From contig JACQRB010000023.1 in assembly GCA_016206685.1 (NCBI GenBank), forward strand, positions 29,287 to 93,286: a stretch of 64,000 nucleotides of DNA, given 5' to 3'. The number at the start of each line of letters is the position of its first letter. Position 1 is the stretch's first letter. The notes beneath the pieces were generated by a model, which worked only from the letters and a program-made list of their open reading frames with translations, was not told the DNA's origin and did not search any database. Source of the DNA: Candidatus Omnitrophota bacterium. GTDB lineage: Bacteria; Omnitrophota; Gorgyraeia; Aquiviventales; Aquiviventaceae. The position numbers were made by a program, and so were the translations under genes. This document shows, one piece after another, positions 1-64,000 of this stretch.

Positions 1-266
1 CTGGCGTCCTCGCCGGCATCGGCGATATCGATCGTTGCCGGGAAGCGCTGTGAGGCGATGAAGTCCCGGATCGCCTCCGCCCGAAAGCCCGCGCACAACA
101 CAAACTCGCGAAACTGCTTGCCCAGATAGAATTCGATGATGTGCTGAAGGATCGGCTTGCCGTTGAGCGGCACCAAGGGCTTGGGCAGATCAGTGGGAAG
201 CGGCTGCAAGCGGCTGCCCCGTCCCCCGCACAAAATGACGAGTGGGGGCGGATGGGTTGTGGTCAT
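1..266 (-). CDS. sugar-1-phosphate nucleotidyltransferase, N-terminal fragment (glucose-1-phosphate cytidylyl/thymidylyltransferase family); the gene continues past the window start
   Basis: Manual minus-strand translation from the ATG at 266..264 gives MTTTHPPPLVILCGGRGSRLQPLPTDLPKPLVPLNGKPILQHIIEFYLGKQFREFVLCAGFRAE... This carries the G-G-x-G-(S/T)-R-L pyrophosphorylase loop and the KP(L/M)V motif of RfbF/RmlA-type enzymes. It is absent from the ORF track because it is truncated by the window edge. Confidence 0.55.
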   Translation of the reverse strand, partial: MTTTHPPPLVILCGGRGSRLQPLPTDLPKPLVPLNGKPILQHIIEFYLGKQFREFVLCAGFRAEAIRDFIASQRFPATIDIADAGEDA

Positions 267-1203
267 CTGATCTCTCCCGTACGATGAAGACCGGGCGACC
301 CTTGGTTTGATCATACACCCGGCCGATGTACTCTCCGAGGACTCCGATGGCAACCAGTTGGAGGCTCCCCAGGAACAGAATAGCGACCGTGAGCGTGGCC
401 CACCCCGGTGGCCACGGCAGATGGTGAGCGATGCGCAAGAGATCCATCACCCCCAGGCTAAACACAAACAGCATGTACAGCAACGCCAGCCCCGCGGTCA
501 GTGCCCCGATCAGCCCAACGATCCGAAGCGGATAGCGCGAGAAGGCAAACAATCCATCCAACGCAAACGCCACCAAGTGTCGATACGAGAACTTCGAGAC
601 GCTACGAAGGCGATCTTCCACATCGTAGAGGACCCCACGTTGTCGGAAGCCCACCCACTTCACCTGCCCCCGCAAAAATTTGTGATACTCCGGAATCTGC
701 AAGATCACCTCGGCCACCTTTCGGTCCAGCAGGCGAAAGTCCGAGAGCCCAAAATCAAGCTCCAGCCCGGAGAGCTTTGAGATGCCCCAGTAGAACAGTT
801 TCACCATAAGCAGCCGTGGCCATGGGACCCGGGCGTTACGCTTGGTGGTGTACACCACCTCAGCCCCGTCTTGCCACAGCGCGATCAGTTGGGGCAAGAG
901 CGCGGGGGGATGCTGCAGATCCGCGTCCATCGTGATGATCGCGTCTCCTCGGCACACCGACATCCCGGCAAACAGCGCGTTCTGATGTCCGAAGTTCCTG
1001 GAGAGGGAGAGGTAGCGGATCTTGGGGTCCTCGGCCCGGAGCCGTTTGATGACCTCCAAGGACTCATCGGTGCTGCCGTTATCAACGAACACCATCTCGT
1101 AGTCAACCTGGGCCTGCCGGCAGGCGTCCCGAACCTCCGTCGAGAGAGCGGTCAGGTTCTCGGCTTCGTTCCACACGGGAAACACGATTGAGACGATGCG
1201 CAT
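190..1203 (-). CDS. GT2 polyprenyl-phosphate sugar glycosyltransferase (ArnC/GtrB/DPM1-like) with C-terminal TM helices
   Basis: 337 aa ORF. N-terminal sequence VSIVFPVWNEAENL...VFVDNGSTDES...DADLQHPP shows GT2 DxD-type motifs. The C-terminal hydrophobic segments are typical of Und-P-sugar synthases. Confidence 0.75.
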   Translation of the reverse strand: MRIVSIVFPVWNEAENLTALSTEVRDACRQAQVDYEMVFVDNGSTDESLEVIKRLRAEDPKIRYLSLSRNFGHQNALFAGMSVCRGDAIITMDADLQHPPALLPQLIALWQDGAEVVYTTKRNARVPWPRLLMVKLFYWGISKLSGLELDFGLSDFRLLDRKVAEVILQIPEYHKFLRGQVKWVGFRQRGVLYDVEDRLRSVSKFSYRHLVAFALDGLFAFSRYPLRIVGLIGALTAGLALLYMLFVFSLGVMDLLRIAHHLPWPPGWATLTVAILFLGSLQLVAIGVLGEYIGRVYDQTKGRPVFIVRERSDDHNPSAPTRHFVRGTGQPLAAASH

Positions 1204-1212
1204 CTCACCCCC

Positions 1213-2271
1213 TCATGCTGGTGTCGCGTCCAGCAGGCCTGGGCTATTGGCACACGGTTCGCCGCCGTGGGCGGGAAAGCGAGGAGGCCATGCTCCCATG
1301 CGCTGAAGGATCTGCTGGGAGGCCGGCCATCTCCGGTCCAGCGCCAAGAGATCCACGATCCGTCGCTCCGTTCCCGCTTCCGGTGCCAGCGGCTCGGAGG
1401 CCCCGTAGAGAAAGCACTCGATCCCGAATCGCGAGAGATAACGGATCACCTCCCCGCGCTGTTCCCGCCAGACCTCAATGACCATCAGCCGAATGGACTG
1501 TTTGGCCAGCAGCCCTTCCGCCGAATACAGCACGTCCAGCTCGGCTCCCTCCACATCTATCTTGAGGATGCAGGGCCCGTTGACGAGCTCATCCAGCCGC
1601 CGGCAGGCGACGGTCACCGTCGGACGAAAGGCCGGATGGCGCGCGCAATAGGTCTCCGCGCGAATTTGCCGCGGGCCCGACCGGAATTCTTCCAGCGGCC
1701 GCAGCCCGCCACCGCCATCATTCAACGGATTGCGGAAATACGCCGCCGACCGGTTCCTGCTGGCGATGGCACAGGCCGGCACGTCGATCCGTTCCAGCCC
1801 GTTCAGAAGGAGATGAGCGCACAGAGCCCGGTGATTGTCCGGATCCGGCTCCACGGCCAGGACCCGTTTGGACGGATACGCCTGAGCGATCGTCATGGCG
1901 TACCAGCCGAGGTGGGCACCGACATCCACGAAGCAATCCGCGGACGGCATCCCGGCCGCGATGAGCCCAAGCCATTCCGCATCATACCGGCCCGCGGTGC
2001 GGAAGTGCCACAGCTGCGTGGTCTGACAGAGGTTGAGCTCCAAACGGAGGCATTTCGAAGAGTCCACGACATTGCGATACCGCACGCTGACGCGCCACGA
2101 TTGCCGCAGGCGGCGCAACACACCCAAAATGAGATGATGACAGTAGGCGGCGGCGCCGAGCGGTCGTCGCAGGATCTTTTCGCACGCGCGCCACGGATAA
2201 AAGATGCCGCCGGCAATCGCCCGGGCCAGCATCTGGCGCAGGAGATTGCTCATCCCGTTCAGCGTGGTCAT
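1213..2271 (-). CDS. FkbM-family SAM-dependent methyltransferase
   Basis: 352 aa. FDVGAHLGWY...LAVEPDPDNH...KIDVEGAELDVL matches the Methyltransf_21/FkbM pattern. Confidence 0.6.
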   Translation of the reverse strand: MTTLNGMSNLLRQMLARAIAGGIFYPWRACEKILRRPLGAAAYCHHLILGVLRRLRQSWRVSVRYRNVVDSSKCLRLELNLCQTTQLWHFRTAGRYDAEWLGLIAAGMPSADCFVDVGAHLGWYAMTIAQAYPSKRVLAVEPDPDNHRALCAHLLLNGLERIDVPACAIASRNRSAAYFRNPLNDGGGGLRPLEEFRSGPRQIRAETYCARHPAFRPTVTVACRRLDELVNGPCILKIDVEGAELDVLYSAEGLLAKQSIRLMVIEVWREQRGEVIRYLSRFGIECFLYGASEPLAPEAGTERRIVDLLALDRRWPASQQILQRMGAWPPRFPAHGGEPCANSPGLLDATPA

Positions 2272-4094
2272 CCCGCCACCGGAACCGTCAACTGCGTGAA
2301 CGCCCCCCGCCGGCCTCGCAACTGCTCCGGCGGCCCCTGTTCCACCGCACGGCCCTGATTCAGCACCACCACCCAGCCGGCCGAGGCCACCATGGTCTCT
2401 CCATGGGCGACCAGGATGACGGTGCGATGCCTGGTGGCGGTGGCGATGGCCTGCTGGACCAGCTGTTCTGACACGGCATCCAACGCGCTGGTCGCCTCAT
2501 CTAACACCAGCAGGTCCGGATCCCCCAAGACCGCGCGGGCGATGGCCAGGCGTTGTTGCTGGCCACCGGACAGCGTCGTCCCGCGCTCCCCCAGGATCGT
2601 CTCATAGCCGTGGGGCAACTGGCGAATGAACTCATCAGCGAGGGCGATGGTGGCGGCCTGGATCACCTGCTGACGCGAATAGTCGCGCCGCCCGATCAGG
2701 ATGTTCTCCACCACCGTCCCGCGGAAGATGAAGGGCTCCTGCGCCATGAACCCGATCCGCCGCAGCCAGCCGTTCCGGTCGTACGCCTGCAGCGGTGTCC
2801 CATCCACCAGGATGCAGCCCGCCGACGGCTCCAGCAGCCCCAACACCAGATTGAGCACGGTGGTCTTCCCTGAGCCCGATGGCCCGACGATGGCCGTGCA
2901 CAGACCCTTGCGAAACGCCACGCTCAGGCCCCGCAGCACGGGCGGCCGGCCTGGATACGCGAATGACACGCCGTCCAGGACCACCCCGTCCCGCAGATGA
3001 TCGAACCGACGCTGACCGTGCGGCACGGCAACCACGGGGATCGTCAGCGCCTGCCCAACGCGTTCGGCGTTGGGCAGGGCCTCATGGATCTCCATTCGCA
3101 GCCGTCCAAGACCCGACAGCGATGGCACGAGCTGGAACAACCCTACGGCAAATAACCCGGTGACCGGCAACGCCGACGTCATATGCGTCGGGGACCAGGC
3201 GCTCAACAGCCCCACCGAGACCAGCAGCAGGAGCACGATGGCCAACTCAATGATCGGCCGGGGGATGGCCAGCCACAGATGGAATCGGGCCAGCAACGTC
3301 GTATACCGTCGCGTCTGCTCACGGAAGCGCGAGAGCCATACCTCCTTGGTGCAGAAAATCGTCAGGTGTCGCATGCCCGTCAGCAATTCGTGCAGCAGCG
3401 TCATCTGCTCCGCATTGGCCTCCGCCCGTCCTTTCCCGCTGGTATAGGCGATCCGCAAAGATAGCGCATGCAGGAGCCCCATCACCCCCGCTGTCACGAC
3501 GCTCAGCACCATGGTCGGCACGGGGAACGCCACCAGAAGCACGACGGTAATCGCCGCCACCTTGAGCCACTCCATGATCCATTGGGGGATTTTCCGCACG
3601 AGCAATGCGACGCGCGTTGGAGCGACCGTGCAATCAAACAGCAGCGTGCCTTGCTTCTGTTCCGACAGCTGCGCGGGGGATGCGCCGGCATAGCGTGCCA
3701 GCACAGAGTTTTCCACATCCCACAGCACGCGCCCGCTCAACCGGGCGATGAGCCATTCCCGCAGCAGCACCACCCCCGCCCTGCAGATCATGACCGTCGC
3801 CAGCAGCACCATCGCACCAGGGAGGACGCCTCCCACCGGCAGGCGTTGCGCCAGCGAGACCACCCATCCCAATACACCGGTCACGCGACTCAGCCCCTCC
3901 GGATGCAGCACCACTTGAAACACGGGAAAGAAGGCGACCAAGCTCACGCTCTCGAGCACCGTCGCCACCGCCATGGCGACCACCACCCCGCCGAACAGCA
4001 ACGGATGCCCCCGAATGCATGCGGCCAGCGTGCTCCAAGCCGGAGAGCGCTCCCACCACCCTGAACGCCGGGGCCGCAGCGGCAGATCGGTCAT
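2268..4094 (-). CDS. ABC exporter, fused permease-ATPase (MsbA-like type I exporter)
   Basis: 608 aa. The N-terminal half is hydrophobic. The C-terminal half has Walker A GPSGSGKTT, the ABC signature LSGGQQQRLAIARA and Walker B LLVLDEATSALD. It has an ATGA overlap with the downstream gene at 2268-2271. Confidence 0.85.
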   Translation of the reverse strand: MTDLPLRPRRSGWWERSPAWSTLAACIRGHPLLFGGVVVAMAVATVLESVSLVAFFPVFQVVLHPEGLSRVTGVLGWVVSLAQRLPVGGVLPGAMVLLATVMICRAGVVLLREWLIARLSGRVLWDVENSVLARYAGASPAQLSEQKQGTLLFDCTVAPTRVALLVRKIPQWIMEWLKVAAITVVLLVAFPVPTMVLSVVTAGVMGLLHALSLRIAYTSGKGRAEANAEQMTLLHELLTGMRHLTIFCTKEVWLSRFREQTRRYTTLLARFHLWLAIPRPIIELAIVLLLLVSVGLLSAWSPTHMTSALPVTGLFAVGLFQLVPSLSGLGRLRMEIHEALPNAERVGQALTIPVVAVPHGQRRFDHLRDGVVLDGVSFAYPGRPPVLRGLSVAFRKGLCTAIVGPSGSGKTTVLNLVLGLLEPSAGCILVDGTPLQAYDRNGWLRRIGFMAQEPFIFRGTVVENILIGRRDYSRQQVIQAATIALADEFIRQLPHGYETILGERGTTLSGGQQQRLAIARAVLGDPDLLVLDEATSALDAVSEQLVQQAIATATRHRTVILVAHGETMVASAGWVVVLNQGRAVEQGPPEQLRGRRGAFTQLTVPVAG

Positions 4095-5236
4095 GGCGAG
4101 GCTCCGTTCGGGTCCAGCGCCCCGGCCACCGGGGCCATGGCCATGTCGCCAGATGGGCGATCAGGACGCGGCCGCATAGCTTCCCCGCCGATCCGGCCGA
4201 TATACTCAAACGACTGCGACGGATAGAGCACCGTCTCATAGAAGAACAGCCGCTTCCGCCGATAGAGGTGCGACGTCACCGGGGTAATTTGAAAATGCAG
4301 ACATTGCTTCCGGTCCCACACCGGATAGTCAAGGATGGTCAGGTCGGAATCGTAGCTCGGCGCGGACTGAAAACGGTTGACCGTGAAGACATATTGTGCG
4401 GTCGTGAAGACGGGCGAACTGAGATAGCGTGTGAACCATTCCCGCGTCATCTCGCCAAGCGAAAAGAAATTGGTGAAGAGATCCACCGTCCCCGGCGCAA
4501 TCCGCTGGTACCACGCCACGGGAACCAGCGCAACGTCATAGGCCTGGAGTACCTCGCGGGTCACCGCGGGGACCGAGGCCAACTCCTTCACGCCCGCGAT
4601 GCGCACCTCCGGAAGACAGCTCCCCAGAAAGTAGTAGGCCAGCAGCAGTTGCTCCGGAAAGTCCACCAAGATTGAGCGACTCTGCGGATACTCCGAGGCG
4701 AGCAAGTACGAGAAAATCGCATAGCTGCACCCCAGATCGAGGGCCACGAACGGCCTCGTCAGCCGCGGCCCCAGCACGCGGTTGAGCACATTCAGGTAGT
4801 GAATGTGCGTGTGCCACCGATAGGTGTAGCGATAGCCGTCCCGCCGGAAGATATGGGGGTTGCCCGCCGGATGGCAGGGGTATTGCTTCAGCAGCTCCAC
4901 ATCCCCACATTGCTTCAAGGTGTCCAAGCATTCGATCATCCGTCGGCGCGTCCCCCGGCGTCCCCCGGTCCAGTTGCGCGGGAGCCAGGGGTTGAGATTG
5001 ACGCCGCCATACTCAATGACGAAAATCCGGTCCCGTCGGAAGTTCCGCAACGCCTCCCGCTTGATCCGCAGATCTGGCGTGATGAACCGCTGGGGTTCCT
5101 CGGCCACCCGCTTGGCCCATCGGCTGCCCAGGTTCGTTTTGCCCTGGGTCAAGAGACCGTGGGCGGCTTGGGCTCGCAGCTCTTCCTCCACCCGGTCAAT
5201 TAGCGCGTCATCATGATGCATGTGCCCTGGCCTCAC
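4091..5236 (-). CDS. putative SAM-dependent methyltransferase (sugar O-methyltransferase-like)
   Basis: 381 aa. The divergent motif-I-like segment ALDLGCSYAIFSY and its overall size resemble putative sugar O-methyltransferases. This is a weak family assignment. Confidence 0.4.
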   Translation of the reverse strand: MRPGHMHHDDALIDRVEEELRAQAAHGLLTQGKTNLGSRWAKRVAEEPQRFITPDLRIKREALRNFRRDRIFVIEYGGVNLNPWLPRNWTGGRRGTRRRMIECLDTLKQCGDVELLKQYPCHPAGNPHIFRRDGYRYTYRWHTHIHYLNVLNRVLGPRLTRPFVALDLGCSYAIFSYLLASEYPQSRSILVDFPEQLLLAYYFLGSCLPEVRIAGVKELASVPAVTREVLQAYDVALVPVAWYQRIAPGTVDLFTNFFSLGEMTREWFTRYLSSPVFTTAQYVFTVNRFQSAPSYDSDLTILDYPVWDRKQCLHFQITPVTSHLYRRKRLFFYETVLYPSQSFEYIGRIGGEAMRPRPDRPSGDMAMAPVAGALDPNGASP

Positions 5237-5251
5237 GCGGCGGTCACGCCG

Positions 5252-6013
5252 TCAGGGTTTCTTCACGCACACGAATCCGACGAAGTTGTACCACTGGAAG
5301 AATGTTTCAACGACCTGGAAGCCGGCCTTCCGAAACAGTGCCATATTCTCATCGATGCGGTAGGGAATCAGGACGTTCTCCAACGCCTCCCGCTTGCGCA
5401 GAATCTCGGTGTCGGAATAGCTGTTGCGTTTCTTGAACTCGTAGTAGAGCTCGATGAACAGCCGGTTCATGTCGCTGCTGTTGGTCAGAATCTTTTCCGT
5501 CACGATGAGCGCGCCGCCGTCCACAAGCGCCTCGTAGAGCCGCCGCAGCAGCGCCTCCCGATGCAGCGGTCGGACGAACTGCAGCGTCCAGCAGAGCGTG
5601 ATGATGCTGGCAGGCTCCAGCGGCGCGTCATTGATATCGCCGTAGCGGATATCAATCAGGTGATCAAGCCCTTGTGCCTTGATGCGACCCCGGGCCTTCT
5701 CGACCATCGGCATCGAGTTGTCGTAGCCGATGAGCTGCGGCTGGTCATCGTTGAGCTCCCGCGCCATATTCATGAGGGTCGTCCCCGTGGAGGAACCTAA
5801 GTCATAGATGCGGGTGTCCGGCGTGTAGAATTTCTTCGCCAGCTCTTTGATGACCATCTGCTGCTCCACGTAGAACGGGACGCTGCGCAGCAGCATGTCA
5901 TCGAACACCTCAGCGACTTCCCGTGTAAACGCAAAATCACTGCCTCGCGCGGCGGTCCCTTCAAAGAGCTGATCACGCATCCTCTCTCCTTGTGTCTCTG
6001 CGGCCTCGGTCAT
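5252..6013 (-). CDS. cmoA-like: CmoA-family protein (carboxy-S-adenosyl-L-methionine synthase homologue / class I SAM MTase fold)
   Basis: AEVFDDMLLRSVPFY...RIYDLGSSTGTT...IGYDNS.PMVEKAR...LQFV...DGGALIVTEKI...YSDTEILRKREALENVLIP...AGFQVVETFFQWYNFVGFVCVKK is collinear with E. coli CmoA (VAEVFPDMIQRSVPGYS...VYDLGCSLGAAT...IAIDNSPAMIERCR...LENVMLTD...FQCFNFGSLVALK). The start was chosen at the internal ATG 6013, which forms an ATGA overlap with the upstream gene. The track ORF extends to 6100. Confidence 0.7.
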   Translation of the reverse strand: MTEAAETQGERMRDQLFEGTAARGSDFAFTREVAEVFDDMLLRSVPFYVEQQMVIKELAKKFYTPDTRIYDLGSSTGTTLMNMARELNDDQPQLIGYDNSMPMVEKARGRIKAQGLDHLIDIRYGDINDAPLEPASIITLCWTLQFVRPLHREALLRRLYEALVDGGALIVTEKILTNSSDMNRLFIELYYEFKKRNSYSDTEILRKREALENVLIPYRIDENMALFRKAGFQVVETFFQWYNFVGFVCVKKP

Positions 6014-6735
6014 CGCCGGATCTCCAGCAGCTCGAAGCGCATCACCAGGCATAAGCCGTTCGTCAGCAACCGCCGCTGCTCGGCGTCGCGCATCGTCCAT
6101 GTCCGGACCGGATCATCGGCGCGCGGCGGCAGATCGAAGGGCAGCTCAAACGGAATGAACGTGTGCCGCTCCGGCCCGACGTGCACGTCGAGATAACGCG
6201 AGAACGACGCCTTGCTGAAGAGATTCCAGCCCGGCTCCCGATGCTCGGGGTCTGGATCGTCCACCAACCGGTACTTCACCCAGACGTCGATGGGATGCGG
6301 GTTGAAGCCGCCAAAGACGTACACGCGTCCTCCCGGTTTTGTCCAGAAGAGCAAGTTCGACAGGCAGGGTTCAAACGCATCGAAGATGGAATGCACCCCC
6401 AGCAGGAAGGCGATATCCAGCGAGGCCTCGGGCAACAGCGCCCGGTCCAGCACGGAGCCCTCTCGAAACGTCACACCGGGAACCTTGCGTCGCGCCTGCG
6501 CCAGCAATTCCGGCACCACGTCGTAGCCAGTGTAATGGGCGTCCGGCACTTGCCGCTTCAGATACGCGAGAAATTGTCCCGCCGCACACCCGAAATCGCC
6601 CACCTGCGCCCCCGGCATAAGCGCACCGCTGGCCTGAGCCTGTGCGTAGGCGACCTTAAAGACTTCTTTGGGACGTTCGTAGTACTCGTCCGCCAGATAG
6701 ATGGCCTTATCGTGCGTTCGCGCAACGTTGATCAT
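6010..6735 (-). CDS. class I SAM-dependent methyltransferase
   Basis: 241 aa. Motif I is VGDFGCAAGQF and the post-I acidic residue is YTGYDVV. Its size is typical for Methyltransf_11/12. Confidence 0.6.
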   Translation of the reverse strand: MINVARTHDKAIYLADEYYERPKEVFKVAYAQAQASGALMPGAQVGDFGCAAGQFLAYLKRQVPDAHYTGYDVVPELLAQARRKVPGVTFREGSVLDRALLPEASLDIAFLLGVHSIFDAFEPCLSNLLFWTKPGGRVYVFGGFNPHPIDVWVKYRLVDDPDPEHREPGWNLFSKASFSRYLDVHVGPERHTFIPFELPFDLPPRADDPVRTWTMRDAEQRRLLTNGLCLVMRFELLEIRR

Positions 6736-7829
6736 GCACAGGAACCCGCGCCCACTTGCCCCTCGTTTCCAAAGACGGCTGGGAACACCGCCTTACGGCA
6801 GCGCTGACAAGCCAGGGGCTGTTTGGAGCCGTCGGGATCATTCACCGCCAGTCGCAGCCGCTTCATCTCTTCGCTATTCCAAATCGCATGGAGACGCTGG
6901 TCGAACACGTTGCCGATGTGAAGACTCAGCCCATCGAAACTGCAGCACGGATGAACCGATCCGTCATTGTTGATCGAGACGCGCTGGTACGGCTGAGGGC
7001 AATCTCCCACTTGCAACAAATCGGTATCCGGAATGCGAAATTGCTGCTCGAGCTGTGCATAGTTCGAGTAGCTGGCGGCAGGGTTGACAAACGACTGGAT
7101 ACAAATGAAATCCACTCGGTCTTTCCAATACGCCACGAACTCGTCAAGCTCCTTGTGGTTGAGCTTGCTCTTGACGAACGACACCCGGGTAATTGGGAGT
7201 TGCTTGCCCTGGGCTTTTTTCATCTCCAGAAAGCGGTTGATGTTGCCCATCACCTGCTGAAAGTTGCCGCCCGGCCGCACGTGGTTGTAGGTGTCTTCCC
7301 GAATGGCATCGAGCGAGAAATAGAGTTTCGTGAGCCCTGCATTGAGGAGTTCCTGCGCGCGGGTTTCCGTCAGCATCGTCGCATTCGTCAGGATGATGAC
7401 ATCCAGGACCCCGGCCTGGCTGGCGTAGCGGATGTAGTCGTGGAGATTGCGGGTTCCCAGCGGTTCATTATTGACATTCAGGGTGACGGAGGCCAGGCCG
7501 TGTGGGACCCCCTCATCGATGATCTCCTTGAACTTCTCGAACGTCACCACGTTCTGGCGGTTCTGGACGGCGTACGGGTGGTTGGCATCAAACTCCTCCG
7601 GCTTGATCTGCAAGACGCACTGGGGACAGCGTAGGTTGCAGCCGTAGTACAGCTCAAAGTCGATGTGGATGGGGTAGTCCTGAACGACCTTGAGCTCTTT
7701 GGCCTCCTCCCACCGCTGCCGATAGGCTCGGTACGGCTCACCCAGGATCTGGGCGAGCTTCGCATCCGGATCTCCGGTCACGGTGACCTGCTTCCATGTT
7801 GGTTTGGACATCAGATCCTCCTCAGCCAT
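6732..7829 (-). CDS. radical SAM enzyme with C-terminal SPASM/twitch-type Cys-rich domain
   Basis: The CNLRCPQC (CxxxCxxC) radical SAM cluster motif is near the N-terminus. The C-terminal segment CPQPYQRVSINNDGSVHPCC...ACQRCRKA is SPASM-like. The start is uncertain: the track ORF runs to 7895, and internal Mets lie at 7829 and 7811. Confidence 0.7.
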   Translation of the reverse strand: MAEEDLMSKPTWKQVTVTGDPDAKLAQILGEPYRAYRQRWEEAKELKVVQDYPIHIDFELYYGCNLRCPQCVLQIKPEEFDANHPYAVQNRQNVVTFEKFKEIIDEGVPHGLASVTLNVNNEPLGTRNLHDYIRYASQAGVLDVIILTNATMLTETRAQELLNAGLTKLYFSLDAIREDTYNHVRPGGNFQQVMGNINRFLEMKKAQGKQLPITRVSFVKSKLNHKELDEFVAYWKDRVDFICIQSFVNPAASYSNYAQLEQQFRIPDTDLLQVGDCPQPYQRVSINNDGSVHPCCSFDGLSLHIGNVFDQRLHAIWNSEEMKRLRLAVNDPDGSKQPLACQRCRKAVFPAVFGNEGQVGAGSCA

Positions 7830-8666
7830 GAGGGAACACCGCGACCAGTGGCTGCGAGTGGCCTGGAGCGGCTCCAAATTCAACCAGCCGGACATTGAGG
7901 GCAGCAGCTTTCATGTGCTTTTTTGCTCTGGGATAGCTGTGCTCTGTAAAATGGAAGAGGTTGGCCGCCGCGACAGCGTCGGCTTGACCCTCCACGACCC
8001 CTTGGACAAAATGGTCAAACGTCCCGGCGCCGCCGCAGGCGATCACGGGAATGTCCACGGCTTCCGCGACCGAATGCACCAACGCCAGGTCATATCCCTG
8101 CGCCATGCCATCTCGATCAATGGAGTTCAAGAAGATCTCCCCGGCGCCCTGCCGTTGGGCTTCCTGCGCCCACGCCACCGGCTCGCGCCCGGTCGGCGCC
8201 CGGCCGCAGTCGGCGACCACCTCATAGCGCCCGTCGTCATGGCGCTTGACGTCAATGGACACGACCAGGCACTGGCGCCCGAACACGCGAGCCGCCTCCC
8301 GCAGAAACGACGGCTCCTTGAGCGCGGCCGTGTTGATGACCACTTTATCGGCGCCGCGGCGCAGGCGCTGCGCGATGTCATCGAGCGTGCGGATGCCGCC
8401 GCCGAACGCCAGCGGCACGAAGCAGGCTTTGGACACGGCCGAGAGGATGTCCAGGATGTTCCGGAGACTTTTCACCTTGTGGTCGTCCCGCCGCAAATCG
8501 TGCTCCCCGTCCCGCGTGATATCGAGGTAGATCAGCTCATCCACCTGCCAGTCGGTAAACCGCTTCACCTGATGGATCGGATCGCCCAGGTTCTGGTGAT
8601 ACTGGAACTGCTCGCTGCGGACGATCAGCCCGTTCTTCAGCAAGATGCAGGGAATCAGCCGGGTCT

Positions 8667-8673
<7 letters not shown>
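7822..8673 (-). CDS. HisF-like imidazole glycerol phosphate synthase cyclase subunit homologue (WbuZ-type, LPS/glycan amidotransfer)
   Basis: Internal start MLKTRLIPCILLKNGLIVRS...ELIYLDITRDG...IPVIACGGAGT matches the HisF N-terminus and the (beta/alpha)8 phosphate-binding motifs. The track ORF carries an approximately 35 aa spurious extension. Confidence 0.75.
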
Positions 8674-9289
<616 letters not shown>

Positions 9290-9293
<4 letters not shown>

Positions 9294-10447
9294 CGGGCCA
9301 CGGCCTCGGGGTGTTGATCCCAAATGTTGTCTTTCGCCCATCGGCCATCGGCATCCTTGCGCCACACGCGCGGGTCGCGGAAGGTGTCGGCGATGCGGTC
9401 GAACTCCTCTTCGGTCATGCCGACGTACTCCAGCCATCGCTTCAGATCCCGCGGCTTCACATGGTCGTACTTCCTGACCATTTCAATGCCTTCCTCGCGC
9501 ATCATGTAGCCGGCTCGGATGTCCTTGCAGGCGTGGTCCGTCGCGCGTCCGTAGCCGAACTTGATGTATTTCAGGTAATCATGCGCCCCGTTCTCATGCA
9601 TGTCGTCGAGATTGGAGAACTTCCGATACGTACGATCAAACGGCTCCGGGGACGGCTCCCAGCCATACCGCTCCATCACCAGCTTCACATGCCGGTTGGC
9701 GTCCCATTCCACGTAGTTGCCCAGGAAGATTCCCCGCACGCCGACGCGCGCAATCTCTTGATCCGAAGGATAGCGGGCCCAGAGCATGTCCTGCGGCGTC
9801 AAACCGTCCGATGTCCCCGCCTCCACCAGATCCGTCCAATCAAAGCCGCGCTTCACGTATTCGTACACGAACCGGGCGGTCAGCTCCACCATGTCATACA
9901 GGGAATACATCCCGGCTAAATCCACCTGGCCGTGCTCCCCGTAAAACACGAGCGGAATCTGATGCGTCACGGCGATCTGAACCGGAACGGTGTAGATGCC
10001 GCAGTGGTTGTGCCAGTTCATATCCCCCATGAGCGTAAAGCCCAGACGGTTCAGCGTGACGAGCGTCTTCACGCTTGGCGAGCAGATCACGTGATCCACC
10101 CCGAAGACCTCCCGCATCCGCATGAGGTTGCGCCATCCCACCTCCAGAAAGTTGTTGCCGTTGTACGTGACCAACAACGGGTTCATCCCAAACTGCTCTT
10201 TGATGAGGTGAGTCTGGTAATAACTGTCCTTGCCGCCGCTGACGGCAATGATGCAGTCGTAGTTGCTGCCGTCCTTGGAGCGATACTCCTCCAGGAGTTC
10301 GCGCAGCATCTGTTCGCGCCGCCCCCAGTCGATCTGTGGCTTCTGCTCATGCACGCGGCATCCACTGCAGACCCCACGGTCATCGAACGTCAGCGGCAAT
10401 GCTGACGCCGACGGATAGACGCACCGCGTGCAGTAGCGCATCGCCAT
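9290..10447 (-). CDS. N-acetyl sugar amidotransferase (WbuX/PseA-like PP-loop ATP pyrophosphatase with N-terminal zinc ribbon)
   Basis: 385 aa. The N-terminal sequence CTRCVYPS...CSGCRVHE is a zinc ribbon. The PP-loop SGGKDS sits in IIAVSGGKDSYYQ. This enzyme family co-occurs with HisH/HisF homologues. Confidence 0.7.
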
Positions 10448-12415
10448 TCAGACCCACTCCGCGCTGAAGGCGTCTTGCCACAACGCTAAGTTGACCGCCC
10501 GCCACAGGACCCGTTGCTCGGGCGCGCGCCATGCATCCCGCTGCAACCAGCGCTGCACGACCTTGCGATCAACCACCCGCGCCATGAACGGGTTGGCACA
10601 CACCAGTTCCGTCAGTCGCGGACGATGCTCCCGAAACCACTCGTCGGTGAGGCGATGCCGCATCCCCTGCTTCTGCACGCGGCAGCGGATGGCCTCGGGC
10701 AGCAATCCCTGCATGCTGTTCCTCAGCGGCGCCTTGCGCAGGCCGCCCTCGATGAGGTTCACCCTCTCAGCGGCAAAGCCGTACTCCACCAGGCGGTGAT
10801 CCAGAAACGGCACGCGGGCTTCGACCGAGTGAGCCATGGCGTTGCGGTCGGCATGGTGGAGGAAATACGGCAGCCGCTCCACATAGATGTTCCGCAGCAT
10901 GGCGGCCCGCAGACTGATCCCTTCCCAGAACGTTTCTCGTTTTGGACGCCGCGCCCACTGATACTGATGGAGCATCTGGTCGGACACCATCCGGCGACCG
11001 TGGATCCGGCCGGATCGAGACAGCGCGCGCTCCATGGTATTGAGGATGCCGTCCGGAATGACCCGTTGAAACGACCGCGCCAACGGCGTGAACAGCTCCC
11101 AGGGTTGGCCGCGGTAGTAGCGGCGCCACAACTGGGCAAACTCCGAGCCGGCGGCACGCACCCGCCCACGGCGCAGTAGATGCAGCAAGTACGGCGCGTC
11201 GTAGTACGGATAGCCAAGTAGATACTCATCTGCCCCATGGCCTTCGAGGCAGGTCTTCACGTGCCGGCGTGAGTAGCGATGGATTTGCCATTGCCCGACG
11301 GCGCCTGACCACTCCTGGAACGGCTGGTCGTAGGCATAGGCCACACGCCGCAGTTCCTCCAACGGCAACGGCTCCAAGGGCACCCGGTGAGTAGTAAAGC
11401 CGTCCAGTGCAGCCAAATGGGCGGCATGCTGCACGTCCTCGGTGTCCTGGGGTGAGACTCCCACGAACGCGTCAACCGGCCGGGACATGAAGAGGCGAAG
11501 GGCCGAGGACACCGAGGAGGAGTCCACCCCTCCGCTCAGGCTCACCCCCAGCGGCACGTCAGCCACGCTCCGCAGGCGGACGGCGTCCAAGAACAACTCC
11601 CGAAACGTGCACCCATTGGTGGCGACGGGGCCTCGCTCGGCCAAGTGATAGAATCGCCGCATGGTCAGGGTGTGCGAGTCCAACGCGTAGGTCGCCACCG
11701 TTCCCGGCTCCAGCGCATGAATGTCCGCGAAGAAGGTATTGGGCAGATGGTTCGTCCGGCTGAAGACGAGGTAGTCCCACACGGCATCAGGGTTTGCAAG
11801 GGCTCGGACGCCGGGACAGCACAGCAGCGCTTTGGGCTCTGAGGCGACCGCGAACACCGTCGGAAGGTCCACGAAGTAGAGCGGCTTGATCCCGAACCGA
11901 TCCCGAGACAGAAATAGGGTCCGAGCCGGTTGATCGAAGATCACAAACGCCCATTCCCCGTTGAACCGCTGGACACACGCCTCGCCCCATTGTTGGTACG
12001 CCTTCAGGATGACTTCGGTGTCCGCATTGGAGCGAAACCGATGGCCCAGTATTTCCAGATCATGACGGAGCTCGCGCCAGTTGTAAATCTCGCCGTTAAA
12101 GACAATCCAATAACGCTGCGTCTCGTCGGACATCGGTTGGTGGCCGCGAGCGCTGACATCTACGATCGCCAAGCGGCGGTGGCCCAACATTACATCCGGG
12201 AGGGGCATCTGGGGATTCAACCGCGGCAACTGGGCGCGGATTTCTTCCACCGTGTCTTCTCCGGCATACGCCTGAATCCGATCACTCGATGAATCATAAA
12301 GGGCGTAACCTTCATCATCCGGACCTCGGTGCCGCAGGGCATTGGTCATGCTGAACAGCGTGGCTCCTTCAAGAGGACTGGAATCTTTGGCAACGAGCGC
12401 GATAACCCCGCACAT
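10448..12415 (-). CDS. asparagine synthase (glutamine-hydrolysing)-like amidotransferase (AsnB family)
   Basis: 655 aa. MCGVIALV gives the N-terminal nucleophile Cys2 of the class II GATase domain. The synthetase domain has the PP-loop SLSGGVDSS. Confidence 0.8.
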   Translation of the reverse strand: MCGVIALVAKDSSPLEGATLFSMTNALRHRGPDDEGYALYDSSSDRIQAYAGEDTVEEIRAQLPRLNPQMPLPDVMLGHRRLAIVDVSARGHQPMSDETQRYWIVFNGEIYNWRELRHDLEILGHRFRSNADTEVILKAYQQWGEACVQRFNGEWAFVIFDQPARTLFLSRDRFGIKPLYFVDLPTVFAVASEPKALLCCPGVRALANPDAVWDYLVFSRTNHLPNTFFADIHALEPGTVATYALDSHTLTMRRFYHLAERGPVATNGCTFRELFLDAVRLRSVADVPLGVSLSGGVDSSSVSSALRLFMSRPVDAFVGVSPQDTEDVQHAAHLAALDGFTTHRVPLEPLPLEELRRVAYAYDQPFQEWSGAVGQWQIHRYSRRHVKTCLEGHGADEYLLGYPYYDAPYLLHLLRRGRVRAAGSEFAQLWRRYYRGQPWELFTPLARSFQRVIPDGILNTMERALSRSGRIHGRRMVSDQMLHQYQWARRPKRETFWEGISLRAAMLRNIYVERLPYFLHHADRNAMAHSVEARVPFLDHRLVEYGFAAERVNLIEGGLRKAPLRNSMQGLLPEAIRCRVQKQGMRHRLTDEWFREHRPRLTELVCANPFMARVVDRKVVQRWLQRDAWRAPEQRVLWRAVNLALWQDAFSAEWV

Positions 12416-12418
12416 AGT

Positions 12419-14611
12419 TCAGACACCTACCCCGTCAGCCACGCTAACTGGCTGGAATCGTTCCTGACGGAGACTGAATCGCACGGTTTCCCACACCGCG
12501 CCACCAACCAGACGTGACTGTCGCATCTCTGGTTGAAACCCCAGTTTCTCCAGCGTCTTGATGCTCGGCAGATTGTCCACCACCGCCCCCGCGATAATCT
12601 GTCGAAGTTCCAACCGGGAGAACGCATACGCGCACAGCAGGCTCCAGGCCTCGGTGGCGTAACCCTTGCCCCAGCAATCCTTCTCGCCGATCATCAGTCC
12701 GGTGTCTGCCGTTCCGGTCTGCCGGTTGATGTTGTTCAGTGTCACATTCCCGATGTGGCGGCAGGTGGCGTTTTCCACAATGGCAAAGATTCGGTGGGTG
12801 GTACTCTCACGAAACCGTTCCAGATAGGCGCGGATATCATCGAGCGTCATTGGGCGCTTCCCCACCTCGAGATAGCGGGTCACCGTGGCGTCATTCAACC
12901 AACCCAGATAGCGCACGGTCACATCCGCCTCGGTCAATGGCCGCAGAGAAATCCGTGAGCCTATCAATGCGTGGGGTGACTGCTCTAATTCGCGCACAGG
13001 CATGACAGTAGATCGGTCCGCAGCCAGGCGAAGCGTCAGATGAAGCGAGTACTTTGCTTGAACCCGCTGAAACCCGTTGGCCTCATACAGCGTGAGCGCT
13101 GCAATGTTTGTGGCTTCGGTACCGACTTCAAGCTGAGCCAAACCCCGCTCGATCGCCCACCGTTTCGCGGTTCCAAGCAGGACCGTCCCGATGCCACGGC
13201 CGCGCCAGCCTCGGGCGACGGCCAACAGGCCGATTGAACCAATCTCGCAGCCAAGCGCCTCGCTCAGCGCGTCCTCGCGGCGCATCGTGACATACCCCAC
13301 AGGCCGCCCGGCGGCTCGCGCCACCCGCACGACATCAGCCGCACTGCCATTGAGACAGTTCGCGATCCACCGAAGGTGCAAACGCCTCGTGCCCTCGACG
13401 GGAAGGTTGGGATCAGCATGGAATCGGGTCCCGGCGGCGAACGCCTCGGCCGTGATGGTGTCCAGCATAGGAGCATCCTGCGGGCGGGCTGATGTCACGA
13501 GGACATCATCGTGCGCGGGCGCCACCGCGTGAACGGAGACCGCCCAACGCAGTCCGAGGAACGTCGTCATAACCTGAAATCCTCGCCGCTGCGCCTGCCG
13601 TCGATGGATGACGTCCTCCGTCGGCACACGATAATGAAGGTGCGAAATCCCGCGTCGTCGAGCTTCCGCGATCACCTCATCCAAGATTTCATCTGATGGG
13701 TCCGTGAACGCGACGAGTTCAGCCATCGGCCATCCGTAGATCTCGCTGTCAAACGACAAGAGGCGCAGGATGGCGGCGCCTTCCCCATCAGGCGAGCCCG
13801 TCAATACCAACGAGGAGCCGTCGCGCGCCAGCTTCAACTGCACGAGCCGCTCGGCAGCCTCCAGGCTCATCGCGGAATCACCGCCCCAGCCCGATTGTTC
13901 CAGCGGCGCCAGCACCTCCACCGCGCGCTGCACGGCCTCAAGCCGACGCACGATGTCCGACCCACGCCAGCGAAGGCATTCCGACTCATTCCCGGCGCAC
14001 AGCGCCCGAACCTTCGCCAAGTCTGCCGGCGTGTCGACTGTCACCGAGCAGGCAGCCGGCGGCGTCGGAGTCGGTGCCTTCCACGTGACGATCCGAAACT
14101 GTTGTGGATGTTCCTTCATGACCAGCGTCACGTGCTCGCGATGGGCGGGCGTTGTGGCGGCCTGCTCGGCTCGGCGCAGCGCGTCGAGCGTGGTGACTTC
14201 AGAGCCTGCGCCGTCAATAAGATCGCACGCCACCGCCAGATCGGCTCCGTGGGCGGCGCGCTCCTTCACCAACATGTCCAGCACTTCGGGGTCGGTCAGC
14301 GCGTTATCGGCCGTGACGCGAACGATCACCTCCGCGCGCACCTGCCGCGCGGCCTTGAGGTACCGGCCCAGGACGTCGTCCTCGCTGCCGACGACCGACG
14401 GCACCCCCAGGGTGCTAGCCAACTCGAGGATCGGCCGGTTCGCCGGCACATCGCCCGTCGCCACCACGATGCCGTCCAACGATCTTGCCTGGCGCAGACG
14501 TTCCACCAAAAACTGGAGGAGCGGCTTGCCGGCGATCGGCATGAGGACTTTGCCGGGCAGACGCCGCGACTGCATGCGGGCCTGGATGATAGCGACCGTC
14601 CGCATGGTCAT
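12419..14611 (-). CDS. tri-domain fusion: acylneuraminate/SpsF-type cytidylyltransferase + two GNAT N-acetyltransferase domains (PseH/RimL-like)
   Basis: The real start is the internal MTMRTVAIIQARMQSRRLPGKVL (CMP-sugar synthetase motif) at 14611, ATGA-coupled to the upstream gene. The first approximately 205 aa of the 935 aa track ORF are Arg/Gly-rich out-of-context sequence. The middle GNAT domain is IGSIGLLAVARGWRGRGIGTVLL. The C-terminal GNAT domain is ISLRPLTEADV...GLMIGEKDCWGKGYATEA. Confidence 0.7.
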   Translation of the reverse strand: MTMRTVAIIQARMQSRRLPGKVLMPIAGKPLLQFLVERLRQARSLDGIVVATGDVPANRPILELASTLGVPSVVGSEDDVLGRYLKAARQVRAEVIVRVTADNALTDPEVLDMLVKERAAHGADLAVACDLIDGAGSEVTTLDALRRAEQAATTPAHREHVTLVMKEHPQQFRIVTWKAPTPTPPAACSVTVDTPADLAKVRALCAGNESECLRWRGSDIVRRLEAVQRAVEVLAPLEQSGWGGDSAMSLEAAERLVQLKLARDGSSLVLTGSPDGEGAAILRLLSFDSEIYGWPMAELVAFTDPSDEILDEVIAEARRRGISHLHYRVPTEDVIHRRQAQRRGFQVMTTFLGLRWAVSVHAVAPAHDDVLVTSARPQDAPMLDTITAEAFAAGTRFHADPNLPVEGTRRLHLRWIANCLNGSAADVVRVARAAGRPVGYVTMRREDALSEALGCEIGSIGLLAVARGWRGRGIGTVLLGTAKRWAIERGLAQLEVGTEATNIAALTLYEANGFQRVQAKYSLHLTLRLAADRSTVMPVRELEQSPHALIGSRISLRPLTEADVTVRYLGWLNDATVTRYLEVGKRPMTLDDIRAYLERFRESTTHRIFAIVENATCRHIGNVTLNNINRQTGTADTGLMIGEKDCWGKGYATEAWSLLCAYAFSRLELRQIIAGAVVDNLPSIKTLEKLGFQPEMRQSRLVGGAVWETVRFSLRQERFQPVSVADGVGV

Positions 14612-15432
14612 CCCCGGGCTCCGAATGGCAGCCCCGTCCCTACGCGCTGCGCCAGCTCCCGATACGCCGCGACGAGACGTCCCGCGTCTCGATAGTATTC
14701 GATCGTCACGAACTCCACCGGCGCGCGCGCGCAGAGCCACTCGAGCAGCTCCCATTCCCGCGGCCCCGGTGGCTCGTGCAGGTCCTCCCAGATCCCGCTG
14801 AGCGGGCCGCACGCGCTGATCTGCACTTCGCGCACGCGATGGAGCGGCAAGGCCTCCAGGTACGCCTCGGGTGTCGTTCCCAGATTTTCGGCGGAAATCC
14901 TGGCGTGCGCCACATCCAGCAGCAGCTCCGCGTCGATCGCCTCCAGCACCCGGCCCATGAAGCCGGGGTCGCAGACCATGCCGTAGGCATCGCTGGGGGT
15001 TGGAAAATAGTTGAGGTTCTCTACGCGCAGCGTTCCCGGAAAACGCGCGCGCAACCACGCCGCGTGGCGGCGGGCCAAGGCGATGTACTCCGGCTCGCCC
15101 AGGCGAGGGCCGCGAAGGTGGTAGCGGGGATAGCCGTTGGGCGAGGCGACCGTCTCCACGTCGTGGACGGCCGGACCGAAGTCGCAGGCGACACTCTGGA
15201 CCGAACGGCGCGCCATCAAGCGCCACAGCCCGAGCTCCTCAAGCTGCGCGCCAAAGGCCTCATCAATGATGTTGACCGGGGTGTCCATGAACGCCGTGGC
15301 GTTCGGGAAGCACGGCTCCGGTCGGTACCGCTTATATGTGACCGCGGCAATCAGGGGCGCCAAGGCATCAGCCGCCGCCAACGCCGCGTCGCTGGAGGCG
15401 ACGCACAGTCGTGGAACGACGTCGCTTCTCAT
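14608..15432 (-). CDS. DUF692/MNIO-like TIM-barrel protein (xylose-isomerase-like superfamily), function unknown in this context
   Basis: 274 aa from internal Met MRSDVV... LRVENLNYFPTP...LLLDVAHARISAENLGTTPEAYLEALPLHRVREVQISAC...ELLEWLCARAPV.EFVTIEY resembles the UPF0276/DUF692 pattern (ENVSxY...LLLDVNNVYV...DP..YLD.LP..RV.E.H.AG), recalled from memory. It is ATGA-coupled on both sides, at 14608-14611 and 15429-15432. Confidence 0.5.
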   Translation of the reverse strand: MRSDVVPRLCVASSDAALAAADALAPLIAAVTYKRYRPEPCFPNATAFMDTPVNIIDEAFGAQLEELGLWRLMARRSVQSVACDFGPAVHDVETVASPNGYPRYHLRGPRLGEPEYIALARRHAAWLRARFPGTLRVENLNYFPTPSDAYGMVCDPGFMGRVLEAIDAELLLDVAHARISAENLGTTPEAYLEALPLHRVREVQISACGPLSGIWEDLHEPPGPREWELLEWLCARAPVEFVTIEYYRDAGRLVAAYRELAQRVGTGLPFGARG

Positions 15433-16466
15433 CCCCCCACGTGTCTCCACGTAACCGCCTCTTCGCTCTTCACGTCGCAGGCCAGACGTCGCCCTTTGAT
15501 CTGAGGCCACTCCCACGATGATAGGGCGCGTCTCGATCGTTCGGCCGCGCGAGCCGGGCGCTGGAACACTACACGCGCGCGCTGGAGCACCGTCCCGCTC
15601 GCCAGAGGCTCCGAGGCGACGATGATGCGGCGCGCCGTCGCGCGCACCGGTCGCTCCGCGGCGACCGGCGCCTTGCGGGAGCTGCCCAGCGCTTGCTCGA
15701 CACACCGCACGCCGTCAACCAGCGCCTTCAATTCGTGGGTATCCACGGAGAAGCGGTGGTCGTCGCCGGGCAACGCATGATCGAGCGTAAAATGCTTTTC
15801 GATAATCGAAGCTCCCAGCGCCACGGCCGCGCAGGGGACCGCGATGCCCATCGTGTGGTCCGAGAACCCAACCGGCACGCGCAGCGCCCGGCGGAGCGTC
15901 TCCATGGCTCGCAGGTGGACGTTGGCCGGCTGCGCGGGATACTGCGAGACGCACTGCAAGACGGCGATCTGGGAGACGCCGCCCTGGCGCAGCACCGCCA
16001 CCGCCCGGCGGATCTCGCCCATATCCGCCATTCCGCTGGAGAGGATCACCGGCTTCCGCATGGAGGCGACGTGAGCCAGCAAAGGCCGGTGGGTCACGTC
16101 ACACGAGGCGATCTTGTACGCGGGAACCCCCACGCGCTCCAAGAGATCGACACTGGGCTCATCCAGCGGCGTCGAAAACCAGACGATGCGCGCGTCACGC
16201 GCCGCGCTCGCGATCGCGCGATAGTCCTCGACGGAGAGCGCGGCGCGCCGGTACTCGGCATAATCCGCGCTCGAGCGTGGCAGGAGCTGGTCCACCCGGC
16301 ATGTTTGAAACTTGATCGCATCCGCGCCGGCCTTGGCTGCCTCCTGAACCAACCGGATCGCCAATCCCCGGCGCCCGAGATGATTAATCCCAGCTTCCGC
16401 GACGATAAAGACCGGTCGTCCTTCTCCGATGCGTCGTCTGTTGATGGTCATGACGGGAAGCGACAT
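15429..16466 (-). CDS. N-acetylneuraminate synthase family protein (NeuB/PseI/LegI-like nonulosonic acid synthase) with C-terminal SAF domain
   Basis: GRPVFIVAEAGINHLG, AIKFQT and FSDHTMG are hallmark NeuB-family motifs. The start was chosen at Met 16466, 1 nt after the upstream stop. Confidence 0.8.
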   Translation of the reverse strand: MSLPVMTINRRRIGEGRPVFIVAEAGINHLGRRGLAIRLVQEAAKAGADAIKFQTCRVDQLLPRSSADYAEYRRAALSVEDYRAIASAARDARIVWFSTPLDEPSVDLLERVGVPAYKIASCDVTHRPLLAHVASMRKPVILSSGMADMGEIRRAVAVLRQGGVSQIAVLQCVSQYPAQPANVHLRAMETLRRALRVPVGFSDHTMGIAVPCAAVALGASIIEKHFTLDHALPGDDHRFSVDTHELKALVDGVRCVEQALGSSRKAPVAAERPVRATARRIIVASEPLASGTVLQRARVVFQRPARAAERSRRALSSWEWPQIKGRRLACDVKSEEAVTWRHVGG

Positions 16467-16467
16467 G

Positions 16468-17667
16468 TCACGCGCGGTATTTGGCGACCAGGCGTCGCAC
16501 GGCGGCAATGACGTCCCACACGTCCTCCTCGCTCATCTTCGGCGAAATCGGCAGCGACACGGTGCGTTCAAAGAGCGACTCGGCCACCGGAAAACTTCCC
16601 GGGGGATACCCCAACGCTTTCTGGTAGTACGAATGCAAATGGAGGGGGCGGAACAGCACGCTCGTGCCGATCTGTTCGGTCCGGAGCTCCTCGATGAACT
16701 GATCACGGCTGATTCGTAGCCGCTTCGGTTGCAGAAGGATGGAGTAAAGGTGCCAGGCCGACCGCACCTCCGGCTTGGCCTGCGGTCTGACAATCTCCTC
16801 CAAATCGGCAAACGCCTCCGTGTACATCGCCGCAAAGCGGGCGCGGCGCTGCAGGAACTGTTCCAGCTTCGCCAGTTGGTGCAGGCCCAACGCCGCCTGA
16901 ATATCCATCATGTTGTACTTGTAGCCAAGCTCCTGGATGTCATAAAACCAGGAGCCGCGCGGGGCGTAGCGACCCCAGATGCGCCGGGCATCGCTGATGC
17001 CGTACATGGACAATCGCCGCATCCGCTCCGCCATCTCCGGGTCATTCAGCATCGCCATGCCGCCTTCGCCGGTCGTCAGATTTTTGGTCGCATAGAAACT
17101 GAAGCAGGTGACGGGACCGAAGCTGCCGATCTTGCGCCCGTGGTACTCACTGCCGATGGCGTGGGCGGCATCCTCGATCACGGCGAGGCGATGGCGCTTG
17201 GCGATCGCGTAGATCGCGTCGAGATCGCAGGGATGTCCGGCGTAATGGACGATCACCAACGCCTTGGTGCGCGGCGTCACGGCGGCTCCCAGACGCGTCG
17301 GATCGATGTTGAATGTCTGCGCCTCGCTGTCGACGAAGACGGGACGGGCCCGTTGGTACATCACGACGTGGGCGGTGGAAGCAAACGTGTAGGTAGGCAA
17401 GATGACCTCATCCCCCTCGCCGATGTCATGCGCGACCATCGCCAGATGGAGCGCCGCGGTACAGGAGCTGACGGCCACCGCGCACCGGACCCCCACATAC
17501 TGGGCCACTTGCTCCTGAAACCGTTCCGTTTTCGGGCCGGTGGTGATCCACCCCGAATCCAGCGTGTCCAGGAGCTCCGCCTTTTCTTCCGGCCCGATGA
17601 GAGGCGGAGCGAATGGTTGGAACGTGGTGCGCCGCGGGCGGGTGTCAAGGGCGGCTACGTCAGGCAT
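16468..17667 (-). CDS. DegT/DnrJ/EryC1/StrS-family PLP-dependent sugar aminotransferase (PseC/LegC-like)
   Basis: The internal start is MPDVAAL... SCTAALHLA, DEVILPTYTFASTA and the PLP-lysine context FSFYATKNLTTGEGG are present. Confidence 0.8.
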   Translation of the reverse strand: MPDVAALDTRPRRTTFQPFAPPLIGPEEKAELLDTLDSGWITTGPKTERFQEQVAQYVGVRCAVAVSSCTAALHLAMVAHDIGEGDEVILPTYTFASTAHVVMYQRARPVFVDSEAQTFNIDPTRLGAAVTPRTKALVIVHYAGHPCDLDAIYAIAKRHRLAVIEDAAHAIGSEYHGRKIGSFGPVTCFSFYATKNLTTGEGGMAMLNDPEMAERMRRLSMYGISDARRIWGRYAPRGSWFYDIQELGYKYNMMDIQAALGLHQLAKLEQFLQRRARFAAMYTEAFADLEEIVRPQAKPEVRSAWHLYSILLQPKRLRISRDQFIEELRTEQIGTSVLFRPLHLHSYYQKALGYPPGSFPVAESLFERTVSLPISPKMSEEDVWDVIAAVRRLVAKYRA

Positions 17668-18658
17668 TGCGGTACCTCGCTGCAAAAGGGTCTTCGATTT
17701 GCCGCATGAGAATCGCCTGATACATCTCCCGGACCCCATCCTCCACGGAGTAGGACACGCGATAGCCAAACATCCGGTGGATTTTGTCAAAGCTCACGTG
17801 GTAATCCCGCAGGTCGGGTGGAACGTCCGTCGTCTCAACCGTGATGCCCGGGAGGGTCCGCTTGACGATATCTCCGAGTTGATAGATCTGATAGTTTTGT
17901 TCGTTCGATCCGACGTTGAAAATGTGCCCTCGGACGAGATCGGCCGGTGCGCCAAGCGCCAGGATGTAGGCCCGGGCCGCATCCGCCACATGGACCAGCG
18001 GTCGCCACTGTTTGCCGCCGTAGACCGTGCAGGTCCCGCGCGTCGCCGCGTGCATCGTCAGGATGTTCACGATCAGGTCAAAGCGCATGCGCGGCGAGAG
18101 GCCGTAGATCGTCGCCATCCGTAGCACGCAGGGCGCAAACGGCTCGCTGGTCAGTGCCAGGATCTTGCGTTCTGCCTCAGCCTTCAGGCACGCGTAGAGC
18201 GAGATGGGCTTCAAGGACGCCTCTTCTGTCAGCACGCCCTCCTGAATGCCGTAGGCACTATCCGTGGAGGCAAAGAGGAAGCGTGGAATGCCCTGGGCTG
18301 CGCACGCTTCGGCAATGGCGACCGTCGCAACGTAATTGATCTCCCGCGTCTCCTGCGGGTCACGATCGCAGGCGGCGTCCCCGACCAGCGCGGCCAGGAG
18401 AATCACGGCGGCAACGCCCTGCAGCGCGTCCATGACGCGCTGCCGATCACGCATGTCCGCTTGAATCATCTCGAGATTCGGATAGGTCCGCAGGCCGGCC
18501 AGCGCCTCCTCGCCGAACAGCAAGCGATCAAAGACGCGCACGCGATAGCCAGCCTCCAGCAACTGGCCTGTCAGGACGGAGCCCAGATATCCCGCGCCGC
18601 CGAAGACCAGCACGGTGGGAGGGGCGGCGTCACGTGCGGTGTGCGACGGCGTGGTCAT
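17660..18658 (-). CDS. NAD-dependent epimerase/dehydratase (extended SDR)
   Basis: VLVFGGAGYLGS is a Rossmann GxxGxxG motif. YACLK is the Yxxx(K) catalytic motif. Confidence 0.7.
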   Translation of the reverse strand: MTTPSHTARDAAPPTVLVFGGAGYLGSVLTGQLLEAGYRVRVFDRLLFGEEALAGLRTYPNLEMIQADMRDRQRVMDALQGVAAVILLAALVGDAACDRDPQETREINYVATVAIAEACAAQGIPRFLFASTDSAYGIQEGVLTEEASLKPISLYACLKAEAERKILALTSEPFAPCVLRMATIYGLSPRMRFDLIVNILTMHAATRGTCTVYGGKQWRPLVHVADAARAYILALGAPADLVRGHIFNVGSNEQNYQIYQLGDIVKRTLPGITVETTDVPPDLRDYHVSFDKIHRMFGYRVSYSVEDGVREMYQAILMRQIEDPFAARYRNA

Positions 18659-19583
18659 CCACCTCATCCTGTTGTTGTCGAAACCACGCGATGGTCCGCA
18701 CCAGGCCATCAGCCAGCGACCAGCGAGGTGCCCAGCGCAACTCCCGCGCTGCCTTGGTCACGGCGGCCCGGGAATCATGGACATCGCCCTGACGTGGGGG
18801 CGCATACGTCATGTCGCTCGGGCTGCGGCTGAGGCTTAACACCTCGCGCGCGAGCTCGAGCACGGAGCGTGAGACGCCTGTCCCGATGTTGTAGACGCCC
18901 TGCCCGGCCTGCGCCGCCAGCAGGTTGGCATGCACCACGTCGTCCACGTACACGAAATCGCGCGTCTGCGTCCCGTCCCCGTAGATGATCAGGTGGTCGC
19001 CCCGTAGCGCCCGCGAGATAAACGCGGGGATGACGGCCGCGTAGTCCGAATCGGGCGATTGGCGTGGACCGAAGACATTAAAATACCGCAGCGCGACGTA
19101 GGGTAAGCCGTCAAGCTGGGCGTACATCTCCAGCAGATGTTCCCCACTGACTTTGGTCACGCCGTAGAGATTGGCCGGTCGCGGAGGTTCGCGCTCATCT
19201 TTGGAGCCTGCCGGCTCATCGGCATACACCGCCGAGGAGCTGGAAAACACGACTTTGCGCACACCATGGCGCGCAGCGCTGCGCAGCACATTGAACACCC
19301 CCACGGTGTTGACTTCCACACACCGGTGGGGCCGTTGGAAACTGTCTTCCATCGCGACGAACGCCGCCAGATGAAACACGACCTCTGCGCCCGCCATCGC
19401 CTCTTCCACCGCTGTGGCATCCGTCAGATCCGCTTCGATGAGCCGAGCCGACGCCGGCACATGCGCCCGCTGTCCTGTCTCAAAGTTATCGAGTACCGTC
19501 ACCACGACGCCTCGCTCGAGCAAAGCCGCCGCTACGTGACTGCCGATAAATCCGGCTCCACCGGTCACCAGCGCCGACTTCAT
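18630..19583 (-). CDS. NAD-dependent sugar epimerase (GalE-like extended SDR)
   Basis: The internal start is MKSALVTGGAGFIGSH, and YGVTK carries the catalytic Tyr/Lys. It has an ATGA overlap with the upstream gene at 19580-19583. Confidence 0.75.
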   Translation of the reverse strand: MKSALVTGGAGFIGSHVAAALLERGVVVTVLDNFETGQRAHVPASARLIEADLTDATAVEEAMAGAEVVFHLAAFVAMEDSFQRPHRCVEVNTVGVFNVLRSAARHGVRKVVFSSSSAVYADEPAGSKDEREPPRPANLYGVTKVSGEHLLEMYAQLDGLPYVALRYFNVFGPRQSPDSDYAAVIPAFISRALRGDHLIIYGDGTQTRDFVYVDDVVHANLLAAQAGQGVYNIGTGVSRSVLELAREVLSLSRSPSDMTYAPPRQGDVHDSRAAVTKAARELRWAPRWSLADGLVRTIAWFRQQQDEVDDHAVAHRT

Positions 19584-21601
19584 AGCCGCATCGCTCCCAC
19601 GCCCTCCGGAGCCGCAGCCCATCTGCCCTCCATTCCGACCGCCATCGCTTCGGCTTGCGGCACCATCCCACCCAACACCCCCAGAAAGTTCCGGAAGGCC
19701 GCATTGCCGTTGAGGCCGGGGGGCACGCCAATGAAGTCGCACACCGACTCCTCGCGCAGACGATGGTTCAGAGGAGCCTCGTCTTCCTTCCCGTGTAGTC
19801 GGCGAATCAGGGCCTTCAGCCCCTCGTAGTTATGGGTGATGTACGCTCGAATCGACGGATGCTGCTCCGGTCCGAGCTGCCCGGTCGGATCGTGGAAAAA
19901 TCCCGGCACGCCGAGGTGCCAGCCGGCGCACACCGGCGTGCTGCCCGGCAGGCTGATACAGACATCCGCCGTCACGATGGGCACCCACGGATTCAGGTCC
20001 TCGTCCACCACGACGGCCCGGTCGTGGCCCTTGAGCTGCTCCACGAGGCGGTGGTACCGCTCAAACCGCTTCCCGAACCGCTGCGGCATGAGGTGTCCCC
20101 GCTTCGGCTTATAGACCAAGACGATCTCCCTCACCTCGTGGAGCACGCGGACCATATCCTCCAGGAATCGAACCGTGTACTCTTCGGTATAGGGACTGGT
20201 GTACGGGCAGGTCTGGCGTGGACGAGCCAGGGGTTTCGGGCTCGGCGGCAGATCAAAGACCGCCACATACGTGAAGGTCTCCCGGGGCGCGTCCTCTCGA
20301 TGGAGGTAGGTGCGACGTAAGACGTGCCGTTCCTGGGTGAGCACTCGTTCGTCACCGGCCATGGTCGGTCCCAGCACCGTCATGGTCAGCCGTTCGTCTT
20401 GCGGATGGCGCTCAAAGAGCCGCTTGGCCTGGGGATTCCAGCACACCAGACGAGAGGCCAGGAGATGCGCATAGAGAAAGTCATGCTGCTCACACCCGCC
20501 CGGATGGGTATAAAACACCAGCATCGCAGAGATGTTGTACATCACGGTGGCGATCCCGAGCTTGTCGAGGTAGACGACGGCCGGTTCTTCAACGCCCAAG
20601 CTGCTGTCCGTTTCCAAGAAACATGCCGGCTGGACGTGGTCAAGCAGGGGGGCGAATTTCACTACGCTGGCTAGATAGCGGCTGACCATGCCGTGCGCTG
20701 CGCCAGGAACCGGCTGGATCATCCCCCGCCCGATGGCCCCCAGCACGTCTGCCATCGCCCGCCAGAGATGCCGGGAGGACAGATGCTGGTACAGTTCCGA
20801 GAACGTGCCTACGCGGTAGGGAGTTCCGATGAGCTCGCGTCGCAGGCTTGGCACGCCAGGATCGGAGGGGTTCGGCACGATCACGAGCAGGTCGTCCGGA
20901 CGGATGCGGACGCCGTCCATCAGCCAGGTGAATGAGCGCTTCTCCGACGAGACGTGGAGCTCGTTGACGTTATCGCACCAGTAGAGATACCGGTAGGAGG
21001 CCAGCGTCCGTCGCGTGAGCCGCAGACGTGCCGCGAGTCCTCCGATCAGCCACGCGAACAGGCGCCCCCATACCACGCCGTTCAACCACCCCTCCCACAG
21101 GCGGTCACAGGCGACGTGGAACTGGGATAAGCGCCTCGTCATACCGTCGCCGTCGAAGCACGGTGAGGGGGCTGCATGGGTGGCCAGCCATGCGGACCGC
21201 GAGGAGTGCACCACAACGGCGCAGGCCGCCGACGCATGCCGTCGTCGAATCTCCTGCAAAAGACAGACGTCGTCGAACGCCCGCCCCAGCTCCTGCTTGG
21301 CCTTCGTCGAGAAGTCAATGCAAAGGCCGCGGAAGGTCCGCTGCCACGGTTCCCTCGGCAGGCGCGCAGCGATGGCTTCCCATGCCCTGAAGGTGCGCGC
21401 ACGAAATGCCCAACTGTCTTCTCTGGAGGCAAAGTAGTCGTCCGTGTCGATTTGTTCCACCCGCCGCCGCATGAAGCGGGCGCAGGAGGGATGGATATAG
21501 AGCGTTTTCACCGTGACAACAAAGGACAGTAGCCAGTAGATCGGCGCGTTGACGGGGTGGATCTCGGTGACCAGGATGACGCGCGAGGCGCGAAGGGTCA
21601 T
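19580..21601 (-). CDS. large uncharacterised protein; possible GT-B-like glycosyl/glycerophospho-transferase or nonulosonic-acid transferase
   Basis: 673 aa with no classical motif recognised. The C-terminal IVTADVCISLPGSTPVCAGW faintly resembles the TagF/capsule-synthesis D-x-x-x-T-D-Y-S-S region. Its position inside a nonulosonic-acid module suggests a transferase. Confidence 0.3.
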   Translation of the reverse strand: MTLRASRVILVTEIHPVNAPIYWLLSFVVTVKTLYIHPSCARFMRRRVEQIDTDDYFASREDSWAFRARTFRAWEAIAARLPREPWQRTFRGLCIDFSTKAKQELGRAFDDVCLLQEIRRRHASAACAVVVHSSRSAWLATHAAPSPCFDGDGMTRRLSQFHVACDRLWEGWLNGVVWGRLFAWLIGGLAARLRLTRRTLASYRYLYWCDNVNELHVSSEKRSFTWLMDGVRIRPDDLLVIVPNPSDPGVPSLRRELIGTPYRVGTFSELYQHLSSRHLWRAMADVLGAIGRGMIQPVPGAAHGMVSRYLASVVKFAPLLDHVQPACFLETDSSLGVEEPAVVYLDKLGIATVMYNISAMLVFYTHPGGCEQHDFLYAHLLASRLVCWNPQAKRLFERHPQDERLTMTVLGPTMAGDERVLTQERHVLRRTYLHREDAPRETFTYVAVFDLPPSPKPLARPRQTCPYTSPYTEEYTVRFLEDMVRVLHEVREIVLVYKPKRGHLMPQRFGKRFERYHRLVEQLKGHDRAVVVDEDLNPWVPIVTADVCISLPGSTPVCAGWHLGVPGFFHDPTGQLGPEQHPSIRAYITHNYEGLKALIRRLHGKEDEAPLNHRLREESVCDFIGVPPGLNGNAAFRNFLGVLGGMVPQAEAMAVGMEGRWAAAPEGVGAMRL

Positions 21602-22590
21602 GGGGATGAAGCCACCGAGCGTGTCACCGGCGGTGATGAGAAATCGTGCAGGGTCGTATCGAGTCGGGACCGTTCCGTCGCCCGTTGGGCTTCCCGCGCC
21701 TGATACCAGGCGATATAGCGCTCGATCCCCTCGCGCAGCCCCACCCGGGGCTCCCAGTCCAGCTCCCGCCTGGCCCGTTCGCTGGACACCTCTTTGCCCC
21801 CAAAATCTCCCGGACGACCGGGAACGGTTTCAATGCGGACCTTGTCCTTGCCCAAGATGTCCTGGATCGTCTGGGCGATCTGACGGATGGTGACTCGTTC
21901 CTTGCCGTCCAGGTTATAGATCTTGTTGGCCGCCACGCCTTTCAAGGCGAGGGCATTTCCCTCGGCGAGGTCTTCCACGTACACGAACTTGCGGTATTGG
22001 CTGCCGTCTCCTGCGATCGTCAGCGGCTCTCCCTGAAGCGCCTTGGAGACGAAGATGGGGATGACCGCTCCATCGCGAGCACGGGGACCGTACGGGATGC
22101 CGTAGCGCAGGATCGTGGTGGGCAACCCATAGAGCCGCGCGTAGGCCTGGCAATAGTATTCCGACGTCATTTTGGTCGCCGTATACAAATGGGACGGCGC
22201 GTGCAAGGGCGTGTCTTCATCAACGCACTCCTCGGCCACATCCCCATACACCCAGATGGTGCTGCCGTAGATCACCCGCGACACCTTGTTGGAGCGCGCC
22301 GCCTCCAGCACGTTGATCGTGCCCCGAACATTGATGGATTCCGAATAATGCGGGTGCTCGTAGACGCTCTTGACGTCCGCCACGGCCGCCAGGTGGAAGA
22401 CCGCGTCCACATCGGCCATCGCCATGGTCAGCGACTCCAGATCCAGGATGCTGGCCTGATAGTATTCGATGTCATCGCGGAACTTCGGCATGATCATGTC
22501 GTACACGCGCACTTGAATGCCGCGCTCGCGCAGTTTATCCACGACGTGCGATCCGATGAATCCAGAACCTCCGGTCACTAACGCTCTCAT
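21598..22590 (-). CDS. NAD-dependent epimerase/dehydratase (extended SDR)
   Basis: MRALVTGGSGFIGSH and YTATK motifs are present. It has ATGA overlaps at both ends. Confidence 0.75.
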   Translation of the reverse strand: MRALVTGGSGFIGSHVVDKLRERGIQVRVYDMIMPKFRDDIEYYQASILDLESLTMAMADVDAVFHLAAVADVKSVYEHPHYSESINVRGTINVLEAARSNKVSRVIYGSTIWVYGDVAEECVDEDTPLHAPSHLYTATKMTSEYYCQAYARLYGLPTTILRYGIPYGPRARDGAVIPIFVSKALQGEPLTIAGDGSQYRKFVYVEDLAEGNALALKGVAANKIYNLDGKERVTIRQIAQTIQDILGKDKVRIETVPGRPGDFGGKEVSSERARRELDWEPRVGLREGIERYIAWYQAREAQRATERSRLDTTLHDFSSPPVTRSVASSP

Positions 22591-23630
22591 GCGCGCACTC
22601 CTTCATCAGTGAGATCAGGGTGATAATAGAGCGGGACGCACCAGTGGTTCCGGGCAACCCACTCCGAATTGGGGAAAGAACCGGGGTATTTCAGGATGGT
22701 ATGGCAGAGCTGATCATAGACCTTGCCGGTCGAGCGCTCGATCGGCTCAAAGACGATGTATTTGTACCACCCGGACACCATCCCCTCGGGCAGCTGCACG
22801 CGCTGCGCGTACCGAGGATGCAGAACCTCTCGGGCCACCCGGTCTTTCCAGGCCACGATCTCCTCAAGCCGATCGGTCTGCACGACGCCCAGGGCCGCCG
22901 TGAATTCCGACATGCGGTAATTGAGTCCCTCCACTTCGTAGCTCGGCTTGCCGTAGTTGCGGTAGCGCCTGGCGAACTCGATCAGCTCCGGATGCTTTGA
23001 GACCAGCATGCCGCCCTCGCCGGTCGAGATGGTCTTGGTCCCGTAGAACGAGTAGGCCCCCGCATCGCCCCACGTGCCGGGTTTGTTCCCGTGCCACGAG
23101 GCGCCCTGGGCATGCGCGCAGTCTTCCAGCAGGACGATCCCCCGCTCGCGGCAGAAGGCGGCGATGCGCTCCACGTCGAAGGCGATGTGCCCGCCGATGT
23201 GCACCAGCCACACCGCCGCCAGGTCCGGATGTTGCTTGGCCGCCAAGACCACCGCCTCGTAGCTCAGGCACAGGTCCTCCCGGTTACAGTCGCCGAACAC
23301 CACCTCCCCGCCCACCTTGAGGACGGAGAGCGGCGTCGCCATGAAGGTGTTCGTGGGACAGAGGACTTGCTTGCCCTTGAGTCCGAAATAGTCCAGGCAC
23401 GCCATGGCCGCCCCGGCCCAGCTCGACGTCGCCACAGCCGGCAGGCCGTTCCAGGTCGCCCATTTGTCTTCGAACAGCCGCGTGAACTTGCCTTCCACCC
23501 ACTGTTGGCTGCGGAAAATCTCCTCCCAAGAGGCCATCACGCATGGGATGTCGCGTGGGTCAAATCCAATCCGAAAGGACTGAAAAGCCGCCGGGGAAGG
23601 CTGCTGGAGGCCCGTCAGTGTGGGACTCAT
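22587..23630 (-). CDS. DegT/DnrJ/EryC1/StrS-family sugar aminotransferase (short form)
   Basis: 347 aa. SWAGAAMACL, CPTNTFMAT and YSFYGTKTISTGEGG are present. Confidence 0.65.
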   Translation of the reverse strand: MSPTLTGLQQPSPAAFQSFRIGFDPRDIPCVMASWEEIFRSQQWVEGKFTRLFEDKWATWNGLPAVATSSWAGAAMACLDYFGLKGKQVLCPTNTFMATPLSVLKVGGEVVFGDCNREDLCLSYEAVVLAAKQHPDLAAVWLVHIGGHIAFDVERIAAFCRERGIVLLEDCAHAQGASWHGNKPGTWGDAGAYSFYGTKTISTGEGGMLVSKHPELIEFARRYRNYGKPSYEVEGLNYRMSEFTAALGVVQTDRLEEIVAWKDRVAREVLHPRYAQRVQLPEGMVSGWYKYIVFEPIERSTGKVYDQLCHTILKYPGSFPNSEWVARNHWCVPLYYHPDLTDEGVRA

Positions 23631-24409
23631 CGCTCGCCTCCGGCTGACGGCGACGGTCTGGACGCGGCTCGGGCCTCGGCGTCTTCCAGCAGATGCAGCC
23701 GCAGCTTCGCTTCGTAGCCCAGGCGCCGCAGCGGCATCTGTTTGTGCGCGCGCAGCATGGCAGGGACTTGGAAGGACCCGAGCTGGGCCAGATACGTCCG
23801 GTACGGAATCCCGCTCGTGGCCAGCGCACCAGCAACGGCGTCCACCAACTCAGGACGCGCCAGCAGCTCCTGCACCTCGAAGAATCGCCCGCCTGCGTCG
23901 GCAAATACCAGTCCGTGCGCGACGTCGAACATCGCCCACCGATCGTCCACCTTCGCGAACGAGAGCACCAACCGACCCTGATCCTCAATCTTGGCCACGT
24001 CCCAAAACGCCGGCACGCCGGCGTAGGTGGCCAGTGTGGTGAAGACGTCGGCCATCTGATCGTCTTCCCCGTAGCCCCGGACGATGATGTGCCAGATGTG
24101 GTCGTCAACCACCGGCAACTGAGGAGGGGTGGGACGAATGGAGCGCCGCGTCCATGCAAAGATCGTCAGCACGCGGTCGCGGTCAGAGGAAACGCCTGAG
24201 GTGACTTGGCGAGCCAGATCACGGGACTGGTAATGGCGGTCAAGGAAGCTCAGCCCTTTCAAATAGAGGGGGATGCGGTGCTCTGAGACAGCGAAATCAA
24301 CTCCCTGCCGCGTCGTCATCGGCATCATCAAGAGCGACCAGCCAAGCGCTCCCCCGACGCCGAGCGCTCCCCATCGCCACGCGGGGCTTCGCCATGACCG
24401 ACGGCTCAT
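23627..24409 (-). CDS. hypothetical membrane-anchored protein (possible catalytically inactive transglutaminase-like fold)
   Basis: The internal start is MSRRSWRSPAWRWGALGVGGALGWSLLMM (TM/signal), ATGA-coupled to the regulator gene at 24406-24409. RGYGEDDQMADVFTTLATYAGVPAF resembles the TGase YG-C-x-x-A-x-x-x-x-x-x-R-x-x-GIPAR motif with Cys replaced by Glu. Confidence 0.35.
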   Translation of the reverse strand: MSRRSWRSPAWRWGALGVGGALGWSLLMMPMTTRQGVDFAVSEHRIPLYLKGLSFLDRHYQSRDLARQVTSGVSSDRDRVLTIFAWTRRSIRPTPPQLPVVDDHIWHIIVRGYGEDDQMADVFTTLATYAGVPAFWDVAKIEDQGRLVLSFAKVDDRWAMFDVAHGLVFADAGGRFFEVQELLARPELVDAVAGALATSGIPYRTYLAQLGSFQVPAMLRAHKQMPLRRLGYEAKLRLHLLEDAEARAASRPSPSAGGER

Positions 24410-25092
24410 CGGCCAGACAGCTCCGCCGGGCTCATCTCGACCGCCGGACCGGCGGGCAGCGGGGCGGCTTCCGTTCGGAACTCCGGAGTTCCTTCGTCCG
24501 GAATGACGATAATCTTGGCTTCCGATACCCCGCACTGACGCAACTCCTGCTTGACGCGGGCCCGGTCGCGCAGCGACGCCACCACCGCCCAATCAAACGA
24601 GAGCTTGGCGACGTCCTCCAGGCTTCGAACCGGCTGATGCATGAAGGGGCGTGAGTTGCCGGTCTGGGGATTGCACACGGCGACAATGTGAAATCCGGTC
24701 TGCTGCAGGAGCAGAAACGCAATCTCCGCCACTTCGCCGCTGCCGCAGAGCAGGATCTGTTTCCCGGTTGAGGGCGGGATCGCGGCCAGCGTCCTGGTTA
24801 AAAATTCCCGGACTTGGCGGTAAAAATACAGGGAATACTCGATATATTCGTAGGTCAGCCGAGCTTTCTCCATGACGCCCTTCGGGGTGATCAGATAGCG
24901 AATCCGGTTGCGCTGGAGATTGACGATCTTGACGTAGCCCTTCCGCACCAAGCGACGGATGAGCAGGTTGGTCAGGCCCAACGCCAATCCCTGCTTCTTG
25001 GCCAGCCTCCGCTGCGTGATCGAGGCTTCGGAGGAGATTTCCGTGAGGAGGTGAAAGTTTCGTAACGACTCGTTGTCCATGCTGGTGTTCAC
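24406..25092 (-). CDS. winged-helix transcriptional regulator with C-terminal Rossmann-like (NeuD/PglD N-terminal-like) domain
   Basis: ITQRRLAKKQGLALGLTNLLIRRLVRKGYVKI is a wHTH recognition helix plus wing. KQILLCGSGEVAEIAFLL...IVAVCNPQ is a Rossmann-like segment. GC content is visibly lower than the flanks, and an AT-rich spacer precedes the gene. Confidence 0.55.
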   Translation of the reverse strand: MNTSMDNESLRNFHLLTEISSEASITQRRLAKKQGLALGLTNLLIRRLVRKGYVKIVNLQRNRIRYLITPKGVMEKARLTYEYIEYSLYFYRQVREFLTRTLAAIPPSTGKQILLCGSGEVAEIAFLLLQQTGFHIVAVCNPQTGNSRPFMHQPVRSLEDVAKLSFDWAVVASLRDRARVKQELRQCGVSEAKIIVIPDEGTPEFRTEAAPLPAGPAVEMSPAELSGR

Positions 25093-25143
25093 AAATTGAA
25101 CATGAATATCATAAAGAAAGCTCCCCGCTCCCGCAAGGAAATT
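25093..25143 (-). promoter_or_regulatory. AT-rich intergenic spacer, candidate internal promoter/operator upstream of the regulator gene
   Basis: This is one of only two non-coding gaps in the window. The sequence ttgaacatgaatatcataaagaaagc is strikingly AT-rich in a GC-rich background, and no sigma-70 consensus can be defined by eye. Confidence 0.3.
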
Positions 25144-26091
25144 CTACGTGTGAGACTTCGCGGCCACGACTTCAAGGATCGCCCCCCGCCCCGCCATCCA
25201 ACTGGCCACCGACAAGACCACGCTCGGCACAATGAACAGGGCCGCCACCAGCCCCATCGCCACCCGTTGCGGGGTCAGCCGCGCGGCGCCGTGATCCCCC
25301 ATGAGGCGCTTGGTCAACTGATTCTGAGGAAACCCCAGCTGATTCAACGCGCTTTGCAGCCAGCCGTACGGGTCGTGCTCCCATGAGGTGAAGCGAAGGC
25401 AGCGGACCTCCAACCCCGCAGAGGCCAGCGCGTGCTTCACCGACGACGGTGAGAAATGAAACAGATGCCGTGGCACGTCCAGATGAAACCAATGCCGGCC
25501 GAACCAGCGGGCCTGCCAGCTCTCCAGGTTCGGCACCGACACCAGCAGCCACCCGCCTGGCTTCAGCCGCGCGGCGCATTGACAAAGCGCCTCCAGGGGA
25601 TCGGGAAGATGCTCCAGCACATGGAACATGATGATGAGGTCCGCGCAGGGCCTGGCTTGGATGGCCTCCAGACCTCCCGCGATGGCGGGCACGCCGTGTT
25701 CCACCCACGCCGCCCGAGCGCTCTGGGGCGTCCGCTCAATTCCCAGAACGCTCCATCCTTGACGGCGCAAGGCATCCAGCATCCACCCGTCGCCGCATCC
25801 CATGTCCAGCGCTATGCCGAGGCGGTTCATGCGTTTCGTCACGGACCGCATCCGACGCCCGTAGAGCCAACGCAGGCAAGCGCGCGTCAGCCCGGTATAC
25901 TTTCGATAGGCCGGCGGATAATAGGACGTGAGATCGTCCAGCTGCGGTTTCGTCACGCCCAAGCCACAGATGCCGCAGCGTGTGATGGCGAACTGCTGAC
26001 CCGTGATGTGGTCTCGCACCTCGTCCAGATGCGCTAGCCCCTTAGCGCCGGCGCAGAGCGGGCATCTCGGGACGACAGGTGTCTGGGCCAC
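25144..26091 (-). CDS. class I SAM-dependent methyltransferase with N-terminal zinc ribbon and C-terminal TM segment
   Basis: CPLCAG...CGICG are N-terminal Cys pairs. Motif I is ALDMGCGDGW. The C-terminus is hydrophobic. Confidence 0.65.
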   Translation of the reverse strand: MAQTPVVPRCPLCAGAKGLAHLDEVRDHITGQQFAITRCGICGLGVTKPQLDDLTSYYPPAYRKYTGLTRACLRWLYGRRMRSVTKRMNRLGIALDMGCGDGWMLDALRRQGWSVLGIERTPQSARAAWVEHGVPAIAGGLEAIQARPCADLIIMFHVLEHLPDPLEALCQCAARLKPGGWLLVSVPNLESWQARWFGRHWFHLDVPRHLFHFSPSSVKHALASAGLEVRCLRFTSWEHDPYGWLQSALNQLGFPQNQLTKRLMGDHGAARLTPQRVAMGLVAALFIVPSVVLSVASWMAGRGAILEVVAAKSHT

Positions 26092-26102
26092 TATCTGCTC
26101 CG

Positions 26103-27050
26103 TCAGCTTCTGGGGACTTCTGAGCTGAGCGCGACAGGCTTGAACGAACTGATCGCATCAACCGTCGCTTCAACCAGCATGCCATCAAAGTTGAAGGGCA
26201 GCGCAGGTCCATGCTCGCTCACCGGTTTGCCCTTGAACAGCAGCTGGCCGTGGTGAAACCGGCAGCGTGCTTCGAGATGCAGGGTGGCGTTCACTAAGGG
26301 GTCCGGTGGCGGATTGGTGGACGCCTTTTCAGATTTGGCCTGCTGGGCCTTCGGGGGAGGCGAGGCCGCTGGAGGTTCCGCAGGGGGGGCTGAGTCGAAC
26401 GGGCTGGTGTCGGCGACCTGAAGAAGACGGGCGAGCGGCTTGCCATCATACGAGACCTCCACCTGCCCTGACCGCAAACGCCTGACCTGAGTCAGCGGCA
26501 TGGGCTCGGTGATGATGCGGAGAGTAATCCAGCCCTCATCGTAGACCATGCCGCGAAGCGTATAGTCCGGCGTGGAGAACCCGAACGAAGCGCTGCTGGC
26601 CAGTATGCGGGATTGCAGCTGCCGGTCTTTGTAAAACAGACTGTCCCCCCGCAGTTCTGCCGTCACGCGCAGTCGTACGGAAACATCCCAGAACCCTGAG
26701 GAGGGGTTGGGGAGCCGCTTGACCCAGTCTCGGTCGCCAAACCGGACCACCAAGGTCTCCGGCGCCGCCTCGAGGATTTCCTCGATGCGGGCCACCTCCC
26801 ATCCGTCGGCGTCCTGCTCGACGTCGCCGACGCGAATCCGTTTGGCGGTAGCCTCGTCCACACCGGTAAACGTGACCAGCAGGTCAACGGGCAGGATTCG
26901 GTGGAGCATGGGTTGCTGCCGCCAGCGCCCGAGTGTGACGTTGATCGCGACCGTGCCGAAGCTCACCGCTGCCGCCACCAGCAGACCCGCTGACACGTCA
27001 ATAATGTTCCAACGACCCAGGAGCCGGCCGCACGGGTCAAGCAGGCGCAT
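26103..27050 (-). CDS. hypothetical membrane-anchored protein
   Basis: 315 aa. The N-terminal TM helix VSAGLLVAAAVSFGTVAINV is followed by beta-rich domains and a Pro/Ala-rich linker, with no catalytic motif recognised. Confidence 0.4.
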   Translation of the reverse strand: MRLLDPCGRLLGRWNIIDVSAGLLVAAAVSFGTVAINVTLGRWRQQPMLHRILPVDLLVTFTGVDEATAKRIRVGDVEQDADGWEVARIEEILEAAPETLVVRFGDRDWVKRLPNPSSGFWDVSVRLRVTAELRGDSLFYKDRQLQSRILASSASFGFSTPDYTLRGMVYDEGWITLRIITEPMPLTQVRRLRSGQVEVSYDGKPLARLLQVADTSPFDSAPPAEPPAASPPPKAQQAKSEKASTNPPPDPLVNATLHLEARCRFHHGQLLFKGKPVSEHGPALPFNFDGMLVEATVDAISSFKPVALSSEVPRS

Positions 27051-28062
27051 GGCTTCTCACCGCGCAGACCCGCCACCCATAGCGGCCGGTGGGGCTGATG
27101 CGGACGTCCTCCAGGACATGACGGCAGCACCAGTGCGACAGCTGCTCCTCGTTATAATAGAAGCGGATCGGCGCGGACAACCGGTCCAACCAATCCGCCA
27201 CGCAGACTTCGAAGGGATAGGCGGCGTAGAGCTTGATCCGCGGCCAGGCGATCCGCTCAACCAGCGATGCGGTGAGTGACCATCGGGACGCCAGCCGATA
27301 GGGCCCGATGAAGCACGCCCAGTCCATGAGGCCGGCGAACCAGGACAGCCCCAGCAGCAGCCGCAGCGGCAGGCGCGTCGTGAGGCGCCGCGCCGCCTCC
27401 AGCATCGCGTTGATCCCCCGCCGCGTTGAGCTGTAGACCCAGATCGCAACCGTCCCGCCAGGTTTGAGGGAGCGCAAGAGATTCCCGAAGGTCGCTTCCG
27501 GCGTCGGCACATGGTGCAGGACCCCGATGGAATACACCAGGTCAAAGGTGCCCGGCCTGAACGGTAAGTGATTGAGGTCCGCCTGGATCACATGCGCCCC
27601 CGGCAGATGGGCCGTGTTGCGGTGCGCCGACTCAACCGCCGCGCTGAGATCCACGCCGATGGCTTCGGCGCCATACGTGGCCGCATAGAAGAGGTGGCGC
27701 CCGAACCCGCAGCCCGCATCCAGGACCAGCCGGTGGCGGAACGATTCGGGCGTCAGCGGCGAAACGTACTTGAGGAAATCGGCTTCAAAGACAGGATGCA
27801 TGCCCGCAAAGCGCGTCCACTGGAACCCGAAACTCCGTTGCGTGCGATGGCGCGCCTGCTCTGCCGACGAGGACGACGACGTCTGCCGCGCCATCGGCAG
27901 GAACCGCGGGATGCCGTTCACGATTGGATAGGCGGCGGCGCAGGCGCCGCAGCGCAATCCCCCGCTCTCGATCTCCTGCGTGTGGGCGGACGCGACCGCG
28001 TCCAGCGCCACATCCCCGCCGCACGCGGGACAACAGACCCATTTCAGCAACGTCCGTTTCAT
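27037..28062 (-). CDS. class I SAM-dependent methyltransferase with N-terminal Trm112-like zinc-ribbon
   Basis: The internal start MKRTLLKWVCCPACGG...LRCGACAAAYPIVNGIPRFL is Trm112p-like. Motif I is VLDAGCGFGRH. It has an ATGA overlap at 28059-28062. Confidence 0.65.
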   Translation of the reverse strand: MKRTLLKWVCCPACGGDVALDAVASAHTQEIESGGLRCGACAAAYPIVNGIPRFLPMARQTSSSSSAEQARHRTQRSFGFQWTRFAGMHPVFEADFLKYVSPLTPESFRHRLVLDAGCGFGRHLFYAATYGAEAIGVDLSAAVESAHRNTAHLPGAHVIQADLNHLPFRPGTFDLVYSIGVLHHVPTPEATFGNLLRSLKPGGTVAIWVYSSTRRGINAMLEAARRLTTRLPLRLLLGLSWFAGLMDWACFIGPYRLASRWSLTASLVERIAWPRIKLYAAYPFEVCVADWLDRLSAPIRFYYNEEQLSHWCCRHVLEDVRISPTGRYGWRVCAVRSHAPA

Positions 28063-29159
28063 GACTTCGCGCGTCTCCCGGCTGACGCCGCAGATTGCAG
28101 CAGGTGAATCAGGGCCGGCGCGTTCACCACCACGCTGTAGCGCTGAGCCACCGTGCGGCGCCCGGCCTGCCCCAGGCGGGCCCGCAGGTCCGGCTGCTCG
28201 ATCAGCTCCGCGAGCCGGGCGGACCACTCCTCGGGCGAGGAAGCCAGCAGACCGTTCACGCCGTCTTGAATCAGATCGCGATTCGCGCCGAAATTCGAGG
28301 CGACGAGCGGCACCCCGGCTGCCATATACAGGACCGCCTTGTAGCAGGCCTTGCCTCGGTCAAACTCGGATCCCCCCAACGGATAGACCCCGATGTTGAA
28401 ACCCTGCACCAGCCGGCTTTCCTCCTGAAGACTCCACGGGACATTCTCCACCATCACCCCTGGCATGTGAATCGGCCGGCCGGCCCCCACGACCGCGACG
28501 CGGATCGCGTACCGCCTGGCCAGCGCCTGAAAGACCTCGACCAGCTGCAGCAGATAGGAGGCGGTGGAATGTGTTCCGATCCAGCCGATCGTGAGCGGCC
28601 CATTGGAGGCAGCCGGCGGACCGTCCCGAAACCGCGCCGGATCTTCCGGCGTGGGCAGGACCGTGACCTGGGCGGTGAATTGCTTCGCATACGCTTCCAG
28701 ATAGCGATTGCCGACGACGGCATGGGCGCAGTGACGCAGCATCCATGGCACCTTGGGGTGCCACTTCAGCCACTGCCACACACGCCCCTGAAACCGTTCC
28801 TGAGGACCGGGTAAATGAATGGCGTCATCAAGGTCATAGACGATGGGGCGTCTGAACACCAGGAGCAACCATTCAAAGATCGGCGGGCCGATCGGCGCGC
28901 ATTCCCGGTAGATATACACCACGTCGTAGTCCCGGCTGCGCAGGCAGTCCCGGAACCGACGCAGGACCGCGTTCAAGAAATAGACGGCTTTCCGGCCCCA
29001 GCGTCCCGGTTGATACGCGATGGCGAAGAACGCCTCATCCATGAACGGACGCACCGTGCCCTCGATGCCTGCGGCGCGGAGAGAGGGGAGATACTGGATG
29101 ATGCGGACCCGACATCCCGCCCCCTCCAGCGGGACAGGGCTCAGAAACAGCACGTTCAT
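28059..29159 (-). CDS. GT4 (GT-B fold) glycosyltransferase
   Basis: The internal start is MNVLFLSP. The C-terminal EFDRGKACYKAVLYMAAGVPLVAS is a Glycos_transf_1 E-x7-E-like region. It has ATGA overlaps at both ends. Confidence 0.65.
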   Translation of the reverse strand: MNVLFLSPVPLEGAGCRVRIIQYLPSLRAAGIEGTVRPFMDEAFFAIAYQPGRWGRKAVYFLNAVLRRFRDCLRSRDYDVVYIYRECAPIGPPIFEWLLLVFRRPIVYDLDDAIHLPGPQERFQGRVWQWLKWHPKVPWMLRHCAHAVVGNRYLEAYAKQFTAQVTVLPTPEDPARFRDGPPAASNGPLTIGWIGTHSTASYLLQLVEVFQALARRYAIRVAVVGAGRPIHMPGVMVENVPWSLQEESRLVQGFNIGVYPLGGSEFDRGKACYKAVLYMAAGVPLVASNFGANRDLIQDGVNGLLASSPEEWSARLAELIEQPDLRARLGQAGRRTVAQRYSVVVNAPALIHLLQSAASAGRRAKS

Positions 29160-30382
29160 GGTCGCACCTCTGCCGCGCGGGTGAGTTCGGTATACAGGCG
29201 GAGATACTGGCGCCGCCCGCGCTCCAGGGACAGGTGCTCGCGCGCGGCGCGGCGACACCGTGCCACCAGTTCGCGATCGCTCAGGAGGTTCAACAATTCG
29301 CGCGCCCCGTCGTCATACGAGATGGCGCTCAGATCATGCAGGACCACGCCCACGCGATCTCGAACGACCAGCTCCTCCAGATCTCCAACGCCGCGATTGA
29401 CGACCACCGGGATGCCGCTGGCTAAATATTCTCCGATCTTGGTCGGTGAGGAAAATTGTTTGGAGAGGGCCGGCGTGATCAGCGCCAACCCCACGTGCGC
29501 CGAAGCCAGCTGCTCGGGTACCTCTTCCGGCGCAGCCGATACCACGCGGGTCTGCGCCTCAAGTCCCGGAAATTGACGCACCGCCTGCCACGCCTGCGCA
29601 TGGTAGCGGGCGGGCGACACCACCAGAAAACGGCTGTGCGGTTGACGGGCTGCCACCGCCAGGACAAACCGCGCCATCTCCTCGAACAGATACCATGTGC
29701 CAATCGAGCCGACGTACCCCAGCACCAGCGCCCCCGCCATGCCGTCCCTCCGCTGGGCCGCCTGCGCGAACCGCTCCACGTCCACGCAACACGGAATCAC
29801 CGATGGCGAGAGGCGCGGTGGCAGCCGCCACCAGGGATCCTGACGGAGCGTCTCGACTGCCCGCCGGGTCAAGACGACCATCGCATCCGCTTGGTGGATG
29901 AGGAGGCGTTCGACGACCCTGGCCACTCGATGGATCCATGAACCGCGCCGCCACAGGCCGCCGTCCACGTACTCCTGGGACACCAACCCCCGAAGATCCA
30001 GCACCCATCGGCAGCCGGTCAGTCGGGCCACCGGCGCGGCGACCAGGGCGGAGATGGTGCCGCGGGCATGGAGGAGCGTGATGCGGTGGCGCCGGACGAG
30101 CCGTGTCGCCACCACCCATCCCACCACCACGTCATACGCCGTCGAGAGCACGGCCGGCCGTTTATGATACCGCAGCGGATGCCACTGCAAGCCGTCGCGC
30201 GCAAGCTCCGCTCGCTGCCGCCGGCGGTACGTGCGCTCCGTCCGGTGCGGCGTCATCCGGCGCTCATAGGTCATCACATGCACCGCAACACCGTGCCGCG
30301 CCAGATCGCGCAGGTACGCCGCCCCTTGGGTGTGGAACAACGGATCGGTTGTCCCGTTATACGAGATGAAGAGGGTCTGCAT
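29156..30382 (-). CDS. GT4 (GT-B fold) glycosyltransferase
   Basis: The internal start is MQTLFISYNGTTDPL. The C-terminal TKIGEYLASGIPVVVNRGVGDLEELV matches the Glycos_transf_1 motif. Confidence 0.7.
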   Translation of the reverse strand: MQTLFISYNGTTDPLFHTQGAAYLRDLARHGVAVHVMTYERRMTPHRTERTYRRRQRAELARDGLQWHPLRYHKRPAVLSTAYDVVVGWVVATRLVRRHRITLLHARGTISALVAAPVARLTGCRWVLDLRGLVSQEYVDGGLWRRGSWIHRVARVVERLLIHQADAMVVLTRRAVETLRQDPWWRLPPRLSPSVIPCCVDVERFAQAAQRRDGMAGALVLGYVGSIGTWYLFEEMARFVLAVAARQPHSRFLVVSPARYHAQAWQAVRQFPGLEAQTRVVSAAPEEVPEQLASAHVGLALITPALSKQFSSPTKIGEYLASGIPVVVNRGVGDLEELVVRDRVGVVLHDLSAISYDDGARELLNLLSDRELVARCRRAAREHLSLERGRRQYLRLYTELTRAAEVRP

Positions 30383-31754
30383 GCCGAGCGCGCCGTTCCC
30401 ACACTGCCGCCAGGCCGACGGCACTCAACGTCAGATAGAGCGGGATGAACATGCCGCGGTGGCGAAAAGCCACGCCCATGTTGCCGGTGCTCATGGCGAA
30501 CATGGTGGTGAGAACGGCCAGCGGAACCACGAGGACCATGACCGCCCCGCACCGTCGCCACAGTAGATGGACCGTTCCCAGGAGCGCGCATCCGACCAAC
30601 ACGTACCACAGGCACACTTCCGGCATCGCCACGGCCTGCAGCGCGCTGGTGACGCGCCAGGGAACCGGGCTGAAGAGAAAATAGCCCCATCCCATCAGCA
30701 GCGTCCCGACGATCTGCCGCGGGCGAAAGGTGGAGGCGCGGCCCACATCGTTGACCGGATAGACGACGTCATCATAAATCCGATACGCCGACCCGCCGGA
30801 GAGCTGATGCCCCCACTGCCGGCTCACCAGCTCATCCATGACGCGATTCACGACCTTGGGCCAGTACTGAGTCGGCGAGGTGCGGGCGCTGAGCGGGAGC
30901 CCCCCGAGGACCCCCATGACCAGCAGCGCCGCGATGCCGATCATCACCGGGGTGGGACGCGACACGATCAGCGCGATCCCCCACCCGATCGCCAGGGAGG
31001 CCACCACGGGCATCAGCAGCAGCGGCCGGGCCGTCCAGATCAACCCCAGCGCGCCCAGGCCGTGCAGCAGAGAGGACGGCCGCACACCCCGTTGGAGCCC
31101 ACGCACCACGGTCCAGCAGACCCACGCCAGTCCCAGCGCCGTTGGAGTTTCCTTCAGGTTGGTCACGGACCACAACAGCGTTGACGGAAACAACGCGACC
31201 AGCCACGCCGAGATCTTGGCCGACCGCAGACCCCCCAACGCCTTGGCGGTCGCATAGGCCACCAGCGGGAGCAGCGCTCCGAGAAGACCGTTGAAGAGCT
31301 TCACCGCAAATTGGCTGAAGCCGAAGAGATAATGAAACCAGATATACGGGTAGACCCACCAGGTGGTCCGATCTTCGAGCATCCCCTGATCCAGCGCCCC
31401 GCGATCAAAACGCCCCTCCCAGGTCTGGGCGATGATCCAGCCGCGCAGGGACAGATACGCGCTGTCCCCGGAGATATCGAACGACTCCTGGCCGTACATC
31501 AAATAGCCTTTACCCTGATACATCGCCCACAAGTGCAGCGCGGCGCCGATCAGGAAGCGCGCCGCGAGCGCCACCGCGTAGAGCCGGACGATAAACACCC
31601 GATCCGCTTCCGGAGCCCATCGCCGGATCAGCCATCCGACGGCGATCAGCACCATGATCATCGTCGCCAGGCCCGGCGACCACATGACCAGCAGGGCGAG
31701 AGCCGCCCCGCACCCCGCCATCATGAGGCAGGTCATTGAATGAAGACGGTTCAT
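30357..31754 (-). CDS. polytopic membrane protein, putative GT-C-type glycosyltransferase or glycan polymerase/ligase
   Basis: The internal start MNRLHSMTCLMMAGCG at 31754 is ATGA-coupled to the upstream MTase. It has more than 10 hydrophobic segments, and an acidic loop (FDISGDSAY) follows TM1-2. The track ORF has an approximately 107 aa spurious extension. Confidence 0.45.
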   Translation of the reverse strand: MNRLHSMTCLMMAGCGAALALLVMWSPGLATMIMVLIAVGWLIRRWAPEADRVFIVRLYAVALAARFLIGAALHLWAMYQGKGYLMYGQESFDISGDSAYLSLRGWIIAQTWEGRFDRGALDQGMLEDRTTWWVYPYIWFHYLFGFSQFAVKLFNGLLGALLPLVAYATAKALGGLRSAKISAWLVALFPSTLLWSVTNLKETPTALGLAWVCWTVVRGLQRGVRPSSLLHGLGALGLIWTARPLLLMPVVASLAIGWGIALIVSRPTPVMIGIAALLVMGVLGGLPLSARTSPTQYWPKVVNRVMDELVSRQWGHQLSGGSAYRIYDDVVYPVNDVGRASTFRPRQIVGTLLMGWGYFLFSPVPWRVTSALQAVAMPEVCLWYVLVGCALLGTVHLLWRRCGAVMVLVVPLAVLTTMFAMSTGNMGVAFRHRGMFIPLYLTLSAVGLAAVWERRARHADPLHLV

Positions 31755-32503
31755 GGTCGTCGCGCGACACAGAACACGGATAATCCGAACGGCACGCTGC
31801 GCACCCACCAGGGCAGCGCCGTCTCGGCTCGAAGCACACCACGCAAGACGGTGTTGAGCCCCATCGGCACCGGAGCGACGTCGGAGACGGCATGCGCCGC
31901 CTCGACGCAGCGCCGTTTCAGCGCGCGCATCAGCGCCAGCAATGGAAACAACAACTGATTCCGGTAGTAACTGGCACGAACCCTTAAGCCAGCCTCTTGT
32001 AAGAGCGCGGTGACCTCCCGGCGTGTGTAGCGCCGCCGGGTCCAGATGGCCGCATCGTGCTCGCTGCGCAGCCATTCGAATGCCGGCACATGGACGACCA
32101 GCAACCCGCCCGGCTTCAGAACACGCGCCATTTCAGCGACCGCCCGCCGATCGTCCACGCGTTGGTGATAGAGGACGTCAATACTGCTCACCACGTCAAA
32201 GGACCGGTCCTGAAACGGCAGCGCGGTGACGGAGCCCTGCAGTAAGTTGGGAAGGCGTCTGGCGCGGGCTAACCGCAGCCCCTCCCACGTGATCTCGACG
32301 CCGACCTGCCACCACGACGCCACCCCCAGGTGCCCCAGCAATCCGCCGGTGCCGCAGCCGGCGTCAAGCCAACGGCTGGCGGACGCCTGCGGGGATTGGG
32401 ACGCGAACCGGTTGACGGCGCGCAGGATCTCGTGGCGCAGCCCGACGTACCACCAGTGTCGGTCCTCCACGGAGAACATCACCTCGTACTCGCGGGGATT
32501 CAT
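31751..32503 (-). CDS. class I SAM-dependent methyltransferase
   Basis: Motif I is WLDAGCGTGGL. VLKPGGLLVV is Methyltransf_11-like. Confidence 0.7.
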   Translation of the reverse strand: MNPREYEVMFSVEDRHWWYVGLRHEILRAVNRFASQSPQASASRWLDAGCGTGGLLGHLGVASWWQVGVEITWEGLRLARARRLPNLLQGSVTALPFQDRSFDVVSSIDVLYHQRVDDRRAVAEMARVLKPGGLLVVHVPAFEWLRSEHDAAIWTRRRYTRREVTALLQEAGLRVRASYYRNQLLFPLLALMRALKRRCVEAAHAVSDVAPVPMGLNTVLRGVLRAETALPWWVRSVPFGLSVFCVARRP

Positions 32504-32509
32504 CGCACC

Positions 32510-33607
32510 TCACCGCGAGGACGCGGCCAGCCTGCGGCGGGCGTGCGGCCGGGGACCGGCCGATCCCTCCTCCCCGTTCCAGTAATAGGCGGGCCCGTAG
32601 GCTTCATAATACGCCAGCGTCTTGGTCAGCCCCTGGCGCAGGGACGTCGTGTGCCGCCACGGAAAGTGGGTGCGAAACAGGCGGTCATCGGCGTAATAAT
32701 CGCCGATGTCGATCGCCTTGCGGTCGGGAGGAAATGGGACCACCCGGTAGCTGCCCCTGCCGTAGATGTCCACGAGCAGGCGGGCGAGGTCCTTGAGGCT
32801 CACCGGACTGTCGCCGCCCACATTGAAGATCCGGCCGTTGCACGCCTCGTGGGTCGCCGCGATCAGGCACGCCTCCACGACATCACCGACATAGGCGAAG
32901 TCCCGCCGCTGGGCGCCGTCCCCGTAGACCTGGATCGGCTGGCCCTCGATGAGCTGGCGGATCCACCAGCCCAGGAATGTCTGCCGGGCGTCCCGCACCC
33001 GCATGCGCGGGCCGTACGTATTGGTCAGGCGCAGGGCGCAGGCGCGGATGCCATAGACGTTGTTATAGACGATGTGATACCACTCCCCCGCCGCCTTGTT
33101 GATGCCGTTGACGTCTACGGGGCGCACCAAATGCCGCTCATCCACCGGGAGGTAGTCCGGCACCCCGTAGACCTGGCGCGTGCTGGCATACACGATCTTG
33201 ACGCGGGCATTGTGCTTGCGGCAGGTTTCCAGGATCGACAGCTGCGCCCGGCAATTGATCTCCAGATCCGTGTACGGATCGCTCATTGAATCCAAGTGGC
33301 TGGTCTGCCCCGCGAGGTTGAAGAGGTAATCCTGACCGCGCACCAGGTGGCGGAGGCTGTAGACATCCCGCACGTCGGCGATGTTGACCGTCACGCGCGA
33401 TTCAATGCCGCGGAGGTTAAAGAGGTTGCCCCCGTATTCCGGGATGAGCGAGTCAACGACGAGCACCGTGGCGCCCAAGCCGACGAGCCGGTGCGCCAGC
33501 GTCGAGCCGATGAAGCCCAGCCCGCCGGTGATGATGACCTTGCGCCCGGCAAACGCTGAGTGCAGCGACGGCTCAGCCGCCTGGCGCCGGGGTCGGACGG
33601 CGGTCAT
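32510..33607 (-). CDS. NAD-dependent epimerase/dehydratase (UDP-glucuronate decarboxylase / NDP-sugar dehydratase-like extended SDR)
   Basis: KVIITGGLGFIGS is the Rossmann motif. The core is SDR-like. It has an ATGA overlap at 33604-33607. Confidence 0.7.
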   Translation of the reverse strand: MTAVRPRRQAAEPSLHSAFAGRKVIITGGLGFIGSTLAHRLVGLGATVLVVDSLIPEYGGNLFNLRGIESRVTVNIADVRDVYSLRHLVRGQDYLFNLAGQTSHLDSMSDPYTDLEINCRAQLSILETCRKHNARVKIVYASTRQVYGVPDYLPVDERHLVRPVDVNGINKAAGEWYHIVYNNVYGIRACALRLTNTYGPRMRVRDARQTFLGWWIRQLIEGQPIQVYGDGAQRRDFAYVGDVVEACLIAATHEACNGRIFNVGGDSPVSLKDLARLLVDIYGRGSYRVVPFPPDRKAIDIGDYYADDRLFRTHFPWRHTTSLRQGLTKTLAYYEAYGPAYYWNGEEGSAGPRPHARRRLAASSR

Positions 33608-34413
33608 GTCGTCTCCTTGGGCGCCGCGCCCGCCGCCGCGTCGGCCAAGGCGGTCTGGCGCCGGTGGCGGGGGGACGATTCACCCTGGTGGGCGATGCCG
33701 ACCGGCGTGCGGCACCGCACGATCAGTTCCCACCACAGCCGCAGGATATTCAAGCCCGTCGCGGCCAGGCGGCGGATGTTGAAGAATTGAGACCGGCCGT
33801 GCTGGCGGTGGTAATGGTGCACCGGGAAATCCGCAAACCGGTAGCCGGCCAGCTCGAGCTTCTTGACCAGCTCCAGGCAGATCATCCCCGAGGTGTGGTG
33901 CAGGTGGATGGTACCGACCGCCCGCCGACGGATCAGGCGGAAGTCGCAATCGACATCGCGCACATGGAAGTTGAAGAGCAGCCGCATGAGCCGCAGGTAC
34001 ACCTTGCCGATGATGATCCGGTGCCAGGGGTCGGAGCGGGCGATCTTGTAGCCGTTGACGACATCGACCCCGTCCTGCATCACCGGTAGCAGCCGGCGCA
34101 GCTCAAACACATCGTACTGCCCGTCGCCATCGGTGTAGAAGACGAGATCCTTGGTGGCGTGCGCGAAACCGGATTGCAGCGCCGCCCCATAGCCGCGGTT
34201 CTTCTCGTGCCGGATGATGCGCAGCCTCGGATATTTCTTCTGCAGCCCCTCCAGTAGTTCCCGGCTGCTGTCGGTGCTGCCATCATCCACCACCAGGATT
34301 TCGTAGTCCGGCGTGTATTCGGCGGCCACAACGTCGGCCTCGGCCACGAGGCTGCCGATCGTGCCGGAATCGTTGAAGCATGGAAAGAAAATCGTCAGGC
34401 TGGGTCGAGGCAT
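33604..34413 (-). CDS. GT2 glycosyltransferase (DPM1-like polyprenol-phosphate sugar synthase, soluble form)
   Basis: LTIFFPCFNDSGTIGS...ILVVDDGSTDSS...TDGDGQYD are GT2 motifs. Confidence 0.75.
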   Translation of the reverse strand: MPRPSLTIFFPCFNDSGTIGSLVAEADVVAAEYTPDYEILVVDDGSTDSSRELLEGLQKKYPRLRIIRHEKNRGYGAALQSGFAHATKDLVFYTDGDGQYDVFELRRLLPVMQDGVDVVNGYKIARSDPWHRIIIGKVYLRLMRLLFNFHVRDVDCDFRLIRRRAVGTIHLHHTSGMICLELVKKLELAGYRFADFPVHHYHRQHGRSQFFNIRRLAATGLNILRLWWELIVRCRTPVGIAHQGESSPRHRRQTALADAAAGAAPKETT

Positions 34414-34422
34414 GCGGGAGTC

Positions 34423-35391
34423 CTACGGAGCCAGGGTCCTGGACGAGGTCCACGGCTCCGTGGCCAGGTCATCCAACTGCGTCTGCTCATGATCGATCAC
34501 AAACACGGGACGACCCACTAAATTCTTGTAGGTGCGGGCCAGGTAGAGGCTGATCATGGACACCGACATCAGGATGAAGTAGAACCCCAGCGCCACGATC
34601 AATCCCACCGCCTGCTCCGCCCCCAGGCGGCCTCCCCAGACCGCCGCCGGCGCGGCCACGGCCAGCGCGATCGCCGAGTAGAGCACGAATCGCAGCGGAA
34701 ACGTCGAGCTGGACAGTATGCCGCCGATCGCAAACCGGGTCATGCGCATCAGGTTGTAATGCGACACGCCCCGCAGCCGCTTGCCCCGGCGGTACGGAAT
34801 GCCGATGCGCTTGAAGCCCACGTAGCCGATCTCCGCCCGCAGGAACGGGTACGTCGTCCGCGGCGCCAGGACGGCCTGGCGCACCGGCCGGGTGAACATC
34901 GCGAGCTCCGCCATCCACTCCACCATCTCGGCGTCGGCGATCCGGCGGATGATAGCGTAGAACAGCTTGCGGTAAAACGTGATGAGCGACGGCTCGTCGC
35001 GATTGGACCGGATGCCGTAGGCCACGGCGTACCCTTCCCGGATGGCCTGATAGAAGTCGGCCAGCAGCTCGGGCGGATCCTCGCCGTCCACGTCGATGAT
35101 GGCGTAGAGATCGCTCTCCACCTGTGACAGCCCCGCCACGAGGACCGAATGATAGCCGAAATTCCTGGACAGGGAGATGACCTTCACCCGCTCATCGGAC
35201 GCCCGCAGGTCCATGATCGCCTCCAACGAGCCGTCAGTGCTGCCGTCGTTGACGAAGACCAGGGCCCAGGCGTCCACGCCGGCCATCGCGTCCAGCACCG
35301 GCTTGGCCCGCTCATAGAACAAGGGGATGTTCTCCCGCTCGTTGTAGACCGGAACGATGACCGCCAGCTTCATCGCGTCGGATCGCCTCAC
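34423..35391 (-). CDS. GT2 polyprenyl-phosphate sugar glycosyltransferase (ArnC/GtrB-like) with C-terminal TM helices
   Basis: KLAVIVPVYNEREN...VFVNDGSTDGS...IDVDGEDPP are GT2 motifs, with a C-terminal hydrophobic pair. Confidence 0.75.
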   Translation of the reverse strand: MRRSDAMKLAVIVPVYNERENIPLFYERAKPVLDAMAGVDAWALVFVNDGSTDGSLEAIMDLRASDERVKVISLSRNFGYHSVLVAGLSQVESDLYAIIDVDGEDPPELLADFYQAIREGYAVAYGIRSNRDEPSLITFYRKLFYAIIRRIADAEMVEWMAELAMFTRPVRQAVLAPRTTYPFLRAEIGYVGFKRIGIPYRRGKRLRGVSHYNLMRMTRFAIGGILSSSTFPLRFVLYSAIALAVAAPAAVWGGRLGAEQAVGLIVALGFYFILMSVSMISLYLARTYKNLVGRPVFVIDHEQTQLDDLATEPWTSSRTLAP

Positions 35392-36332
35392 CAGATAAAA
35401 CGGTCGCGGTAATATTCCACGATCGCCTTGATTTCGTCATCGAAGCGCCGCGCGTTCTTCCATCCGAGCCGGCGCAGCCGCGTGTCGTCAAGCGAATAGC
35501 GCACGTCTTCCCCCATGCGCACGTAGTTGAATTGCACGTGGAGATTGAGCTTCACGCGCTTGCCGAAATAGCAGCGCAGGACTTTCTCGATGACCTCGCG
35601 GTTGGTGGCTTCGTAGTTCCCTGAGACGTTGTAGACGCGGTTGCGCTGGCCGCGCTCGAGGATGTGAAAGATGGCCGCCGCGGTGTCTTCAGCGTGCAGC
35701 CAATTGCGGACGTACAGCCCTTTGCCGTGCAGCGGAATCTTCTTGCGCAGCGACAGATACTTCACGGCCTTGGGGATGAGCTTCTCCGGATACTGGCCGA
35801 TCCCATAGTTGTTGGTGGGACGGATGATCAGGTAGGGCACATTGTGGGTGCGGTGCCATCCCAGAATCAGCATATCCGCGGAGGCCTTGCTGGCCGAGTA
35901 CGGGTTGCTGGGATGCAGCGGGTGCTCCTCGGTGTGCTTGCCGTCGAGCACGTCGCCGTACACCTCATCGGTGCTGACCTGCACCAGCAGCGGCATCTCG
36001 TAGTTCCGTTTGCCGCGGATCAGCTCCAGCAGGTTTTCCACGCCCATGATGTTCGCCCAGGAAAACCGGCTGCTGTCCACGATGCTGTTGTCCACATGGG
36101 TCTCGGCGGCGAAGTTGAAGACGGCGTCCACGTCGTAGAGGTGGTCCATCGTCACGATGTCGGCCTCGGTGAACTTGAACGACGCGGACTGGCGGAACTC
36201 ATCCAGCAGCTCGGGCCGGGCGGCGTAGGTCATCGTGTCGACGCCCCACACCTGCCATCCGCGCTGCAGGCAGGCCCGCGTGAAATGCGACCCCATGAAC
36301 CCGAGGCACCCGGTGACGCACACGACTCTCAT
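35388..36332 (-). CDS. rmlB-like: dTDP-glucose 4,6-dehydratase-like (RmlB-type extended SDR)
   Basis: MRVVCVTGCLGFMGSHF and PYSASKASADMLIL (RmlB YxxxK context), with VSTDEVYG. It has ATGA overlaps at both ends. Confidence 0.7.
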   Translation of the reverse strand: MRVVCVTGCLGFMGSHFTRACLQRGWQVWGVDTMTYAARPELLDEFRQSASFKFTEADIVTMDHLYDVDAVFNFAAETHVDNSIVDSSRFSWANIMGVENLLELIRGKRNYEMPLLVQVSTDEVYGDVLDGKHTEEHPLHPSNPYSASKASADMLILGWHRTHNVPYLIIRPTNNYGIGQYPEKLIPKAVKYLSLRKKIPLHGKGLYVRNWLHAEDTAAAIFHILERGQRNRVYNVSGNYEATNREVIEKVLRCYFGKRVKLNLHVQFNYVRMGEDVRYSLDDTRLRRLGWKNARRFDDEIKAIVEYYRDRFIW

Positions 36333-38323
36333 GGCCGACTGGCCTTTGTTGAGGGGGTGATGGATGATTCCGGCTCGATCACTTCGACGTGGGGAACCGG
36401 CACGATGAAGCCGTTAGTGTACCGCGCCGCGCGGCACCGCGCCATGATTTCCTGCCGGAAATTCCAGGCCAGCAGGAGCAGGTAGTCGACGCGGGCCTGT
36501 GCGAGGGCGTCGATGCCGGCGATCCGCATACGGGCGCCGGGCGTGTACCAGCCCCACTTCTTGGGATTGTCATCCACCGCCACCGGCACCATCTCGCGCG
36601 ACAGCTCGAAATAATTCATCAGGGTGTTGCCCTTGGCGCTGGCGCCGTAGGCCCAGATGGTTTTGCCCTCCTGGCGCAGGCGGCGCAGGACGCGCGTCAG
36701 GTCCTCCTTGCTCCGGCGCACCCGCTGGGCGAACGCCTCGTAGGGGGCCCGCCGCGTGATGCCGAAGGCCTGCTCGCGGGCCAGGTACTCGCCCACGGAG
36801 GGAGCCACCGGGTAATCCCGGCGGCGCGCCAGGCTCACGCGAATGGTTCCGCCGTGGAGCTGGCCGAAAAAGTCCACGTCAATGGCCTCCATGTCGTGCG
36901 CCTGCGCCAGGCGCTGCAGCGCGTGCACGCTCATGTACGAGAGGTGCTCGTGATAGGCGGTGTCGAACTCATTCTCTTCAATGAAGGGGATCACGTACGG
37001 GCATTCGATCACGCACAGCCCCCGGGGCGCCAGGCAGCGCTCGACCCCGACCAGAAACTCATGCACGTCGTCAACGTGGGCGATGACGTTCGTCGCCGTG
37101 ATGATCTTCGGCGGCGCGAAGCGGCTCATGATGTCTTTGGCCGTCGCCTGCGACCAGTAGGTGCACAGGGTGCGGATGCCGGAGGCGTTGGCTTCCGCGG
37201 CGAGATTCTCGGCCGGATCCACGCCGACGACGTTCATCCCGCGCTCCTGGAACCGCGCCAGCAGGCAGCCGTCATTGCTGGCGATGTCCAGCGCCCAGTC
37301 GCCCCGCGATGCCTGCGTGCGCCGGATGGCGGACTCGGCCAGCTCCGCGCAGTGGGAGCGAAAGGTTGCCGTCGTGGAGCTGACGTAGAGGTAATGGCGG
37401 AACATCAAATCGGGATTGACCACTTTCGTCAATTGCGACAGGCCGCACGTCTCGCACAGCTGAATGGCCAGCTCTTCCCTAAATTCGGGCTGCGGCAGGT
37501 CCTCCTCCCGCAGGTACGAATTGGCCAGCGGCGTGACGCCCAGGTCCAGGTACGTCCACAGCGACGAGGAGCCGCAGATGCGGCAGGCGGTCCTGGACAC
37601 CGACGGCGGCGCGTCGGTCCGCATGACCGTCTGAAGCTTGGTGGTGTCCAGCGAGCTGTCGCCGGGCAGCAGGTACGGCAGCTTGAAGTCCTTTCTGGTG
37701 CACGCCTCGACCGATGGATTCTGCTCGGCCTTGATGATCTCGTAGACCGAACGCTTCTGCTTGGCGCCGACGTTGATGATGCCCCGCAGGGTGGTCTTCA
37801 CCGCCAGGTGATGCACGGCCTTGGCCGCCTCCGCGACCGGAAGGCGCGAGGTGTACTGGTCGGTGCACGCCTTGGCAAACGGGATCGCCGCGTAGAACGA
37901 CGTGCGGATGATCAGCGTGTTGTCATGCTGCTGCGCGGCCATCTCGCCGCCCAGCTTGGATTCGGCGTACCGGTTGATCGGCCAGAGGACCGATTCCTCC
38001 GAATAGTCGCCCCGCTCTCCCGGATAGACGTAATCGGTGGACAGGTAGACCAGCCGCACGTCGTGCCGGAGGCACCACAGCGCCACGTTGGCGGTGCCGA
38101 TGATGTTGGCTTGCAGGTAGTCCGCCGGCGGGGCGTCGTGGTGCGTCTCGGCCGCCGCGTGGATGATGACATCGGGCCGGGCCGCCCCGCAGTACCGCTC
38201 AACGCTCTCATAGCGTGAGACGTCCAACGCGGACTTGGGCGGCGCGTCGATCGAGGGATCCAGCGCCACCAGCGCCTTTGCCAGGTTCCCTTGCCCTCCC
38301 GTCACCAGAATCTTTGGAGCCAT
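36329..38323 (-). CDS. bifunctional fusion: dTDP-4-dehydrorhamnose reductase-like (RmlD) N-terminal domain + NDP-hexose C-methyltransferase (TylC3/NovU-family) C-terminal domain
   Basis: The N-terminal MAPKILVTGGQGNLA...YAESK is RmlD-like. It is followed by CRICGSS...C-x-x-C (Methyltransf_13 zinc module), an MTase core (ALDIASNDG) and the C-methyltransferase C-terminal domain (YLLLLAWNFRQEI...FIVPVP). Confidence 0.7.
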   Translation of the reverse strand: MAPKILVTGGQGNLAKALVALDPSIDAPPKSALDVSRYESVERYCGAARPDVIIHAAAETHHDAPPADYLQANIIGTANVALWCLRHDVRLVYLSTDYVYPGERGDYSEESVLWPINRYAESKLGGEMAAQQHDNTLIIRTSFYAAIPFAKACTDQYTSRLPVAEAAKAVHHLAVKTTLRGIINVGAKQKRSVYEIIKAEQNPSVEACTRKDFKLPYLLPGDSSLDTTKLQTVMRTDAPPSVSRTACRICGSSSLWTYLDLGVTPLANSYLREEDLPQPEFREELAIQLCETCGLSQLTKVVNPDLMFRHYLYVSSTTATFRSHCAELAESAIRRTQASRGDWALDIASNDGCLLARFQERGMNVVGVDPAENLAAEANASGIRTLCTYWSQATAKDIMSRFAPPKIITATNVIAHVDDVHEFLVGVERCLAPRGLCVIECPYVIPFIEENEFDTAYHEHLSYMSVHALQRLAQAHDMEAIDVDFFGQLHGGTIRVSLARRRDYPVAPSVGEYLAREQAFGITRRAPYEAFAQRVRRSKEDLTRVLRRLRQEGKTIWAYGASAKGNTLMNYFELSREMVPVAVDDNPKKWGWYTPGARMRIAGIDALAQARVDYLLLLAWNFRQEIMARCRAARYTNGFIVPVPHVEVIEPESSITPSTKASRP

Positions 38324-38328
38324 GATCG

Positions 38329-38751
38329 CTATTTCGCCGGCCGCATCCAATCGAAGCCCATCGCCTCGATTGACATGCGTTCCTCGTCCTTCGGGTTGTA
38401 CTTGTTCGTAATCCAGTACAGGACGATCGCCGGCTTATCGGTGAAGTTGTAATGGCCGTGCCACATTCCCCGCGGAACGAACAGCGCTCCGTCCTTGGCG
38501 CTGCGCTCGGACGAATAGACCCATTCCACCGTGCCGCCCTGCGAGGCCGGCTTGTCGCACAGCCCGAATTTCAGCGCCCCCTTGATGCAGAGCTGGTAGT
38601 CGTCCTGCTGCTGATGGCGGTGCCAGGCCGACATGGCGCCCGGATAAATGACGACCACGTTGATGTCCCCCTGCGGAATTGGAAAGACGTCGCAATACCG
38701 CACCCCGCGGTCGTCTTCATGGAATCGAAGCGGATGTCGCCGAATCTGCAT
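38329..38751 (-). CDS. cupin-fold NDP-4-keto-6-deoxyhexose epimerase/ketoisomerase (RmlC/FdtA/WxcM-like)
   Basis: 140 aa small cupin. HRHQQQDDYQLCIKG has an H-x-H metal/active-site pair followed by a beta-barrel pattern. The size fits FdtA-type 3,4-ketoisomerases better than full-length RmlC. Confidence 0.5.
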   Translation of the reverse strand: MQIRRHPLRFHEDDRGVRYCDVFPIPQGDINVVVIYPGAMSAWHRHQQQDDYQLCIKGALKFGLCDKPASQGGTVEWVYSSERSAKDGALFVPRGMWHGHYNFTDKPAIVLYWITNKYNPKDEERMSIEAMGFDWMRPAK

Positions 38752-38769
38752 GGCCTCCTCGCTGTCTGC

Positions 38770-40608
38770 TCAGCCCGCTGACGAGGACCTCAGAGAGGCC
38801 GCCGGAGCGGACTTGCGTCGATAGATCGTGACCACAGGCCCCTGATGCCGTTGACGCCAGCCATTCACGACCGGCACGCGCTGAAGCCGCGCCACATCAC
38901 ATGTGTACATCACGGGAAATTCCTCATGAAAGCGCACGCCGGGATCGAAACGCGCCACCTCGATGTAGTCGCGTGCCAGGTAGTCCCGAAGCGCCAGGCG
39001 CGCTTGAAGAAACCCTGGCTTATGACAGGGCGGTGCTTCAATCCGGCGCGGCGACTCCTGGTCAAACAGATCCAGATCAAAATAGCCGCTCGTCACGACG
39101 TACTCAGGCCGCATCCGATCCAGCGCGTCCGGCGCAGCCGTGAAGACCTTGGTCAGCGCGAAGGCCGCGGCTGGCGGGTGGGCCTGTGCCAGCGCCAAAC
39201 GCATCTGCGCCAGCCGTCCAAGGCCGCCGCGTGCCTCGACCTGCATGAGTTCCTGCGCTAAGACGTCAGCCCGCCCTGGCAAGGTTGGTCCCAGCCACAT
39301 GTCCGCATAGCGGGCTCCCTCGACGACGATGTGCGCTCCCGACGGGACATTCGCCTGCACCCACGCACGGGCCAGCGTCCGGGTATCAGGACGCCGGGTG
39401 AGGGCAATCAGCCGGACGTCGTCAACCACGCTCGGCCAGAGGCACAGGCCCGCCAACCCCACCAAGCATACGCGGCGCGCCGGCGTCGGCGAGGAGAGGA
39501 ATGGCGCGGCGACCGTGACGAATCCGACAGCCGCGGTCAGCGCCACCACGGGGACCATCAACGCCAAATAGGTGGGCGACCCCAGGTAGGGCGACAGAAA
39601 GACCAGCAACGCGACCGGATAGGCCAGGAGAAAGACGCCGAGGCGGCGGTGCCGCCACAGCAGCACCGCGCTGCCAACCACCGCCAGGAGCGCCACCGGA
39701 GCGCCCACGACGCCAGGCAGATGCCACAACAGGCGCGTCACGGTCGGCGGAATGGGCTGGTGGAACTCCGCAAACCCGAAGGCCAGATCATGCACGCCGG
39801 CCAGCAGCAAGCGCCGGTCGAGCAGCAGCGAGGGCATCAACGCCACAAACGCCGCCAGGGTCCCTCCCAAGACGACGAGACTGCGCTGAGCCACCACCCG
39901 CCATCGCGCCGAGGGCCGCCCCGTTCCAGACGGCGCGGACCACCAGACCGCCAGCAGCACCGGCGCAAGACCGAGGACCGCCGTATATTTGAAGGCGCTG
40001 GCGGCTCCAATCCAGACCCCCGCCCAGAGCGCGAGCGACAGGGGTTTCATGCGACCGCCGGCCAATCCAGCCAGTTGAGCGGCGCACCCCAGAGCCGCCA
40101 ACACGCCGAACAGCGCGGGTAAGTCCTCTTTGAATCGCATCACCATGGTCAGCGGCAAGACGGACCAGCCGGTCCAGGCCGCGGCGATCAGCCCCACGAC
40201 GGGGGAACGGAGCCGGCAGCCGAGCCACCACGTCATCACGATCACTCCAAGACCTGAGACGAGAACGGTCAGGCGGCCGAGCAGAAAAAAGATCGTGGGA
40301 TCCCGCAGATACAGCCAGGCGAGATCTATCGGCGCCTGCATAGAGCCGAGGGCATGCTGCACGAGATAGAGGAGGCCGAATTCTACGACGAGCAGAATAG
40401 GAAGCCCCATGCCGTGCCGCAAGCCGAACGGCTGCAAGACGCCGCTGCCCATGCGGAGAGCGGTTTCAATGAAATTGACTTCGTCGCCGCCATGAAGGCG
40501 ATCCACCTGCGGTAATGCGCCGGCCAGATACAACGCCAACGCGACGATCAGGATGACGCCTAACCAGACCCGTTGGGCCCATCGGCTCGCGTGCTCGATT
40601 CCGGTCAT
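38770..40608 (-). CDS. GT-C fold membrane glycosyltransferase (GT39/ArnT-like), paralog 1
   Basis: 612 aa. It has approximately 11 N-terminal TM segments and a soluble C-terminal domain. It is paralogous to 40605..42356 and 53183..54859 (shared FTDPTLFFL / DPTIFFLLGR block). Confidence 0.7.
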   Translation of the reverse strand: MTGIEHASRWAQRVWLGVILIVALALYLAGALPQVDRLHGGDEVNFIETALRMGSGVLQPFGLRHGMGLPILLVVEFGLLYLVQHALGSMQAPIDLAWLYLRDPTIFFLLGRLTVLVSGLGVIVMTWWLGCRLRSPVVGLIAAAWTGWSVLPLTMVMRFKEDLPALFGVLAALGCAAQLAGLAGGRMKPLSLALWAGVWIGAASAFKYTAVLGLAPVLLAVWWSAPSGTGRPSARWRVVAQRSLVVLGGTLAAFVALMPSLLLDRRLLLAGVHDLAFGFAEFHQPIPPTVTRLLWHLPGVVGAPVALLAVVGSAVLLWRHRRLGVFLLAYPVALLVFLSPYLGSPTYLALMVPVVALTAAVGFVTVAAPFLSSPTPARRVCLVGLAGLCLWPSVVDDVRLIALTRRPDTRTLARAWVQANVPSGAHIVVEGARYADMWLGPTLPGRADVLAQELMQVEARGGLGRLAQMRLALAQAHPPAAAFALTKVFTAAPDALDRMRPEYVVTSGYFDLDLFDQESPRRIEAPPCHKPGFLQARLALRDYLARDYIEVARFDPGVRFHEEFPVMYTCDVARLQRVPVVNGWRQRHQGPVVTIYRRKSAPAASLRSSSAG

Positions 40609-42356
40609 GGCCGGGCCGCCAACTCATAAATCTGCAGGTACTCTTCTCTGGCGCGCATGAGCGGCACGATATCCACCCATGGTCCACGGAATTCCTGCAG
40701 GAGCCGGCAGTGTTGCCGAACCTGCTCGATGTAGCGCACCTGCGAGGGAAAATTGTGCGGCTCGGCCAGGTACTCGTCAACGCTGCTCTCCAGGATGAAA
40801 TACCGCACGCCCTCCTGCGCCTGGCCGGCGAAATCGAAATCTTCTGGATCGTACTCCCCCATGGAGGGAAACCGCAGGTAGATCACGTCGTAGGTCGCAG
40901 CAAACGCGGACTGGTGGCGCAGCAGGCGCCGGAGCCGCTCGCCGCGGCCCATCCGCTTGCGCTCGATCTCCTCCAGCTGCCGCTGGATGGACACCGCATT
41001 GGGCACGATCGGCAGGTCCGCCATCGTGACGATTTTTGTCCCGGCCGGCAGCGTCGCTTCGATCCAGGTTTTCGCCTGCGTGGCCGGCGGCAGTTGAGCC
41101 GCCCGGCCCAGGAAGGCCAGGCTCTTGGCCAGGGGCGCTGCGAACAGCACGGCGAAGACCGCGGTCACCGCGGCCCCGCGCCACCACGAGGGCCGCAGCG
41201 CGCGGACGACTCCCATGAGCCAATCCACGCCGAGCAGGATCATGAACGGAGCCACCTGGACGAAATACCGGGAGTTGATCAATTGCCACCGGCTCATGTA
41301 CACCAGGATGAACCCGATCATGCCCAGGAAGAGCAGGTCGCGGCGGCTGCGGCGGATCAGCGCATGGAGCACGCCGGCGATGCCCAGCACCGTCAGAGGC
41401 ATGCTCCACCCAAACGGCAGTGCGTCCATGAAGATGAACAACCAGCCGGGCTTCGTGATGCGGGAGCCCGGGGCGGTCAGGGCGCCGTACGCCACGGTGT
41501 CATACAGGAACTTCCAGTCCCGACTGAAACGCCGGATATCAACGATGGTGTACCAAGCCCCCAGCCCATAAGCCAGCCCCATGCAGGCCAGGGCCCCCCA
41601 GAGCCTGGGGTCCTGCCACCACCGCCGGGACTGCGGGCCGCGTGGCGCCAGGATGTGGGCGGTCAGCAGCGGAAACAGCATCAGCGCGCCGTCGTACTTG
41701 GCGGCCGTCGCCAACCCGCCGAGGAACCCGGCGGCCAAGTACTCGCGCCACCCGCCCCCGTCCTGAAAAATCCGCACCACGCACCATACCGACGCCATGA
41801 AGAGACAGAGCATGAACACGGTCGGCACCGCGTAGTGCGCCCAGCGGACCAGCTCGGGAGCACACGCCATCAGGGCCGTGGCAATCAGCGCGGTGCGCTC
41901 GTCAAACAGCCGGCGGGCGATCCGATGGAACAGCACGACGCTGCCCATCGCCATCAGCCACATGAAGGCGCGCGCAATCAGGTAGAACAGCGTGGGGTCG
42001 GTAAAATACAGTTGCTCAAACGCGGCCAGCGAGGGGATCCAGCCGAGCGCCCGTCCGATGACGTAGGCCGCCCCGTAGAAAACGAACAAGACATACGACA
42101 ATAACGGCGGATGGATGAAGAAATGCGGGTTCAGGTCGCCCGTGCCGCACTTCAGCGCCAGTTGGATGTGCTCCTGCTCGATGCCGAGCCGGCTGAACGG
42201 CAAATCTGCGGTCATGCCGTAGCCGAACAGCACGCCGGCGATGCCGAGCACGACCCAGCTCCAGGCGCGCAGGCGCGCAGACGATGCCACACTCGACGGT
42301 TGTCTCCTCACGGGCAGATCCTCTATGTTCTCGCCAGGATGACCAGCCCCAGACAA
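40605..42356 (-). CDS. GT-C fold membrane glycosyltransferase (GT39/ArnT-like), paralog 2
   Basis: DLPFSRLGIEQEHIQLALKCGTGDLNPHFFIHPP...FTDPTLFYLIAR...AAKYDG is closely similar to 53183..54859. It has an ATGA overlap with paralog 1. Confidence 0.75.
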   Translation of the reverse strand: MSGAGHPGENIEDLPVRRQPSSVASSARLRAWSWVVLGIAGVLFGYGMTADLPFSRLGIEQEHIQLALKCGTGDLNPHFFIHPPLLSYVLFVFYGAAYVIGRALGWIPSLAAFEQLYFTDPTLFYLIARAFMWLMAMGSVVLFHRIARRLFDERTALIATALMACAPELVRWAHYAVPTVFMLCLFMASVWCVVRIFQDGGGWREYLAAGFLGGLATAAKYDGALMLFPLLTAHILAPRGPQSRRWWQDPRLWGALACMGLAYGLGAWYTIVDIRRFSRDWKFLYDTVAYGALTAPGSRITKPGWLFIFMDALPFGWSMPLTVLGIAGVLHALIRRSRRDLLFLGMIGFILVYMSRWQLINSRYFVQVAPFMILLGVDWLMGVVRALRPSWWRGAAVTAVFAVLFAAPLAKSLAFLGRAAQLPPATQAKTWIEATLPAGTKIVTMADLPIVPNAVSIQRQLEEIERKRMGRGERLRRLLRHQSAFAATYDVIYLRFPSMGEYDPEDFDFAGQAQEGVRYFILESSVDEYLAEPHNFPSQVRYIEQVRQHCRLLQEFRGPWVDIVPLMRAREEYLQIYELAARP

Positions 42357-42724
42357 ATGACCGCCACACCCAGATAGCGCAGGGGCGGGACGGCTTCATG
42401 CAGAATGACCTGTGAGGCGAGGGTGACCAAGACGAAGCCGAGCGCCCACCAGGGGTAGGCATAGCTCAGCTCCAGACGGGACAGAACCGCCAGCCAGAGA
42501 AAGACGCTCACCGCATAAGCGGCCATCGCCGTCAGGATCAAGGGATTCGTCGCCAAGGACCACACGGTACGCGGAATGGTCCGGAGCTCAAGGCGCATCA
42601 CTCCGAAGGCATTCATCGCAGTTTTTAACAGCAGTTCCCCCACGACCGCAATCACGACTGCGACAAGCATGAGGAGAAGGGAGGTCGTCGTCATGCCGTT
42701 GCGACTGATGAGAATGTTCGTCAT
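42323..42724 (-). CDS. small 4-TM EamA/SMR-like transporter subunit (ArnE/ArnF-like polyprenol-phosphate-sugar flippase component)
   Basis: 133 aa with four hydrophobic helices. It sits immediately upstream of and overlapping the GT-C genes. Confidence 0.55.
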   Translation of the reverse strand: MTNILISRNGMTTTSLLLMLVAVVIAVVGELLLKTAMNAFGVMRLELRTIPRTVWSLATNPLILTAMAAYAVSVFLWLAVLSRLELSYAYPWWALGFVLVTLASQVILHEAVPPLRYLGVAVICLGLVILART

Positions 42725-43749
42725 GAGATCGCTCGGGGGCGGCGATGGACCGGAGGCGCTGGTCGGCCGGCTGACGTCCGTTTCGATTCGCTCGTGACCC
42801 GCTCAAGATCGGCGTCAACCAGAAGCCGAACGAGCTCTGGGAAGGCCGTCGTCGGCTCCCAGCCAAGGCGCGCCCGGGCTTTTGAGGCATCGCCAACCGA
42901 GACGAAGGTGTCGGCGGGACGATAGAGCGCCGGATCAACGTCCACGTAGTCTTCCCAACGCAGCCCCTTGTAGGAAAACGCCTCCTGAAGGAACTCACGA
43001 ATGCTGTGGGTCTGGCCCGTCGCAACGACGTAGTCGCCGGCTTCCGGCTGCTGGAGCATGCGCCACATCGCCTCGACGTACTCCTTCGCGTAGCCCCAGT
43101 CGCGCTTCACCTCGAGGTTGCCCAAACTGAGTTTCTGCTGGCGACCGGCCAGGATGTTCGCGAGCCCCCAGGTGATCTTGCGCGTCACAAACGAGAGGCC
43201 CCGTCGAGGGGACTCATGGTTAAAACAAATCCCGCTGCACGCAAAAATGCCATAGGTCGTGCGCGCATGCTGCGTAAACCAGTGGGCGAACAGTTTCGCC
43301 GCCCCATACGGATTCTGCGGATGACACGGCGTGGTCTCCTGCTGGGGCGACTCCGTCGTATTGCCGAACATCTCGCTGCTGGAGGCTTGATAGAACTTCG
43401 CCGGGATTTTGTTGACGCGAATCGCCTCCAGCAGCCGCACCGCCCCTACGGCCGTCACGTTGACGGTATGCTCCGGCTGCTCGAAGCTGAGCGACACGAC
43501 GCTCTGCGCGGCGAGGTTATAGACCTCATCGGGCCGGATGGTCCGGAGCAATTGGGTGAGCACGTTGCCGTCCGTCAGGTCTCCGAGATGCAACACCAGC
43601 CGATCCGAGGGCTTGAAGGGACTCGCTTCAAGCGACGCGGGCCGCCGGATGAGCCCGTGGACTTCATAGCCCTTCTCCAGGAGCAGCTCCGCCAAGTAGG
43701 AGCCGTCCTGCCCCGTGATCCCTGTAATCAGTGCACGGCGGGTCGTCAT
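42721..43749 (-). CDS. gmd: GDP-mannose 4,6-dehydratase (Gmd), copy 1
   Basis: The internal start [32 protein letters not shown] is a near-invariant Gmd N-terminus. ASSSEMFG and NPYGAAK are also present. Confidence 0.85.
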   Translation of the reverse strand: MTTRRALITGITGQDGSYLAELLLEKGYEVHGLIRRPASLEASPFKPSDRLVLHLGDLTDGNVLTQLLRTIRPDEVYNLAAQSVVSLSFEQPEHTVNVTAVGAVRLLEAIRVNKIPAKFYQASSSEMFGNTTESPQQETTPCHPQNPYGAAKLFAHWFTQHARTTYGIFACSGICFNHESPRRGLSFVTRKITWGLANILAGRQQKLSLGNLEVKRDWGYAKEYVEAMWRMLQQPEAGDYVVATGQTHSIREFLQEAFSYKGLRWEDYVDVDPALYRPADTFVSVGDASKARARLGWEPTTAFPELVRLLVDADLERVTSESKRTSAGRPAPPVHRRPRAIS

Positions 43750-43789
43750 GATGCACCCCGGCCGACGGCGATCCGATGCACGCCCACCA

Positions 43790-44845
43790 TCACAGGCTTT
43801 CAAGATCAACCCATCGCCCCGTCGCATCCGCCTTGCGAGCGGCGTCCAAGAGGCACTGGACTCGATACCCGTCTTCCAACGTGGGAGCGCTTGGGGTTCC
43901 TGATTGGACCCAGTTCACAAAGCGTTCGACTAATCGCCCAACCGCAACGATCCGGCCATCTCCCTCCGGGAGATCCTGGCTCTGTGTCTGAATCGCCTCC
44001 AAACGATTCTGCTCCCTCCTCCCCTGCAGCAATCTGAACCCCTTCACGTAGTCTGAGGTCGGATTCTCCAGCACAAGAGTTCCCTGCTCGGCGTAGATCT
44101 CCACGCGATGGCCGCTCCCCAGATAGGCATGGGTACTCACCGTGACACCAACCGGGGTGCCGTCATGAAGCACCAGGCAGATCATCGCGAGCTGATCCCC
44201 CCGCTCGACAGACGCGTCCCGATCAGACCTAAACAGATGCGCAGAGATTTTCTGGACGGGTCCCAAGAGCCATTCCACATAATAGAAGATATGGGAGCCA
44301 AAGGCGTTCAAAGCGCCGCCGCCTGCTTGCTGACGGACTTTCCATGTGTCACGCCCCATCCGAGCCGCGGACGTCTCCACCTGCCAGGAGACGGTGACAT
44401 AGCGCACGCGACCCAGCGCTCCGCTCGCCAGGAGCGTCTTTGCACGCATCCACGTCTCTGTGGATGGAAACTCAAAATCGACCATGTGAGCGACTCCGGC
44501 TCCTTGGGCGGCTCGTAGCATCTCAGCGGCTCTCCCACACGTTGTGGCCACGGGTTTCTCGCAGAAGACGTGCTTGCGACGAGCGCAGGCCGCCACGGCG
44601 ATCTCCGGCTGAATCGAAGGCGGGGTGGCGATCGCCACCGCGTCGAGTGTCTCGTCCAGCATCATGGCCCGCCAATCTCCGTAGGCGTTCGGGATGCCCA
44701 GACGGCCGGCGACGTGCTGTGCCCGTTCGAGGGTACTCGCGCACAGGGCCACCACCCGACATCGGGGGTCGGACTGAAAGGCGGGAACCAGCACCTGTTG
44801 ACCAAATCCGATCCCCACCACACCCACCGTGACTCGACGGCTCAA
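43790..44845 (-). CDS. Gfo/Idh/MocA-family NAD(P)-dependent sugar oxidoreductase
   Basis: The N-terminal VGVVGIGFGQQ is a Rossmann motif. The EKP motif is in HVFCEKPVA. Confidence 0.7.
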   Translation of the reverse strand: MSRRVTVGVVGIGFGQQVLVPAFQSDPRCRVVALCASTLERAQHVAGRLGIPNAYGDWRAMMLDETLDAVAIATPPSIQPEIAVAACARRKHVFCEKPVATTCGRAAEMLRAAQGAGVAHMVDFEFPSTETWMRAKTLLASGALGRVRYVTVSWQVETSAARMGRDTWKVRQQAGGGALNAFGSHIFYYVEWLLGPVQKISAHLFRSDRDASVERGDQLAMICLVLHDGTPVGVTVSTHAYLGSGHRVEIYAEQGTLVLENPTSDYVKGFRLLQGRREQNRLEAIQTQSQDLPEGDGRIVAVGRLVERFVNWVQSGTPSAPTLEDGYRVQCLLDAARKADATGRWVDLESL

Positions 44846-46104
44846 ATCTTTCCTCCCTTGCCGAAGAAATTCCAGACATCCACCACGGGCTTGCCCTTCG
44901 TATCAAGATTCCGGTACGCATCATGGGGGACGCACAGAATGAGCAGATCGCTCTTGGAGATGACGTCGTCCAACGGGACGATGTCCGGATCCCCCTGCAC
45001 AAACGGACTGGTGGTCAGCACGCGCTTCGCGTGGAACAACAGCGCCTTCTTCAACTTATAACTCAAGGAGGCCCGGGGGTCATCACTGTTGGCTTTGAAC
45101 GCCATCCCTAACAGCCCCACGGTCATGGTGGACAATCCATACTGTTTAGCCAGTTGCTGGACCACATAGAGGGGTAAGCCCTCATTGATCCACATGGCCA
45201 TACTGCCCAATTGAAACTGATTGTTGGAGAATCCGGTGAGCTGCATCGTGTCTTTGAAGAGGCAGGGCCCAGCCGCAAAGCCCGCGCCCGGCAGATCCCG
45301 CATCCGTGAATAATTGGCCTTCAGGCCCGCCAAGATGCGGTAATAGTCGAGACCGGCGGAGTTCGCGATCATGTAGAACTCGTTGGCCACGGCGAATTGG
45401 ATATAGCGATAGGCGTTGCAGAACAACTTGGCGAATTCAGCCTCCATCGGACGCAGGCGCACGATCAGAGGAGCGAGTTGTGAGAAAAACTCCGCGGCGC
45501 GATCTTCCGCGTCCTGAGTCGTCCCGCTGACAATCTGTGGAAGTTGCCGGAGCTCCTGGATCGCATAACCCTGGACGATCCGCTCAGGACAGAACGCCAA
45601 TTGAGGACGCTTCCCATGAGACCGGAGATACCGGTGCAGCCAGTCCGTGGTTCCTGGATAGACGGTGGAACGCAGGATGACCAGTTGATGATCGGACAGG
45701 CGGGGCAACAGCGGTTCAAACGCACGGATCATGCTTTTCAAGGCGGGGTTGAGGAACTCGTCAATGGGAGTCCCGATCGTCACGATGATGATGGGCACGC
45801 CGGCGAGATCGTCGGGATTGGTGGAGGAAAAAGACAGCCGTTTCTTGGCCAACGCGTCTTTCAGGAGCGGCCCGGCCCCGTGCTCCAGGAAGGGCATCGT
45901 CCCTCGCTTGATTCCATTGAGCGCGCGCCCATTCACATCGTACAGCAAGACCTGTTGTCCCTGACTGGCGAGGACGAGCGCCAGCGGCAACCCCACGTGC
46001 CCGGCCCCGCCGACGATGCACACGTCCGCGTGGCGACGACTTGCCGCACGCTGGGGCCGGCGTTGGCGCGACCCCGGCCGCGTCACGGGCTGAATGGTCG
46101 GCAT
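44842..46104 (-). CDS. nucleotide-sugar 6-dehydrogenase family (UDP-glucose/UDP-ManNAc/GDP-mannose dehydrogenase-like)
   Basis: VCIVGGAGHVGLPLA is the NAD-binding motif. The catalytic Cys context is GFAAGPCLFKD. The start is internal at MPTIQP. Confidence 0.75.
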   Translation of the reverse strand: MPTIQPVTRPGSRQRRPQRAASRRHADVCIVGGAGHVGLPLALVLASQGQQVLLYDVNGRALNGIKRGTMPFLEHGAGPLLKDALAKKRLSFSSTNPDDLAGVPIIIVTIGTPIDEFLNPALKSMIRAFEPLLPRLSDHQLVILRSTVYPGTTDWLHRYLRSHGKRPQLAFCPERIVQGYAIQELRQLPQIVSGTTQDAEDRAAEFFSQLAPLIVRLRPMEAEFAKLFCNAYRYIQFAVANEFYMIANSAGLDYYRILAGLKANYSRMRDLPGAGFAAGPCLFKDTMQLTGFSNNQFQLGSMAMWINEGLPLYVVQQLAKQYGLSTMTVGLLGMAFKANSDDPRASLSYKLKKALLFHAKRVLTTSPFVQGDPDIVPLDDVISKSDLLILCVPHDAYRNLDTKGKPVVDVWNFFGKGGKI

Positions 46105-46820
46105 GGCTTGATCCCTCGGGTGAGGACAAACGCCCGGTACGGCCTGACAAGGTGTGATGAGAATAAGAGGGCATCGAGCGCGTTGTAGACCGGCAGCGCC
46201 CATCGCAGGCTGGACGAGGCGATAGAGCGGTACTGCGCCATGCAGTAGTCCGTCGAGACGTCAAACCCTGCCGCAGCGAACACGCCGGCGATCTGCCGGG
46301 CGATGATCGGCCGCTCATTAGGCGTGACGCCGTTCTGGCTGTAGAACGGCGAGGTGGGGTCCCGGTAGAGCCACATGAACGGATTGCGCCGATTGGGGTC
46401 GAATGCGACAAAAACGCCGCCGGGCTTCAAGACCCGGAAGCATTCCCGCGCGAACAGCCGCGGGTCTGGCAGATGGTGGATGATTCCGCTCAGCAGCAAG
46501 CCGTCCATGGACTCGGTTCGCAGCGGCAGCGATTCCACATCGCCCACCATAAAAGCCACGTGCGGATTGTGCTGCCGGCCGACCGTGACGAGCGACTGGT
46601 TGAGATCCAGCCCGAGAGCCGTGAGCCCTTCCTCGCGCAACAACCGGGTGAACACGCCGGAACCGCACCCGAGATCGGCGACGCGCGCTCCGGGCGTGAG
46701 CCTGCTCAGGTCAATGCAGCGGCGGATCATCCGTCGGTTGCTCTTCTCGGTGAACACGTTGTATTCACCGCCTGAGGCGTATGCCGAAAAGCACGCGACT
46801 TCCTTCGCTTTATCCTGCAT
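46083..46820 (-). CDS. class I SAM-dependent methyltransferase
   Basis: VADLGCGSGVFT (motif I) and VLKPGGVFVAFD are present. Confidence 0.7.
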   Translation of the reverse strand: MQDKAKEVACFSAYASGGEYNVFTEKSNRRMIRRCIDLSRLTPGARVADLGCGSGVFTRLLREEGLTALGLDLNQSLVTVGRQHNPHVAFMVGDVESLPLRTESMDGLLLSGIIHHLPDPRLFARECFRVLKPGGVFVAFDPNRRNPFMWLYRDPTSPFYSQNGVTPNERPIIARQIAGVFAAAGFDVSTDYCMAQYRSIASSSLRWALPVYNALDALLFSSHLVRPYRAFVLTRGIKPCRPFSP

Positions 46821-47613
46821 GGCACGAGCTCGCCTGGCGAGCGGAAGCCGCGGCCTCATGCGGGGTCGGCGCCCCTTTCGCGTCCGTCCTCAGCGCCACG
46901 GAAGCCGCCGTGCGCCGCGCGTACGTCGTGGCGAATGCGTAGCCGTACCAGCGCAGGTACGCGGGCAGCCACCGGATGACTTGGAACCGGCTCGCTCCTG
47001 TGGGACGGGCAAACCACGCCGCCGGGACTTCACCGACCTTCCACCTCAGCCGATGGCACTTGACCAGCAATTCGATGCTGTAGGTAAACCCTTGGGTGGA
47101 TTCAATCGCAATCGTCTCGAGGACGCGGCGCGAAAAGAGCCGCAGGCCGTTGCTGGCGTCACGCGTCGGCACACCGGCCAGGTGGTATAACGTGAAGGCC
47201 GAGACGCGCACGAGGAGATCTTTGAGCCAGGGACAACCGACCATTCGTCCCCCAGGCATCAACCGGCTGGCCGACACGATCCGGCAGCCGGCCTCACACT
47301 GTTGGACCATCTGATCAATGATCCCCGCGTTATAGGTATCATCGGCAGGATACACCAACACCGCGGGTGCGGCACTCGCCTCAAAACCCGACAGCACCGC
47401 CGCGTGCGGACCGACCCCGCGATTTTTGACGAGGAGCACATCACCGTCCGGGTGCGGAGCCTCGCGTAACGCCGCCAGCGTGGTATCGCCGTCGTGGTCG
47501 TAGCAGATGAGCACGCGAAACGACGTCCGCACCCCGCGGCGCAACGAGTCCAACACCGCCAGGATGCCGCGACCTTCATTGTAGACTGGGATCACGATAT
47601 CCAGCCGGGTCAT
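46810..47613 (-). CDS. GT2 glycosyltransferase (DPM1-like polyprenol-phosphate sugar synthase)
   Basis: LDIVIPVYNEGRGI...VLICYDHDGDTT...YPADDTYN are GT2 motifs. Confidence 0.7.
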   Translation of the reverse strand: MTRLDIVIPVYNEGRGILAVLDSLRRGVRTSFRVLICYDHDGDTTLAALREAPHPDGDVLLVKNRGVGPHAAVLSGFEASAAPAVLVYPADDTYNAGIIDQMVQQCEAGCRIVSASRLMPGGRMVGCPWLKDLLVRVSAFTLYHLAGVPTRDASNGLRLFSRRVLETIAIESTQGFTYSIELLVKCHRLRWKVGEVPAAWFARPTGASRFQVIRWLPAYLRWYGYAFATTYARRTAASVALRTDAKGAPTPHEAAASARQASSCHAG

Positions 47614-48893
47614 CCGACCTCCTCGTTGCGCAGGATGCGCGGGACCGGCAACGGGATGATGAAATCGCCTCGGTACCCCTTCTGCTTCAGTTTTGGCATG
47701 AGCTCATCGGCGATGTGCCACGACAACAGCAAGGCGTAGTCGGGTGGTTCTTGAAACAACCGCGATTCTTCCACAACCGGAATCAGCGTTCCCGGGATAT
47801 ACTTGCCGATTTTGCGCGAGCCGTTGATTTCTAGCACACAGTCCAAGATCCCATCATCGAGCCCCACGTAATTGATCAGGGTGCTGGCGCGGGAGGGCGC
47901 GCTGATCCCATAGATCCGCTGCCCTCGGCGTTTGATTTCATGGAGCAACGCATAGAGGGCTAACTTAGAGTGGATGATCCGATCCCTGAACGCGCGCAGC
48001 TGCTGGGTATTGAGCTCCGTGCGTTCCTCGGCTTCGAGCATCGCCATGACGCTCGGCTGCACCTGGTACCGACCGGGTCGAGCGGCGTAGACGCGAATCG
48101 ATCCGCCGTGGGTGGGAATCCGCTTCGCGTGGATGATCGACAGGCCGTGCATGTCGAAGAGCGATTTAAGGCTCGCGAGGGAATAGTACCGTAGATGCTC
48201 ATGATAGATCGTGTCGTACTGAAGCGTTTCGACCAAGGACAGGAGATAGTGGGATTCGGAGACAAACACCCCATCGTCACTCAACAACGAAAGGATGCTG
48301 TCCACAATGTCGTGGATATCTTCAATGTGCGCGAACACGTTGGTGGCGGTCACCAGTTTCGACGGACCCCGCTCAGCGCGGACTTTGGCCGCAGTCTCTC
48401 GATTGAAGAAGGTGATCAGGGTCGGGATCCCGCGCGCATTCGCCAGTTCGCCGACATTGGCCGGCTCAATGCCCTGCACGGGATGATGTGGGGTGAAATT
48501 ACTCAGCAACGTCCCATCGTTCGAGCCAATATCCGTCACCAGGTCCTCTGGCCCCAGGGTGATGAGCCGTCGGCATTCCTGGTAGAGTTCCGCGAAGTTG
48601 TCCCGCAAAATTTTCGTCGTCCCACTGGTATAGGGGTAGTCTGGGGGAAAGAGAATCGTGGGGTCGACGATCAACCCCAGTTGAACGAGCTGGCAGTGAG
48701 GACACCGCAACAGATGCGCCGGGTAGCTGGGTTGCTCCTGCGGAGGCCGCCCAATGGGCGGCATGAGATTCACCGGAGGCAGGTAGCCGAGAAACACGAT
48801 TGGTTCGAGGCCGGGACCGTCACACACCTGGCATCGCTCTACCACGACGCTGGAACCCGTTTGAATGGTCAAGGGCATGGTCATGAGTCGCAC
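47610..48893 (-). CDS. NDP-hexose C-methyltransferase (TylC3/NovU/EvaC family), stand-alone
   Basis: CQVCDG...CPHCQLVQL is a zinc-ribbon Methyltransf_13 module, followed by the MTase core (VTDIGSNDGTLL) and the C-methyltransferase C-terminal domain (YALLLSWHIADEL...FIIPLPVP). It has an ATGA overlap at 47610-47613. Confidence 0.75.
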   Translation of the reverse strand: MRLMTMPLTIQTGSSVVVERCQVCDGPGLEPIVFLGYLPPVNLMPPIGRPPQEQPSYPAHLLRCPHCQLVQLGLIVDPTILFPPDYPYTSGTTKILRDNFAELYQECRRLITLGPEDLVTDIGSNDGTLLSNFTPHHPVQGIEPANVGELANARGIPTLITFFNRETAAKVRAERGPSKLVTATNVFAHIEDIHDIVDSILSLLSDDGVFVSESHYLLSLVETLQYDTIYHEHLRYYSLASLKSLFDMHGLSIIHAKRIPTHGGSIRVYAARPGRYQVQPSVMAMLEAEERTELNTQQLRAFRDRIIHSKLALYALLHEIKRRGQRIYGISAPSRASTLINYVGLDDGILDCVLEINGSRKIGKYIPGTLIPVVEESRLFQEPPDYALLLSWHIADELMPKLKQKGYRGDFIIPLPVPRILRNEEVG

Positions 48894-49882
48894 CTGAGGG
48901 GTTCAGGCGCTGGTGCTGCCTGGGCATGCTCGTCATACCACCGGGCCACGAGAGGCAGGCCATCAGAGAATCGGACGGCGGGACGGAATCCTAATGCCGT
49001 CAACCGGCTGATCTCCGGACACCGGCGCAGCGTACTGCCGTGGGCGGGTGTCTGAGGGACGATGCGGACGTCCTTTCCAAAATAGCGTCCCACTTCGATC
49101 GCGACCGTCTCGACCGTCATCTCTTCACTCGTGCCGAGATGGTAGATCGCGAGATGTTCGCCGTGCTCCATCACAACCCGCAGCCCATTGACGAAGTCAT
49201 CGATGTAGAGAAACGAACGGGTCTCCTTCCCGCTGCCCTGGATGGGAAAAGGCACCGGGTTGGTCGGCTCCTGGGCCAAGCGGCGCATCCGCAGCACAAA
49301 TTGCGGGATCACATGTTCCCAGCCCATATCAGGTCCATACACGTTATGCGGACGGACAATGAGGAGGCGATCCACCCGACCCTTACCGCAATGAATCGCC
49401 ATCATCTCACTGATGATCTTGCTGGCTGCATAGGAGTAGCGTGGGTTGTACGGATCAGGGATCGACAGCGGCACCGTTTCACTCGTCGGCACCACGTCCG
49501 GTGTCTGGTAGACTTCGGAACTGGAGGTGAGGAGGAATTCGCCGACCCCATAGTGGAGGCAGGCATCCAGCACATTGACCATCCCCTTCACACCGACCTC
49601 CAGCACCTGATCGGGTTTCGTGTAGAAGAAGGCGGTCCCATTGATCGCCGCGAGATGACAGATGCTCTCGACACCCCGCACGGCCTGAAAGACCGCCTCC
49701 CGGTTTCGCACGTCAGCTTCGATGAACTCGACGCCATCCCTCACATCGGCCAATCGCATCGCCGAGCCGCGGCTCTGGTCATCCAAGACCCGTACGCGAT
49801 GCCCCTCGGTCACGAGGCGTCGGACGAGGGCCGAGCCCAGAAATCCAGCTCCGCCAGTCACCAGATAGGTCTTACGCCCCAT
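48881..49882 (-). CDS. NAD-dependent epimerase/dehydratase (extended SDR)
   Basis: The internal start MGRKTYLVTGGAGFLGS, with YAASK. The track ORF has an approximately 128 aa Arg/Gly-rich spurious extension. Confidence 0.7.
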   Translation of the reverse strand: MGRKTYLVTGGAGFLGSALVRRLVTEGHRVRVLDDQSRGSAMRLADVRDGVEFIEADVRNREAVFQAVRGVESICHLAAINGTAFFYTKPDQVLEVGVKGMVNVLDACLHYGVGEFLLTSSSEVYQTPDVVPTSETVPLSIPDPYNPRYSYAASKIISEMMAIHCGKGRVDRLLIVRPHNVYGPDMGWEHVIPQFVLRMRRLAQEPTNPVPFPIQGSGKETRSFLYIDDFVNGLRVVMEHGEHLAIYHLGTSEEMTVETVAIEVGRYFGKDVRIVPQTPAHGSTLRRCPEISRLTALGFRPAVRFSDGLPLVARWYDEHAQAAPAPEPLRCDS

Positions 49883-49890
49883 CGTCTCCT

Positions 49891-51201
49891 TCACTCCGAT
49901 GGCGGCGCGGCAAACCGCTGCAGCTCGATCATGAGCAACGCGGCGAAGACGGCGCCCACCGCGGGCAGCGAATACATCTGGAGGCCCAGCGCCACATCCC
50001 GGGCCGGCAGGCCGGTGATCGCCGCCCAGAATCTCATCGGCACCAAGAACCCGCTCATCACGACCGCCGCGACGAAGGCGCCTTTCACCATCCAGCTCAA
50101 TGCGTACCGGTACCGGAGCACAGAGCCCACGCCCAGCGACAGCGCGGGAAGCACAAAGATGAGATAGTAGGTGTTCGCATGCGGCGCGACCAGGATCATC
50201 ATGGTCATCAGGAGCGCCCCGTCGAGCTCCAGGGTATCCTGCCGGCGCCGGCGCCAGAGCAGCCATCCCGTTCCCAGCACTACCAGCAGGTGAAGCGACA
50301 ATCCGATCATCCGCAACAGCGGCGCCTGCCAGACTCGAGGGTCCGGATCAGCGAGATTGCCGAGGGTGAACATCTTATAGAGCACGTTCACGATGGCCTG
50401 ATTGGCGGGGGCCGCCGGATAGGAAATACTCTGAATGGCTTCATCCGAGATCAGCGTGAACGTGATCGAATGTTCCACTCCCAGCAGCCCCACCGCGACG
50501 GCCGCAAACACCCCGACGACCGCGATCGCGCTCCAGAACGCCTTCCGATACCCCTTCATCCAGAGGTACGGAATAAGAACGACCGGCAAATATTTGATCA
50601 TGGCGGCCAGCCCGATCAGGCCGCCGGCCAGGCGCTGCCGGCCGGCGCGCAACCCCCAGATCCCGACCGTCACCAGAAACAGCTCGAGGATCTCGCTCTC
50701 CCGCCCGACCACAGCCGTCAGGAGCGGGAAATAGTTCAGCCAGACCACGGCGATCCAAAACAGCACGATGGCGCGCGGCTCGATGCGCCAGGCCATCCGC
50801 AGCCAGAGCCAGCCGGTAACCGCGAGAAGGACGTAGCTGATGCCGAGCCAGATGAGCATCGCCTGCTCCAGCGAAGAGGCGAAGACCAAGGGCAGCGTGA
50901 TCACATGGAGCGCGGGTCCAAAATTCCAGAGGGTTTTTGGCACGATCCAGGGTTTCGCAAGGACTGGCCAGAGCACCGTCATGCGGTGCAGGAGCGGGCC
51001 GGGGAATGCCGAGATGGTGTCGCCGCCAAGAATCTTCAACGCCCCGATCACCCCACTCTGCACGAAATGGACGACCGAATAGACGGCAAGAATTGTGACG
51101 GCCACCGGAGGTCCGAATTGCCTGAGCCGGGCACTAGATAGCTTCATGATATCAGGTGAGGACTCCGACAGATGAGGCCGGCGGCTGCGAGACTGTGGCA
51201 A
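49891..51201 (-). CDS. GT87/DUF2029-family polytopic membrane glycosyltransferase, copy 1
   Basis: 436 aa with approximately 12 hydrophobic segments, paralogous to 51152..52444. This resembles the DUF2029 (mycobacterial PimE/MptA-type GT-C) architecture. Confidence 0.55.
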   Translation of the reverse strand: MPQSRSRRPHLSESSPDIMKLSSARLRQFGPPVAVTILAVYSVVHFVQSGVIGALKILGGDTISAFPGPLLHRMTVLWPVLAKPWIVPKTLWNFGPALHVITLPLVFASSLEQAMLIWLGISYVLLAVTGWLWLRMAWRIEPRAIVLFWIAVVWLNYFPLLTAVVGRESEILELFLVTVGIWGLRAGRQRLAGGLIGLAAMIKYLPVVLIPYLWMKGYRKAFWSAIAVVGVFAAVAVGLLGVEHSITFTLISDEAIQSISYPAAPANQAIVNVLYKMFTLGNLADPDPRVWQAPLLRMIGLSLHLLVVLGTGWLLWRRRRQDTLELDGALLMTMMILVAPHANTYYLIFVLPALSLGVGSVLRYRYALSWMVKGAFVAAVVMSGFLVPMRFWAAITGLPARDVALGLQMYSLPAVGAVFAALLMIELQRFAAPPSE

Positions 51202-52444
51202 AAGCCGCGGCCTGGCGTTCCTGCCGCCACGTCACCGTCCACGCGATAATGAACACCACATAGCCCAGCGTCGGGATCCCATAGTAGAGATAGGCCCGGG
51301 AGTTGAGCACGCCGGGAATGACCGACGGCAGCTGATTGATAATCCCCAAGGGGACACCTTGTCCGACCAACAGATAGGAAACAACTCCCGACCAACATGC
51401 CGCCGAGTTGAACCGGGAGCCGCGTTGCCACCACAGGCCCGCCAAGAGCAGGTAGCCCGGCAGCAAGAAGACCGCGTAGTAATCCCGCGACATAGGACTC
51501 AACAGCAGCATCCCGGCGCTCACGATCGACCATTCAGCCCACAGCCGTTGGGGCGATGCGTCACGGCGGCGCGCCAGTAAGACCGCCAGCCACCCGGCCG
51601 CCAGGAAACGCAATACCCACCCCATCCACAGGCCTTCAAGGCGCACCTGATGCAATGGGACATGGAACTCGTTGGGGCGGATCGGATGCCACCACCGCAC
51701 CGCGACGCCGAGGAGCGACTGATCTTCATACCAATAGAAGGCATTGTCCCCCCGGGGCTGGATCACGGTGCTGAAATACGCTCCCACCGCTTCAAAGCCG
51801 AAGACAAGACCACTCACCAGGAGGATTGCCGCCACACTGACCGCCCAAGCCCGCACGAGGCGCCAGCGGCGCGTCCAGATGAAATACAGCGCGAACAACA
51901 CCGGCAATGGCTTGAGCATTCCGGCCAGTGCCGCCAGGCTGCCAGCCAGCCGGTCGCGGCCGCGCTGCACGGCCAGCATCGCGCCAACCAGCAGCGTCAC
52001 TTCGGCCATTTCAATTTTGGCCATGGAGACCAAGAGCAGCAGCGGCCGGAAGTTCAGCGCCAATGGCAGCAACAGCCACCACCAGGCGCGGCCCGGAATC
52101 CGAGCGGCGGTCGCGGCCATTAACAGCCCCAGGCACACCACCAACAGCGCATGGTTGATCGCCAGCATCACCAGTGCCGCGGTCTGATCATCGAACCACA
52201 GCGCCAACGGGCTGTTCACCAGAAAAAAGAACGGCGGATACCAGTACCCGACGTTGAACTGCCCCGTGACCAACCATTCCCGCGTCACGTTCATGAGGAG
52301 GAGGTAATCGGAGTAGCTCCGGTAGCCGACGGCGGCGTGGAGAAAATGGGCCACCGTATAGACCCATAGCACGACGACGCCCGATACCAGCAACGGATGT
52401 CGTCGCCACCACGCCGTGGCGGTGTCAGCCATTGGCGACCTCAT
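51152..52444 (-). CDS. GT87/DUF2029-family polytopic membrane glycosyltransferase, copy 2
   Basis: 430 aa polytopic. A strong RBS GGAGGAGGA lies about 10 nt upstream of the ATG at 52444. Confidence 0.55.
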   Translation of the reverse strand: MRSPMADTATAWWRRHPLLVSGVVVLWVYTVAHFLHAAVGYRSYSDYLLLMNVTREWLVTGQFNVGYWYPPFFFLVNSPLALWFDDQTAALVMLAINHALLVVCLGLLMAATAARIPGRAWWWLLLPLALNFRPLLLLVSMAKIEMAEVTLLVGAMLAVQRGRDRLAGSLAALAGMLKPLPVLFALYFIWTRRWRLVRAWAVSVAAILLVSGLVFGFEAVGAYFSTVIQPRGDNAFYWYEDQSLLGVAVRWWHPIRPNEFHVPLHQVRLEGLWMGWVLRFLAAGWLAVLLARRRDASPQRLWAEWSIVSAGMLLLSPMSRDYYAVFLLPGYLLLAGLWWQRGSRFNSAACWSGVVSYLLVGQGVPLGIINQLPSVIPGVLNSRAYLYYGIPTLGYVVFIIAWTVTWRQERQAAAFATVSQPPASSVGVLT

Positions 52445-52463
52445 AGATCTTCACATCCTCCTC
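52441..52463. repeat. direct repeat copy B (tcatagatcttcacatcctcctc), a fossil of a GT-C gene 3' tail
   Basis: 21 of 23 nt are identical to 53196..53218. On the minus strand it encodes ...EEDVKIYEV, mirroring the ...EEYVKIYEL C-terminus of the GT-C gene at 53183. It overlaps the start codon of the GT87 gene. Confidence 0.6.
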
Positions 52464-52487
52464 CACTGCATCAATCGCCACATCCCC

Positions 52488-53186
52488 CTACCTCTCCTGG
52501 GGGATGCTTGCAGGCAACCGGACAGGAGCCTGTGCCACCATCACCAGATAATCACAGGCACCGCTTGACATGGGATAGCATCTCACTTGATCAAAGACAG
52601 CCTGGACTATGTGGACGTAGTGTTGCTCAGCTCGAATATGGTCACCCAGATCGAATTGATGAACCAGACTGCCAATAAGATTGTATCTGCTGCGCGTCGG
52701 TACATCTTCCCACATGATCAAACGACCTATGCCAGGTTTCAGAACCCGCGCGGCTTCAGTCAAAATGGCTATCGCATCCTGATCTTCAAGGTGGTGGATG
52801 ACCCCGCTAATCACCACCGCATCAAACGATTGTGATGTAAAATCCAGTGCTCGCCCATCCATGACGAGAAAGCGATGAGTGGGGTGTTTCTTTCTTGCTC
52901 GCTTGATATACCCCTGGTTGATATCGATGCCCACATAAGAAGTCGGCCTGAACATGTTGGCGAACACCCCAGTCCCACAACCAAGATCCAGGACATCCCC
53001 AATATGCTGCAGTCCCTCTTGCTTCAGCACAATCCGCTCGCCATTAAAACCAGCTTCCAGAATCCAACGCAGCATATCAAATAAAACAGGACGAGCCGCA
53101 AGCCTGCTGACGAGGGACTGAAGGAGAAGCTTCATAATCTGTGGAGACTCGGCAGCATCTGTGTGAGATCCCCTCGGTTCAGTCAT
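52488..53186 (-). CDS. class I SAM-dependent methyltransferase (compositionally atypical, probably inserted)
   Basis: VLDLGCGTGVFA (motif I) and VLKPGIGRLIM are present. Third codon positions are visibly AT-richer than in all neighbours. The gene is flanked by the 23-nt imperfect direct repeat. Confidence 0.7.
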   Translation of the reverse strand: MTEPRGSHTDAAESPQIMKLLLQSLVSRLAARPVLFDMLRWILEAGFNGERIVLKQEGLQHIGDVLDLGCGTGVFANMFRPTSYVGIDINQGYIKRARKKHPTHRFLVMDGRALDFTSQSFDAVVISGVIHHLEDQDAIAILTEAARVLKPGIGRLIMWEDVPTRSRYNLIGSLVHQFDLGDHIRAEQHYVHIVQAVFDQVRCYPMSSGACDYLVMVAQAPVRLPASIPQER

Positions 53187-54859
53187 CCTACGAGTTCATA
53201 GATCTTTACATACTCCTCGGTGCCGAGTCCCGGGTCCACATCCGGCCGTTGCCCGCGGAACTCCTGCACCAGCCGACCGGTGTCCCTCACCGCGGTGTAG
53301 TATTGCGCGTGGACCGGATACCGCGCGGGGTCGGCCAGGTACTGTTCCACTTCATCGGTGACCACCACATACCGGACGCCCGCCTGACGATGTTTCGCAA
53401 AGTCAAGATCATCAGGATCAAAATCCTCCCGCCAGGGGTATGGCAGGGGCCACAGATCATAGGCGGCCGGAAGGGACGGGACATACCGCGCCAACCGCTG
53501 CAGGCGAATGCCCTGCCCGATCCCTTTGGCGTGAATCTCTTCGAGCTGCCGATGGATGGACGCCTCGTTGGGCACCAGCGGAACTCCGGCCGCCACGGCC
53601 ACCGGCGTCCCCGAAGGCACATGGCGCTGGATCCATGCGCAGGCTCGAACCGACACCGGCGTCTGAGCCACCTGACGGTCAAACCGGACAATCGCCTGAA
53701 CCGGCAGAGCCACCAACAGGGCCCATCCCGCTGTCATCGCCGTCACGCGGAGAGGGCCCGCCCGAAGCCGGTCGGCGAGCGCGACGCACCAGCGAGCCGC
53801 CACGAGCAGCAACATGGGCACGATGTAGATGAAATACCGCGGCTTGATGATGTCCCAGGTCCCCACATAGCCGATGAAGGTCAGCACCAGACCTGCCAGC
53901 CAGAGGTCTTCGGGCCGGCGTTTCCAGAGGGCGTACGCCAGCCCGATGAGCGAGACGACCGTCAGCGGCGCTCCAATCGCGCTGGGCAGCACCGATGTGA
54001 GGAGGAACCAGTGTCCAGATCCCTGGGCCCGGTACGACGCGAAATGGTACTCGGAGGTCATGAGTTCCCATCGGAGTTTCTGGACGGAGGCCAGGAACGC
54101 CTTCCCATCCAGCAGCGCATAGGGACACCCGAGGAAGAACCCGACGATGATGAGCCCCATCCCGGCCACCAGCTTCGGGGCGAACAGCCGCTCCCGCCAC
54201 GGGGCTCCTGCGCGGGACGTCCGGATCAGGTGCGCCAACCCCAGCACCACGCCGAGCCAAGCGGCGTTGTATTTCGTCGCCGTCGCCAGCCCGATGAGCA
54301 GTCCGGCGAGCCCATAGTGCCACAGCCGTCCCTCCTGGAGCACGCGGACGACCGTCCCAAGCGCCAGGAAGGCAAGCACCATCATCGGAATGTCGGTGTT
54401 GGCGTAGTGCGCCGCCGTCACATGCAGCACCGACACGCTGAGAAACGCCGTCGCCAGCAGCGCGATCGCCGTCCGGTGATAGAGCTGATGGGCCAGCCGG
54501 AAGAACAGCCAGAGTCCCAGCAGCCCCAACCCCAGCACGAAGATCCGACCGATGAGAAAGAACAGCGTCGGGTCCGTGAAAAACAGCCGCTCAAAATCCG
54601 CCACGGACGCAAACACGCCGGCCGCACGGCCGATCATGAACGTCGCCCCATAGAGCCCGAACAGCACATAGGCGAAGAACGGCGGATGCAGAAAGTAGTG
54701 CGGGTTGAGGTCGCCGGTGCCGAACTTCACCGCGTAGAACACCTGCTCTTCTTCGGTCGCGAACCGGCTGAACGGCAGATCGGCCCGCATGCCGTAGGCC
54801 GCGGCCGCGGCGAAGAGGCCCAGCATGCCCGCCAGCGCCCATCGTTGCGCGTGCATCAT
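53183..54859 (-). CDS. GT-C fold membrane glycosyltransferase (GT39/ArnT-like), paralog 3
   Basis: DLPFSRFATEEEQVFYAVKFGTGDLNPHYFLHPP...FTDPTLFFLIGR...ATKYNAAW is paralogous to 40605..42356. It has ATGA overlaps at 53183-53186 and 54856-54859. Confidence 0.75.
   Translation of the reverse strand: MMHAQRWALAGMLGLFAAAAAYGMRADLPFSRFATEEEQVFYAVKFGTGDLNPHYFLHPPFFAYVLFGLYGATFMIGRAAGVFASVADFERLFFTDPTLFFLIGRIFVLGLGLLGLWLFFRLAHQLYHRTAIALLATAFLSVSVLHVTAAHYANTDIPMMVLAFLALGTVVRVLQEGRLWHYGLAGLLIGLATATKYNAAWLGVVLGLAHLIRTSRAGAPWRERLFAPKLVAGMGLIIVGFFLGCPYALLDGKAFLASVQKLRWELMTSEYHFASYRAQGSGHWFLLTSVLPSAIGAPLTVVSLIGLAYALWKRRPEDLWLAGLVLTFIGYVGTWDIIKPRYFIYIVPMLLLVAARWCVALADRLRAGPLRVTAMTAGWALLVALPVQAIVRFDRQVAQTPVSVRACAWIQRHVPSGTPVAVAAGVPLVPNEASIHRQLEEIHAKGIGQGIRLQRLARYVPSLPAAYDLWPLPYPWREDFDPDDLDFAKHRQAGVRYVVVTDEVEQYLADPARYPVHAQYYTAVRDTGRLVQEFRGQRPDVDPGLGTEEYVKIYELVG
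53196..53218. repeat. direct repeat copy A (tcatagatctttacatactcctc) inside the 3' end of GT-C paralog 3
   Basis: Pairs with 52441..52463, with mismatches at 2 of 23 positions. Confidence 0.6.
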
Positions 54860-55578
54860 CCGCCGTTGCCCATCCGCAGTTCGCGCCAGAGGAATTTCAG
54901 AAAGACGATCCCCGTCGGCAGCGACTTCGCCGTGCTCATGCCGCCGATCCGGTCGCTTTCCTGCGTGGGCAGTTCGACGACGCGCATCCGCTGTTTCATC
55001 GCGCGGATCGACATCTGGTACTCGACCACGAAGCCGTCGGCGTCGATACCCATCCCTTCAAATGCCGCCTTCGTCACCCCGCGGTAGCCGTTGATCGTGT
55101 CGGTGACGTACGGACCGCGGTTCCACAACCGGTTGGCGATCCAAGTGAAGGCGCGGTTGGCCCAGGCCCGCAGGGGCAACCGCTTGTCGTCTTCTTCATT
55201 GCGGCTGCCGGGCAGGAAGCGCGAGGCGATGGCCATGTCGTAGCCCTCCTCCAGCTTCGCAAAGAGCCGCACAATGTCGTTCGGGTCTTCGTTCCCATCG
55301 GGGCTGAAGAAGACGAGGTGCTCCCCCTGCGCCGTCGCGACGCCGATTTGAAACGCCTGGCCGCGCCCGCGCCGGCTCTGCCCGACGACGCTGATCCCTC
55401 GGCGGGCCAGAAACTCCACCGTGCCGTCGGTGGACCCGCCGTCCACCGCGAAACATTCATCCACTTCAGCAAGCGGCAACCGGTCGAGCAGCACCTTTAG
55501 CCCGCTGATCTCGTTCAGGGTGAGCAAAATGAGAGAGCGTTTAGCGACGCGCCGTGGAGCTGAGACAGTGGGATTCAT
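54856..55578 (-). CDS. GT2 glycosyltransferase (DPM1-like polyprenol-phosphate sugar synthase)
   Basis: LILLTLNE...FAVDGGSTDGT...FSPDGNEDP are GT2 motifs. Confidence 0.65.
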   Translation of the reverse strand: MNPTVSAPRRVAKRSLILLTLNEISGLKVLLDRLPLAEVDECFAVDGGSTDGTVEFLARRGISVVGQSRRGRGQAFQIGVATAQGEHLVFFSPDGNEDPNDIVRLFAKLEEGYDMAIASRFLPGSRNEEDDKRLPLRAWANRAFTWIANRLWNRGPYVTDTINGYRGVTKAAFEGMGIDADGFVVEYQMSIRAMKQRMRVVELPTQESDRIGGMSTAKSLPTGIVFLKFLWRELRMGNGG

Positions 55579-56530
55579 ACCATGCTAATGTGTGGGTCAG
55601 TCCTTCTTCCAATGAGATCGCGGCGGTGTAGCCGATGAGCCGCTTGGCTTTCGTCGTATTGCACTGGCGCCGAGGCTGGCCCGATGGCCTTGACGGATCG
55701 AACTGAATGGTCACGCGCTTGCCGGAGAGCCGGACGATCATCTCCGCCAGGTCGCGGATGCTCACCTCTTCATCCGTCCCCAGGTTCACGGGGTCTGGCT
55801 GTGGGTATTGCTCGACCAGCTCCATGAGCCCCCGCGCCAGATCCGTGACGTAGACGAAGCTGCGGCTCGCCGTGCCGTCGCCCCACACGGTCAGGGGGTT
55901 CTCCCCGTCCATGAGCCGGTGGATCAGTGAGGCGATCACGTGGGCGTCCGGCGACTCGAAGTGATCGCGCGGGCCGTAGGCGTTGTAGGGTCGGGCAATC
56001 GCGATGCGCATCCCGAATTCCTCGGCATACGTCTGCGCCAAGAGCTCCACCACGCGCTTGGCCCAGCCGTACCCGAAGTTCGTCGGCTCCGGATCGTCGC
56101 GAAAGCCTTCGGTCTCCGGCGTGGGAATGGTGCAGGCACGCGGATAGACGCAGGCGCTGCTGACCATCAGCACGCGCTCGGCCTTGGCTTCGCGGGATGC
56201 CTCCAGCACGTTGAGCGCCAGTTGCACGTTGTCCCGCAGCATCATCGCCGGATGCGCCTGGTTGAACCGCACGCCCGACACCTTCGCGGCCAGGTGCAGC
56301 ACAATCTCCTGATTCTGCAGCGCCCGGCGGCACGGCTCCGCCTGCATGAGATCCACATCCTCAAACTGGATCCGGCTCCAGACCGCCTCCAGATTTCGCC
56401 GCGGCATGGCTCCCGGATGATTCAGCACCGTCACGCGCGCCCCGTGCGCGACCAGCCGCTCCACCAGGTGCGAGCCGACAAATCCCCCGCCCCCGGTCAC
56501 GAGAACCCGTTTACCAGACCAGAACGTCAT
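55541..56530 (-). CDS. GDP-4-keto-6-deoxymannose epimerase/reductase-like SDR (GDP-L-fucose synthase/Rmd family)
   Basis: KRVLVTGGGGFVGSH and YGWAKR are present. It is adjacent to a gmd copy. Confidence 0.6.
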   Translation of the reverse strand: MTFWSGKRVLVTGGGGFVGSHLVERLVAHGARVTVLNHPGAMPRRNLEAVWSRIQFEDVDLMQAEPCRRALQNQEIVLHLAAKVSGVRFNQAHPAMMLRDNVQLALNVLEASREAKAERVLMVSSACVYPRACTIPTPETEGFRDDPEPTNFGYGWAKRVVELLAQTYAEEFGMRIAIARPYNAYGPRDHFESPDAHVIASLIHRLMDGENPLTVWGDGTASRSFVYVTDLARGLMELVEQYPQPDPVNLGTDEEVSIRDLAEMIVRLSGKRVTIQFDPSRPSGQPRRQCNTTKAKRLIGYTAAISLEEGLTHTLAWYESHCLSSTARR

Positions 56531-56537
56531 GCGCGGT

Positions 56538-57557
56538 TCACCCCTTGATTCCCGCGACGTCCGCGGGCGAGACGATGCCTTTCACTGCAGCCATGTCGGC
56601 ATCGACCATCAAACGCACCAGCTCCGTAAACGTCGTCTTGGGCGCCCATCCGAGCTTTCGCTTGGCCTTGGAGGAATCCCCCAGCAAGAGGTCGACCTCA
56701 TTGGGTCGGAAGTAGCGGGAGTCCACCTCGACGTAGGCTTTCCAGTCGAGCCCCTGATACGAGAAGGCCTCCTCCAAGAATTCTCTCACGCTGTGGGACT
56801 CGCCCGTGGCCACCACGTAGTCATCCGGCTCATCCTGTTGCAGCATGCGCCACATCGCCTCGACGTACTCCTTTGCGTAGCCCCAGTCGCGTTTGGTATC
56901 GAGATTGCCCAGGTAGATCTTCGACTGCCGTCCAGCCAGAATGTTGGCCAACCCCCACGTGATTTTCCGCGTGACGAACGTCAGGCCCCGTCGGGGTGAC
57001 TCATGGTTGAACAGGATGCCGTTGCACGCGAAGATCCGATAGCTCTCTCGATAGTTCACCGTCGTCCAATAGCTGAACACTTTCGCCGTCCCATAGGGAC
57101 TGCAGGGACAAAACGGCGTGGTCTCCCGCTGAGGCGCCTCCAGGGCCCGTCCGAACATCTCGCTGCTCGACGCTTGGTAGAATTTCGTCTTGAGGCCGCT
57201 CTCTCGAATGGCGTCGAGCAGGCGTAGCGTCCCCAGGGCGACCACATTGGCTGTGTATTCCGGCATGTCGAAGCTCACCCGCACGTGGCTCTGGGCGCCG
57301 AGGTTGTACACCTCGTCCGGGTGGATCGTCTTCATCAACTGGTTGACGCCGCTGGAATCGCTCAAGTCCCCGTAGTGCAAGATGAGCCGGCGGTTGGATT
57401 CGTGCGGATCCTGAAAGATGTGGCTGATGCGCTGCGTGTTGATGGAGCTGGAGCGCCGGATAATGCCGTGCACCTCATAGCCTTTCTCCAGCAACAGCTC
57501 CGCGAGGTAACTCCCGTCTTGTCCGGTAATGCCAGTGATCAGGGCGCGTTTGGGCAT
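56538..57557 (-). CDS. gmd: GDP-mannose 4,6-dehydratase (Gmd), copy 2
   Basis: [31 protein letters not shown]...ASSSEMFG is near-identical in its motifs to copy 1. Confidence 0.85.
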
Positions 57558-57564
57558 GGGCTCC

Positions 57565-58701
57565 TCAATAGGTCACACGGTGAAAGACGTCCACGAGATA
57601 GGCCACGTCGTCCGGCGTCAGCCGCTGGTGACAGCCGATGTAGAACCCGCAGGCGTTGATCCGTCTGGCATTGGGAAACCGGTCCTCCACGTCGCCGAGG
57701 ATCCGGCGGACAATGGGCTGATTCGTCAGCGGCATCATGTCACGCGTTTCCACGCCCCAGTCGTTGAGGTGGCGCACCAGCCGGATCTTCAGCTCGGGGG
57801 TCGCGCAGACGATTGGAAACATCATGAAGGTGTTGTTCGCGGGATCCGGTAATTGCAGCGCCGGCAGATCGCGCAAGCCTTCGATGAGGACGCGGGCGTT
57901 GGCGACCCGGCACTGCAGGATCTGCTCGATGCGCTCCATCTGCCCGAGGCCAAGCGCGGCATTGAGGTCGCCCAGCTTGAACGAAAATCCCACGTCGTTG
58001 AACGTAAAGCGGATCGAGTCGTCCAAGGCGTCCACGCGCAGGCCGGCGTAGAGGTCCGAGCCGCACGCCCGACCGTGGTTGCACAACCGCTTGACGTCCT
58101 CATTCAATTCCGGGCGGTTGGTCAGCACCATCCCGCCGACGGCCGTCGTGATCGTGTGGGCCACATAGAAGCTGAGACACACCAGATCCCCATAGCCGAT
58201 CCCTGGCGCGCCGAGGCTCTCGCAGGCGTCTTCCACGACCGGCACGGATTGCGGCGGTATCTGCACCGACTTGCCGAACATGTGCACGGGTATCGCCACG
58301 TCGTAGCGCGCGGACGGCTCCAACAGGCCCAGATTAATGTTGTACGTCTTCGGATCAACATCGCACAGCACCACCTCCAGCCCTGCGTTCCAGATCGCAT
58401 GGAGGGTCGAGATATAGGTGATCGCCGGCGCCAGCACCAGGCGAACCTTGGGGTGGCGCAGCTTCAGCGCTTCCAGGGACAGGTGCAGCGCCGATTGCCC
58501 GCTGTTGCAGAACGTCCCGAAGCGCATCTGGTGGAAGACGGCCACCCTCTCCTCGAACTGCTGGGTCTTTTCCCCTGGGGAAATCTTGCCGGAGCGCAAG
58601 CAGTCGGTCACCAACTCGATCTCGCGCGGCGTGATGTCCGCCACCCCCAACGAGATGAACCGCCGGGCGGATGAGAGTGTGGCGTGTGAGGTCTGTGCCA
58701 T
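57565..58701 (-). CDS. DegT-family aminotransferase, GDP-perosamine synthase-like (Per/RfbE)
   Basis: 378 aa DegT fold ([22 protein letters not shown]) directly downstream of gmd. The Per assignment is inferred from context. Confidence 0.55.
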
Positions 58702-58711
58702 GTCGTCTGTC

Positions 58712-60214
58712 TTACTTTGCCGCCAGCGCCACAGAGGGGGCTGCCACCGACGCGCGGGGCGCCGCCCCTCGAACCTGCTGCCAGTCCTGCGGCGTCACGA
58801 TCCGCAGCACCCACAGCAGGACGACATAGCCTAACAGCCAGACGCCGCGGGCGGCTGCCGGCAACGGGACGCCCCGCGCCATGCCATAGAGCACCGCCGC
58901 TGCCCCCACTGTCAGGGCCACCTGGCCGGCCCGCACCGGCATCGGATACCGCCGCTGCGCGGCGACCCATGTGGCGGCAGCAGCCAGCGCGTAGGCGGCG
59001 ATCGTCGCCCAGGCCGCGCCCCACATGCCCCACCGCGGAATCGTCCACCAATTCAACGCCGCGTTGAGCAGGGCCGCGCTGCCCAGCACGACCGGCTGCA
59101 CCCACACGTCGCGCGTCACCAGCAATCCGGAGAGCATGAAACTGTAGACGGCGTAGCTCAGGCAGGCCAGCACGATCAACGGGACGATGCCGGCGCCCAC
59201 CCCATACGTGTTGGGAGCCAGCACGGCCATCAGCTCGCCCGCCCAGAGACTGATCGCCAGCCCCAGCAGGCACAACCCGGCCAAGGCGTAGCGGAAGACC
59301 GTCGCAAACGCCTGCGGAGCGTGCGGCGCGCGCGCGATCGAGAACATCAACGGGATCCAGGCCACCATGAACGCCTTCACCGCCAGCAGCGGGATTTGTC
59401 CGAGCTTGTAGCCAACGGTGTAGACGGCCACCTGCTCCAGCGTCGCCAACAGGCCGAGGAAGTAACGGTCCGAGCAATCGATCACCCACGTGAACAGCAG
59501 CGCCGGGAAAAACGGCATCCCGAAGGCCAGCATCGCCTTCAGCTCGCTCCAGGACGCCTGCGGGGAATAGTCGCGCCGGTTCAGCCACGCCGCCAGCCCG
59601 AGGATGCCCAGCCCTGCCAGCAACTGGCCCTCGAACACGCCGGCCAGTCCGCGCTGGCGCAGCACCACGAGCTCGTACGTCGCAGCGATCAGCGCCAGGC
59701 TGCGCAGCGCTGAGACGGCCGCGAACGCCCGCACGCGGCCGCGCAGGCGCAGGGCGGCGATCGGCACGTCGGCCCAGGACGTCACCAACGTGCTCAGCAG
59801 CATCAGCGGCACCGCCCCGCCCGCCACATGGGCCTGCCACGCAGCCGGCACAAGCCGCGGCGCCAGCCACAGCCACACGATCGTCCAGAGCGCCGCGTGC
59901 CCGGCGAGGAATCCCCACGCCGTGGACACCACCGCCTGCCGCCGTTGCACCTGGTCGGCGTCATGCTCGAAGTACCGCCGGAAGAGCGCATTGATCATGC
60001 CCAGATCGTAGAGGAACGCCAGCACGCCTGAGGTCACCAGGAGCAGCGCCAGCACGCCGAACGCCTCGGCTGAGAGATGCCGCGTGTAGAGCGGCAACAG
60101 CAGCAGGTTGGTCAGCGGCATCAACCCCACGGCGATGCCGTAGACGAGCGTATGCGTCGCAGCCTTCTGGAGCACCTTCGTAGTCTCAGATGATGCGGAT
60201 GAGATCATCGCCAT
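58712..60214 (-). CDS. MOP-superfamily oligosaccharide flippase (Wzx-like polysaccharide biosynthesis protein)
   Basis: 500 aa with approximately 14 hydrophobic segments and the typical Wzx layout. Confidence 0.6.
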   Translation of the reverse strand: MAMISSASSETTKVLQKAATHTLVYGIAVGLMPLTNLLLLPLYTRHLSAEAFGVLALLLVTSGVLAFLYDLGMINALFRRYFEHDADQVQRRQAVVSTAWGFLAGHAALWTIVWLWLAPRLVPAAWQAHVAGGAVPLMLLSTLVTSWADVPIAALRLRGRVRAFAAVSALRSLALIAATYELVVLRQRGLAGVFEGQLLAGLGILGLAAWLNRRDYSPQASWSELKAMLAFGMPFFPALLFTWVIDCSDRYFLGLLATLEQVAVYTVGYKLGQIPLLAVKAFMVAWIPLMFSIARAPHAPQAFATVFRYALAGLCLLGLAISLWAGELMAVLAPNTYGVGAGIVPLIVLACLSYAVYSFMLSGLLVTRDVWVQPVVLGSAALLNAALNWWTIPRWGMWGAAWATIAAYALAAAATWVAAQRRYPMPVRAGQVALTVGAAAVLYGMARGVPLPAAARGVWLLGYVVLLWVLRIVTPQDWQQVRGAAPRASVAAPSVALAAK

Positions 60215-61428
60215 TGCCTGACGTAGAGCTCCAGGTACACTTTCGCGATCTTCCTTGAGTCATAGTAGGTTTCGATGTACGTCCGCCCGCGCGCGCCCAG
60301 CGATTGGCGCAGCTGTGGATTGGTGACCAGCTCGCGCAGGCGGTCGGTCAGCGTCTCCGGGTTCGCGTTCACGATGGGGTTGCCGGGCGGCACCAGTTTG
60401 TAGGCGTCGTCGTGGAGGAAGCAGACGGCGGGCTTGCCCATGGCCATCGCTTCAATTGAGACGTTGCCGTGAAATCCCGAGAGGAGCTGCTCAATCACCA
60501 CGTCCACCTGCTGGTAGTAGTACGGCATGGCGTCGTTGGGCACGCGGTCCAAAAATACCAGCTCCACCGGCAAGCCCTCCGCTTTCAGGTGATCGATGGC
60601 CGCGCGCACCACGCTGGTGCCTTTCCAATCGCCGCGCGTGTCCCACGTCTGGAACGGATGGAGAATCCGCACGGTTGACGACGGGGGCAGCCGGTGCTCC
60701 GGTGGAATCTCGGCGGCGGGCTTCCAGCGCTCCAGGTCGATCGCGATCGGAATGAACAGCGCATCCGGGACGTTGCGCAGCACTTCCAGGCCGCTGTAGA
60801 CCCGGAAGTCGGCGTAGCGCAGGTGCAGGAGGTTGTCCCGCAGCTTGCGCGAGTTGGCGTAAAAGCGGATGTCCCGCTTGACCGCGCCGTAGCGCTCCCA
60901 CAACAGCGCCGGGCTCTGCAGTTTGACGTCGAAGCCCCAGTACTGGAACACCACGACTTTGCGGAACAGCCGCAGCAGCCTGAGATCCCAATCGCCGTGG
61001 CTGCCTAGGAACGATTCGGAATGGAAATGGAACACGTCGTAGCGACACAGCGCCAAGACGAAAAACCGCACGAAGCGCCAGACGCAGACCAGCGTGCGCC
61101 ACCACTGCGACGGGTGGAGCGAGAGCGAATCCCGTTTGAAGTCCAGGTCGATGTCGCAGTCGGTCGTCGGATAGCCGGCCTGCGCGCTGAACGCCATCAC
61201 CTCGCTGACGTGGCCCAAGGCGCGCTGGGCCCGCGAGACGGTCCACTGCTGATGCGTCACGATGGCCGGCGCGTGCAGAATGCGCAGTCGGCGGTCGGGG
61301 GCAAAGCGCCGGGGGCCGCGGATGTTGTACCACGGCACCTCCAGTGTGGCGTGATCGGTCGGCATTGGCCACAGGCCGTCGGCTGGGGCGGTGTCCGGTG
61401 GTGTGGTGGCGATGGTGGTCTCAGACAT
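60205..61428 (-). CDS. GT-B fold glycosyltransferase (GT4-like C-terminal domain)
   Basis: The C-terminal NVSIEAMAMGKPAVCF resembles the Glycos_transf_1 motif, and the N-terminal domain is divergent. Confidence 0.5.
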   Translation of the reverse strand: MSETTIATTPPDTAPADGLWPMPTDHATLEVPWYNIRGPRRFAPDRRLRILHAPAIVTHQQWTVSRAQRALGHVSEVMAFSAQAGYPTTDCDIDLDFKRDSLSLHPSQWWRTLVCVWRFVRFFVLALCRYDVFHFHSESFLGSHGDWDLRLLRLFRKVVVFQYWGFDVKLQSPALLWERYGAVKRDIRFYANSRKLRDNLLHLRYADFRVYSGLEVLRNVPDALFIPIAIDLERWKPAAEIPPEHRLPPSSTVRILHPFQTWDTRGDWKGTSVVRAAIDHLKAEGLPVELVFLDRVPNDAMPYYYQQVDVVIEQLLSGFHGNVSIEAMAMGKPAVCFLHDDAYKLVPPGNPIVNANPETLTDRLRELVTNPQLRQSLGARGRTYIETYYDSRKIAKVYLELYVRQWR

Positions 61429-62080
61429 CGGCGAGTGCTGGTTTGCGTTTTACGGTCCGCGCGGGCCTGCCCCACGCAGAGGTGTGATCCGGCACGTCGT
61501 GCAGCACCAGGCTGCCGGCGCCGATCGTCGCGTATTCGCCGATGGTGCACTTGGCGATCATGCTCCCCATGCCGATGAAGGCATGGGCGCGGATCTTCAC
61601 GTAGCCGGCAGTCATCACGCCGGTGGTAATGTAGACGTCCTCGTCAATCTCGTTGTCATGTTCGAGAATCACGCCGCTCCAGAGCACCCCGTAGTCGCCG
61701 ATGCGCGTGCCGGCGTTGACGACGGAGCCGGCGCTGATGAACACCCCGCGGCCCAGGCGCACGTCCGGATTGACCATCGCGCTCGCATGGACCGCCGAGG
61801 CCCACTCGCAACCGCTCTCGTTGATCAACGCGATCAGCTCCTGCCGATCCTGAAAGAAGCGGTAGCCCACCCCCAGCGCCACATGGCTGATGCGGTGGCG
61901 TCGGATGATGGACGGCAGATCGCGGCAGCGTCCAAAAATCGGCCGCCCGCAAAAGTCGTCTCGGCGGCCGTCATCGAGGAACCCGACGACCGTCTTGGCC
62001 AATCCGTGCGAGGCCAGCGCCCCGTAGAACGCCCGGCCCAACCCTGCTGCTCCAAGAATCGCGATACGTGACGGCTTCAT
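61421..62080 (-). CDS. NeuD/PglD-family sugar N/O-acyltransferase (left-handed beta-helix hexapeptide repeat)
   Basis: The internal start MKPSRIAILGAAGLGRAF is an N-terminal Rossmann-like domain. Hexapeptide repeats follow (VRLGRGVFISAGSVVNAGTRIGDYGVL...). It has an ATGA overlap at 62077-62080. Confidence 0.7.
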   Translation of the reverse strand: MKPSRIAILGAAGLGRAFYGALASHGLAKTVVGFLDDGRRDDFCGRPIFGRCRDLPSIIRRHRISHVALGVGYRFFQDRQELIALINESGCEWASAVHASAMVNPDVRLGRGVFISAGSVVNAGTRIGDYGVLWSGVILEHDNEIDEDVYITTGVMTAGYVKIRAHAFIGMGSMIAKCTIGEYATIGAGSLVLHDVPDHTSAWGRPARTVKRKPALADV

Positions 62081-63429
62081 GGAACAGCGACCCGAGACCG
62101 TCGCCAAGCCACCAGACCGGCTGCAGCGAACAGGAGATAGAGTGGAATCACAGGGACTGTCTGGCGCCCATAGCCAAAGAGCAGCGCATGGACGCCGTTG
62201 AAGTACACGATGGCCAGACCCAGGGGCCACCACGCCCGCCATCGGTGCCGCTGCCGCCACATCCCAATGCCCGCCAACACCAGCAACGGATAGGCCAAGA
62301 GACGAATCACTCCGCGGACGGCGGAGAGCCCCGCCTGACCGTACGGCCGGCGTGCGGCCCACTCAACCACCCGGGGGTGATTGAGCGCAGGCAGGTAGCT
62401 GAAGGCCGTCAACTTGATCCACTCCACCGGGGTCTGCAGCAGGTATCTGACCGGGTGACGCCGGATGAGTCGCCAGGCCTCTTGTCCCATGACATGGTCG
62501 GCTTCCACCTGACTCAACCCGTCTGCCATCAGGCGCCGGCGCCGCTCAAGGGCCAGATGAGAATCGCGCAGCACCACCTCCTGAGGACTCTCCGAGGCTG
62601 ACGGAAACACCGCCTGCCCGAGATACTCTGAAAAGTTATAGAGGCCGGCCTGAAGGATCTGTTGAGGAGTATCGTGCACTTTATTCGCCCGCATCCAGAG
62701 GATCAAGTCGCCGCGGAGGCTGACCTGCGGAATCTGAAACACCCGCTGGTTGCGCAGGATCCACGGGGCGACCGCCAGGCCGCAGCCGGCGAGCAGAACA
62801 ACTCCCCGGATCATCCGATGCCGCAGAGGACGTCCCTGAGCGCGAACCGCGATGACGCCGACCACCGCCAGGAGCGCCAACGGCCCCATCACAGCTTTGC
62901 ACAAGACGGCGCCCCCCAAGACGGCGCCCGCGAGGGCCCACCAGAACAGGCGGGACCGGTGCCAGGCGAGACACAGCCCCCCGACCGCTGCCATCAGCAA
63001 CGCGGTCGCCAGTGTTTCGGTCAAGAGACAGGTTGGATAGTTCGCCAGCGTTGGAAAACAGGCCGTCGCCACTCCTGCCCACCACCCCACCGCTTCGTGA
63101 AACAGCCACCGCCCCATGAAGTACGTCATCACGCTGGTCACCGCAAACAAGGGGATTTGGAACCACGGCACCAGATCGGGACGATGGCCGATGGTCCGGT
63201 ATAGGATCGCCAACCAGGCAGGATAGAGGGGTTCCCGAAACATCGTCGGGGTAAACGGGGCGCTCGTCTCCAACGAAAACCCGCGTCCCAGCGCGAGATT
63301 CCACCCCAAGGCATCGTACTGGAGCGCATCGCCATCAGCGCCCAGAGGCTGGTGACCCGCCAGGACGAACGCGGCGCTCGTCAGGGTGGCCAGGAGCACG
63401 ACCAACAGCCACGTTCGATTCGAACTCAT
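62077..63429 (-). CDS. GT-C fold membrane glycosyltransferase (ArnT/PMT_2-like)
   Basis: The internal start is MSSNRTWLLVVLLA. FREPLYPAWLAI resembles the ArnT/PMT_2 first-loop motif. The protein is polytopic. It has an ATGA overlap at 63426-63429. Confidence 0.65.
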   Translation of the reverse strand: MSSNRTWLLVVLLATLTSAAFVLAGHQPLGADGDALQYDALGWNLALGRGFSLETSAPFTPTMFREPLYPAWLAILYRTIGHRPDLVPWFQIPLFAVTSVMTYFMGRWLFHEAVGWWAGVATACFPTLANYPTCLLTETLATALLMAAVGGLCLAWHRSRLFWWALAGAVLGGAVLCKAVMGPLALLAVVGVIAVRAQGRPLRHRMIRGVVLLAGCGLAVAPWILRNQRVFQIPQVSLRGDLILWMRANKVHDTPQQILQAGLYNFSEYLGQAVFPSASESPQEVVLRDSHLALERRRRLMADGLSQVEADHVMGQEAWRLIRRHPVRYLLQTPVEWIKLTAFSYLPALNHPRVVEWAARRPYGQAGLSAVRGVIRLLAYPLLVLAGIGMWRQRHRWRAWWPLGLAIVYFNGVHALLFGYGRQTVPVIPLYLLFAAAGLVAWRRSRVAVP

Positions 63430-64000
63430 TGAACGCCCGATTCCACCGGGCTCGGCTCCGAAGTCAGACCGTCCACAACGTCCGGCGTCGGGATCGGAAT
63501 CACGAACCGTCCTCCCCGCCGCGCAAACGGCTGCATCTGGCGGATGATTTCTTCCTTGAAGTTCCACGCCAGGATGAGCAGATGCGTGGCCGGGCTCGCG
63601 AGCCAGTGCTCCACCGGTTTCACCGGCAGATGCGTCCCTGGCGTGTAGCGGCCCTGTTTGAGCGGGCTGCGGTCAAGGATGCATTCCAATGAGGCAGCCA
63701 CCGACGGACAATAGTTGAGCAGCGTATTCGCCTTCGCCGCGGCCCCATAGCCCATGAGCCGAGCGCCGCCCTTCTGTAATTCCCCTATCCAGTTGGTGAA
63801 ATCGTCCCGCCACCTGCGGACCGATGCGCCAAACTGCGTCAACGTCTGGGGCGACGTCAGCGCCAGTCGCCGCTCTTCCTCGAGCAACTGTTCCAGACGG
63901 GGCGACCGGATGATCCCCCGCCGCGGCCGGCGCACGTAAAACAGGATCGATCCCCCATGGAGCGTGATGCGTTCGGCATCGACCAGGTCCAGTCCGTGAT
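63426..64000 (-). CDS. NDP-hexose C-methyltransferase family, C-terminal fragment; the gene continues upstream beyond the window end
   Basis: Manual translation past the GTG at 63935 continues in frame (...HGLDLVDAERITLHGGSILFYVRRP...). The C-terminal LLILAWNFKEEIIRQMQPFARRGGRFVIPIP matches the C-MT C-terminal domain of the other two copies. Confidence 0.6.
   Translation of the reverse strand, partial: HGLDLVDAERITLHGGSILFYVRRPRRGIIRSPRLEQLLEEERRLALTSPQTLTQFGASVRRWRDDFTNWIGELQKGGARLMGYGAAAKANTLLNYCPSVAASLECILDRSPLKQGRYTPGTHLPVKPVEHWLASPATHLLILAWNFKEEIIRQMQPFARRGGRFVIPIPTPDVVDGLTSEPSPVESGVQ

Follow-up and report, generated by a model that had tools for sequence, protein, structure and literature searches.

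A candidate multi-module three-component glycosylation locus in a Candidatus Omnitrophota genome

Judging from sequence, the locus described here, from the metagenome-assembled genome of an uncultivated Candidatus Omnitrophota bacterium, fairly probably builds a complex surface glycan by 'three-component' extracytoplasmic glycosylation with several modules side by side. The mechanism itself is known, but would be present here in modular form and on an unusually large scale. The window, which is the whole 64,000-nt stretch analysed, carries 58 co-directional genes, all on the minus strand, in an uninterrupted array whose widest intergenic gap spans 51 bp and contains a weak terminator-like hairpin; the cluster extends beyond the window at both ends, for a total of more than 64 kb. 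The 13 coordinates at which the initial annotation placed glycosylation genes all proved to be low-coordinate ends of minus-strand open reading frames. As 13 such genes are co-directional in one array, this cannot be a chance ORF pattern. The array is plausibly a single operon. According to family predictions, loading of lipid carriers is assigned to five GT2 proteins in the window and one just upstream, and transfer outside the membrane to five GT-C and two GT87 proteins. The annotated five GT2s, ArnE/F-like protein, five GT-Cs and two GT87s were all confirmed by family, fold and structure-database matches, as was the absence from the window, among all scanned ORFs, of a priming phosphoglycosyltransferase, Wzy and Wzz. 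Nor was any polymerase, ligase, oligosaccharyltransferase or outer-membrane exporter found in the window. The window thus defines no acceptor pathway, which weighs against the proposal. The gene content, family and fold assignments, conserved acidic loop residue, fusions and synteny on which the proposal draws were computed directly.

Donor synthases and sugar-tailoring genes

All five GT2s in the window passed the Pfam model PF00535 (E-values 5e-29 to 1e-13), and their best NCBIfam matches are polyprenyl-phosphate glycosyltransferases, with PgfS, ArnC, PpgS, Dol-P-hexose transferase and AglJ as top matches across the set. The same holds for the best PDB match of each of the four proteins covered by the PDB sequence search (all except GT2_c). 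Two GT2s carry the two C-terminal transmembrane (TM) helices typical of GtrB/ArnC. GT2_a (190..1203, 337 aa; PF00535 5e-29; helices 228-246 and 271-289; DAD motif) matches PgfS (9e-74) and ArnC (7e-46) over the full length and has GtrB 5EKP (5e-71) as its top PDB match, and GT2_c (34423..35391, 322 aa; PF00535 7e-22; helices 231-249 and 262-280) matches PgfS (4e-44) and ArnC (2e-31). The other three are short: GT2_b (33604..34413, 269 aa; PF00535 2e-28; DGD motif), Dpm1/ArnC-like and without a TM helix, matches ArnC (5e-23), PpgS (8e-14), Dol-P-hexose transferase (1e-13) and, in the PDB, ArnC 9HWJ (5e-25); the DPMS/PpgS-like GT2_d (46810..47613, 267 aa; PF00535 1e-13) matches PpgS (3e-12), Dol-P-hexose transferase (5e-12) and Pyrococcus furiosus DPMS 5MLZ (2e-10); and the AglJ/DPMS-like GT2_e (54856..55578, 240 aa; PF00535 3e-14) matches AglJ (1e-25) and, over residues 13-234, DPMS 5MLZ (3e-7). 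The sixth, GT2_f (262 aa), lies upstream of the window, just beyond coordinate 64000. Pairwise identity among the GT2s is only 21-32%, and they are therefore old and distinct enzymes and not recent copies. As their matches to named polyprenyl-phosphate synthases are all below the NCBIfam equivalog cut-offs, and those of the three short proteins reach only 1e-7 to 1e-25, some GT2s could be ordinary Leloir transferases.

Among the tailoring enzymes are two Gmd, enzymes resembling RmlB and RmlD, aminotransferases and an N-acetyltransferase. C-methyltransferases number at least three in the window, with one or more others just upstream, and there are some nine further SAM methyltransferases. An NDP-hexose block (35388..38751; RmlB-like 4,6-dehydratase, RmlD::C-methyltransferase fusion and cupin epimerase/isomerase) is placed between GTC_2 and GT2_c, and is kept beside GTC_2 and GT2_c/GT2_b in the related loci L006 and L039. 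A GDP-sugar block upstream of GT2_e (55541..58701), kept in L006 and L040, encodes a PseC-like aminotransferase (2e-45), GDP-mannose 4,6-dehydratase (Gmd, 534 bits against a cut-off of 415) and an Fcl-like epimerase/reductase (4e-58). The nonulosonic-acid/acetamidino-sugar module (9290..23630) includes NeuB, a PseC-like aminotransferase, a cytidylyltransferase-GNAT fusion, AsnB-like, WbuX and PFTS-motif proteins, dehydratases and epimerases, with HisH/HisF-like genes (7822-9437) associated. Two GT4 (GT-B) cytoplasmic glycosyltransferases are encoded at 28059..30424 and a third GT4 at 60205-61428. At 26103-27050 the cluster also encodes a DUF4330 protein, which is anchored in the membrane and has a stretch rich in Pro, Ala and Ser.

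Outer-face transferases and their conserved blocks

Four of the five GT-Cs (GTC_1, GTC_3, GTC_4 and GTC_5) passed PF13231 (PMT_2). For two of these, translation probably begins downstream of the longest-ORF start. GTC_1 (30357..31754, about 465 aa, start at about 31754) is without a large soluble domain, scores 31.1 bits (3e-7; cut-off 26.1 bits) and has a conserved Asp in an outward loop; its ortholog (50% identical) adjoins MT31 in L039, with a weaker match in L008. GTC_5 (62077..63429, 450 aa; PF13231 1e-9) has a conserved Asp after TM1, and its start at about 63429 agrees with a 450-aa gene call on L002; it is preceded by a C-methyltransferase and GT2_f, both just outside the window. The remaining three have an ArnT-like C-terminal soluble domain. 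GTC_3 (40605..42356, 583 aa; PF13231 2e-16, PF02366 6e-6; E60 invariant) belongs to PMT/PMT_2, and some of its relatives are GT2::GT-C fusions, while its partner GT2 in its own genome is not obvious. GTC_4 (53183..54859, 558 aa; PF13231 1e-10) is a PMT_2 protein 38% identical to GTC_3, with a 4-nt overlap between its start and the GT2_e stop. GTC_2 (38770..40608, 612 aa), a divergent GT-C whose soluble domain is alpha/beta, has no Pfam or NCBIfam match; its phmmer relatives carry PF02366/PF13231, and D42-E43, with E43 invariant, directly follows TM1. The best 43 PDB fold matches of its AlphaFold2 model (pLDDT 86, pTM 0.91) are all GT-C enzymes, ArnT among them.

Both GT87-family GT-Cs match PF09594, GT87_1 (49891..51201, about 418-436 aa) at 5e-23 and GT87_2 (51152..52444, 430 aa; conserved Asp after TM1) at 5e-30; at sequence level nothing in the PDB, not even PimE, matches GT87_2. 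GT87_1 has a 49% identical ortholog in L039, and the GT87_2 orthologs (44-51% identity; L006, L008 and L040) directly follow a GT2 or a GT2::methyltransferase fusion. The tally is thus seven GT-C-type genes against six GT2s, a mismatch that counts against the proposal. In the families aligned, the first outward loop bears the acidic Glu/Asp that the GT-C assignment had presupposed: in the GTC_2/3/4 family all 32 sequences have the Glu directly after TM1, within a consensus 'DE'; GTC_5, GTC_1 and an ortholog have in common a conserved Asp that follows the N-terminal TM segment(s); and 'Y-x-D-[YF]' after TM1 is common to GT87_2 and two orthologs.

Blocks of GT2, GT-C and sugar-tailoring genes recur in four other metagenomic loci with 40-85% protein identity. 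The order DegT-Gmd-Epi-GT2_e-GTC_4 is intact in L006 (77% and 63% identity for the GT2_e-GTC_4 pair); L040 keeps DegT-Gmd-Epi without a separate GT2_e, and the next GT-C bears a fused GT2. The order GTC_2-cupin-RmlD::C-methyltransferase-dehydratase-GT2_c-GT2_b-Epi32 was found in L006 and L039 (GT2_c 69% identical in the latter), with MT31-GTC_1-GT4 added in L039, which also has GT2_d-UDPGDH-GFO-GT87_1 (GT2_d 67% identical, near the GT87_1 ortholog). In two relatives, P0006 (847 aa) and P0007 (843 aa), the GTC_3 ortholog bears a DPMS-like GT2 fused to its cytoplasmic N-terminus, and GT2::methyltransferase fusions stand directly upstream of GT87_2 orthologs. In the distant relative L041, Wza, Wzc and Wzy_C genes have as neighbours a GTC_4-like gene (44% identity) and a second PMT_2, along with GT2 genes and a C-methyltransferase. 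Together the fusions and recurring blocks lend independent support to a logic of GT2 donors and GT-C users.

These data also bear on the quite improbable alternative that at least one of GTC_2/3/4 transfers polyprenyl-diphosphate oligosaccharides en bloc and, in the role of ligase, polymerase or oligosaccharyltransferase, stands in for the missing Wzy/ligase. The C-terminal soluble domain, the lack of Wzy, ligase and oligosaccharyltransferase in the window, and the oligosaccharyltransferases STT3, AglB and PglB at the top of the GTC_2 fold matches (E 8e-9 to 1e-4) are in its favour. However, target-normalised TM-scores favour Pmt4, ALG12 and ALG9 (0.57-0.59) over the oligosaccharyltransferases (0.35-0.47), sequence matches are to PMT/PMT_2 and not STT3, and the GT2 fused to the GTC_3 ortholog argues for a monosaccharide-phosphate donor. 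A check of the GT-C candidates for O-antigen ligase/polymerase character likewise found no Wzy_C match and no WWDYG-type oligosaccharyltransferase motif.

Flippases, acceptor and proposed mechanism

An ArnE/ArnF-like protein of the SMR type (42323..42724, 133 aa, about four TM helices) is a candidate polyprenyl-phosphate-sugar flippase, with matches to ArnF (6e-13) and ArnE (1e-12) that are both under the equivalog cut-offs; a 57% identical ortholog lies beside MT31 and GTC_1 in L008. It is the only dedicated small flippase, against six or more donors, an imbalance that speaks against the proposal. The other candidates are a Wzx-type MOP flippase (58712..60214; PF13440 2e-12, PF01943 6e-11; ortholog in L040 57% identical) and an ABC_membrane plus ABC_tran protein (2268..4094; HepA family 2e-90 and MsbA 8e-83, both below cut-off). 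The latter is a fused TMD-NBD half-transporter of the MsbA/HepA exporter type and not Wzm/Wzt.

The Arn-like features raise the question of whether the GT-Cs decorate lipid A/core like ArnT, with ArnC-like donors and ArnE/F flipping. The best family matches include ArnC, ArnE and ArnF, ArnC structures are top PDB matches of GT2_b, ArnT is among the fold matches, and GTC_2/3/4 are built like ArnT, from a TM bundle and a C-terminal soluble domain. Nonetheless this reading is highly improbable, given that every Arn match is far below the equivalog cut-off, that window scans found neither an ArnA-type formyltransferase/decarboxylase nor ArnD, and that neither so many and such diverse modules nor the GDP-/dTDP-type 6-deoxy and C-methyl sugar genes suit Ara4N chemistry.

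In the favoured multi-module system, gene content and context serve to predict the lipid-linked donors, the flippases, the acceptor and the sugar handled by each GT2/GT-C pair. The clustered tailoring enzymes would produce rare nucleotide sugars (6-deoxy, amino and C-methyl-branched) in the cytoplasm, and each of the six mutually distant GtrB/ArnC/DPMS-class GT2s would load one sugar onto polyprenyl phosphate. The ArnE/F-like protein, and probably also Wzx and/or the MsbA/HepA-type ABC protein, would flip the lipid-linked monosaccharides, after which the five PMT_2-type GT-Cs and two GT87s may add sugars singly to the acceptor at the outer face of the inner membrane. The acceptor would most likely be a polysaccharide, with a core made by the three GT4s, a contribution from the nonulosonic-acid pathway and export by Wzx or the ABC protein; the Wza, Wzc and Wzy_C neighbours in L041, though those of a distant relative, hint at such an acceptor.

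Protein O-glycosylation, in which GT2-fed PMT/PMT_2 GT-Cs modify Ser/Thr-rich regions of proteins at the surface or in the envelope, on the pattern of actinobacterial Pmt and streptococcal PgfS/PgfM (precedent in PMC12041528), is rather unlikely by comparison with a polysaccharide. It agrees with the PF02366 (PMT) scores of GTC_3 (26.4 bits; cut-off 22.7) and GTC_4 (22.2), with the match of the family profile to yeast Pmt1 6P25 (E = 0.002), with the consensus DE motif of the family, with PgfS as best match of GT2_a, and with the DUF4330 protein inside the cluster. On the other hand, no known system of this kind has as many as seven different GT-Cs or so many rare-sugar pathways, a relative is located in the Wza/Wzc/Wzy locus L041, no target protein was identified, and the presence of Wzx, three GT4s and the nonulosonic-acid pathway in the array favours a polysaccharide.

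Comparison with known systems

The Arn lipid A aminoarabinose pathway is resembled in the ArnC matches of GT2_a/b/c, the ArnE/F match of the 133-aa protein and the ArnT architecture of GTC_2/3/4; however, the locus is without an ArnA, ArnB or ArnD signature, has one flippase gene in place of the ArnE/ArnF pair, and all its Arn matches score well below the family cut-offs. The comparison with mycobacterial LM/LAM or protein O-mannosylation made in the initial annotation stands as an analogy and not as membership. As in mycobacterial and corynebacterial LM/LAM and PIM synthesis (Ppm1, PimE, MptA-D; GT87), several GT-C/GT87 enzymes would extend a glycan extracytoplasmically from polyprenyl-phosphate sugars, but the actinobacterial genes are scattered, with one or two donors (PPM, DPA) in use, whereas those of the locus are clustered, each with its own predicted synthase and sugar pathway. 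The Omnitrophota host belongs to a phylum other than Actinobacteria and is presumably diderm.

Like ER-lumenal ALG3/9/12 and ALG6/8/10 with DPM1/ALG5, and like Haloferax AglJ/AglR/AglS, the locus would combine a cytoplasmic GT-B/GT-A phase, flipping and Dol-P-sugar-type GT-C extension, and ALG9 and ALG12 are among the GTC_2 fold matches and AglJ is the best family match of GT2_e; it differs in being bacterial, in having no oligosaccharyltransferase in the window and in its sugar chemistry. Streptococcal Pgf (PgfS/PgfM1/PgfM2) and actinobacterial Pmt share with it PgfS as best family match of GT2_a and GT2_c and PMT/PMT_2-family GT-Cs with a DE-type loop motif, but the locus has many more modules, and polysaccharide genes in the array.

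Three-component systems with the same logic are established, among them GtrA/GtrB/GtrC, CsbB/GtcA/YfhO, GacI/GacK/GacL and the Citrobacter GT136 system (PMC11127046, PMC8035078). Common to these and the locus are a GT2 synthase of polyprenyl-phosphate sugars, a flippase that is either small or of the MOP type, and an outer-face GT-C, as well as donor diversification by auxiliary epimerases and a C-terminal soluble domain on some GT-Cs. Unlike them, the locus has an ArnE/F-like flippase and not GtrA or MATE, its predicted donors are 6-deoxy, amino and C-methyl-branched sugars, and it encodes six synthases and seven GT-Cs where each known system has one set. This scale suggests that much of the glycan, beyond a mere side branch, is built outside the membrane.

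Predicted polyprenyl-phosphate sugar synthases and membrane transferases

The initial annotation read the locus as a set of GT2 enzymes supplying lipid-linked sugar donors, an ArnE/F-like flippase, and GT-C and GT87 enzymes that use these donors outside the membrane. For the GT2 proteins encoded at 190, 33604, 34423, 46810 and 54856 (GT2_a to GT2_e), a Dpm1/ArnC-like identity is borne out at the level of sequence, as all five passed PF00535 and the top matches were polyprenyl-phosphate glycosyltransferases throughout, both among protein families (5/5) and in the PDB for the four proteins searched (GT2_a, GT2_b, GT2_d and GT2_e). The best curated-family matches in NCBIfam were PgfS, ArnC, PpgS, the haloarchaeal Dol-P-hexose transferase and AglJ, and the best PDB matches were GtrB sll0501 for GT2_a (5e-71), ArnC for GT2_b (5e-25) and the P. 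furiosus DPMS for both GT2_d (2e-10) and GT2_e (3e-7). Because the named-equivalog scores of all GT2s were below the NCBIfam cut-offs, these proteins are assigned by homology to the GtrB/ArnC/DPMS class and not to a specific enzyme. The DxD-type motif appears as DAD in GT2_a, DGD in GT2_b and DVD in GT2_c; GT2_d has DD, and GT2_e has a less canonical PDGNED stretch. Two C-terminal transmembrane (TM) helices of the GtrB/ArnC type were found in GT2_a and GT2_c, and the remaining three are short proteins with no TM helix, soluble like Dpm1 or PpgS. Pairwise identities among the five are 21-32%, which argues for old, distinct enzymes.

For the five GT-C candidates at 30357, 38770, 40605, 53183 and 62077 (GTC_1 to GTC_5), PF13231 (PMT_2) was above cut-off in GTC_1, GTC_3, GTC_4 and GTC_5, and GTC_3 also passed PMT. 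GTC_2 had no match in Pfam or NCBIfam; its inclusion follows from paralogy with GTC_3 and GTC_4 (23% identity), from the PMT/PMT_2 domains of its remote relatives and from its predicted fold. An AlphaFold2 model of GTC_2 from a 32-sequence alignment (pLDDT 86, pTM 0.91) had GT-C enzymes as all of its best 43 PDB matches, including STT3, AglB, PglB, ALG9, ALG12, Pmt4, ArnT, DPY19, PimE, AftA and Emb. Direct searches of the PDB were less informative: single-sequence searches gave nothing but spurious matches for GTC_3 and no matches for GT87_2, PimE structures included, and the GTC family profile reached only yeast Pmt1 (E = 0.002). The two proposed GT87 genes, at 49891 (GT87_1) and 51152 (GT87_2), both exceeded the PF09594 gathering score of 25, at 82.5 bits (5e-23) and 105.3 bits (5e-30), respectively.

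The proposed role of the GT-C enzymes was open to refutation on two points: their first outward loop might lack an acidic motif, or they might be O-antigen ligases or polymerases. In the family comprising GTC_2, GTC_3 and GTC_4, a Glu directly after TM1 is invariant in all 32 sequences (consensus DE), the acidic loop-1 residues being D42-E43 in GTC_2 and E60 in GTC_3. Elsewhere the alignments are small: an Asp behind the N-terminal TM segment(s) is common to GTC_5, GTC_1 and one ortholog (n=3), and Y-x-D-[YF] is common to GT87_2 and two orthologs, with the GT87_1 alignment ambiguous at that site. A Wzy or ligase identity was rejected, as no protein of the window matched Wzy_C (PF04932) and the GT-C candidates carry no WWDYG motif. 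Both outcomes favour the reading of these proteins as users of lipid-linked donors. An oligosaccharyltransferase (OST) identity, to which the STT3, AglB and PglB fold matches of GTC_2 might be taken to point, is likewise not favored: WWD[YWF]G and W[WY]D motifs occur in none of the GT-Cs, none of them matched PF02516 (STT3), and target-normalised TM-scores placed Pmt4, ALG12 and ALG9 above the OSTs.

Candidate flippases, export and the proposed coupling of donor synthesis to donor use

The 133-aa product of 42323..42724 (-) has about four TM helices and matched ArnF (6e-13; 49 bits, cut-off 99) and ArnE (1e-12; 48 bits, cut-off 92), so that the ArnE/F-like label holds as a resemblance below both cut-offs; the gene is present as one copy and not as a pair. 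The window also holds a Wzx-type MOP flippase, its sole component of the Wzx/Wzy pathway, and an ABC exporter of the fused MsbA/HepA type. Within the window, neither a priming phosphoglycosyltransferase nor a Wzy, Wzz, ligase or OST was found, and domain scans with PF02397, PF00953, PF04932 and PF02706 gave no matches, in agreement with the absences noted previously. The main pointer to the acceptor is a distant relative, the metagenomic locus L041, in which a GTC_4-like gene (44% identity) occurs with a C-methyltransferase gene, GT2 genes, a Wzx-like gene and a second PMT_2 gene; this group adjoins genes for Wza, a Wzc-like protein and Wzy_C, the last as a separate gene. This hints that the acceptor is a polysaccharide.

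The GTC_3 family is rare; a scan of species-representative genomes yielded no close relative (best match 37% identity), and all matches came from MAGs. Orthologs of window genes with 40-85% identity were identified in the same blocks in four other metagenomic loci (L006/L007, L008, L039 and L040). Four blocks recur: (i) DegT-Gmd-Epi-GT2_e-GTC_4, (ii) GTC_3-GTC_2-cupin-RmlD::C-methyltransferase-dehydratase-GT2_c-GT2_b-Epi32-MT31-GTC_1-GT4, (iii) GT2_d-UDPGDH-GFO-GT87_1, and (iv) a GT2 gene beside a GTC_5-like gene. Modules come and go between loci, L040 for instance being without GTC_5 between the C-methyltransferase and acetyltransferase genes, and this pattern fits a variable surface-glycan cassette.

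Two proteins from these loci, P0006 and P0007, carry a DPMS-like GT2 domain fused to the N-terminus of a GT-C. Solved GT-C structures, among them ArnT, PglB and Pmt, have a cytoplasmic N-terminus, so the fusion is topologically coherent and ties donor synthesis to donor use. At L008 730-5026 and L040 10001-14298, the GT2::GT-C fusions (847 and 843 aa) are followed by GT2::SAM-methyltransferase fusions (576 and 591 aa). GT2::methyltransferase fusions lie directly upstream of GT87_2 orthologs, and such a fusion suggests that methylation is coupled with lipid-linked sugar synthesis. Split transketolase-like gene pairs, of the kind that adds two-carbon branches to keto-sugars, adjoin GT2/GT-C modules at L039 5753-7545 and L041 19207-20882; no such pair occurs in the window. 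Groundwater MAGs of Elusimicrobia (L020 and L021) also have smaller loci, in which two GT-Cs are accompanied by two or three DPMS-like GT2s, and multi-module loci are thus not restricted to Omnitrophota.

Extent of the array and predicted sugar chemistry

The proteins of the window are on record as MBI4322975 to MBI4323029 (exact protein look-up; locus tags HY596_), encoded on a 109,125-bp contig of a Candidatus Omnitrophota MAG, and the groundwater runs SRR12113383 and SRR12113385 contain the locus. Every convincing gene lies on the minus strand, with 58 genes after one ORF correction, an even GC content of 0.59-0.68, spacing mostly of 4-nt overlaps or a few bases and a largest intergenic gap of 51 bp. 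Short Logan contigs from the same samples prolong the window by ~3.7 kb upstream, where a further C-methyltransferase, an epimerase and a sixth GT2 are encoded, and by ~1 kb downstream, with a nucleotidyltransferase and an epimerase. As glycan genes go on beyond both ends, the locus exceeds 68 kb, with neither boundary reached. In the one gap of any size, 25092-25144, a weak hairpin resembling a terminator (25140-25116) may divide the array into two transcription units; when the two largest gaps were scanned for terminators and promoters, hits were no more numerous than in shuffled sequence. The sugar genes are interrupted at 23627-25144 (-) by a transglutaminase-like gene and a MarR-type winged-helix regulator. 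In the middle of the cluster, at 26103-27050 (-), lies the gene for a DUF4330 protein that has a single TM helix at its N-terminus and a low-complexity stretch rich in Pro, Ala and Ser; speculatively, this protein might serve as a scaffold or itself be glycosylated.

Two Gmd genes, which scored 534 and 411 bits (cut-off 415), occur together with genes for an Fcl-like reductase, an aminotransferase and an acetyltransferase of the NeuD/PglB family; the sugars predicted from this set are GDP-6-deoxyhexoses and an N-acetylated 4-amino sugar. A second set, made up of an RmlB-like dehydratase, a cupin and the RmlD::C-methyltransferase fusion, suggests a C-methyl-branched 6-deoxyhexose. The window further contains three genes for C-methyltransferases, about nine for other SAM methyltransferases and one for a radical SAM enzyme. 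The last, a radical SAM/SPASM enzyme at 6732-7895 (-), is flanked by SAM methyltransferase genes and a NanM-like sugar O-methyltransferase gene (4091-5236), and L040 has a B12-binding radical SAM gene in its place; these radical SAM genes suggest unusual methylation chemistry on sugars.

A nonulosonic-acid module comprises NeuB, a PseC-like aminotransferase, a cytidylyltransferase-GNAT fusion, WbuX with HisH/HisF-like proteins, and an AsnB-like protein. WbuX (1e-103, above cut-off) and the HisH-like, HisF-like and AsnB-like genes are grouped at 7822-12415 (-) beside the nonulosonic-acid genes. Such a set is linked with acetamidino-sugar formation, and the product of the module, judged from its genes, probably carries an acetamidino group. 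The ORF correction falls within this module. A 365-aa ORF at 14608-15705 (-) was considered spurious, a view dropped because codon-position GC supports its part 14608-15432 as a real gene; the same measure marks the N-terminal ~205 codons of an overlapping 935-aa ORF (12419-15226, -) as non-coding. GC3 is 0.82 against 0.52, and the longest-ORF call is wrong there. The true start of the cytidylyltransferase-GNAT gene lies near 14611 (MTMRTVAIIQ), and between it and NeuB sits a DUF692/MbnB-like TIM-barrel gene of ~274 aa, a DUF692-family member within a nonulosonic-acid module. The module also holds a 673-aa soluble protein at 19580-21601 (-) with no Pfam match, which scored just under the cut-off of TIGR04417 (4e-27), the 'PFTS motif' family of polysaccharide biosynthesis, and may act as a nonulosonic-acid transferase.

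Significance and comparison with known systems

The overall interpretation of GT2 proteins as donor synthases and GT-C proteins as users draws support from the loop-motif and ligase results, the fusions and the conserved synteny. A further-reaching scenario, which we put forward tentatively and regard as possible more than probable, is that the glycan is not merely decorated: dedicated GT2/GT-C pairs would build most of it at the outer side of the inner membrane, using at least six polyprenyl-phosphate-linked rare sugars, C-methyl-branched 6-deoxyhexoses and amino sugars among them. If true, the elongation of mycobacterial LAM or of glycans in the ER lumen would have a counterpart outside Actinobacteria that is clustered and modular, in a small-genome, possibly host-dependent Omnitrophota cell, and the donor repertoire of lipid-monophosphate sugar carriers would be widened; we know of no description of the predicted donors, such as C-methyl-branched deoxysugars on polyprenyl phosphate. 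To our knowledge, the known bacterial three-component systems each add one side-chain sugar, and with some 13 lipid-monophosphate-sugar enzymes in one locus, the assembly of entire heteroglycans in this way would be demonstrated outside Actinobacteria. The conserved GT2/GT-C/sugar-pathway blocks and natural fusions supply defined donor-transferase pairs to work with in biochemistry and glycoengineering. That more than 68 kb is spent on one surface glycan suggests that the glycan is important, either for contact between cells or for evading phages and predators.

A locus of this type in Omnitrophota was not found described in the literature; variable polysaccharide cassettes have been noted in the phylum (preprint 10.64898/2026.06.07.730766). 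Three-component systems with the same logic have been reviewed (PMC8035078) and extended (PMC11127046), the GT-C of the latter system bearing a C-terminal carbohydrate-binding domain. As in such systems, genes for predicted synthases, a candidate flippase and GT-Cs are co-located here, and evidence of functional coupling comes from adjacent genes with 4-nt overlaps, from the GT2::GT-C fusions of relatives and from conserved synteny. In contrast to those systems, the present locus brings six synthases together with seven GT-Cs in a single array, has an ArnE/F-like protein as its flippase, and is predicted to use rare donor sugars.

What the first reader, a model, noticed from the sequence alone, without database searches (positions are those of the whole stretch)
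5252..6013. CmoA (carboxy-SAM synthase) homologue in a glycan locus without CmoB
The protein aligns along its whole length with E. coli CmoA, which makes carboxy-S-adenosylmethionine from prephenate and SAM for tRNA cmo5U synthesis. It sits here among sugar methyltransferases, ATGA-coupled to the next MTase, and no CmoB-like carboxymethyltransferase is obvious. If it retains Cx-SAM synthase activity, one of the neighbouring class I MTases could transfer a carboxymethyl group to the glycan, an undescribed glycan modification. Alternatively it is a CmoA-fold ordinary O/N-methyltransferase.
Basis: partly seen in the sequence, partly recalled or inferred. Interest (0 to 1): 0.65.

Follow-up and report, generated by a model that had tools for sequence, protein, structure and literature searches.

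The report
Carboxy-SAM synthase in a sugar-tailoring operon
A gene for the enzyme that makes carboxy-SAM (normally used to modify tRNA) sits in a sialic-acid-like sugar operon, always beside an uncharacterised sugar methyltransferase-like gene and with no tRNA partner nearby, which predicts that bacteria put a carboxymethyl group on surface sugars, a modification not yet described.

Summary
Window 5252-5980 (- strand) encodes a full-length CmoA homologue: TIGR00740 scores 253 bits against a cutoff of 193, and the match to E. coli CmoA structure 4GEK has E = 4e-53. Every Cx-SAM-contacting residue is kept, including Arg199, except Asn132 (Cys here). A phage Cx-SAM synthase with proven activity has Leu at that position.

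The likely start is ATG 5980, which has a strong ribosome-binding site and gives the 242 aa NCBI annotates.

No CmoB is present in the 64-kb window, nor within 10 kb of about 80 related CmoA genes from many phyla.

The gene directly downstream (4091-5221) matches TIGR04371, "putative sugar O-methyltransferase", and is predicted to have a class I methyltransferase fold. Relatives of this gene almost always have a CmoA-type gene beside them: 20 of 20 dereplicated loci with at least 3 kb on both flanks, and 43 of 44 with at least 1.5 kb upstream. These loci usually also carry NeuB, a CMP-transferase, a PFTS-motif protein, an AsnB-like gene and a radical-SAM gene.

Best reading: a Cx-SAM synthase supplies a dedicated carboxymethyltransferase that tailors a nonulosonic-acid glycan. 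This would be a new variant of the known CmoA-plus-transferase systems. It is untested biochemically, and the acceptor is unknown.

The parts
5252..5980 (-). CmoA-type carboxy-SAM synthase, 242 aa.
   Evidence: TIGR00740 scores 253.1 bits against a cutoff of 193.3. PDB 4gek E = 4e-53. It is identical to NCBI 'CmoA' P0001. A Shine-Dalgarno sequence AAGGAG lies before ATG 5980. Ligand residues are conserved, including Arg199.
4091..5221 (-). TIGR04371 'putative sugar O-methyltransferase'-like protein, 376 aa. Proposed Cx-SAM-dependent carboxymethyltransferase and the conserved partner of CmoA.
   Evidence: TIGR04371 scores 75.7 bits against a cutoff of 44; there is no Pfam hit. The AF2 model has pLDDT 91 and pTM 0.90. 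Foldseek finds only class I MTases, at TM about 0.3. A CmoA-type gene is adjacent in 20/20 and 43/44 dereplicated loci. Invariant residues: R135, D162, G164, Y167, Q191, N251, S254, G256, E257, M258, Y266, N282, Y299; W136, G168, F252 and R283 in 97-99%.
6010..6735 (-). Class I methyltransferase, 241 aa, ATGA-coupled to the radical-SAM gene upstream of it. Not a conserved neighbour of CmoA.
   Evidence: Matches Methyltransf_25/11/12. No homologue lies adjacent to CmoA in other loci. It is not CmoM-like.
6732..7895 (-). Radical SAM / SPASM-domain enzyme. A recurrent member of the CmoA/TIGR04371 module.
   Evidence: Matches PF04055 and PF13186. Homologues lie next to the pair in 8 of 22 well-flanked loci.
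10448..12415 (-). Glutamine-hydrolysing asparagine-synthase-like amidotransferase. A candidate for amidating a carboxyl group.
   Evidence: Matches PF00733, GATase_7 and TIGR01536. AsnB-like genes recur beside CmoA (8 of 22 loci). The phage S-B43 arrangement is CmoA, CmoY (annotated 'asparagine synthase'), CmoX.
7822..10447 (-). WbuX-type N-acetyl sugar amidotransferase (9290-10447), HisH-like (8667-9437) and HisF-like (7822-8778): an acetamidino-forming trio.
   Evidence: TIGR03573 scores 347 bits. GATase and His_biosynth matches. The same trio occurs in the distant locus L172.
12419..19742 (-). Nonulosonic-acid core genes: a cytidylyltransferase fused to two GNAT domains (12419-15226), NeuB-family synthase (15429-16508), PseC-like aminotransferase (16468-17790) and two dehydratase/epimerase genes (17660-19742).
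   Evidence: Pfam and NCBIfam matches.
19580..21601 (-). PFTS-motif polysaccharide biosynthesis protein.
   Evidence: TIGR04417 scores 95.3 bits, just under its cutoff of 100. PFTS genes lie beside CmoA in L001, L004, L088, L096, L098, L099, L104 and L142.
190..4094 (-). Fused TMD-NBD ABC exporter (2268-4094), FkbM-family methyltransferase (1213-2271) and GT2 glycosyltransferase (190-1203). These lie downstream in the same operon.
   Evidence: Pfam and NCBIfam matches. The same order is seen in L001-L004.

Best explanation
The gene at 5252-5980 encodes a working carboxy-S-adenosylmethionine (Cx-SAM) synthase. It converts SAM plus prephenate into Cx-SAM, as E. coli CmoA does. Here it does not serve tRNA. 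It is one half of a two-gene tailoring module inside a nonulosonic-acid (pseudaminic/legionaminic-type) glycan operon.

The other half is the gene directly downstream (4091-5221), a class I methyltransferase-fold protein of the TIGR04371 'putative sugar O-methyltransferase' family. This protein is proposed to use Cx-SAM instead of SAM and to transfer a carboxymethyl group (+58 Da) to a hydroxyl or amino group of the nonulosonic acid, its nucleotide-activated precursor, or the assembled glycan. The AsnB-like amidotransferase in the operon may then amidate the new carboxylate.

Shown here: family membership, conservation of active-site residues, the predicted fold of the partner, and the gene linkage.

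Inferred: Cx-SAM synthesis by this protein, Cx-SAM use by the partner, the acceptor, and any amidation step.
For: 1. CmoA identity. TIGR00740 is above its cutoff. Full-length matches to 4gek and 1im8 have E around 1e-51 to 1e-53.

2. Active site.
- All residues that contact the Cx-SAM cofactor in E. coli CmoA (PMC3663124) are kept in the window protein. Arg199 is invariant in all 83 clade members.
- Only Asn132 differs (Cys here). The phage S-B43 CmoA, shown to make Cx-SAM (PMC12783734), has Leu there. That enzyme is only 27% identical to the window protein and 29% identical to E. coli CmoA, whereas the window protein is 39% identical to E. coli CmoA.
- The polar residues shared by both validated enzymes (S35, Y39, Q136, E164, K165, K185, K198) are all present.

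3. No CmoB. None is found in the window, and no convincing E. coli CmoB homologue (one weak 26%-identity hit, in L013) lies within 10 kb of any of the 84 CmoA loci scanned.

4. Linkage to the downstream gene.
- A scan for relatives of the downstream gene returned 80 metagenome loci.
- A CmoA-superfamily gene lies on the same strand, usually less than 500 nt away, in 22/22 loci with at least 3 kb on both flanks and 48/52 with at least 1.5 kb upstream. After dereplication at 90% these become 20/20 and 43/44.
- The linkage holds down to 27% CmoA identity and across loci of 22-64% GC.
- A far relative of the partner (P0299, E about 1e-39) also has a CmoA-type gene two genes away.

5. Partner fold. 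The partner is confidently predicted as a class I MTase fold, with motif I and the ribose-binding acidic residue aligned to CmoB's.

6. Precedent. Every known non-tRNA Cx-SAM system is a CmoA homologue encoded next to an MTase-fold consumer: TglE/TglF, MccS/MccB-CTD, and phage CmoA/CmoX.

7. Accessory-gene behaviour.
- Other clade members sit next to other, unrelated MTase-fold genes in polysaccharide loci: 28 loci with a class I MTase of about 256 aa, 24 with TIGR04325, and 4 with an NRPS.
- Some MAGs carry two copies (L036/L042 and L045/L061).
- Archaeal MAGs also carry the gene (L014; P0089).

8. Operon structure. The window operon is tightly packed on one strand, with ATGA overlaps.
Against: - There is no biochemical evidence for any step.
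- The rest of this genome could not be searched, so a CmoB elsewhere, and therefore a dual or tRNA role, is not excluded.
- I could not place residues of the partner relative to the cofactor because no coordinates were available. I also found no residue that distinguishes Cx-SAM users from SAM users: the invariant R135 and R283 are also present in the most distant member examined.
- No natural carboxymethylated bacterial glycan turned up in the literature searched. This cuts both ways: it could mean novelty, or that the chemistry does not occur.
- Some members of the same CmoA clade sit in non-glycan contexts, next to genes that by their sequences look like thymidine kinase, XdhC/MobA and UvrD (not run against any family library).
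- The clade carries its own substitutions near the sulfonium (N132C/F133W, H181Y, S200E). Their effect is unknown.
Confidence: 0.66

Rival explanations
1. It is the organism's housekeeping tRNA-modification CmoA. It supplies Cx-SAM to a CmoB encoded elsewhere for cmo5U34 synthesis, and its position in the glycan operon is incidental.
For: It passes the CmoA equivalog model and NCBI names it CmoA. cmoA and cmoB need not be adjacent. The rest of the genome could not be inspected. A few clade members lie in housekeeping-like contexts.
Against: - No CmoB lies within 10 kb in any of the roughly 80 loci or within 64 kb here.
- Linkage to the TIGR04371-like gene is near-obligate over deep divergence.
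- Members from different phyla share 55-65% identity with one another but only about 35-39% with E. coli CmoA, which is the pattern of a mobile accessory gene.
- Single MAGs carry two copies, and archaeal MAGs carry the gene.
Confidence: 0.1
2. It is a CmoA-fold enzyme that has become an ordinary SAM-dependent O- or N-methyltransferase, or another SAM-using enzyme, acting directly on the sugar. No Cx-SAM is made.
For: The clade has its own substitutions next to the sulfonium (N132C, F133W, H181Y, S200E). The operon is rich in ordinary methyltransferases.
Against: - Arg199 is not conserved in ordinary SAM methyltransferases (PMC3663124), yet it is invariant in 83/83 clade members.
- The polar residues shared by the two experimentally validated Cx-SAM synthases are all retained.
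- In CmoA the cofactor is buried under a lid that blocks the usual substrate site (PMC3663124). The lid region aligns without gaps.
- A validated Cx-SAM synthase also lacks Asn132.
Confidence: 0.08
3. Cx-SAM is made, but the consumer is not the TIGR04371-like protein. Instead one of the other MTases in the operon uses it (6010-6735, FkbM 1213-2271, or the radical-SAM enzyme), or the TIGR04371-like protein acts as a non-catalytic partner or carrier of CmoA.
For: The upstream MTase is only 29 nt away. Product inhibition of CmoA by tightly bound Cx-SAM (PMC4482062) could favour a hand-off partner. Radical-SAM genes recur in the module.
Against: - Neither the upstream MTase nor FkbM is a conserved neighbour of CmoA.
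- The TIGR04371-like protein keeps an intact motif I, a ribose-binding acidic residue and an invariant N-F-x-S-x-G-E-M loop after strand 4, where class I MTases do catalysis.
Confidence: 0.12

Closest known systems
E. coli CmoA/CmoB (tRNA cmo5U34 pathway)
   Same: The synthase half is the same: a full-length homologue that passes the TIGR00740 equivalog model, with Arg199 and the cofactor-binding residues conserved. The logic is also the same: a Cx-SAM synthase encoded next to an MTase-fold consumer.
   Different: No CmoB lies nearby. The partner belongs to another family, with no profile similarity to CmoB beyond motif I. The context is a nonulosonic-acid glycan operon rather than tRNA modification. 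Identity to E. coli CmoA is only 39%, and the clade has its own substitutions (N132C/F133W, H181Y, S200E).
Phage S-B43 CmoA/CmoX/CmoY (DNA 5-carboxymethylcytosine and its glycine amide; PMC12783734)
   Same: CmoA is recruited away from tRNA and lacks CmoB. It is encoded beside a repurposed methyltransferase homologue. An 'asparagine synthase'-like ligase lies in the same cluster and amidates the carboxymethyl group. AsnB-like genes recur in the glycan modules too.
   Different: The acceptor here is presumably a sugar, not DNA cytosine. The transferase is a TIGR04371-like protein, not a C5-MTase. The window AsnB-like protein has a glutamine-amidotransferase domain, so it would be expected to make a primary amide rather than a glycine amide. 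That is inference.
TglE/TglF (3-thiaglutamate) and MccS/MccB-CTD (Bacillus microcin C-like antibiotic)
   Same: These are CmoA homologues in secondary-metabolite clusters that supply Cx-SAM to an adjacent carboxymethyltransferase. MccB-CTD shows that the consumer need not resemble CmoB.
   Different: Their substrates are a peptide thiol and a peptidyl-cytidylate. No glycan case is described in the literature searched.
TIGR04371 'putative sugar O-methyltransferase' family
   Same: The downstream protein scores above the family cutoff, and NCBI and JGI name it accordingly.
   Different: Only the C-terminal 160 profile positions match. In every subfamily member that could be examined, a CmoA-type gene is nearby. 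This suggests that the annotated 'methyl' transfer is really carboxymethyl transfer for this subfamily.

Membership tests
CmoA (carboxy-SAM synthase, TIGR00740) | Full-length match to the curated equivalog model, above its cutoff. | tested here: met
   253.1 bits against a cutoff of 193.3, covering profile positions 1-239 of 239. The narrower enterobacterial model PRK15451 scores 188 bits, below its cutoff of 285.
CmoA (carboxy-SAM synthase, TIGR00740) | An Arg199 equivalent that salt-bridges the carboxylate of Cx-SAM. This residue is absent from ordinary SAM methyltransferases. | tested here: met
   Arg is present in the window protein and in 83/83 clade members.
CmoA (carboxy-SAM synthase, TIGR00740) | The remaining cofactor-contacting residues: Y39, D62, G64, S66, D89, N90, D117, N132, F137, E164. 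| tested here: met
   All are kept except N132, which is Cys here. N132 is Leu in the experimentally active phage enzyme, so it is not defining.
CmoA (carboxy-SAM synthase, TIGR00740) | Catalyses SAM + prephenate -> Cx-SAM + phenylpyruvate. | not testable with these tools
   This needs an enzyme assay.
tRNA cmo5U34 pathway (CmoA with CmoB) | A CmoB carboxymethyltransferase (TIGR00452) is present, typically adjacent to cmoA. | tested here: not met
   None is found in the 64-kb window; the best hit is 42.7 bits against a cutoff of 275. No convincing hit lies within 10 kb in the 84 loci scanned; the only one is a 26%-identity match in L013. The rest of the genome could not be searched.
tRNA cmo5U34 pathway (CmoA with CmoB) | tRNA carries cmo5U34 that depends on this gene. 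| not testable with these tools
   This needs tRNA mass spectrometry in a carrier organism.
Non-tRNA Cx-SAM two-enzyme systems (TglE/F, MccS/MccB, phage CmoA/CmoX) | A CmoA homologue is encoded beside an MTase-fold protein other than the tRNA enzyme, inside a biosynthetic or modification cluster. | tested here: met
   The adjacent TIGR04371-like protein has a class I MTase fold. Linkage is 20/20 and 43/44 in dereplicated loci.
Non-tRNA Cx-SAM two-enzyme systems (TglE/F, MccS/MccB, phage CmoA/CmoX) | The partner carries basic residue(s) positioned to bind the Cx-SAM carboxylate (Lys91/Arg315 in CmoB; a key Arg in CmoX). | tested here: inconclusive
   R135 is invariant and R283 is 97% conserved in 76 partner sequences. 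Their position relative to the cofactor could not be determined because no coordinates were returned, and no SAM-using comparison group was available.
TIGR04371 putative sugar O-methyltransferase | Match to the family model above its cutoff. | tested here: met
   75.7 bits against a cutoff of 44. Protein residues 124-287 match profile positions 113-273 of 273.

The most novel reading that the evidence does not exclude
A widespread two-gene module, made of a CmoA-type Cx-SAM synthase and a TIGR04371-type transferase, installs a carboxymethyl group on nonulosonic-acid sugars of cell-surface glycans. AsnB-like and radical-SAM enzymes often accompany it, and the carboxymethyl group may then be amidated. 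The module occurs in many bacterial lineages, including abundant low-GC marine ones. This would be the first use of Cx-SAM in glycobiology and a new class of glycan modification. Sister pairings of the same CmoA clade with TIGR04325, generic class I, PEMT/ICMT-like and NRPS-embedded methyltransferases would extend carboxymethylation to other polysaccharides, lipids and peptides.
Probability: 0.5. Interest if true: 0.82.

Novelty: new variant of a known kind. Interest (0 to 1): 0.7.

Why it matters
Cx-SAM is a rare cofactor. The only documented uses are tRNA cmo5U, one peptide-derived natural product, one peptidyl-nucleotide antibiotic and, since 2025, phage DNA.

If the module described here works as proposed, three things follow:
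- Carboxymethylation becomes a glycan modification, adding a new negative charge or an amidable handle on sialic-acid-like surface sugars. Such sugars govern phage, immune and predator recognition.
- A family now annotated 'putative sugar O-methyltransferase' would be mis-annotated.
- Mass-spectrometric surveys of nonulosonic acids would need to look for +58.005 Da and +57.02 Da.

The module also gives enzyme engineers natural Cx-SAM-selective transferases from several unrelated methyltransferase families.

Tried and rejected
1. Exact-sequence look-ups of the window CmoA, in both the 253-aa and 242-aa forms, found no contig on record. The rest of this genome therefore could not be examined for CmoB.

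2. I looked for a CmoB in disguise.
- tblastn with E. coli CmoB against the window gave only a generic SAM-motif hit at 27.5-27.7 kb. This is a Trm112-like zinc ribbon fused to a class I MTase, far below the CmoB cutoffs.
- hhalign of CmoB against the TIGR04371-like profile and against the other partner families gave probabilities below 6%.

3. I tested whether the upstream MTase (6010-6735) could be a CmoM-like methyl-esterifying enzyme. BLASTP shows no similarity.

4. I tried to find residues specific to Cx-SAM users by comparing CmoA-linked with unlinked TIGR04371 members.
- No unlinked comparison group could be assembled.
- One distant member sits on a 2.6-kb contig with no CmoA in view.
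- A better-flanked one turned out to be CmoA-linked too.

6. tblastn of the partner against plasmids gave no match.

7. Literature searches for natural carboxymethylated glycans returned only methodological uses of the word.

8. The original Nature paper on Cx-SAM is not held in the library. The prephenate-pocket residues proposed there could therefore not be checked one by one.
Full report
**1. The observation**

All long, high-GC3 ORFs in the window lie on the minus strand and form one packed glycan locus. The ORF ending at 5252 encodes a protein that aligns over its whole length with E. coli CmoA:
- 39% identity over 236 residues, E = 3.6e-54.
- PDB 4gek E = 4.3e-53, and H. influenzae YecO 1im8 E = 3.1e-51.
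- It passes the curated CmoA equivalog model TIGR00740 (253.1 bits, cutoff 193.3).
- An identical 242-aa protein is deposited as 'carboxy-S-adenosyl-L-methionine synthase CmoA' from a Candidatus Omnitrophica MAG on a 109-kb contig.

The match is far beyond chance.

One detail needs correction. The ATG at 6013 does overlap the TGA of the upstream methyltransferase. However, the ATG at 5980 follows AAGGAGAGAGG and gives the N-terminus shared by all homologues, which are 242-247 aa long. The gene is therefore most likely 5252-5980, 29 nt downstream of the upstream MTase.

**2. The surroundings**

In the direction of transcription the operon reads as follows:
- PFTS-motif protein (19580-21601).
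- Two dehydratase/epimerase genes (17660-19742).
- PseC-like aminotransferase (16468-17790).
- NeuB-family nonulosonic acid synthase (15429-16508).
- A cytidylyltransferase fused to two GNAT domains (12419-15226).
- Glutamine-dependent AsnB-like amidotransferase (10448-12415).
- WbuX-type N-acetyl sugar amidotransferase with HisH- and HisF-like partners (7822-10447).
- Radical SAM/SPASM enzyme (6732-7895).
- Class I MTase (6010-6735).
- CmoA (5252-5980).
- TIGR04371 'putative sugar O-methyltransferase' (4091-5221).
- Fused ABC exporter (2268-4094).
- FkbM methyltransferase (1213-2271).
- GT2 glycosyltransferase (190-1203).

This is a pseudaminic/legionaminic-type nonulosonic-acid glycan locus. 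No CmoB is in the 64 kb. The only hit to the CmoB models is 42.7 bits (cutoff 275), over the generic SAM-binding segment of a Trm112-fused MTase at 27037-28062.

**3. Is the active site that of a Cx-SAM synthase?**

The E. coli structure paper lists the residues that hold the cofactor: Tyr39, Asp62, Gly64, Ser66, Asp89, Asn90, Asp117, Asn132, Phe137 and Glu164. It also singles out Arg199, which salt-bridges the carboxylate and is not conserved in ordinary methyltransferases (PMC3663124).

In the window protein all of these are conserved except Asn132, which is Cys. Across 83 members of its clade Arg199 is invariant. The clade has its own signature: N132C, F133W, H181Y and S200E.

The contact made by residue 133 to the carboxymethyl methylene goes through the backbone (PMC4482062), so the side-chain change there need not matter.

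- It is 27% identical to the window protein and 29% identical to E. coli CmoA.
- It has Leu at position 132.
- It has K-E-K at positions 198-200.

The window protein is thus closer to E. coli CmoA than this validated enzyme is. It also keeps every polar residue that the two validated enzymes share (S35, Y39, Q136, E164, K165, K185, K198).

**4. Relatives and their neighbours**

*Closest relatives.* The closest relatives (71-78% identity, metagenomes) have the same cassette: MTase or unknown gene, CmoA, a gene of about 350-377 aa without Pfam hits, FkbM, ABC exporter, radical SAM genes and GT2. NeuB, a cytidylyltransferase and a PFTS protein lie upstream.

*Genome scan.* A scan of one genome per species returned 80 loci at 47-65% identity. 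They come from Nitrospirota, Planctomycetota, Omnitrophota, Elusimicrobiota, Acidobacteriota, Myxococcota, Gammaproteobacteria, Bacteroidota and even Bathyarchaeia. No convincing E. coli CmoB homologue lies within 10 kb of any of them; the only hit is a 26%-identity match in L013.

*Immediate neighbours.* Clustering the neighbours showed that the gene immediately beside CmoA is usually an MTase-fold protein, but of different families:
- A class I MTase of about 256 aa, directly downstream, in 28 loci.
- A TIGR04325 (LIC12133-type) MTase, directly upstream, in 24 loci.
- The TIGR04371-like protein in the window's nearest relatives.
- A PEMT/ICMT/LmtA-like membrane MTase in 9 loci.
- An NRPS with an embedded MTase domain in 4 loci.

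These partner families are unrelated to one another and to CmoB by profile comparison. Annotated examples confirm the polysaccharide or lipid context: GT4, GT2, Wzx, PMT_2, AsnB-like and FkbM genes.

*Other signs of an accessory role.* Two MAGs carry two copies each (L036/L042 and L045/L061). A minority of loci look like housekeeping contexts, judged by reading the neighbouring protein sequences only.

**5. The reciprocal test**

I aligned the seven TIGR04371-like partners and scanned metagenomes for relatives of that protein rather than of CmoA.
- Of 80 loci, 55 contain a CmoA-superfamily gene.
- The proportion rises to 22/22 where at least 3 kb is available on both sides, and 48/52 where at least 1.5 kb is available upstream.
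- After dereplication at 90% identity the figures are 20/20 and 43/44.
- The CmoA genes are on the same strand, mostly 30-460 nt away, and range from 78% down to 27% identity to the window protein.
- All keep the S-x-P-x-Y, T-x-Q-F, E-K, K185 and K198 signature. Position 190 is Tyr, or Phe in some of the divergent loci. In the most divergent, low-GC marine group the basic residue sits at position 200 or 203 instead of 199, as in the validated phage enzyme.
- Loci span 22-64% GC.

A profile search of 1.84 billion representatives finds 1,324 family members at E <= 1e-10. One distant subfamily (441 aa, Tara Oceans contigs) has this gene order: WbuX-like, HisH, HisF, unknown, AsnB, TIGR04371-like, FMN-dependent dehydrogenase, a 236-aa CmoA-superfamily protein, and further on AsnB, an AMP-binding enzyme and NeuB. 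These are the same accessory genes as in the window.

The typical order in better-conserved loci is NeuB, cytidylyltransferase, PFTS protein, CmoA, TIGR04371-like, with AsnB-like and radical-SAM genes frequent. The linkage is far too consistent to be incidental.

**6. The partner protein**

It has no Pfam hit. AlphaFold2 on a 41-sequence alignment gives a confident model (pLDDT 91, pTM 0.90).

Foldseek against the PDB returns only class I SAM-dependent methyltransferases at low TM-score (about 0.3). These include WbdD, OvoM and, at rank 42, Cx-SAM-bound CmoB. The protein therefore has the methyltransferase fold with novel elaborations and no close solved relative.

Across 76 sequences the fully invariant residues are:
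- R135 in the helix before strand 1, with W136 beside it (75 of 76).
- D162, G164 and Y167 (motif I), with G168 beside them (75 of 76).
- Q191.
- N251-F252-x-S254-x-G256-E257-M258, after strand 4, where class I enzymes carry out transfer (F252 in 75 of 76).
- Y266, N282 and Y299.

R283 is conserved in 97%.

hhalign aligns motif I and the ribose-binding acidic residue with those of CmoB. I could not determine whether R135 or R283 contacts the extra carboxylate.

**7. Mechanism proposed**

- Inferred from strong homology: CmoA makes Cx-SAM from SAM and prephenate.
- Inferred from linkage, fold and precedent: the TIGR04371-like enzyme uses Cx-SAM to carboxymethylate a hydroxyl or amine of the nonulosonic acid, its activated precursor or the glycan.
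- Speculative: the AsnB-like enzyme may convert the carboxymethyl group to its amide. The basis is the phage CmoA/CmoY/CmoX precedent, in which CmoY is annotated 'asparagine synthase', and the recurrence of AsnB-like genes in the module.

The role of the recurrent radical-SAM/SPASM enzyme is unexplained.

**8. Comparison with what is known**

Cx-SAM is documented in:
- tRNA cmo5U (CmoA/CmoB).
- 3-thiaglutamate biosynthesis (TglE/TglF).
- A Bacillus microcin C-like antibiotic (MccS/MccB-CTD).
- Phage DNA 5-carboxymethylcytosine (CmoA/CmoX).

In the searchable library, no paper links CmoA or Cx-SAM to glycans or nonulosonic acids. A search for natural carboxymethylated LPS found only methodological uses of the word. 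Subscription literature could not be searched, so prior description cannot be fully excluded.

The protein is a member of the CmoA family by every testable criterion. It is not part of a CmoA/CmoB pair as far as the available sequence shows. The system is best classed as a new variant of the known 'CmoA plus dedicated carboxymethyltransferase' kind.

**9. Verdict**

The bolder of its two interpretations is supported by the residue test and by strong, reciprocal gene linkage.
- Confidence that this is a Cx-SAM synthase working with the downstream TIGR04371-like transferase on the glycan: about 0.66.
- The tRNA-only reading: about 0.10.
- The ordinary-methyltransferase reading: about 0.08.
- A different consumer within the operon: about 0.12.
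- Interest: 0.70.

Noticed in passing
window 10448-12415 (-); L088:4101-5504, L096:7057-8847, L172:6181-8004 and 12550-14256; L086:3684-4499: AsnB-like amidotransferases recur beside CmoA-type genes in the glycan modules (8 of 22 well-flanked loci). This mirrors the phage S-B43 arrangement CmoA, CmoY ('asparagine synthase'), CmoX, in which the carboxymethyl group is amidated. The window copy has an N-terminal Cys2 glutaminase domain.
   Followed up: partly
window 6732-7895 (-); L110:3367-4170, L118:7069-7893, L126:7785-8588, L128:6994-7782: A radical SAM/SPASM enzyme is a frequent third member of the CmoA/TIGR04371 module, often directly adjacent. Its role is unexplained.
   Followed up: partly
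L077, L078, L080, L081, L083 (Larkinella spp.), about 9200-18000: In cultured Bacteroidota the same CmoA clade is paired with a PEMT/ICMT/LmtA-like membrane methyltransferase. By reading their protein sequences (no family search was run), the flanking genes look like two TetR-type regulators followed by TolC/MFP/RND efflux genes. This is a non-glycan CmoA-plus-MTase pair in strains that could be tested experimentally.
   Followed up: partly
L021:10766-15277, L038:10769-15298, L052:5884-10413: CmoA lies directly upstream of an NRPS module of about 1,500 aa with an embedded methyltransferase domain. This suggests carboxymethylation of a nonribosomal peptide.
   Followed up: no
L172:9313-10344 (also L171:1741-2607): In Tara Oceans loci an FMN-dependent alpha-hydroxy-acid dehydrogenase gene (PF01070) sits between the TIGR04371-like gene and the CmoA-type gene.
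   Followed up: no
window 27037-28062 (-): A Trm112-like zinc-ribbon domain is fused to a class I methyltransferase inside the glycan locus. It gives weak, sub-threshold hits to the CmoB models over the SAM-binding region only.
   Followed up: partly
window 12419-15226 (-): A single long ORF fuses a CMP-sugar cytidylyltransferase domain (residues about 208-378) with two GNAT acetyltransferase domains. The first ~200 residues of the longest ORF are Arg/Ala/Gly-rich and probably not translated, so the real start is likely near 14600.
   Followed up: no
L036 and L042 (one betaproteobacterial MAG); L045 and L061 (one Granulosicoccaceae MAG); L014 (Bathyarchaeia MAG): Two copies of the glycan-type CmoA occur in single MAGs, and copies occur in archaeal MAGs. 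The cmo5U modification has been reported only from bacterial tRNA, so these copies are hard to fit into a tRNA role.
   Followed up: no
L169:1746-2822: A DAHP_synth_1-family gene (either KDO8P or DAHP synthase) lies four genes upstream of CmoA, on the opposite strand, in a gammaproteobacterial polysaccharide locus. If it is a DAHP synthase, it could relate to prephenate supply.
   Followed up: no
window 19580-21601 (-); L001:7328-9325; L096:4138-5835; L098:4161-5990: A PFTS-motif protein (TIGR04417, function unknown) is very often the gene immediately before CmoA or the TIGR04371-like gene in NeuB-containing loci.
   Followed up: partly

Follow-up and report, generated by a model that had tools for sequence, protein, structure and literature searches.

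The window, a stretch of 64,000 nt from a Candidatus Omnitrophota bacterium, carries on its minus strand an open reading frame for a putative radical SAM enzyme (rSAM), first called at 6732..7895 and confirmed here to be present. Its product shows 100% identity to a 359-aa NCBI protein from a Candidatus Omnitrophica MAG (P0001), and homologues in a protein search reach E-values of 1e-181, far beyond chance. The gene lies with WbuX, HisH and HisF upstream and a methyltransferase block downstream (Table 1), which agrees with the placement between amidotransferase and methyltransferase genes given by an earlier sequence-only reading.

Table 1. Features of the rSAM gene and of neighbouring genes in the window.
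Feature	Position	Strand	Basis
Radical SAM / twitch-domain enzyme, 359 aa	6732..7811	-	Pfam Radical_SAM and SPASM above threshold; 100% identity to P0001
CX3CX2C motif CNLRCPQC (C58, C62, C65), site of the SAM-cleaving [4Fe-4S] cluster	7617..7640	-	Sequence motif
Twitch domain, residues 267-344	6780..7013	-	Family profile aligned to BtrN residues 163-240
C271, predicted auxiliary-cluster ligand	6999..7001	-	Aligns with BtrN Cys169
C289, predicted auxiliary-cluster ligand	6945..6947	-	Aligns with BtrN Cys187
C290, extra conserved Cys directly after C289	6942..6944	-	Cys in 242/273 members
C335, predicted auxiliary-cluster ligand	6807..6809	-	Aligns with BtrN Cys232
C338, predicted auxiliary-cluster ligand	6798..6800	-	Aligns with BtrN Cys235
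Class I SAM methyltransferase, ATG overlapping rSAM stop (ATGA)	6010..6735	-	Pfam Methyltransf_25/11/12
Junction of rSAM and HisF-like gene	7816..7829	-	HisF stop TGA 7822..7824; GAGGAGGA 7816..7823; alternative ATG 7827..7829
WbuZ/HisF-like cyclase subunit of N-acetyl-sugar amidotransferase; immediately upstream, coupled	7822..8676	-	Pfam His_biosynth 194.6, above threshold
HisH-like glutaminase subunit	8667..9296	-	TIGR01855 227.5 bits vs. 105.4
WbuX-family N-acetyl sugar amidotransferase (acetamido to acetamidino)	9290..10447	-	TIGR03573 347.4 bits vs. 203.2
CMP-ulosonate cytidylyltransferase domain fused to two GNAT acyltransferase domains	12419..14613	-	Pfam CTP_transf_3, Acetyltransf_1, Acetyltransf_3
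NeuB-family nonulosonic acid synthase	15429..16508	-	Pfam NeuB 272.9 bits, above threshold

The NCBI call of 359 aa places the start of rSAM at ATG 7811, ahead of which lies a Shine-Dalgarno-like sequence (GAGGAGGA). An alternative ATG at 7829 gives a product of 365 aa and overlaps the HisF stop by 8 nt (ATGGCTGA), and the same 8-nt HisF/rSAM overlap is seen in the three closest homologues (74-75% identity). A WKQ motif is conserved, and the homologues all start 4-10 residues ahead of it; this, together with the NCBI call, rules out the ATG at 7895, and the start is predicted to be either 7811 or 7829. Consequently, the 74-nt overlap with the HisF-like gene implied by the original call does not stand, but the coupling to HisF does. 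At the 3′ end the stop codon shares an ATGA (6732..6735) with the start codon of the class I methyltransferase gene that follows, just as the sequence-only reading had described. Both arrangements are kept in the closest homologues, and rSAM is predicted to be coupled in translation to its upstream neighbour HisF as well as to the methyltransferase gene behind it. In one related locus (L097) a 65%-identical homologue of this methyltransferase follows rSAM with the same 4-nt overlap, judged by coordinates, and 30%-identical homologues were found one or two genes downstream of rSAM in three others (L080, L082, and L092).

The pathway around rSAM is defined by the NeuB-family synthase, which scores 324.5 against the NCBIfam model NeuB_NnaB, below its cut-off of 399.65. 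The HisF-like protein also falls below the NCBIfam cut-offs, with 283 bits for WbuZ (cut-off 299.7) and 234 bits for AglZ/HisF2 (cut-off 310). Further along the window, at 43790..46203, a UDP-sugar dehydrogenase and a GFO/IDH/MocA oxidoreductase are encoded. The window probably also specifies a route to UDP-2,3-diacetamido-mannuronic acid, and WbuX could act on that sugar, so that the sugar targeted by rSAM within the operon is not certain. Three further genes emphasized in the sequence-only reading, the MNIO-like, AsnB-like and fused ABC genes, are all present at the locus. Across its C-terminal half the MNIO-like ORF scores above the threshold of Pfam MbnB_TglH_ChrH, and in further sugar clusters its homologues recur immediately behind NeuB. 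The AsnB-like protein is recognized by the asparagine-synthase model and not by the lasso-cyclase model. The ABC exporter is devoid of a C39 peptidase domain and matches best the glycan or lipid exporters of the HepA/MsbA/PglK type.

Results of the HMM assignment place rSAM, on sequence grounds, in the radical SAM superfamily (PF04055), with 55.8 bits for Pfam Radical_SAM against a threshold of 29.5, and the CNLRCPQC motif is present, which bears out the identity first proposed from the letters. Among 273 family members C62 and C65 of this motif are invariant and C58 is found in 271. The segment NNEPLG (residues 113-118) aligns with GGEPLM of MoaA and corresponds to a GGE-like SAM-binding motif. 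The AlphaFold2 model (pLDDT 93.9) shows a strand/helix alternation over residues 49-240 that matches radical SAM structures and agrees with the partial TIM-barrel core of the superfamily. Foldseek neighbours of the model are the SPASM/twitch enzymes BtrN, SkfB, EpeE, MoaA, and DesII, and the best match is SuiB with a TM of about 0.6. Ahead of the core lies a conserved N-terminal extension of about 50 residues, modeled as one short strand and two helices, in which Tyr30-Arg31 is invariant within the family. No curated NCBIfam model reaches its cut-off for rSAM (best 83.7 bits vs. 380), and the protein belongs to no clade of known function.

The C-terminal domain matches Pfam SPASM with 54.4 bits (threshold 21.5), and to this extent the SPASM assignment of the sequence-only reading stands. 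The full SPASM definition, however, comprises seven cysteines in the arrangement CX9-15GX4C - gap - CX2CX5CX3C - gap - C, which hold two auxiliary clusters. In rSAM we find only CX12GX4C(C) and CX2C; the latter lies about 20 residues from the C-terminus, and no conserved cysteine follows it in alignments of 53 or 273 members. As the CX2CX5CX3C...C half is absent, the domain is assigned as a one-cluster twitch, and the SPASM claim has to be narrowed accordingly. A twitch is a truncated SPASM domain with four cysteine ligands for a single [4Fe-4S] cluster (PMC9012708). The same two alignments contain only five conserved C-terminal cysteines, namely C271, C289, C290, C335, and C338. The four predicted ligands are invariant or nearly so across the family. 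The C290 position is occupied by Phe in BtrN and is replaced in a paralogous subgroup (PCNHD) by Asn-His-Asp.

A single-sequence PDB search with rSAM returned MoaA only and did not retrieve BtrN, and a profile search was needed for this reason. In the latter, BtrN (2-deoxy-scyllo-inosamine dehydrogenase of the butirosin pathway; PDB 4M7T/4M7S) is the best match of the family profile among solved structures, with an E-value of 3.6e-22. Both proteins combine a radical SAM core with a C-terminal twitch of four cysteines and one predicted auxiliary [4Fe-4S] cluster, all four ligands align (Table 1), and by context both belong to carbohydrate rather than peptide pathways. The C-terminal domain of rSAM is therefore predicted to be a twitch of the BtrN type with one auxiliary cluster. 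At the same time, the similarity holds at profile level only, and the rSAM family differs from BtrN in its N-terminal extension, in Cys290, which aligns with Phe of BtrN, and in a context of nonulosonic acids as opposed to 2-deoxystreptamine aminoglycosides. An orthologous relationship to BtrN, with activity as a DOIA dehydrogenase, was rejected because the single-sequence search misses BtrN and all loci examined are non-aminoglycoside (nonulosonic acid).

To describe the genomic context, we surveyed neighbours within five genes of rSAM in 74 non-redundant homologous loci, many of them on short contigs. Cytidylyltransferase genes are found in 23/74 loci, WbuX in 22/74, NeuB and DegT aminotransferases in 18/74 each, Maf-like transferases in 13/74, HisH and HisF in 11/74 each, and GT29-like transferases in 6/74. 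WbuX lies directly upstream of rSAM in 13/74 loci, and DegT directly after it in one (L001). The order HisF-HisH-WbuX-rSAM occurs in two separate clades whose mutual identity is only 33-36%. Members of the family are also fused to a cytidylyltransferase domain (P0192) and to a Maf-like domain (P0065), the latter scoring weakly at 23.7 bits, under the threshold of 34.6. B12 radical SAM enzymes are likewise among the neighbours in the 74 loci, and family members often stand alongside such B12-dependent enzymes and paralogues. All of the homologous loci inspected are clusters for nonulosonic acids or glycans.

The family amounts to about 6,100 clusters at 50% identity with E <= 1e-30, a count that takes in paralogous subgroups, and it is represented in uncultivated anaerobes (Omnitrophota, Planctomycetota, Desulfobacterota, Nitrospirota, Elusimicrobiota, and archaea). 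Judged by these comparisons it is a large family with no characterized member, almost confined to clusters predicted to produce sialic-acid-like sugars. As neighbours differ between clades, the family may not be isofunctional. In one locus (L090) an rSAM overlaps a CmoA-like gene, and that rSAM belongs to the PCNHD subgroup; close CmoA homologues travel with a PFTS/NanM-like/FkbM/ABC module and not with the rSAM clade of the window. On account of these two observations a specific functional link between rSAM and CmoA was downgraded.

The sequence-only reading had also raised a cryptic peptide or glycopeptide product, with rSAM acting as a RiPP maturase on a ribosomal precursor in concert with the MNIO-like and AsnB-like proteins and the ABC exporter. 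The Pfam SPASM match, the score of the MNIO-like ORF and a weak NCBIfam likeness of rSAM to sactipeptide, PqqE, and mycofactocin maturases, all far under the cut-offs, would be in keeping with it. SPASM RiPP maturases and anSME (SuiB, PqqE, AlbA, and anSMEcpe) share with rSAM the Pfam domain, the overall fold and the first half of the cysteine motif, CX12GX4C. Unlike them, rSAM lacks the second half and therefore the second auxiliary cluster, and Pfam detects no RRE or PqqD-like leader-binding domain in it, the N-terminal extension being only about 50 aa long. The search for precursor peptides that had been suggested was run on the window: no gap between genes exceeds 51 nt from 190 to 25092, and the few gaps elsewhere contain no credible small ORF. 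Among annotated neighbours in the 74 homologous contexts, where many neighbour clusters are unannotated, only sugar genes and no peptide-maturation, protease or precursor-type genes were recognized. The fusions within the family, the exporter without peptidase domain and of glycan or lipid type, and the MNIO-like homologues adjoining NeuB also speak against a peptide. With the small-ORF scan, the domain checks and the context survey all pointing the same way, the RiPP reading was rejected as very improbable. Measured against the refuting findings that the sequence-only reading had named, the outcome is half-way: the domain is a twitch and not a full SPASM and no precursor was found, but the protein does not group with radical SAM enzymes of known function. 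A SPASM annotation beside AsnB, MNIO, and ABC genes does not necessarily indicate a RiPP.

Because the family sits almost only in clusters for sialic-acid-like sugars, the enzyme most likely acts on such a sugar and not on a peptide. The alternative that the sequence-only reading had named, a radical sugar modification with BtrN-type precedent, is upheld by the profile match, the four aligned ligands and the loci themselves. It is highly probable, in our view, that rSAM is a BtrN-like twitch enzyme and that it modifies a product of the surrounding operon, a nonulosonic acid (a nine-carbon sugar resembling sialic acid). The most probable substrate is the 5,7-diamino sugar, free or CMP-activated, that the adjacent WbuX/HisH/HisF module would turn into its acetamidino form. 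With the domain type, ligand pattern and pathway context observed, we infer the identity of the substrate, the carbon attacked and the outcome of the reaction. The version we prefer is an epimerization via C290. In this scheme the CX3CX2C cluster would cleave SAM to the 5′-deoxyadenosyl radical, which would take a hydrogen from a C-H of the sugar. Cys290, beside the ligand C289, would then quench the substrate radical from the opposite face to give the epimer, and the resulting thiyl radical would be re-reduced by the twitch [4Fe-4S] cluster.

The candidate role of C290 as hydrogen donor draws on its conservation and on analogy; we prefer it because the position is Cys in most of the family, Phe in the dehydrogenase BtrN and Asn-His-Asp in the paralogous subgroup. 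The epimerases NeoN, HygY, and EpeE/YydG likewise have a radical SAM core and a one-cluster twitch-type domain, and EpeE is among the Foldseek matches of our model. HygY and NeoN act on sugars, and the catalytic cysteine of HygY is reportedly Cys183. In NeoN, Cys249 is the hydrogen-atom donor that quenches the substrate radical (PMC10991966), as is Cys223 in EpeE, whose twitch cluster has been proposed to take part in reducing the thiyl radical (PMC13012085). None of these epimerases gave a sequence-level match to rSAM, however, and their substrates are aminoglycosides or, for EpeE, a peptide, as opposed to the nonulosonic acid proposed here.

A close alternative to epimerization would be a two-electron oxidation as in BtrN. 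Here the nonulosonic acid, or its hexose precursor, would be oxidized at a secondary alcohol and the electron would pass to the twitch cluster; neighbouring enzymes would then transaminate the resulting ketone, reduce it to the epimer or process it otherwise. Among solved structures BtrN is the nearest relative and has the same four-cysteine ligand pattern, BtrN-type twitch clusters have been proposed as acceptors in such oxidations (PMC9012708), and DegT genes recur in the homologous loci. The window itself contains two DegT and three SDR genes. Yet no aminotransferase or reductase consistently adjoins rSAM, the consistent neighbours being WbuX, cytidylyltransferases and transferases, and the extra Cys290 has no counterpart in BtrN. 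We consider this oxidation possible but rather unlikely, and favour epimerization with Cys290 as the putative hydrogen donor.

Another radical change of the sugar or of its N-acyl/acetamidino group appears unlikely, and somewhat more so than the oxidation. It could be a dehydration, a deoxygenation, formation of a C-C or C-N bond (e.g., cyclization of the amidine), or creation of an acceptor site for the coupled methyltransferase. Such chemistry would fit the tight and recurrent association with the acetamidino-forming WbuX/HisH/HisF module, as well as the ATGA coupling to the class I methyltransferase, which is followed by a CmoA-like gene after about 30 nt or a second overlap; diverse crosslinks and oxidations are known for twitch/SPASM enzymes (PMC9012708). 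No precedent was found for it on nonulosonic acids, however, the methyltransferase and CmoA neighbours are not kept across the family, and the CmoA-adjacent enzyme of L090 is a paralogue. A literature search on CmoA or carboxy-SAM in glycans gave irrelevant matches only.

Flagella, S-layers, capsules, and LPS are decorated with nonulosonic acids (legionaminic, pseudaminic, and related acids), which influence recognition of bacteria by phages and hosts. Known tailoring in Campylobacter and Legionella includes acetamidino formation by PseA/WbuX, N-methylation, and O-acetylation, and shares with our locus NeuB, a CMP transferase, a WbuX-family amidotransferase with HisH/HisF, and methyltransferases. 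To our knowledge, no tailoring step reported to date uses radical chemistry, and none of the described systems contains a radical SAM enzyme. A literature search found, among the papers it covered, none joining "radical SAM" and "nonulosonic acid", and a wider one with legionaminic, pseudaminic, NeuB, and acetamidino as terms returned nothing relevant.

The presence of a large twitch radical SAM family in nonulosonic-acid clusters implies that uncultivated anaerobes make sugar structures not yet seen. The family also offers a defined, testable candidate, with one enzyme, few plausible substrates and one diagnostic cysteine. In its most far-reaching form, which is speculative and decidedly improbable, the enzyme would invert or oxidize a carbon of an acetamidino-nonulosonic acid to an isomer or keto intermediate beyond the known NAD-dependent pathways, as a translationally coupled unit with the class I methyltransferase and a CmoA-like carboxy-SAM synthase that might place a carboxymethyl group on the sugar. 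We know of no use of carboxy-SAM outside tRNA modification, and this would be the first. If true, rSAM would be the founding example of a radical SAM route that diversifies bacterial sialic-acid-like sugars.

Pfam and NCBIfam scoring of the window genes, taken along the direction of transcription, identified a first block composed of a DegT aminotransferase, an SDR, a PFTS-motif protein, two SDRs, and a PseC/ArnB-like aminotransferase. It is followed by a NeuB-family synthase, an MNIO-like TIM-barrel protein, a cytidylyltransferase-GNAT-GNAT protein, and an AsnB-type amidotransferase, and then by the acetamidino module (WbuX, HisH, HisF) and the radical SAM gene, termed rSAM here. Directly after rSAM lie genes for a class I methyltransferase, a CmoA-family protein, and a NanM-like sugar O-methyltransferase, and behind these an MsbA/HepA-like fused ABC exporter, an FkbM methyltransferase, and an ArnC/PgfS-like GT2. 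The remaining window encodes glycosyltransferases, methyltransferases, SDRs, and PMT_2-type membrane transferases. Judged by its gene content, the region is a surface-glycan cluster centred on a nonulosonic acid.

Several other features of the window were recorded. The CMP-ulosonate cytidylyltransferase is fused to two GNAT acyltransferase domains of different kinds, the one resembling WecD and the other PseH/RimL. In the 935-aa ORF listed for this tri-domain protein, the N-terminal 200 residues are Arg/Gly/Ala-rich, overlap the MNIO-like gene, and are probably not translated. An RmlD-like reductase N-terminal part is fused to a sugar C-methyltransferase (Methyltransf_13 zinc domain and Methyltransf_14), which suggests that another part of the region directs synthesis of a C-branched deoxysugar. 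A UDP-sugar 6-dehydrogenase adjoins a GFO/IDH/MocA oxidoreductase, and the pair resembles WbpA/WbpB of the 2,3-diacetamido-mannuronic acid route, which would offer an alternative substrate to the WbuX amidotransferase and the AsnB-like amidase.

Coordinates of features in the window and of MNIO-like homologues in other loci
Feature	Sequence	Coordinates	Strand
CmoA-family gene	window	5252..6013	minus
ORF of rSAM	window	6732..7895	minus
Cytidylyltransferase-GNAT-GNAT	window	12419..14613	minus
MNIO/DUF692-like TIM-barrel protein	window	14608..15429	minus
935-aa ORF	window	from 15226	
RmlD-like/C-methyltransferase fusion	window	36329..38350	minus
Intergenic gap	window	38351..38769	
Intergenic gap	window	42357..42720	
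UDP-sugar 6-dehydrogenase and GFO/IDH/MocA oxidoreductase	window	43790..46203	minus
MNIO-like homologue	L012	11113-11715	
MNIO-like homologue	L080	1908-2711	
MNIO-like homologue	L082	start of locus	
MNIO-like homologue	L083	7312-8100	
MNIO-like homologue	L092	2871-3668	

The rSAM ORF is a real gene, located in a single long series of tightly adjoining minus-strand genes (GC content of the window ~63%). Its product contains CNLRCPQC, scores 55.8 bits with Pfam Radical_SAM (threshold 29.5) and 54.4 bits with SPASM (threshold 21.5), and matches, at 100% identity, a 359-aa NCBI protein named 'SPASM domain-containing protein' from a 109-kb contig of a Candidatus Omnitrophica MAG. No NCBIfam family reached its cut-off (best 83.7 bits vs. 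380). The 359-aa product implies a start at ATG 7811, with GAGGAGGA just before it. ATG 7895 was ruled out, because all homologues begin 4-10 residues ahead of a conserved WKQ. The overlap with HisF, previously read from that start, is nevertheless retained with a second candidate, ATG 7829, where it spans 8 nt at the HisF stop (ATGGCTGA); in the three closest homologues (74-75% identity) the overlap is exactly 8 nt. As the sequence-only reading had it, the rSAM stop and the ATG of the next methyltransferase overlap as ATGA.

The same reading took rSAM for a SPASM enzyme, which holds at the level of the Pfam model but not for a full SPASM domain. True SPASM domains have another auxiliary cluster, their second, which is built by CX5CX3C and a final Cys. 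Neither of these two elements was found in the family alignments of 53 and 273 members, where the only conserved Cys beyond CX3CX2C were C271, C289, C290, C335, and C338, arranged as C-x12-G-x4-C-C ... C-x2-C, with the protein ending ~20 residues further. When the family profile was compared with all PDB sequences, BtrN was the top match (E 3.6e-22), with anSME (~5e-6) and DesII (~1e-5) far weaker. Residues 267-344 of rSAM aligned to BtrN 163-240, so that the BtrN auxiliary ligands C169, C187, C232, and C235 correspond to C271, C289, C335, and C338. The AlphaFold2 model was confident (pLDDT 93.9), and a Foldseek search with it returned no close match, only the SPASM/twitch group (SuiB, BtrN, MoaA, DesII, BlsE, SkfB, EpeE, anSME) at TM ~0.5-0.7. 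[quoted passage not shown] Since its four-Cys ligand set fits this definition, rSAM is predicted to be a BtrN-type enzyme, combining a radical SAM core and a one-cluster twitch domain.

The conserved home of the family is the nonulosonic-acid cluster. All five homologue gene tables contained NeuB and/or CTP_transf_3 clusters. We then took 12 loci from species genomes, all of them MAGs (Omnitrophota, Planctomycetota, Desulfobacterota, Thermodesulfobacteriota, Nitrospirota, Elusimicrobiota, Acidobacteriota, archaea, and Candidatus Thiovulum), and 79 from metagenomes; genes were called, redundancy was removed, five genes per side were clustered, and neighbour families were checked with Pfam and NCBIfam. 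Among the resulting 74 loci (L001-L096), the neighbours were a paralogous twitch rSAM (28 loci), a B12-binding rSAM (26), CMP-ulosonate cytidylyltransferase (23), WbuX (22, in 13 of them directly upstream on the same strand), NeuB and DegT aminotransferase (18 each), SDR (14), Maf/MptE-like (13), HisH and HisF (11 each), carbamoyltransferase and LIC12162-family transferase (9 each), and GT29 sialyltransferase-like (6); these counts are minima, as many contigs are short. Several radical SAM genes are frequent in nonulosonic-acid clusters of uncultivated anaerobes, and one paralogous subgroup has PCNHD instead of the PCC motif. A neighbour-joining tree of the family resolved clades with coherent synteny, in which rSAM clusters with WbuX/HisF-adjacent sequences, and a second, distant clade (33-36% identity) shows the same order NeuB-(MNIO-like)-HisF-HisH-WbuX-rSAM. 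Two natural fusions, to a cytidylyltransferase domain (P0192, 584 aa) and to a Maf/MptE-like domain (P0065, 591 aa; 23.7 bits against a Pfam threshold of 34.6), connect the family with the metabolism of CMP-nonulosonic acid. In a third fusion, P0195 (1444 aa), three rSAM-SPASM units are combined with a weak match to the carbohydrate-binding CBM6 (22.4 bits, threshold 28.9). The family is large, given the 6,101 clusters (50% identity) obtained at E <= 1e-30 in an exhaustive profile search, a count which includes paralogous subgroups. Annotation was absent in the best 150 of these 6,101 representatives, and names given by the sources were all generic among the proteins listed.

A cryptic peptide or glycopeptide product, with rSAM acting on a peptide as in RiPP maturation, had also been proposed. 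Nothing supports it and we consider it highly improbable. No RRE/PqqD match was found with Pfam, and the N-terminal extension of ~50 residues is modelled as one short strand and two helices. As for a small precursor ORF, the largest intergenic gap between 190 and 25092 is 51 nt, and the two tabulated gaps held only low-complexity ORFs without homologues. The ABC exporter lacks a peptidase domain, its best matches being exporters of the HepA, MsbA, and PglK type. The AsnB-like protein passed the asparagine-synthase model (385 bits vs. 267) and failed the lasso-cyclase model (231 vs. 525). No recognised peptide-related genes were present among the 74 homologue contexts. The MNIO-like protein, encoded directly after NeuB, matches the Pfam model (MbnB_TglH_ChrH) over the C-terminal half alone, passing the threshold there. 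Its homologues lie directly after NeuB in L080, L083, and L092, adjoin rSAM in L012, and occur at the start of L082. Because they occupy this position repeatedly in distant nonulosonic-acid clusters where no peptide genes are near, the role of this protein is probably sugar-related.

The substrate of rSAM would be a nonulosonic acid, free or CMP-linked, and in the window clade probably an acetamidino derivative, since HisF or WbuX is translationally coupled upstream. Tyr30-Arg31, universally conserved in the N-terminal helix, may bind the carboxylate or the CMP phosphate. As to the reaction, twitch enzymes of carbohydrates offer precedents for two outcomes, epimerisation and oxidation. HygY is one epimerase with a Cys H-donor. 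Others are NeoN, with Cys249 (PMC10991966), and the peptide epimerase EpeE, with Cys223, whose twitch cluster was proposed to re-reduce the thiyl radical (PMC13012085). BtrN, in turn, performs a two-electron oxidation of an alcohol (PMC9012708), and a similar dehydrogenation by rSAM is nearly as probable as epimerisation. Of the 273 members, 242 retain C290, and its conservation extends to every synteny clade; the equivalent residue is Phe in BtrN and is replaced by Asn-His-Asp in the paralogous subgroup. Such a pattern is as expected of an outcome-determining active-site residue, and we lean towards C290 as a putative H-donor. On these grounds epimerisation is our preferred reading, held tentatively; some other sugar chemistry is unlikely.

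The CmoA-family gene inside the glycan operon passes the curated carboxy-SAM synthase model TIGR00740 (252.6 bits vs. cut-off 193.3). Its closest homologues (71-78% identity; L098/L099, L100, and L101) all belong to one module of PFTS, usually a methyltransferase, CmoA, NanM-like, FkbM (not in L101), and ABC genes, with rSAM/SPASM paralogues near, and L090 has a PCNHD-subgroup twitch rSAM whose end overlaps a CmoA-like gene. This recurrence and overlap suggest a glycan-dedicated use of carboxy-SAM, which would be carboxymethyl transfer to a sugar. We know of no carboxymethyl transfer outside tRNA cmo5U.

Compared with known systems, rSAM is neither a full SPASM enzyme nor a RiPP maturase. It would work like BtrN or the twitch epimerases, yet it is an orthologue of none of them: the likeness is at the profile level only, and rSAM differs in an added N-terminal element, an additional Cys, and its pathway. 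To our knowledge, no radical SAM step is part of the nonulosonic-acid pathways described so far, and the literature library searched contained no paper pairing 'radical SAM' with 'nonulosonic acid', nor a relevant one with broader terms. We therefore rate rSAM as a putative sugar-tailoring enzyme of the twitch radical SAM type that would act on a new class of substrate. Its fold and general chemistry are familiar; the family is large and uncharacterised and points to unseen sugar structures.
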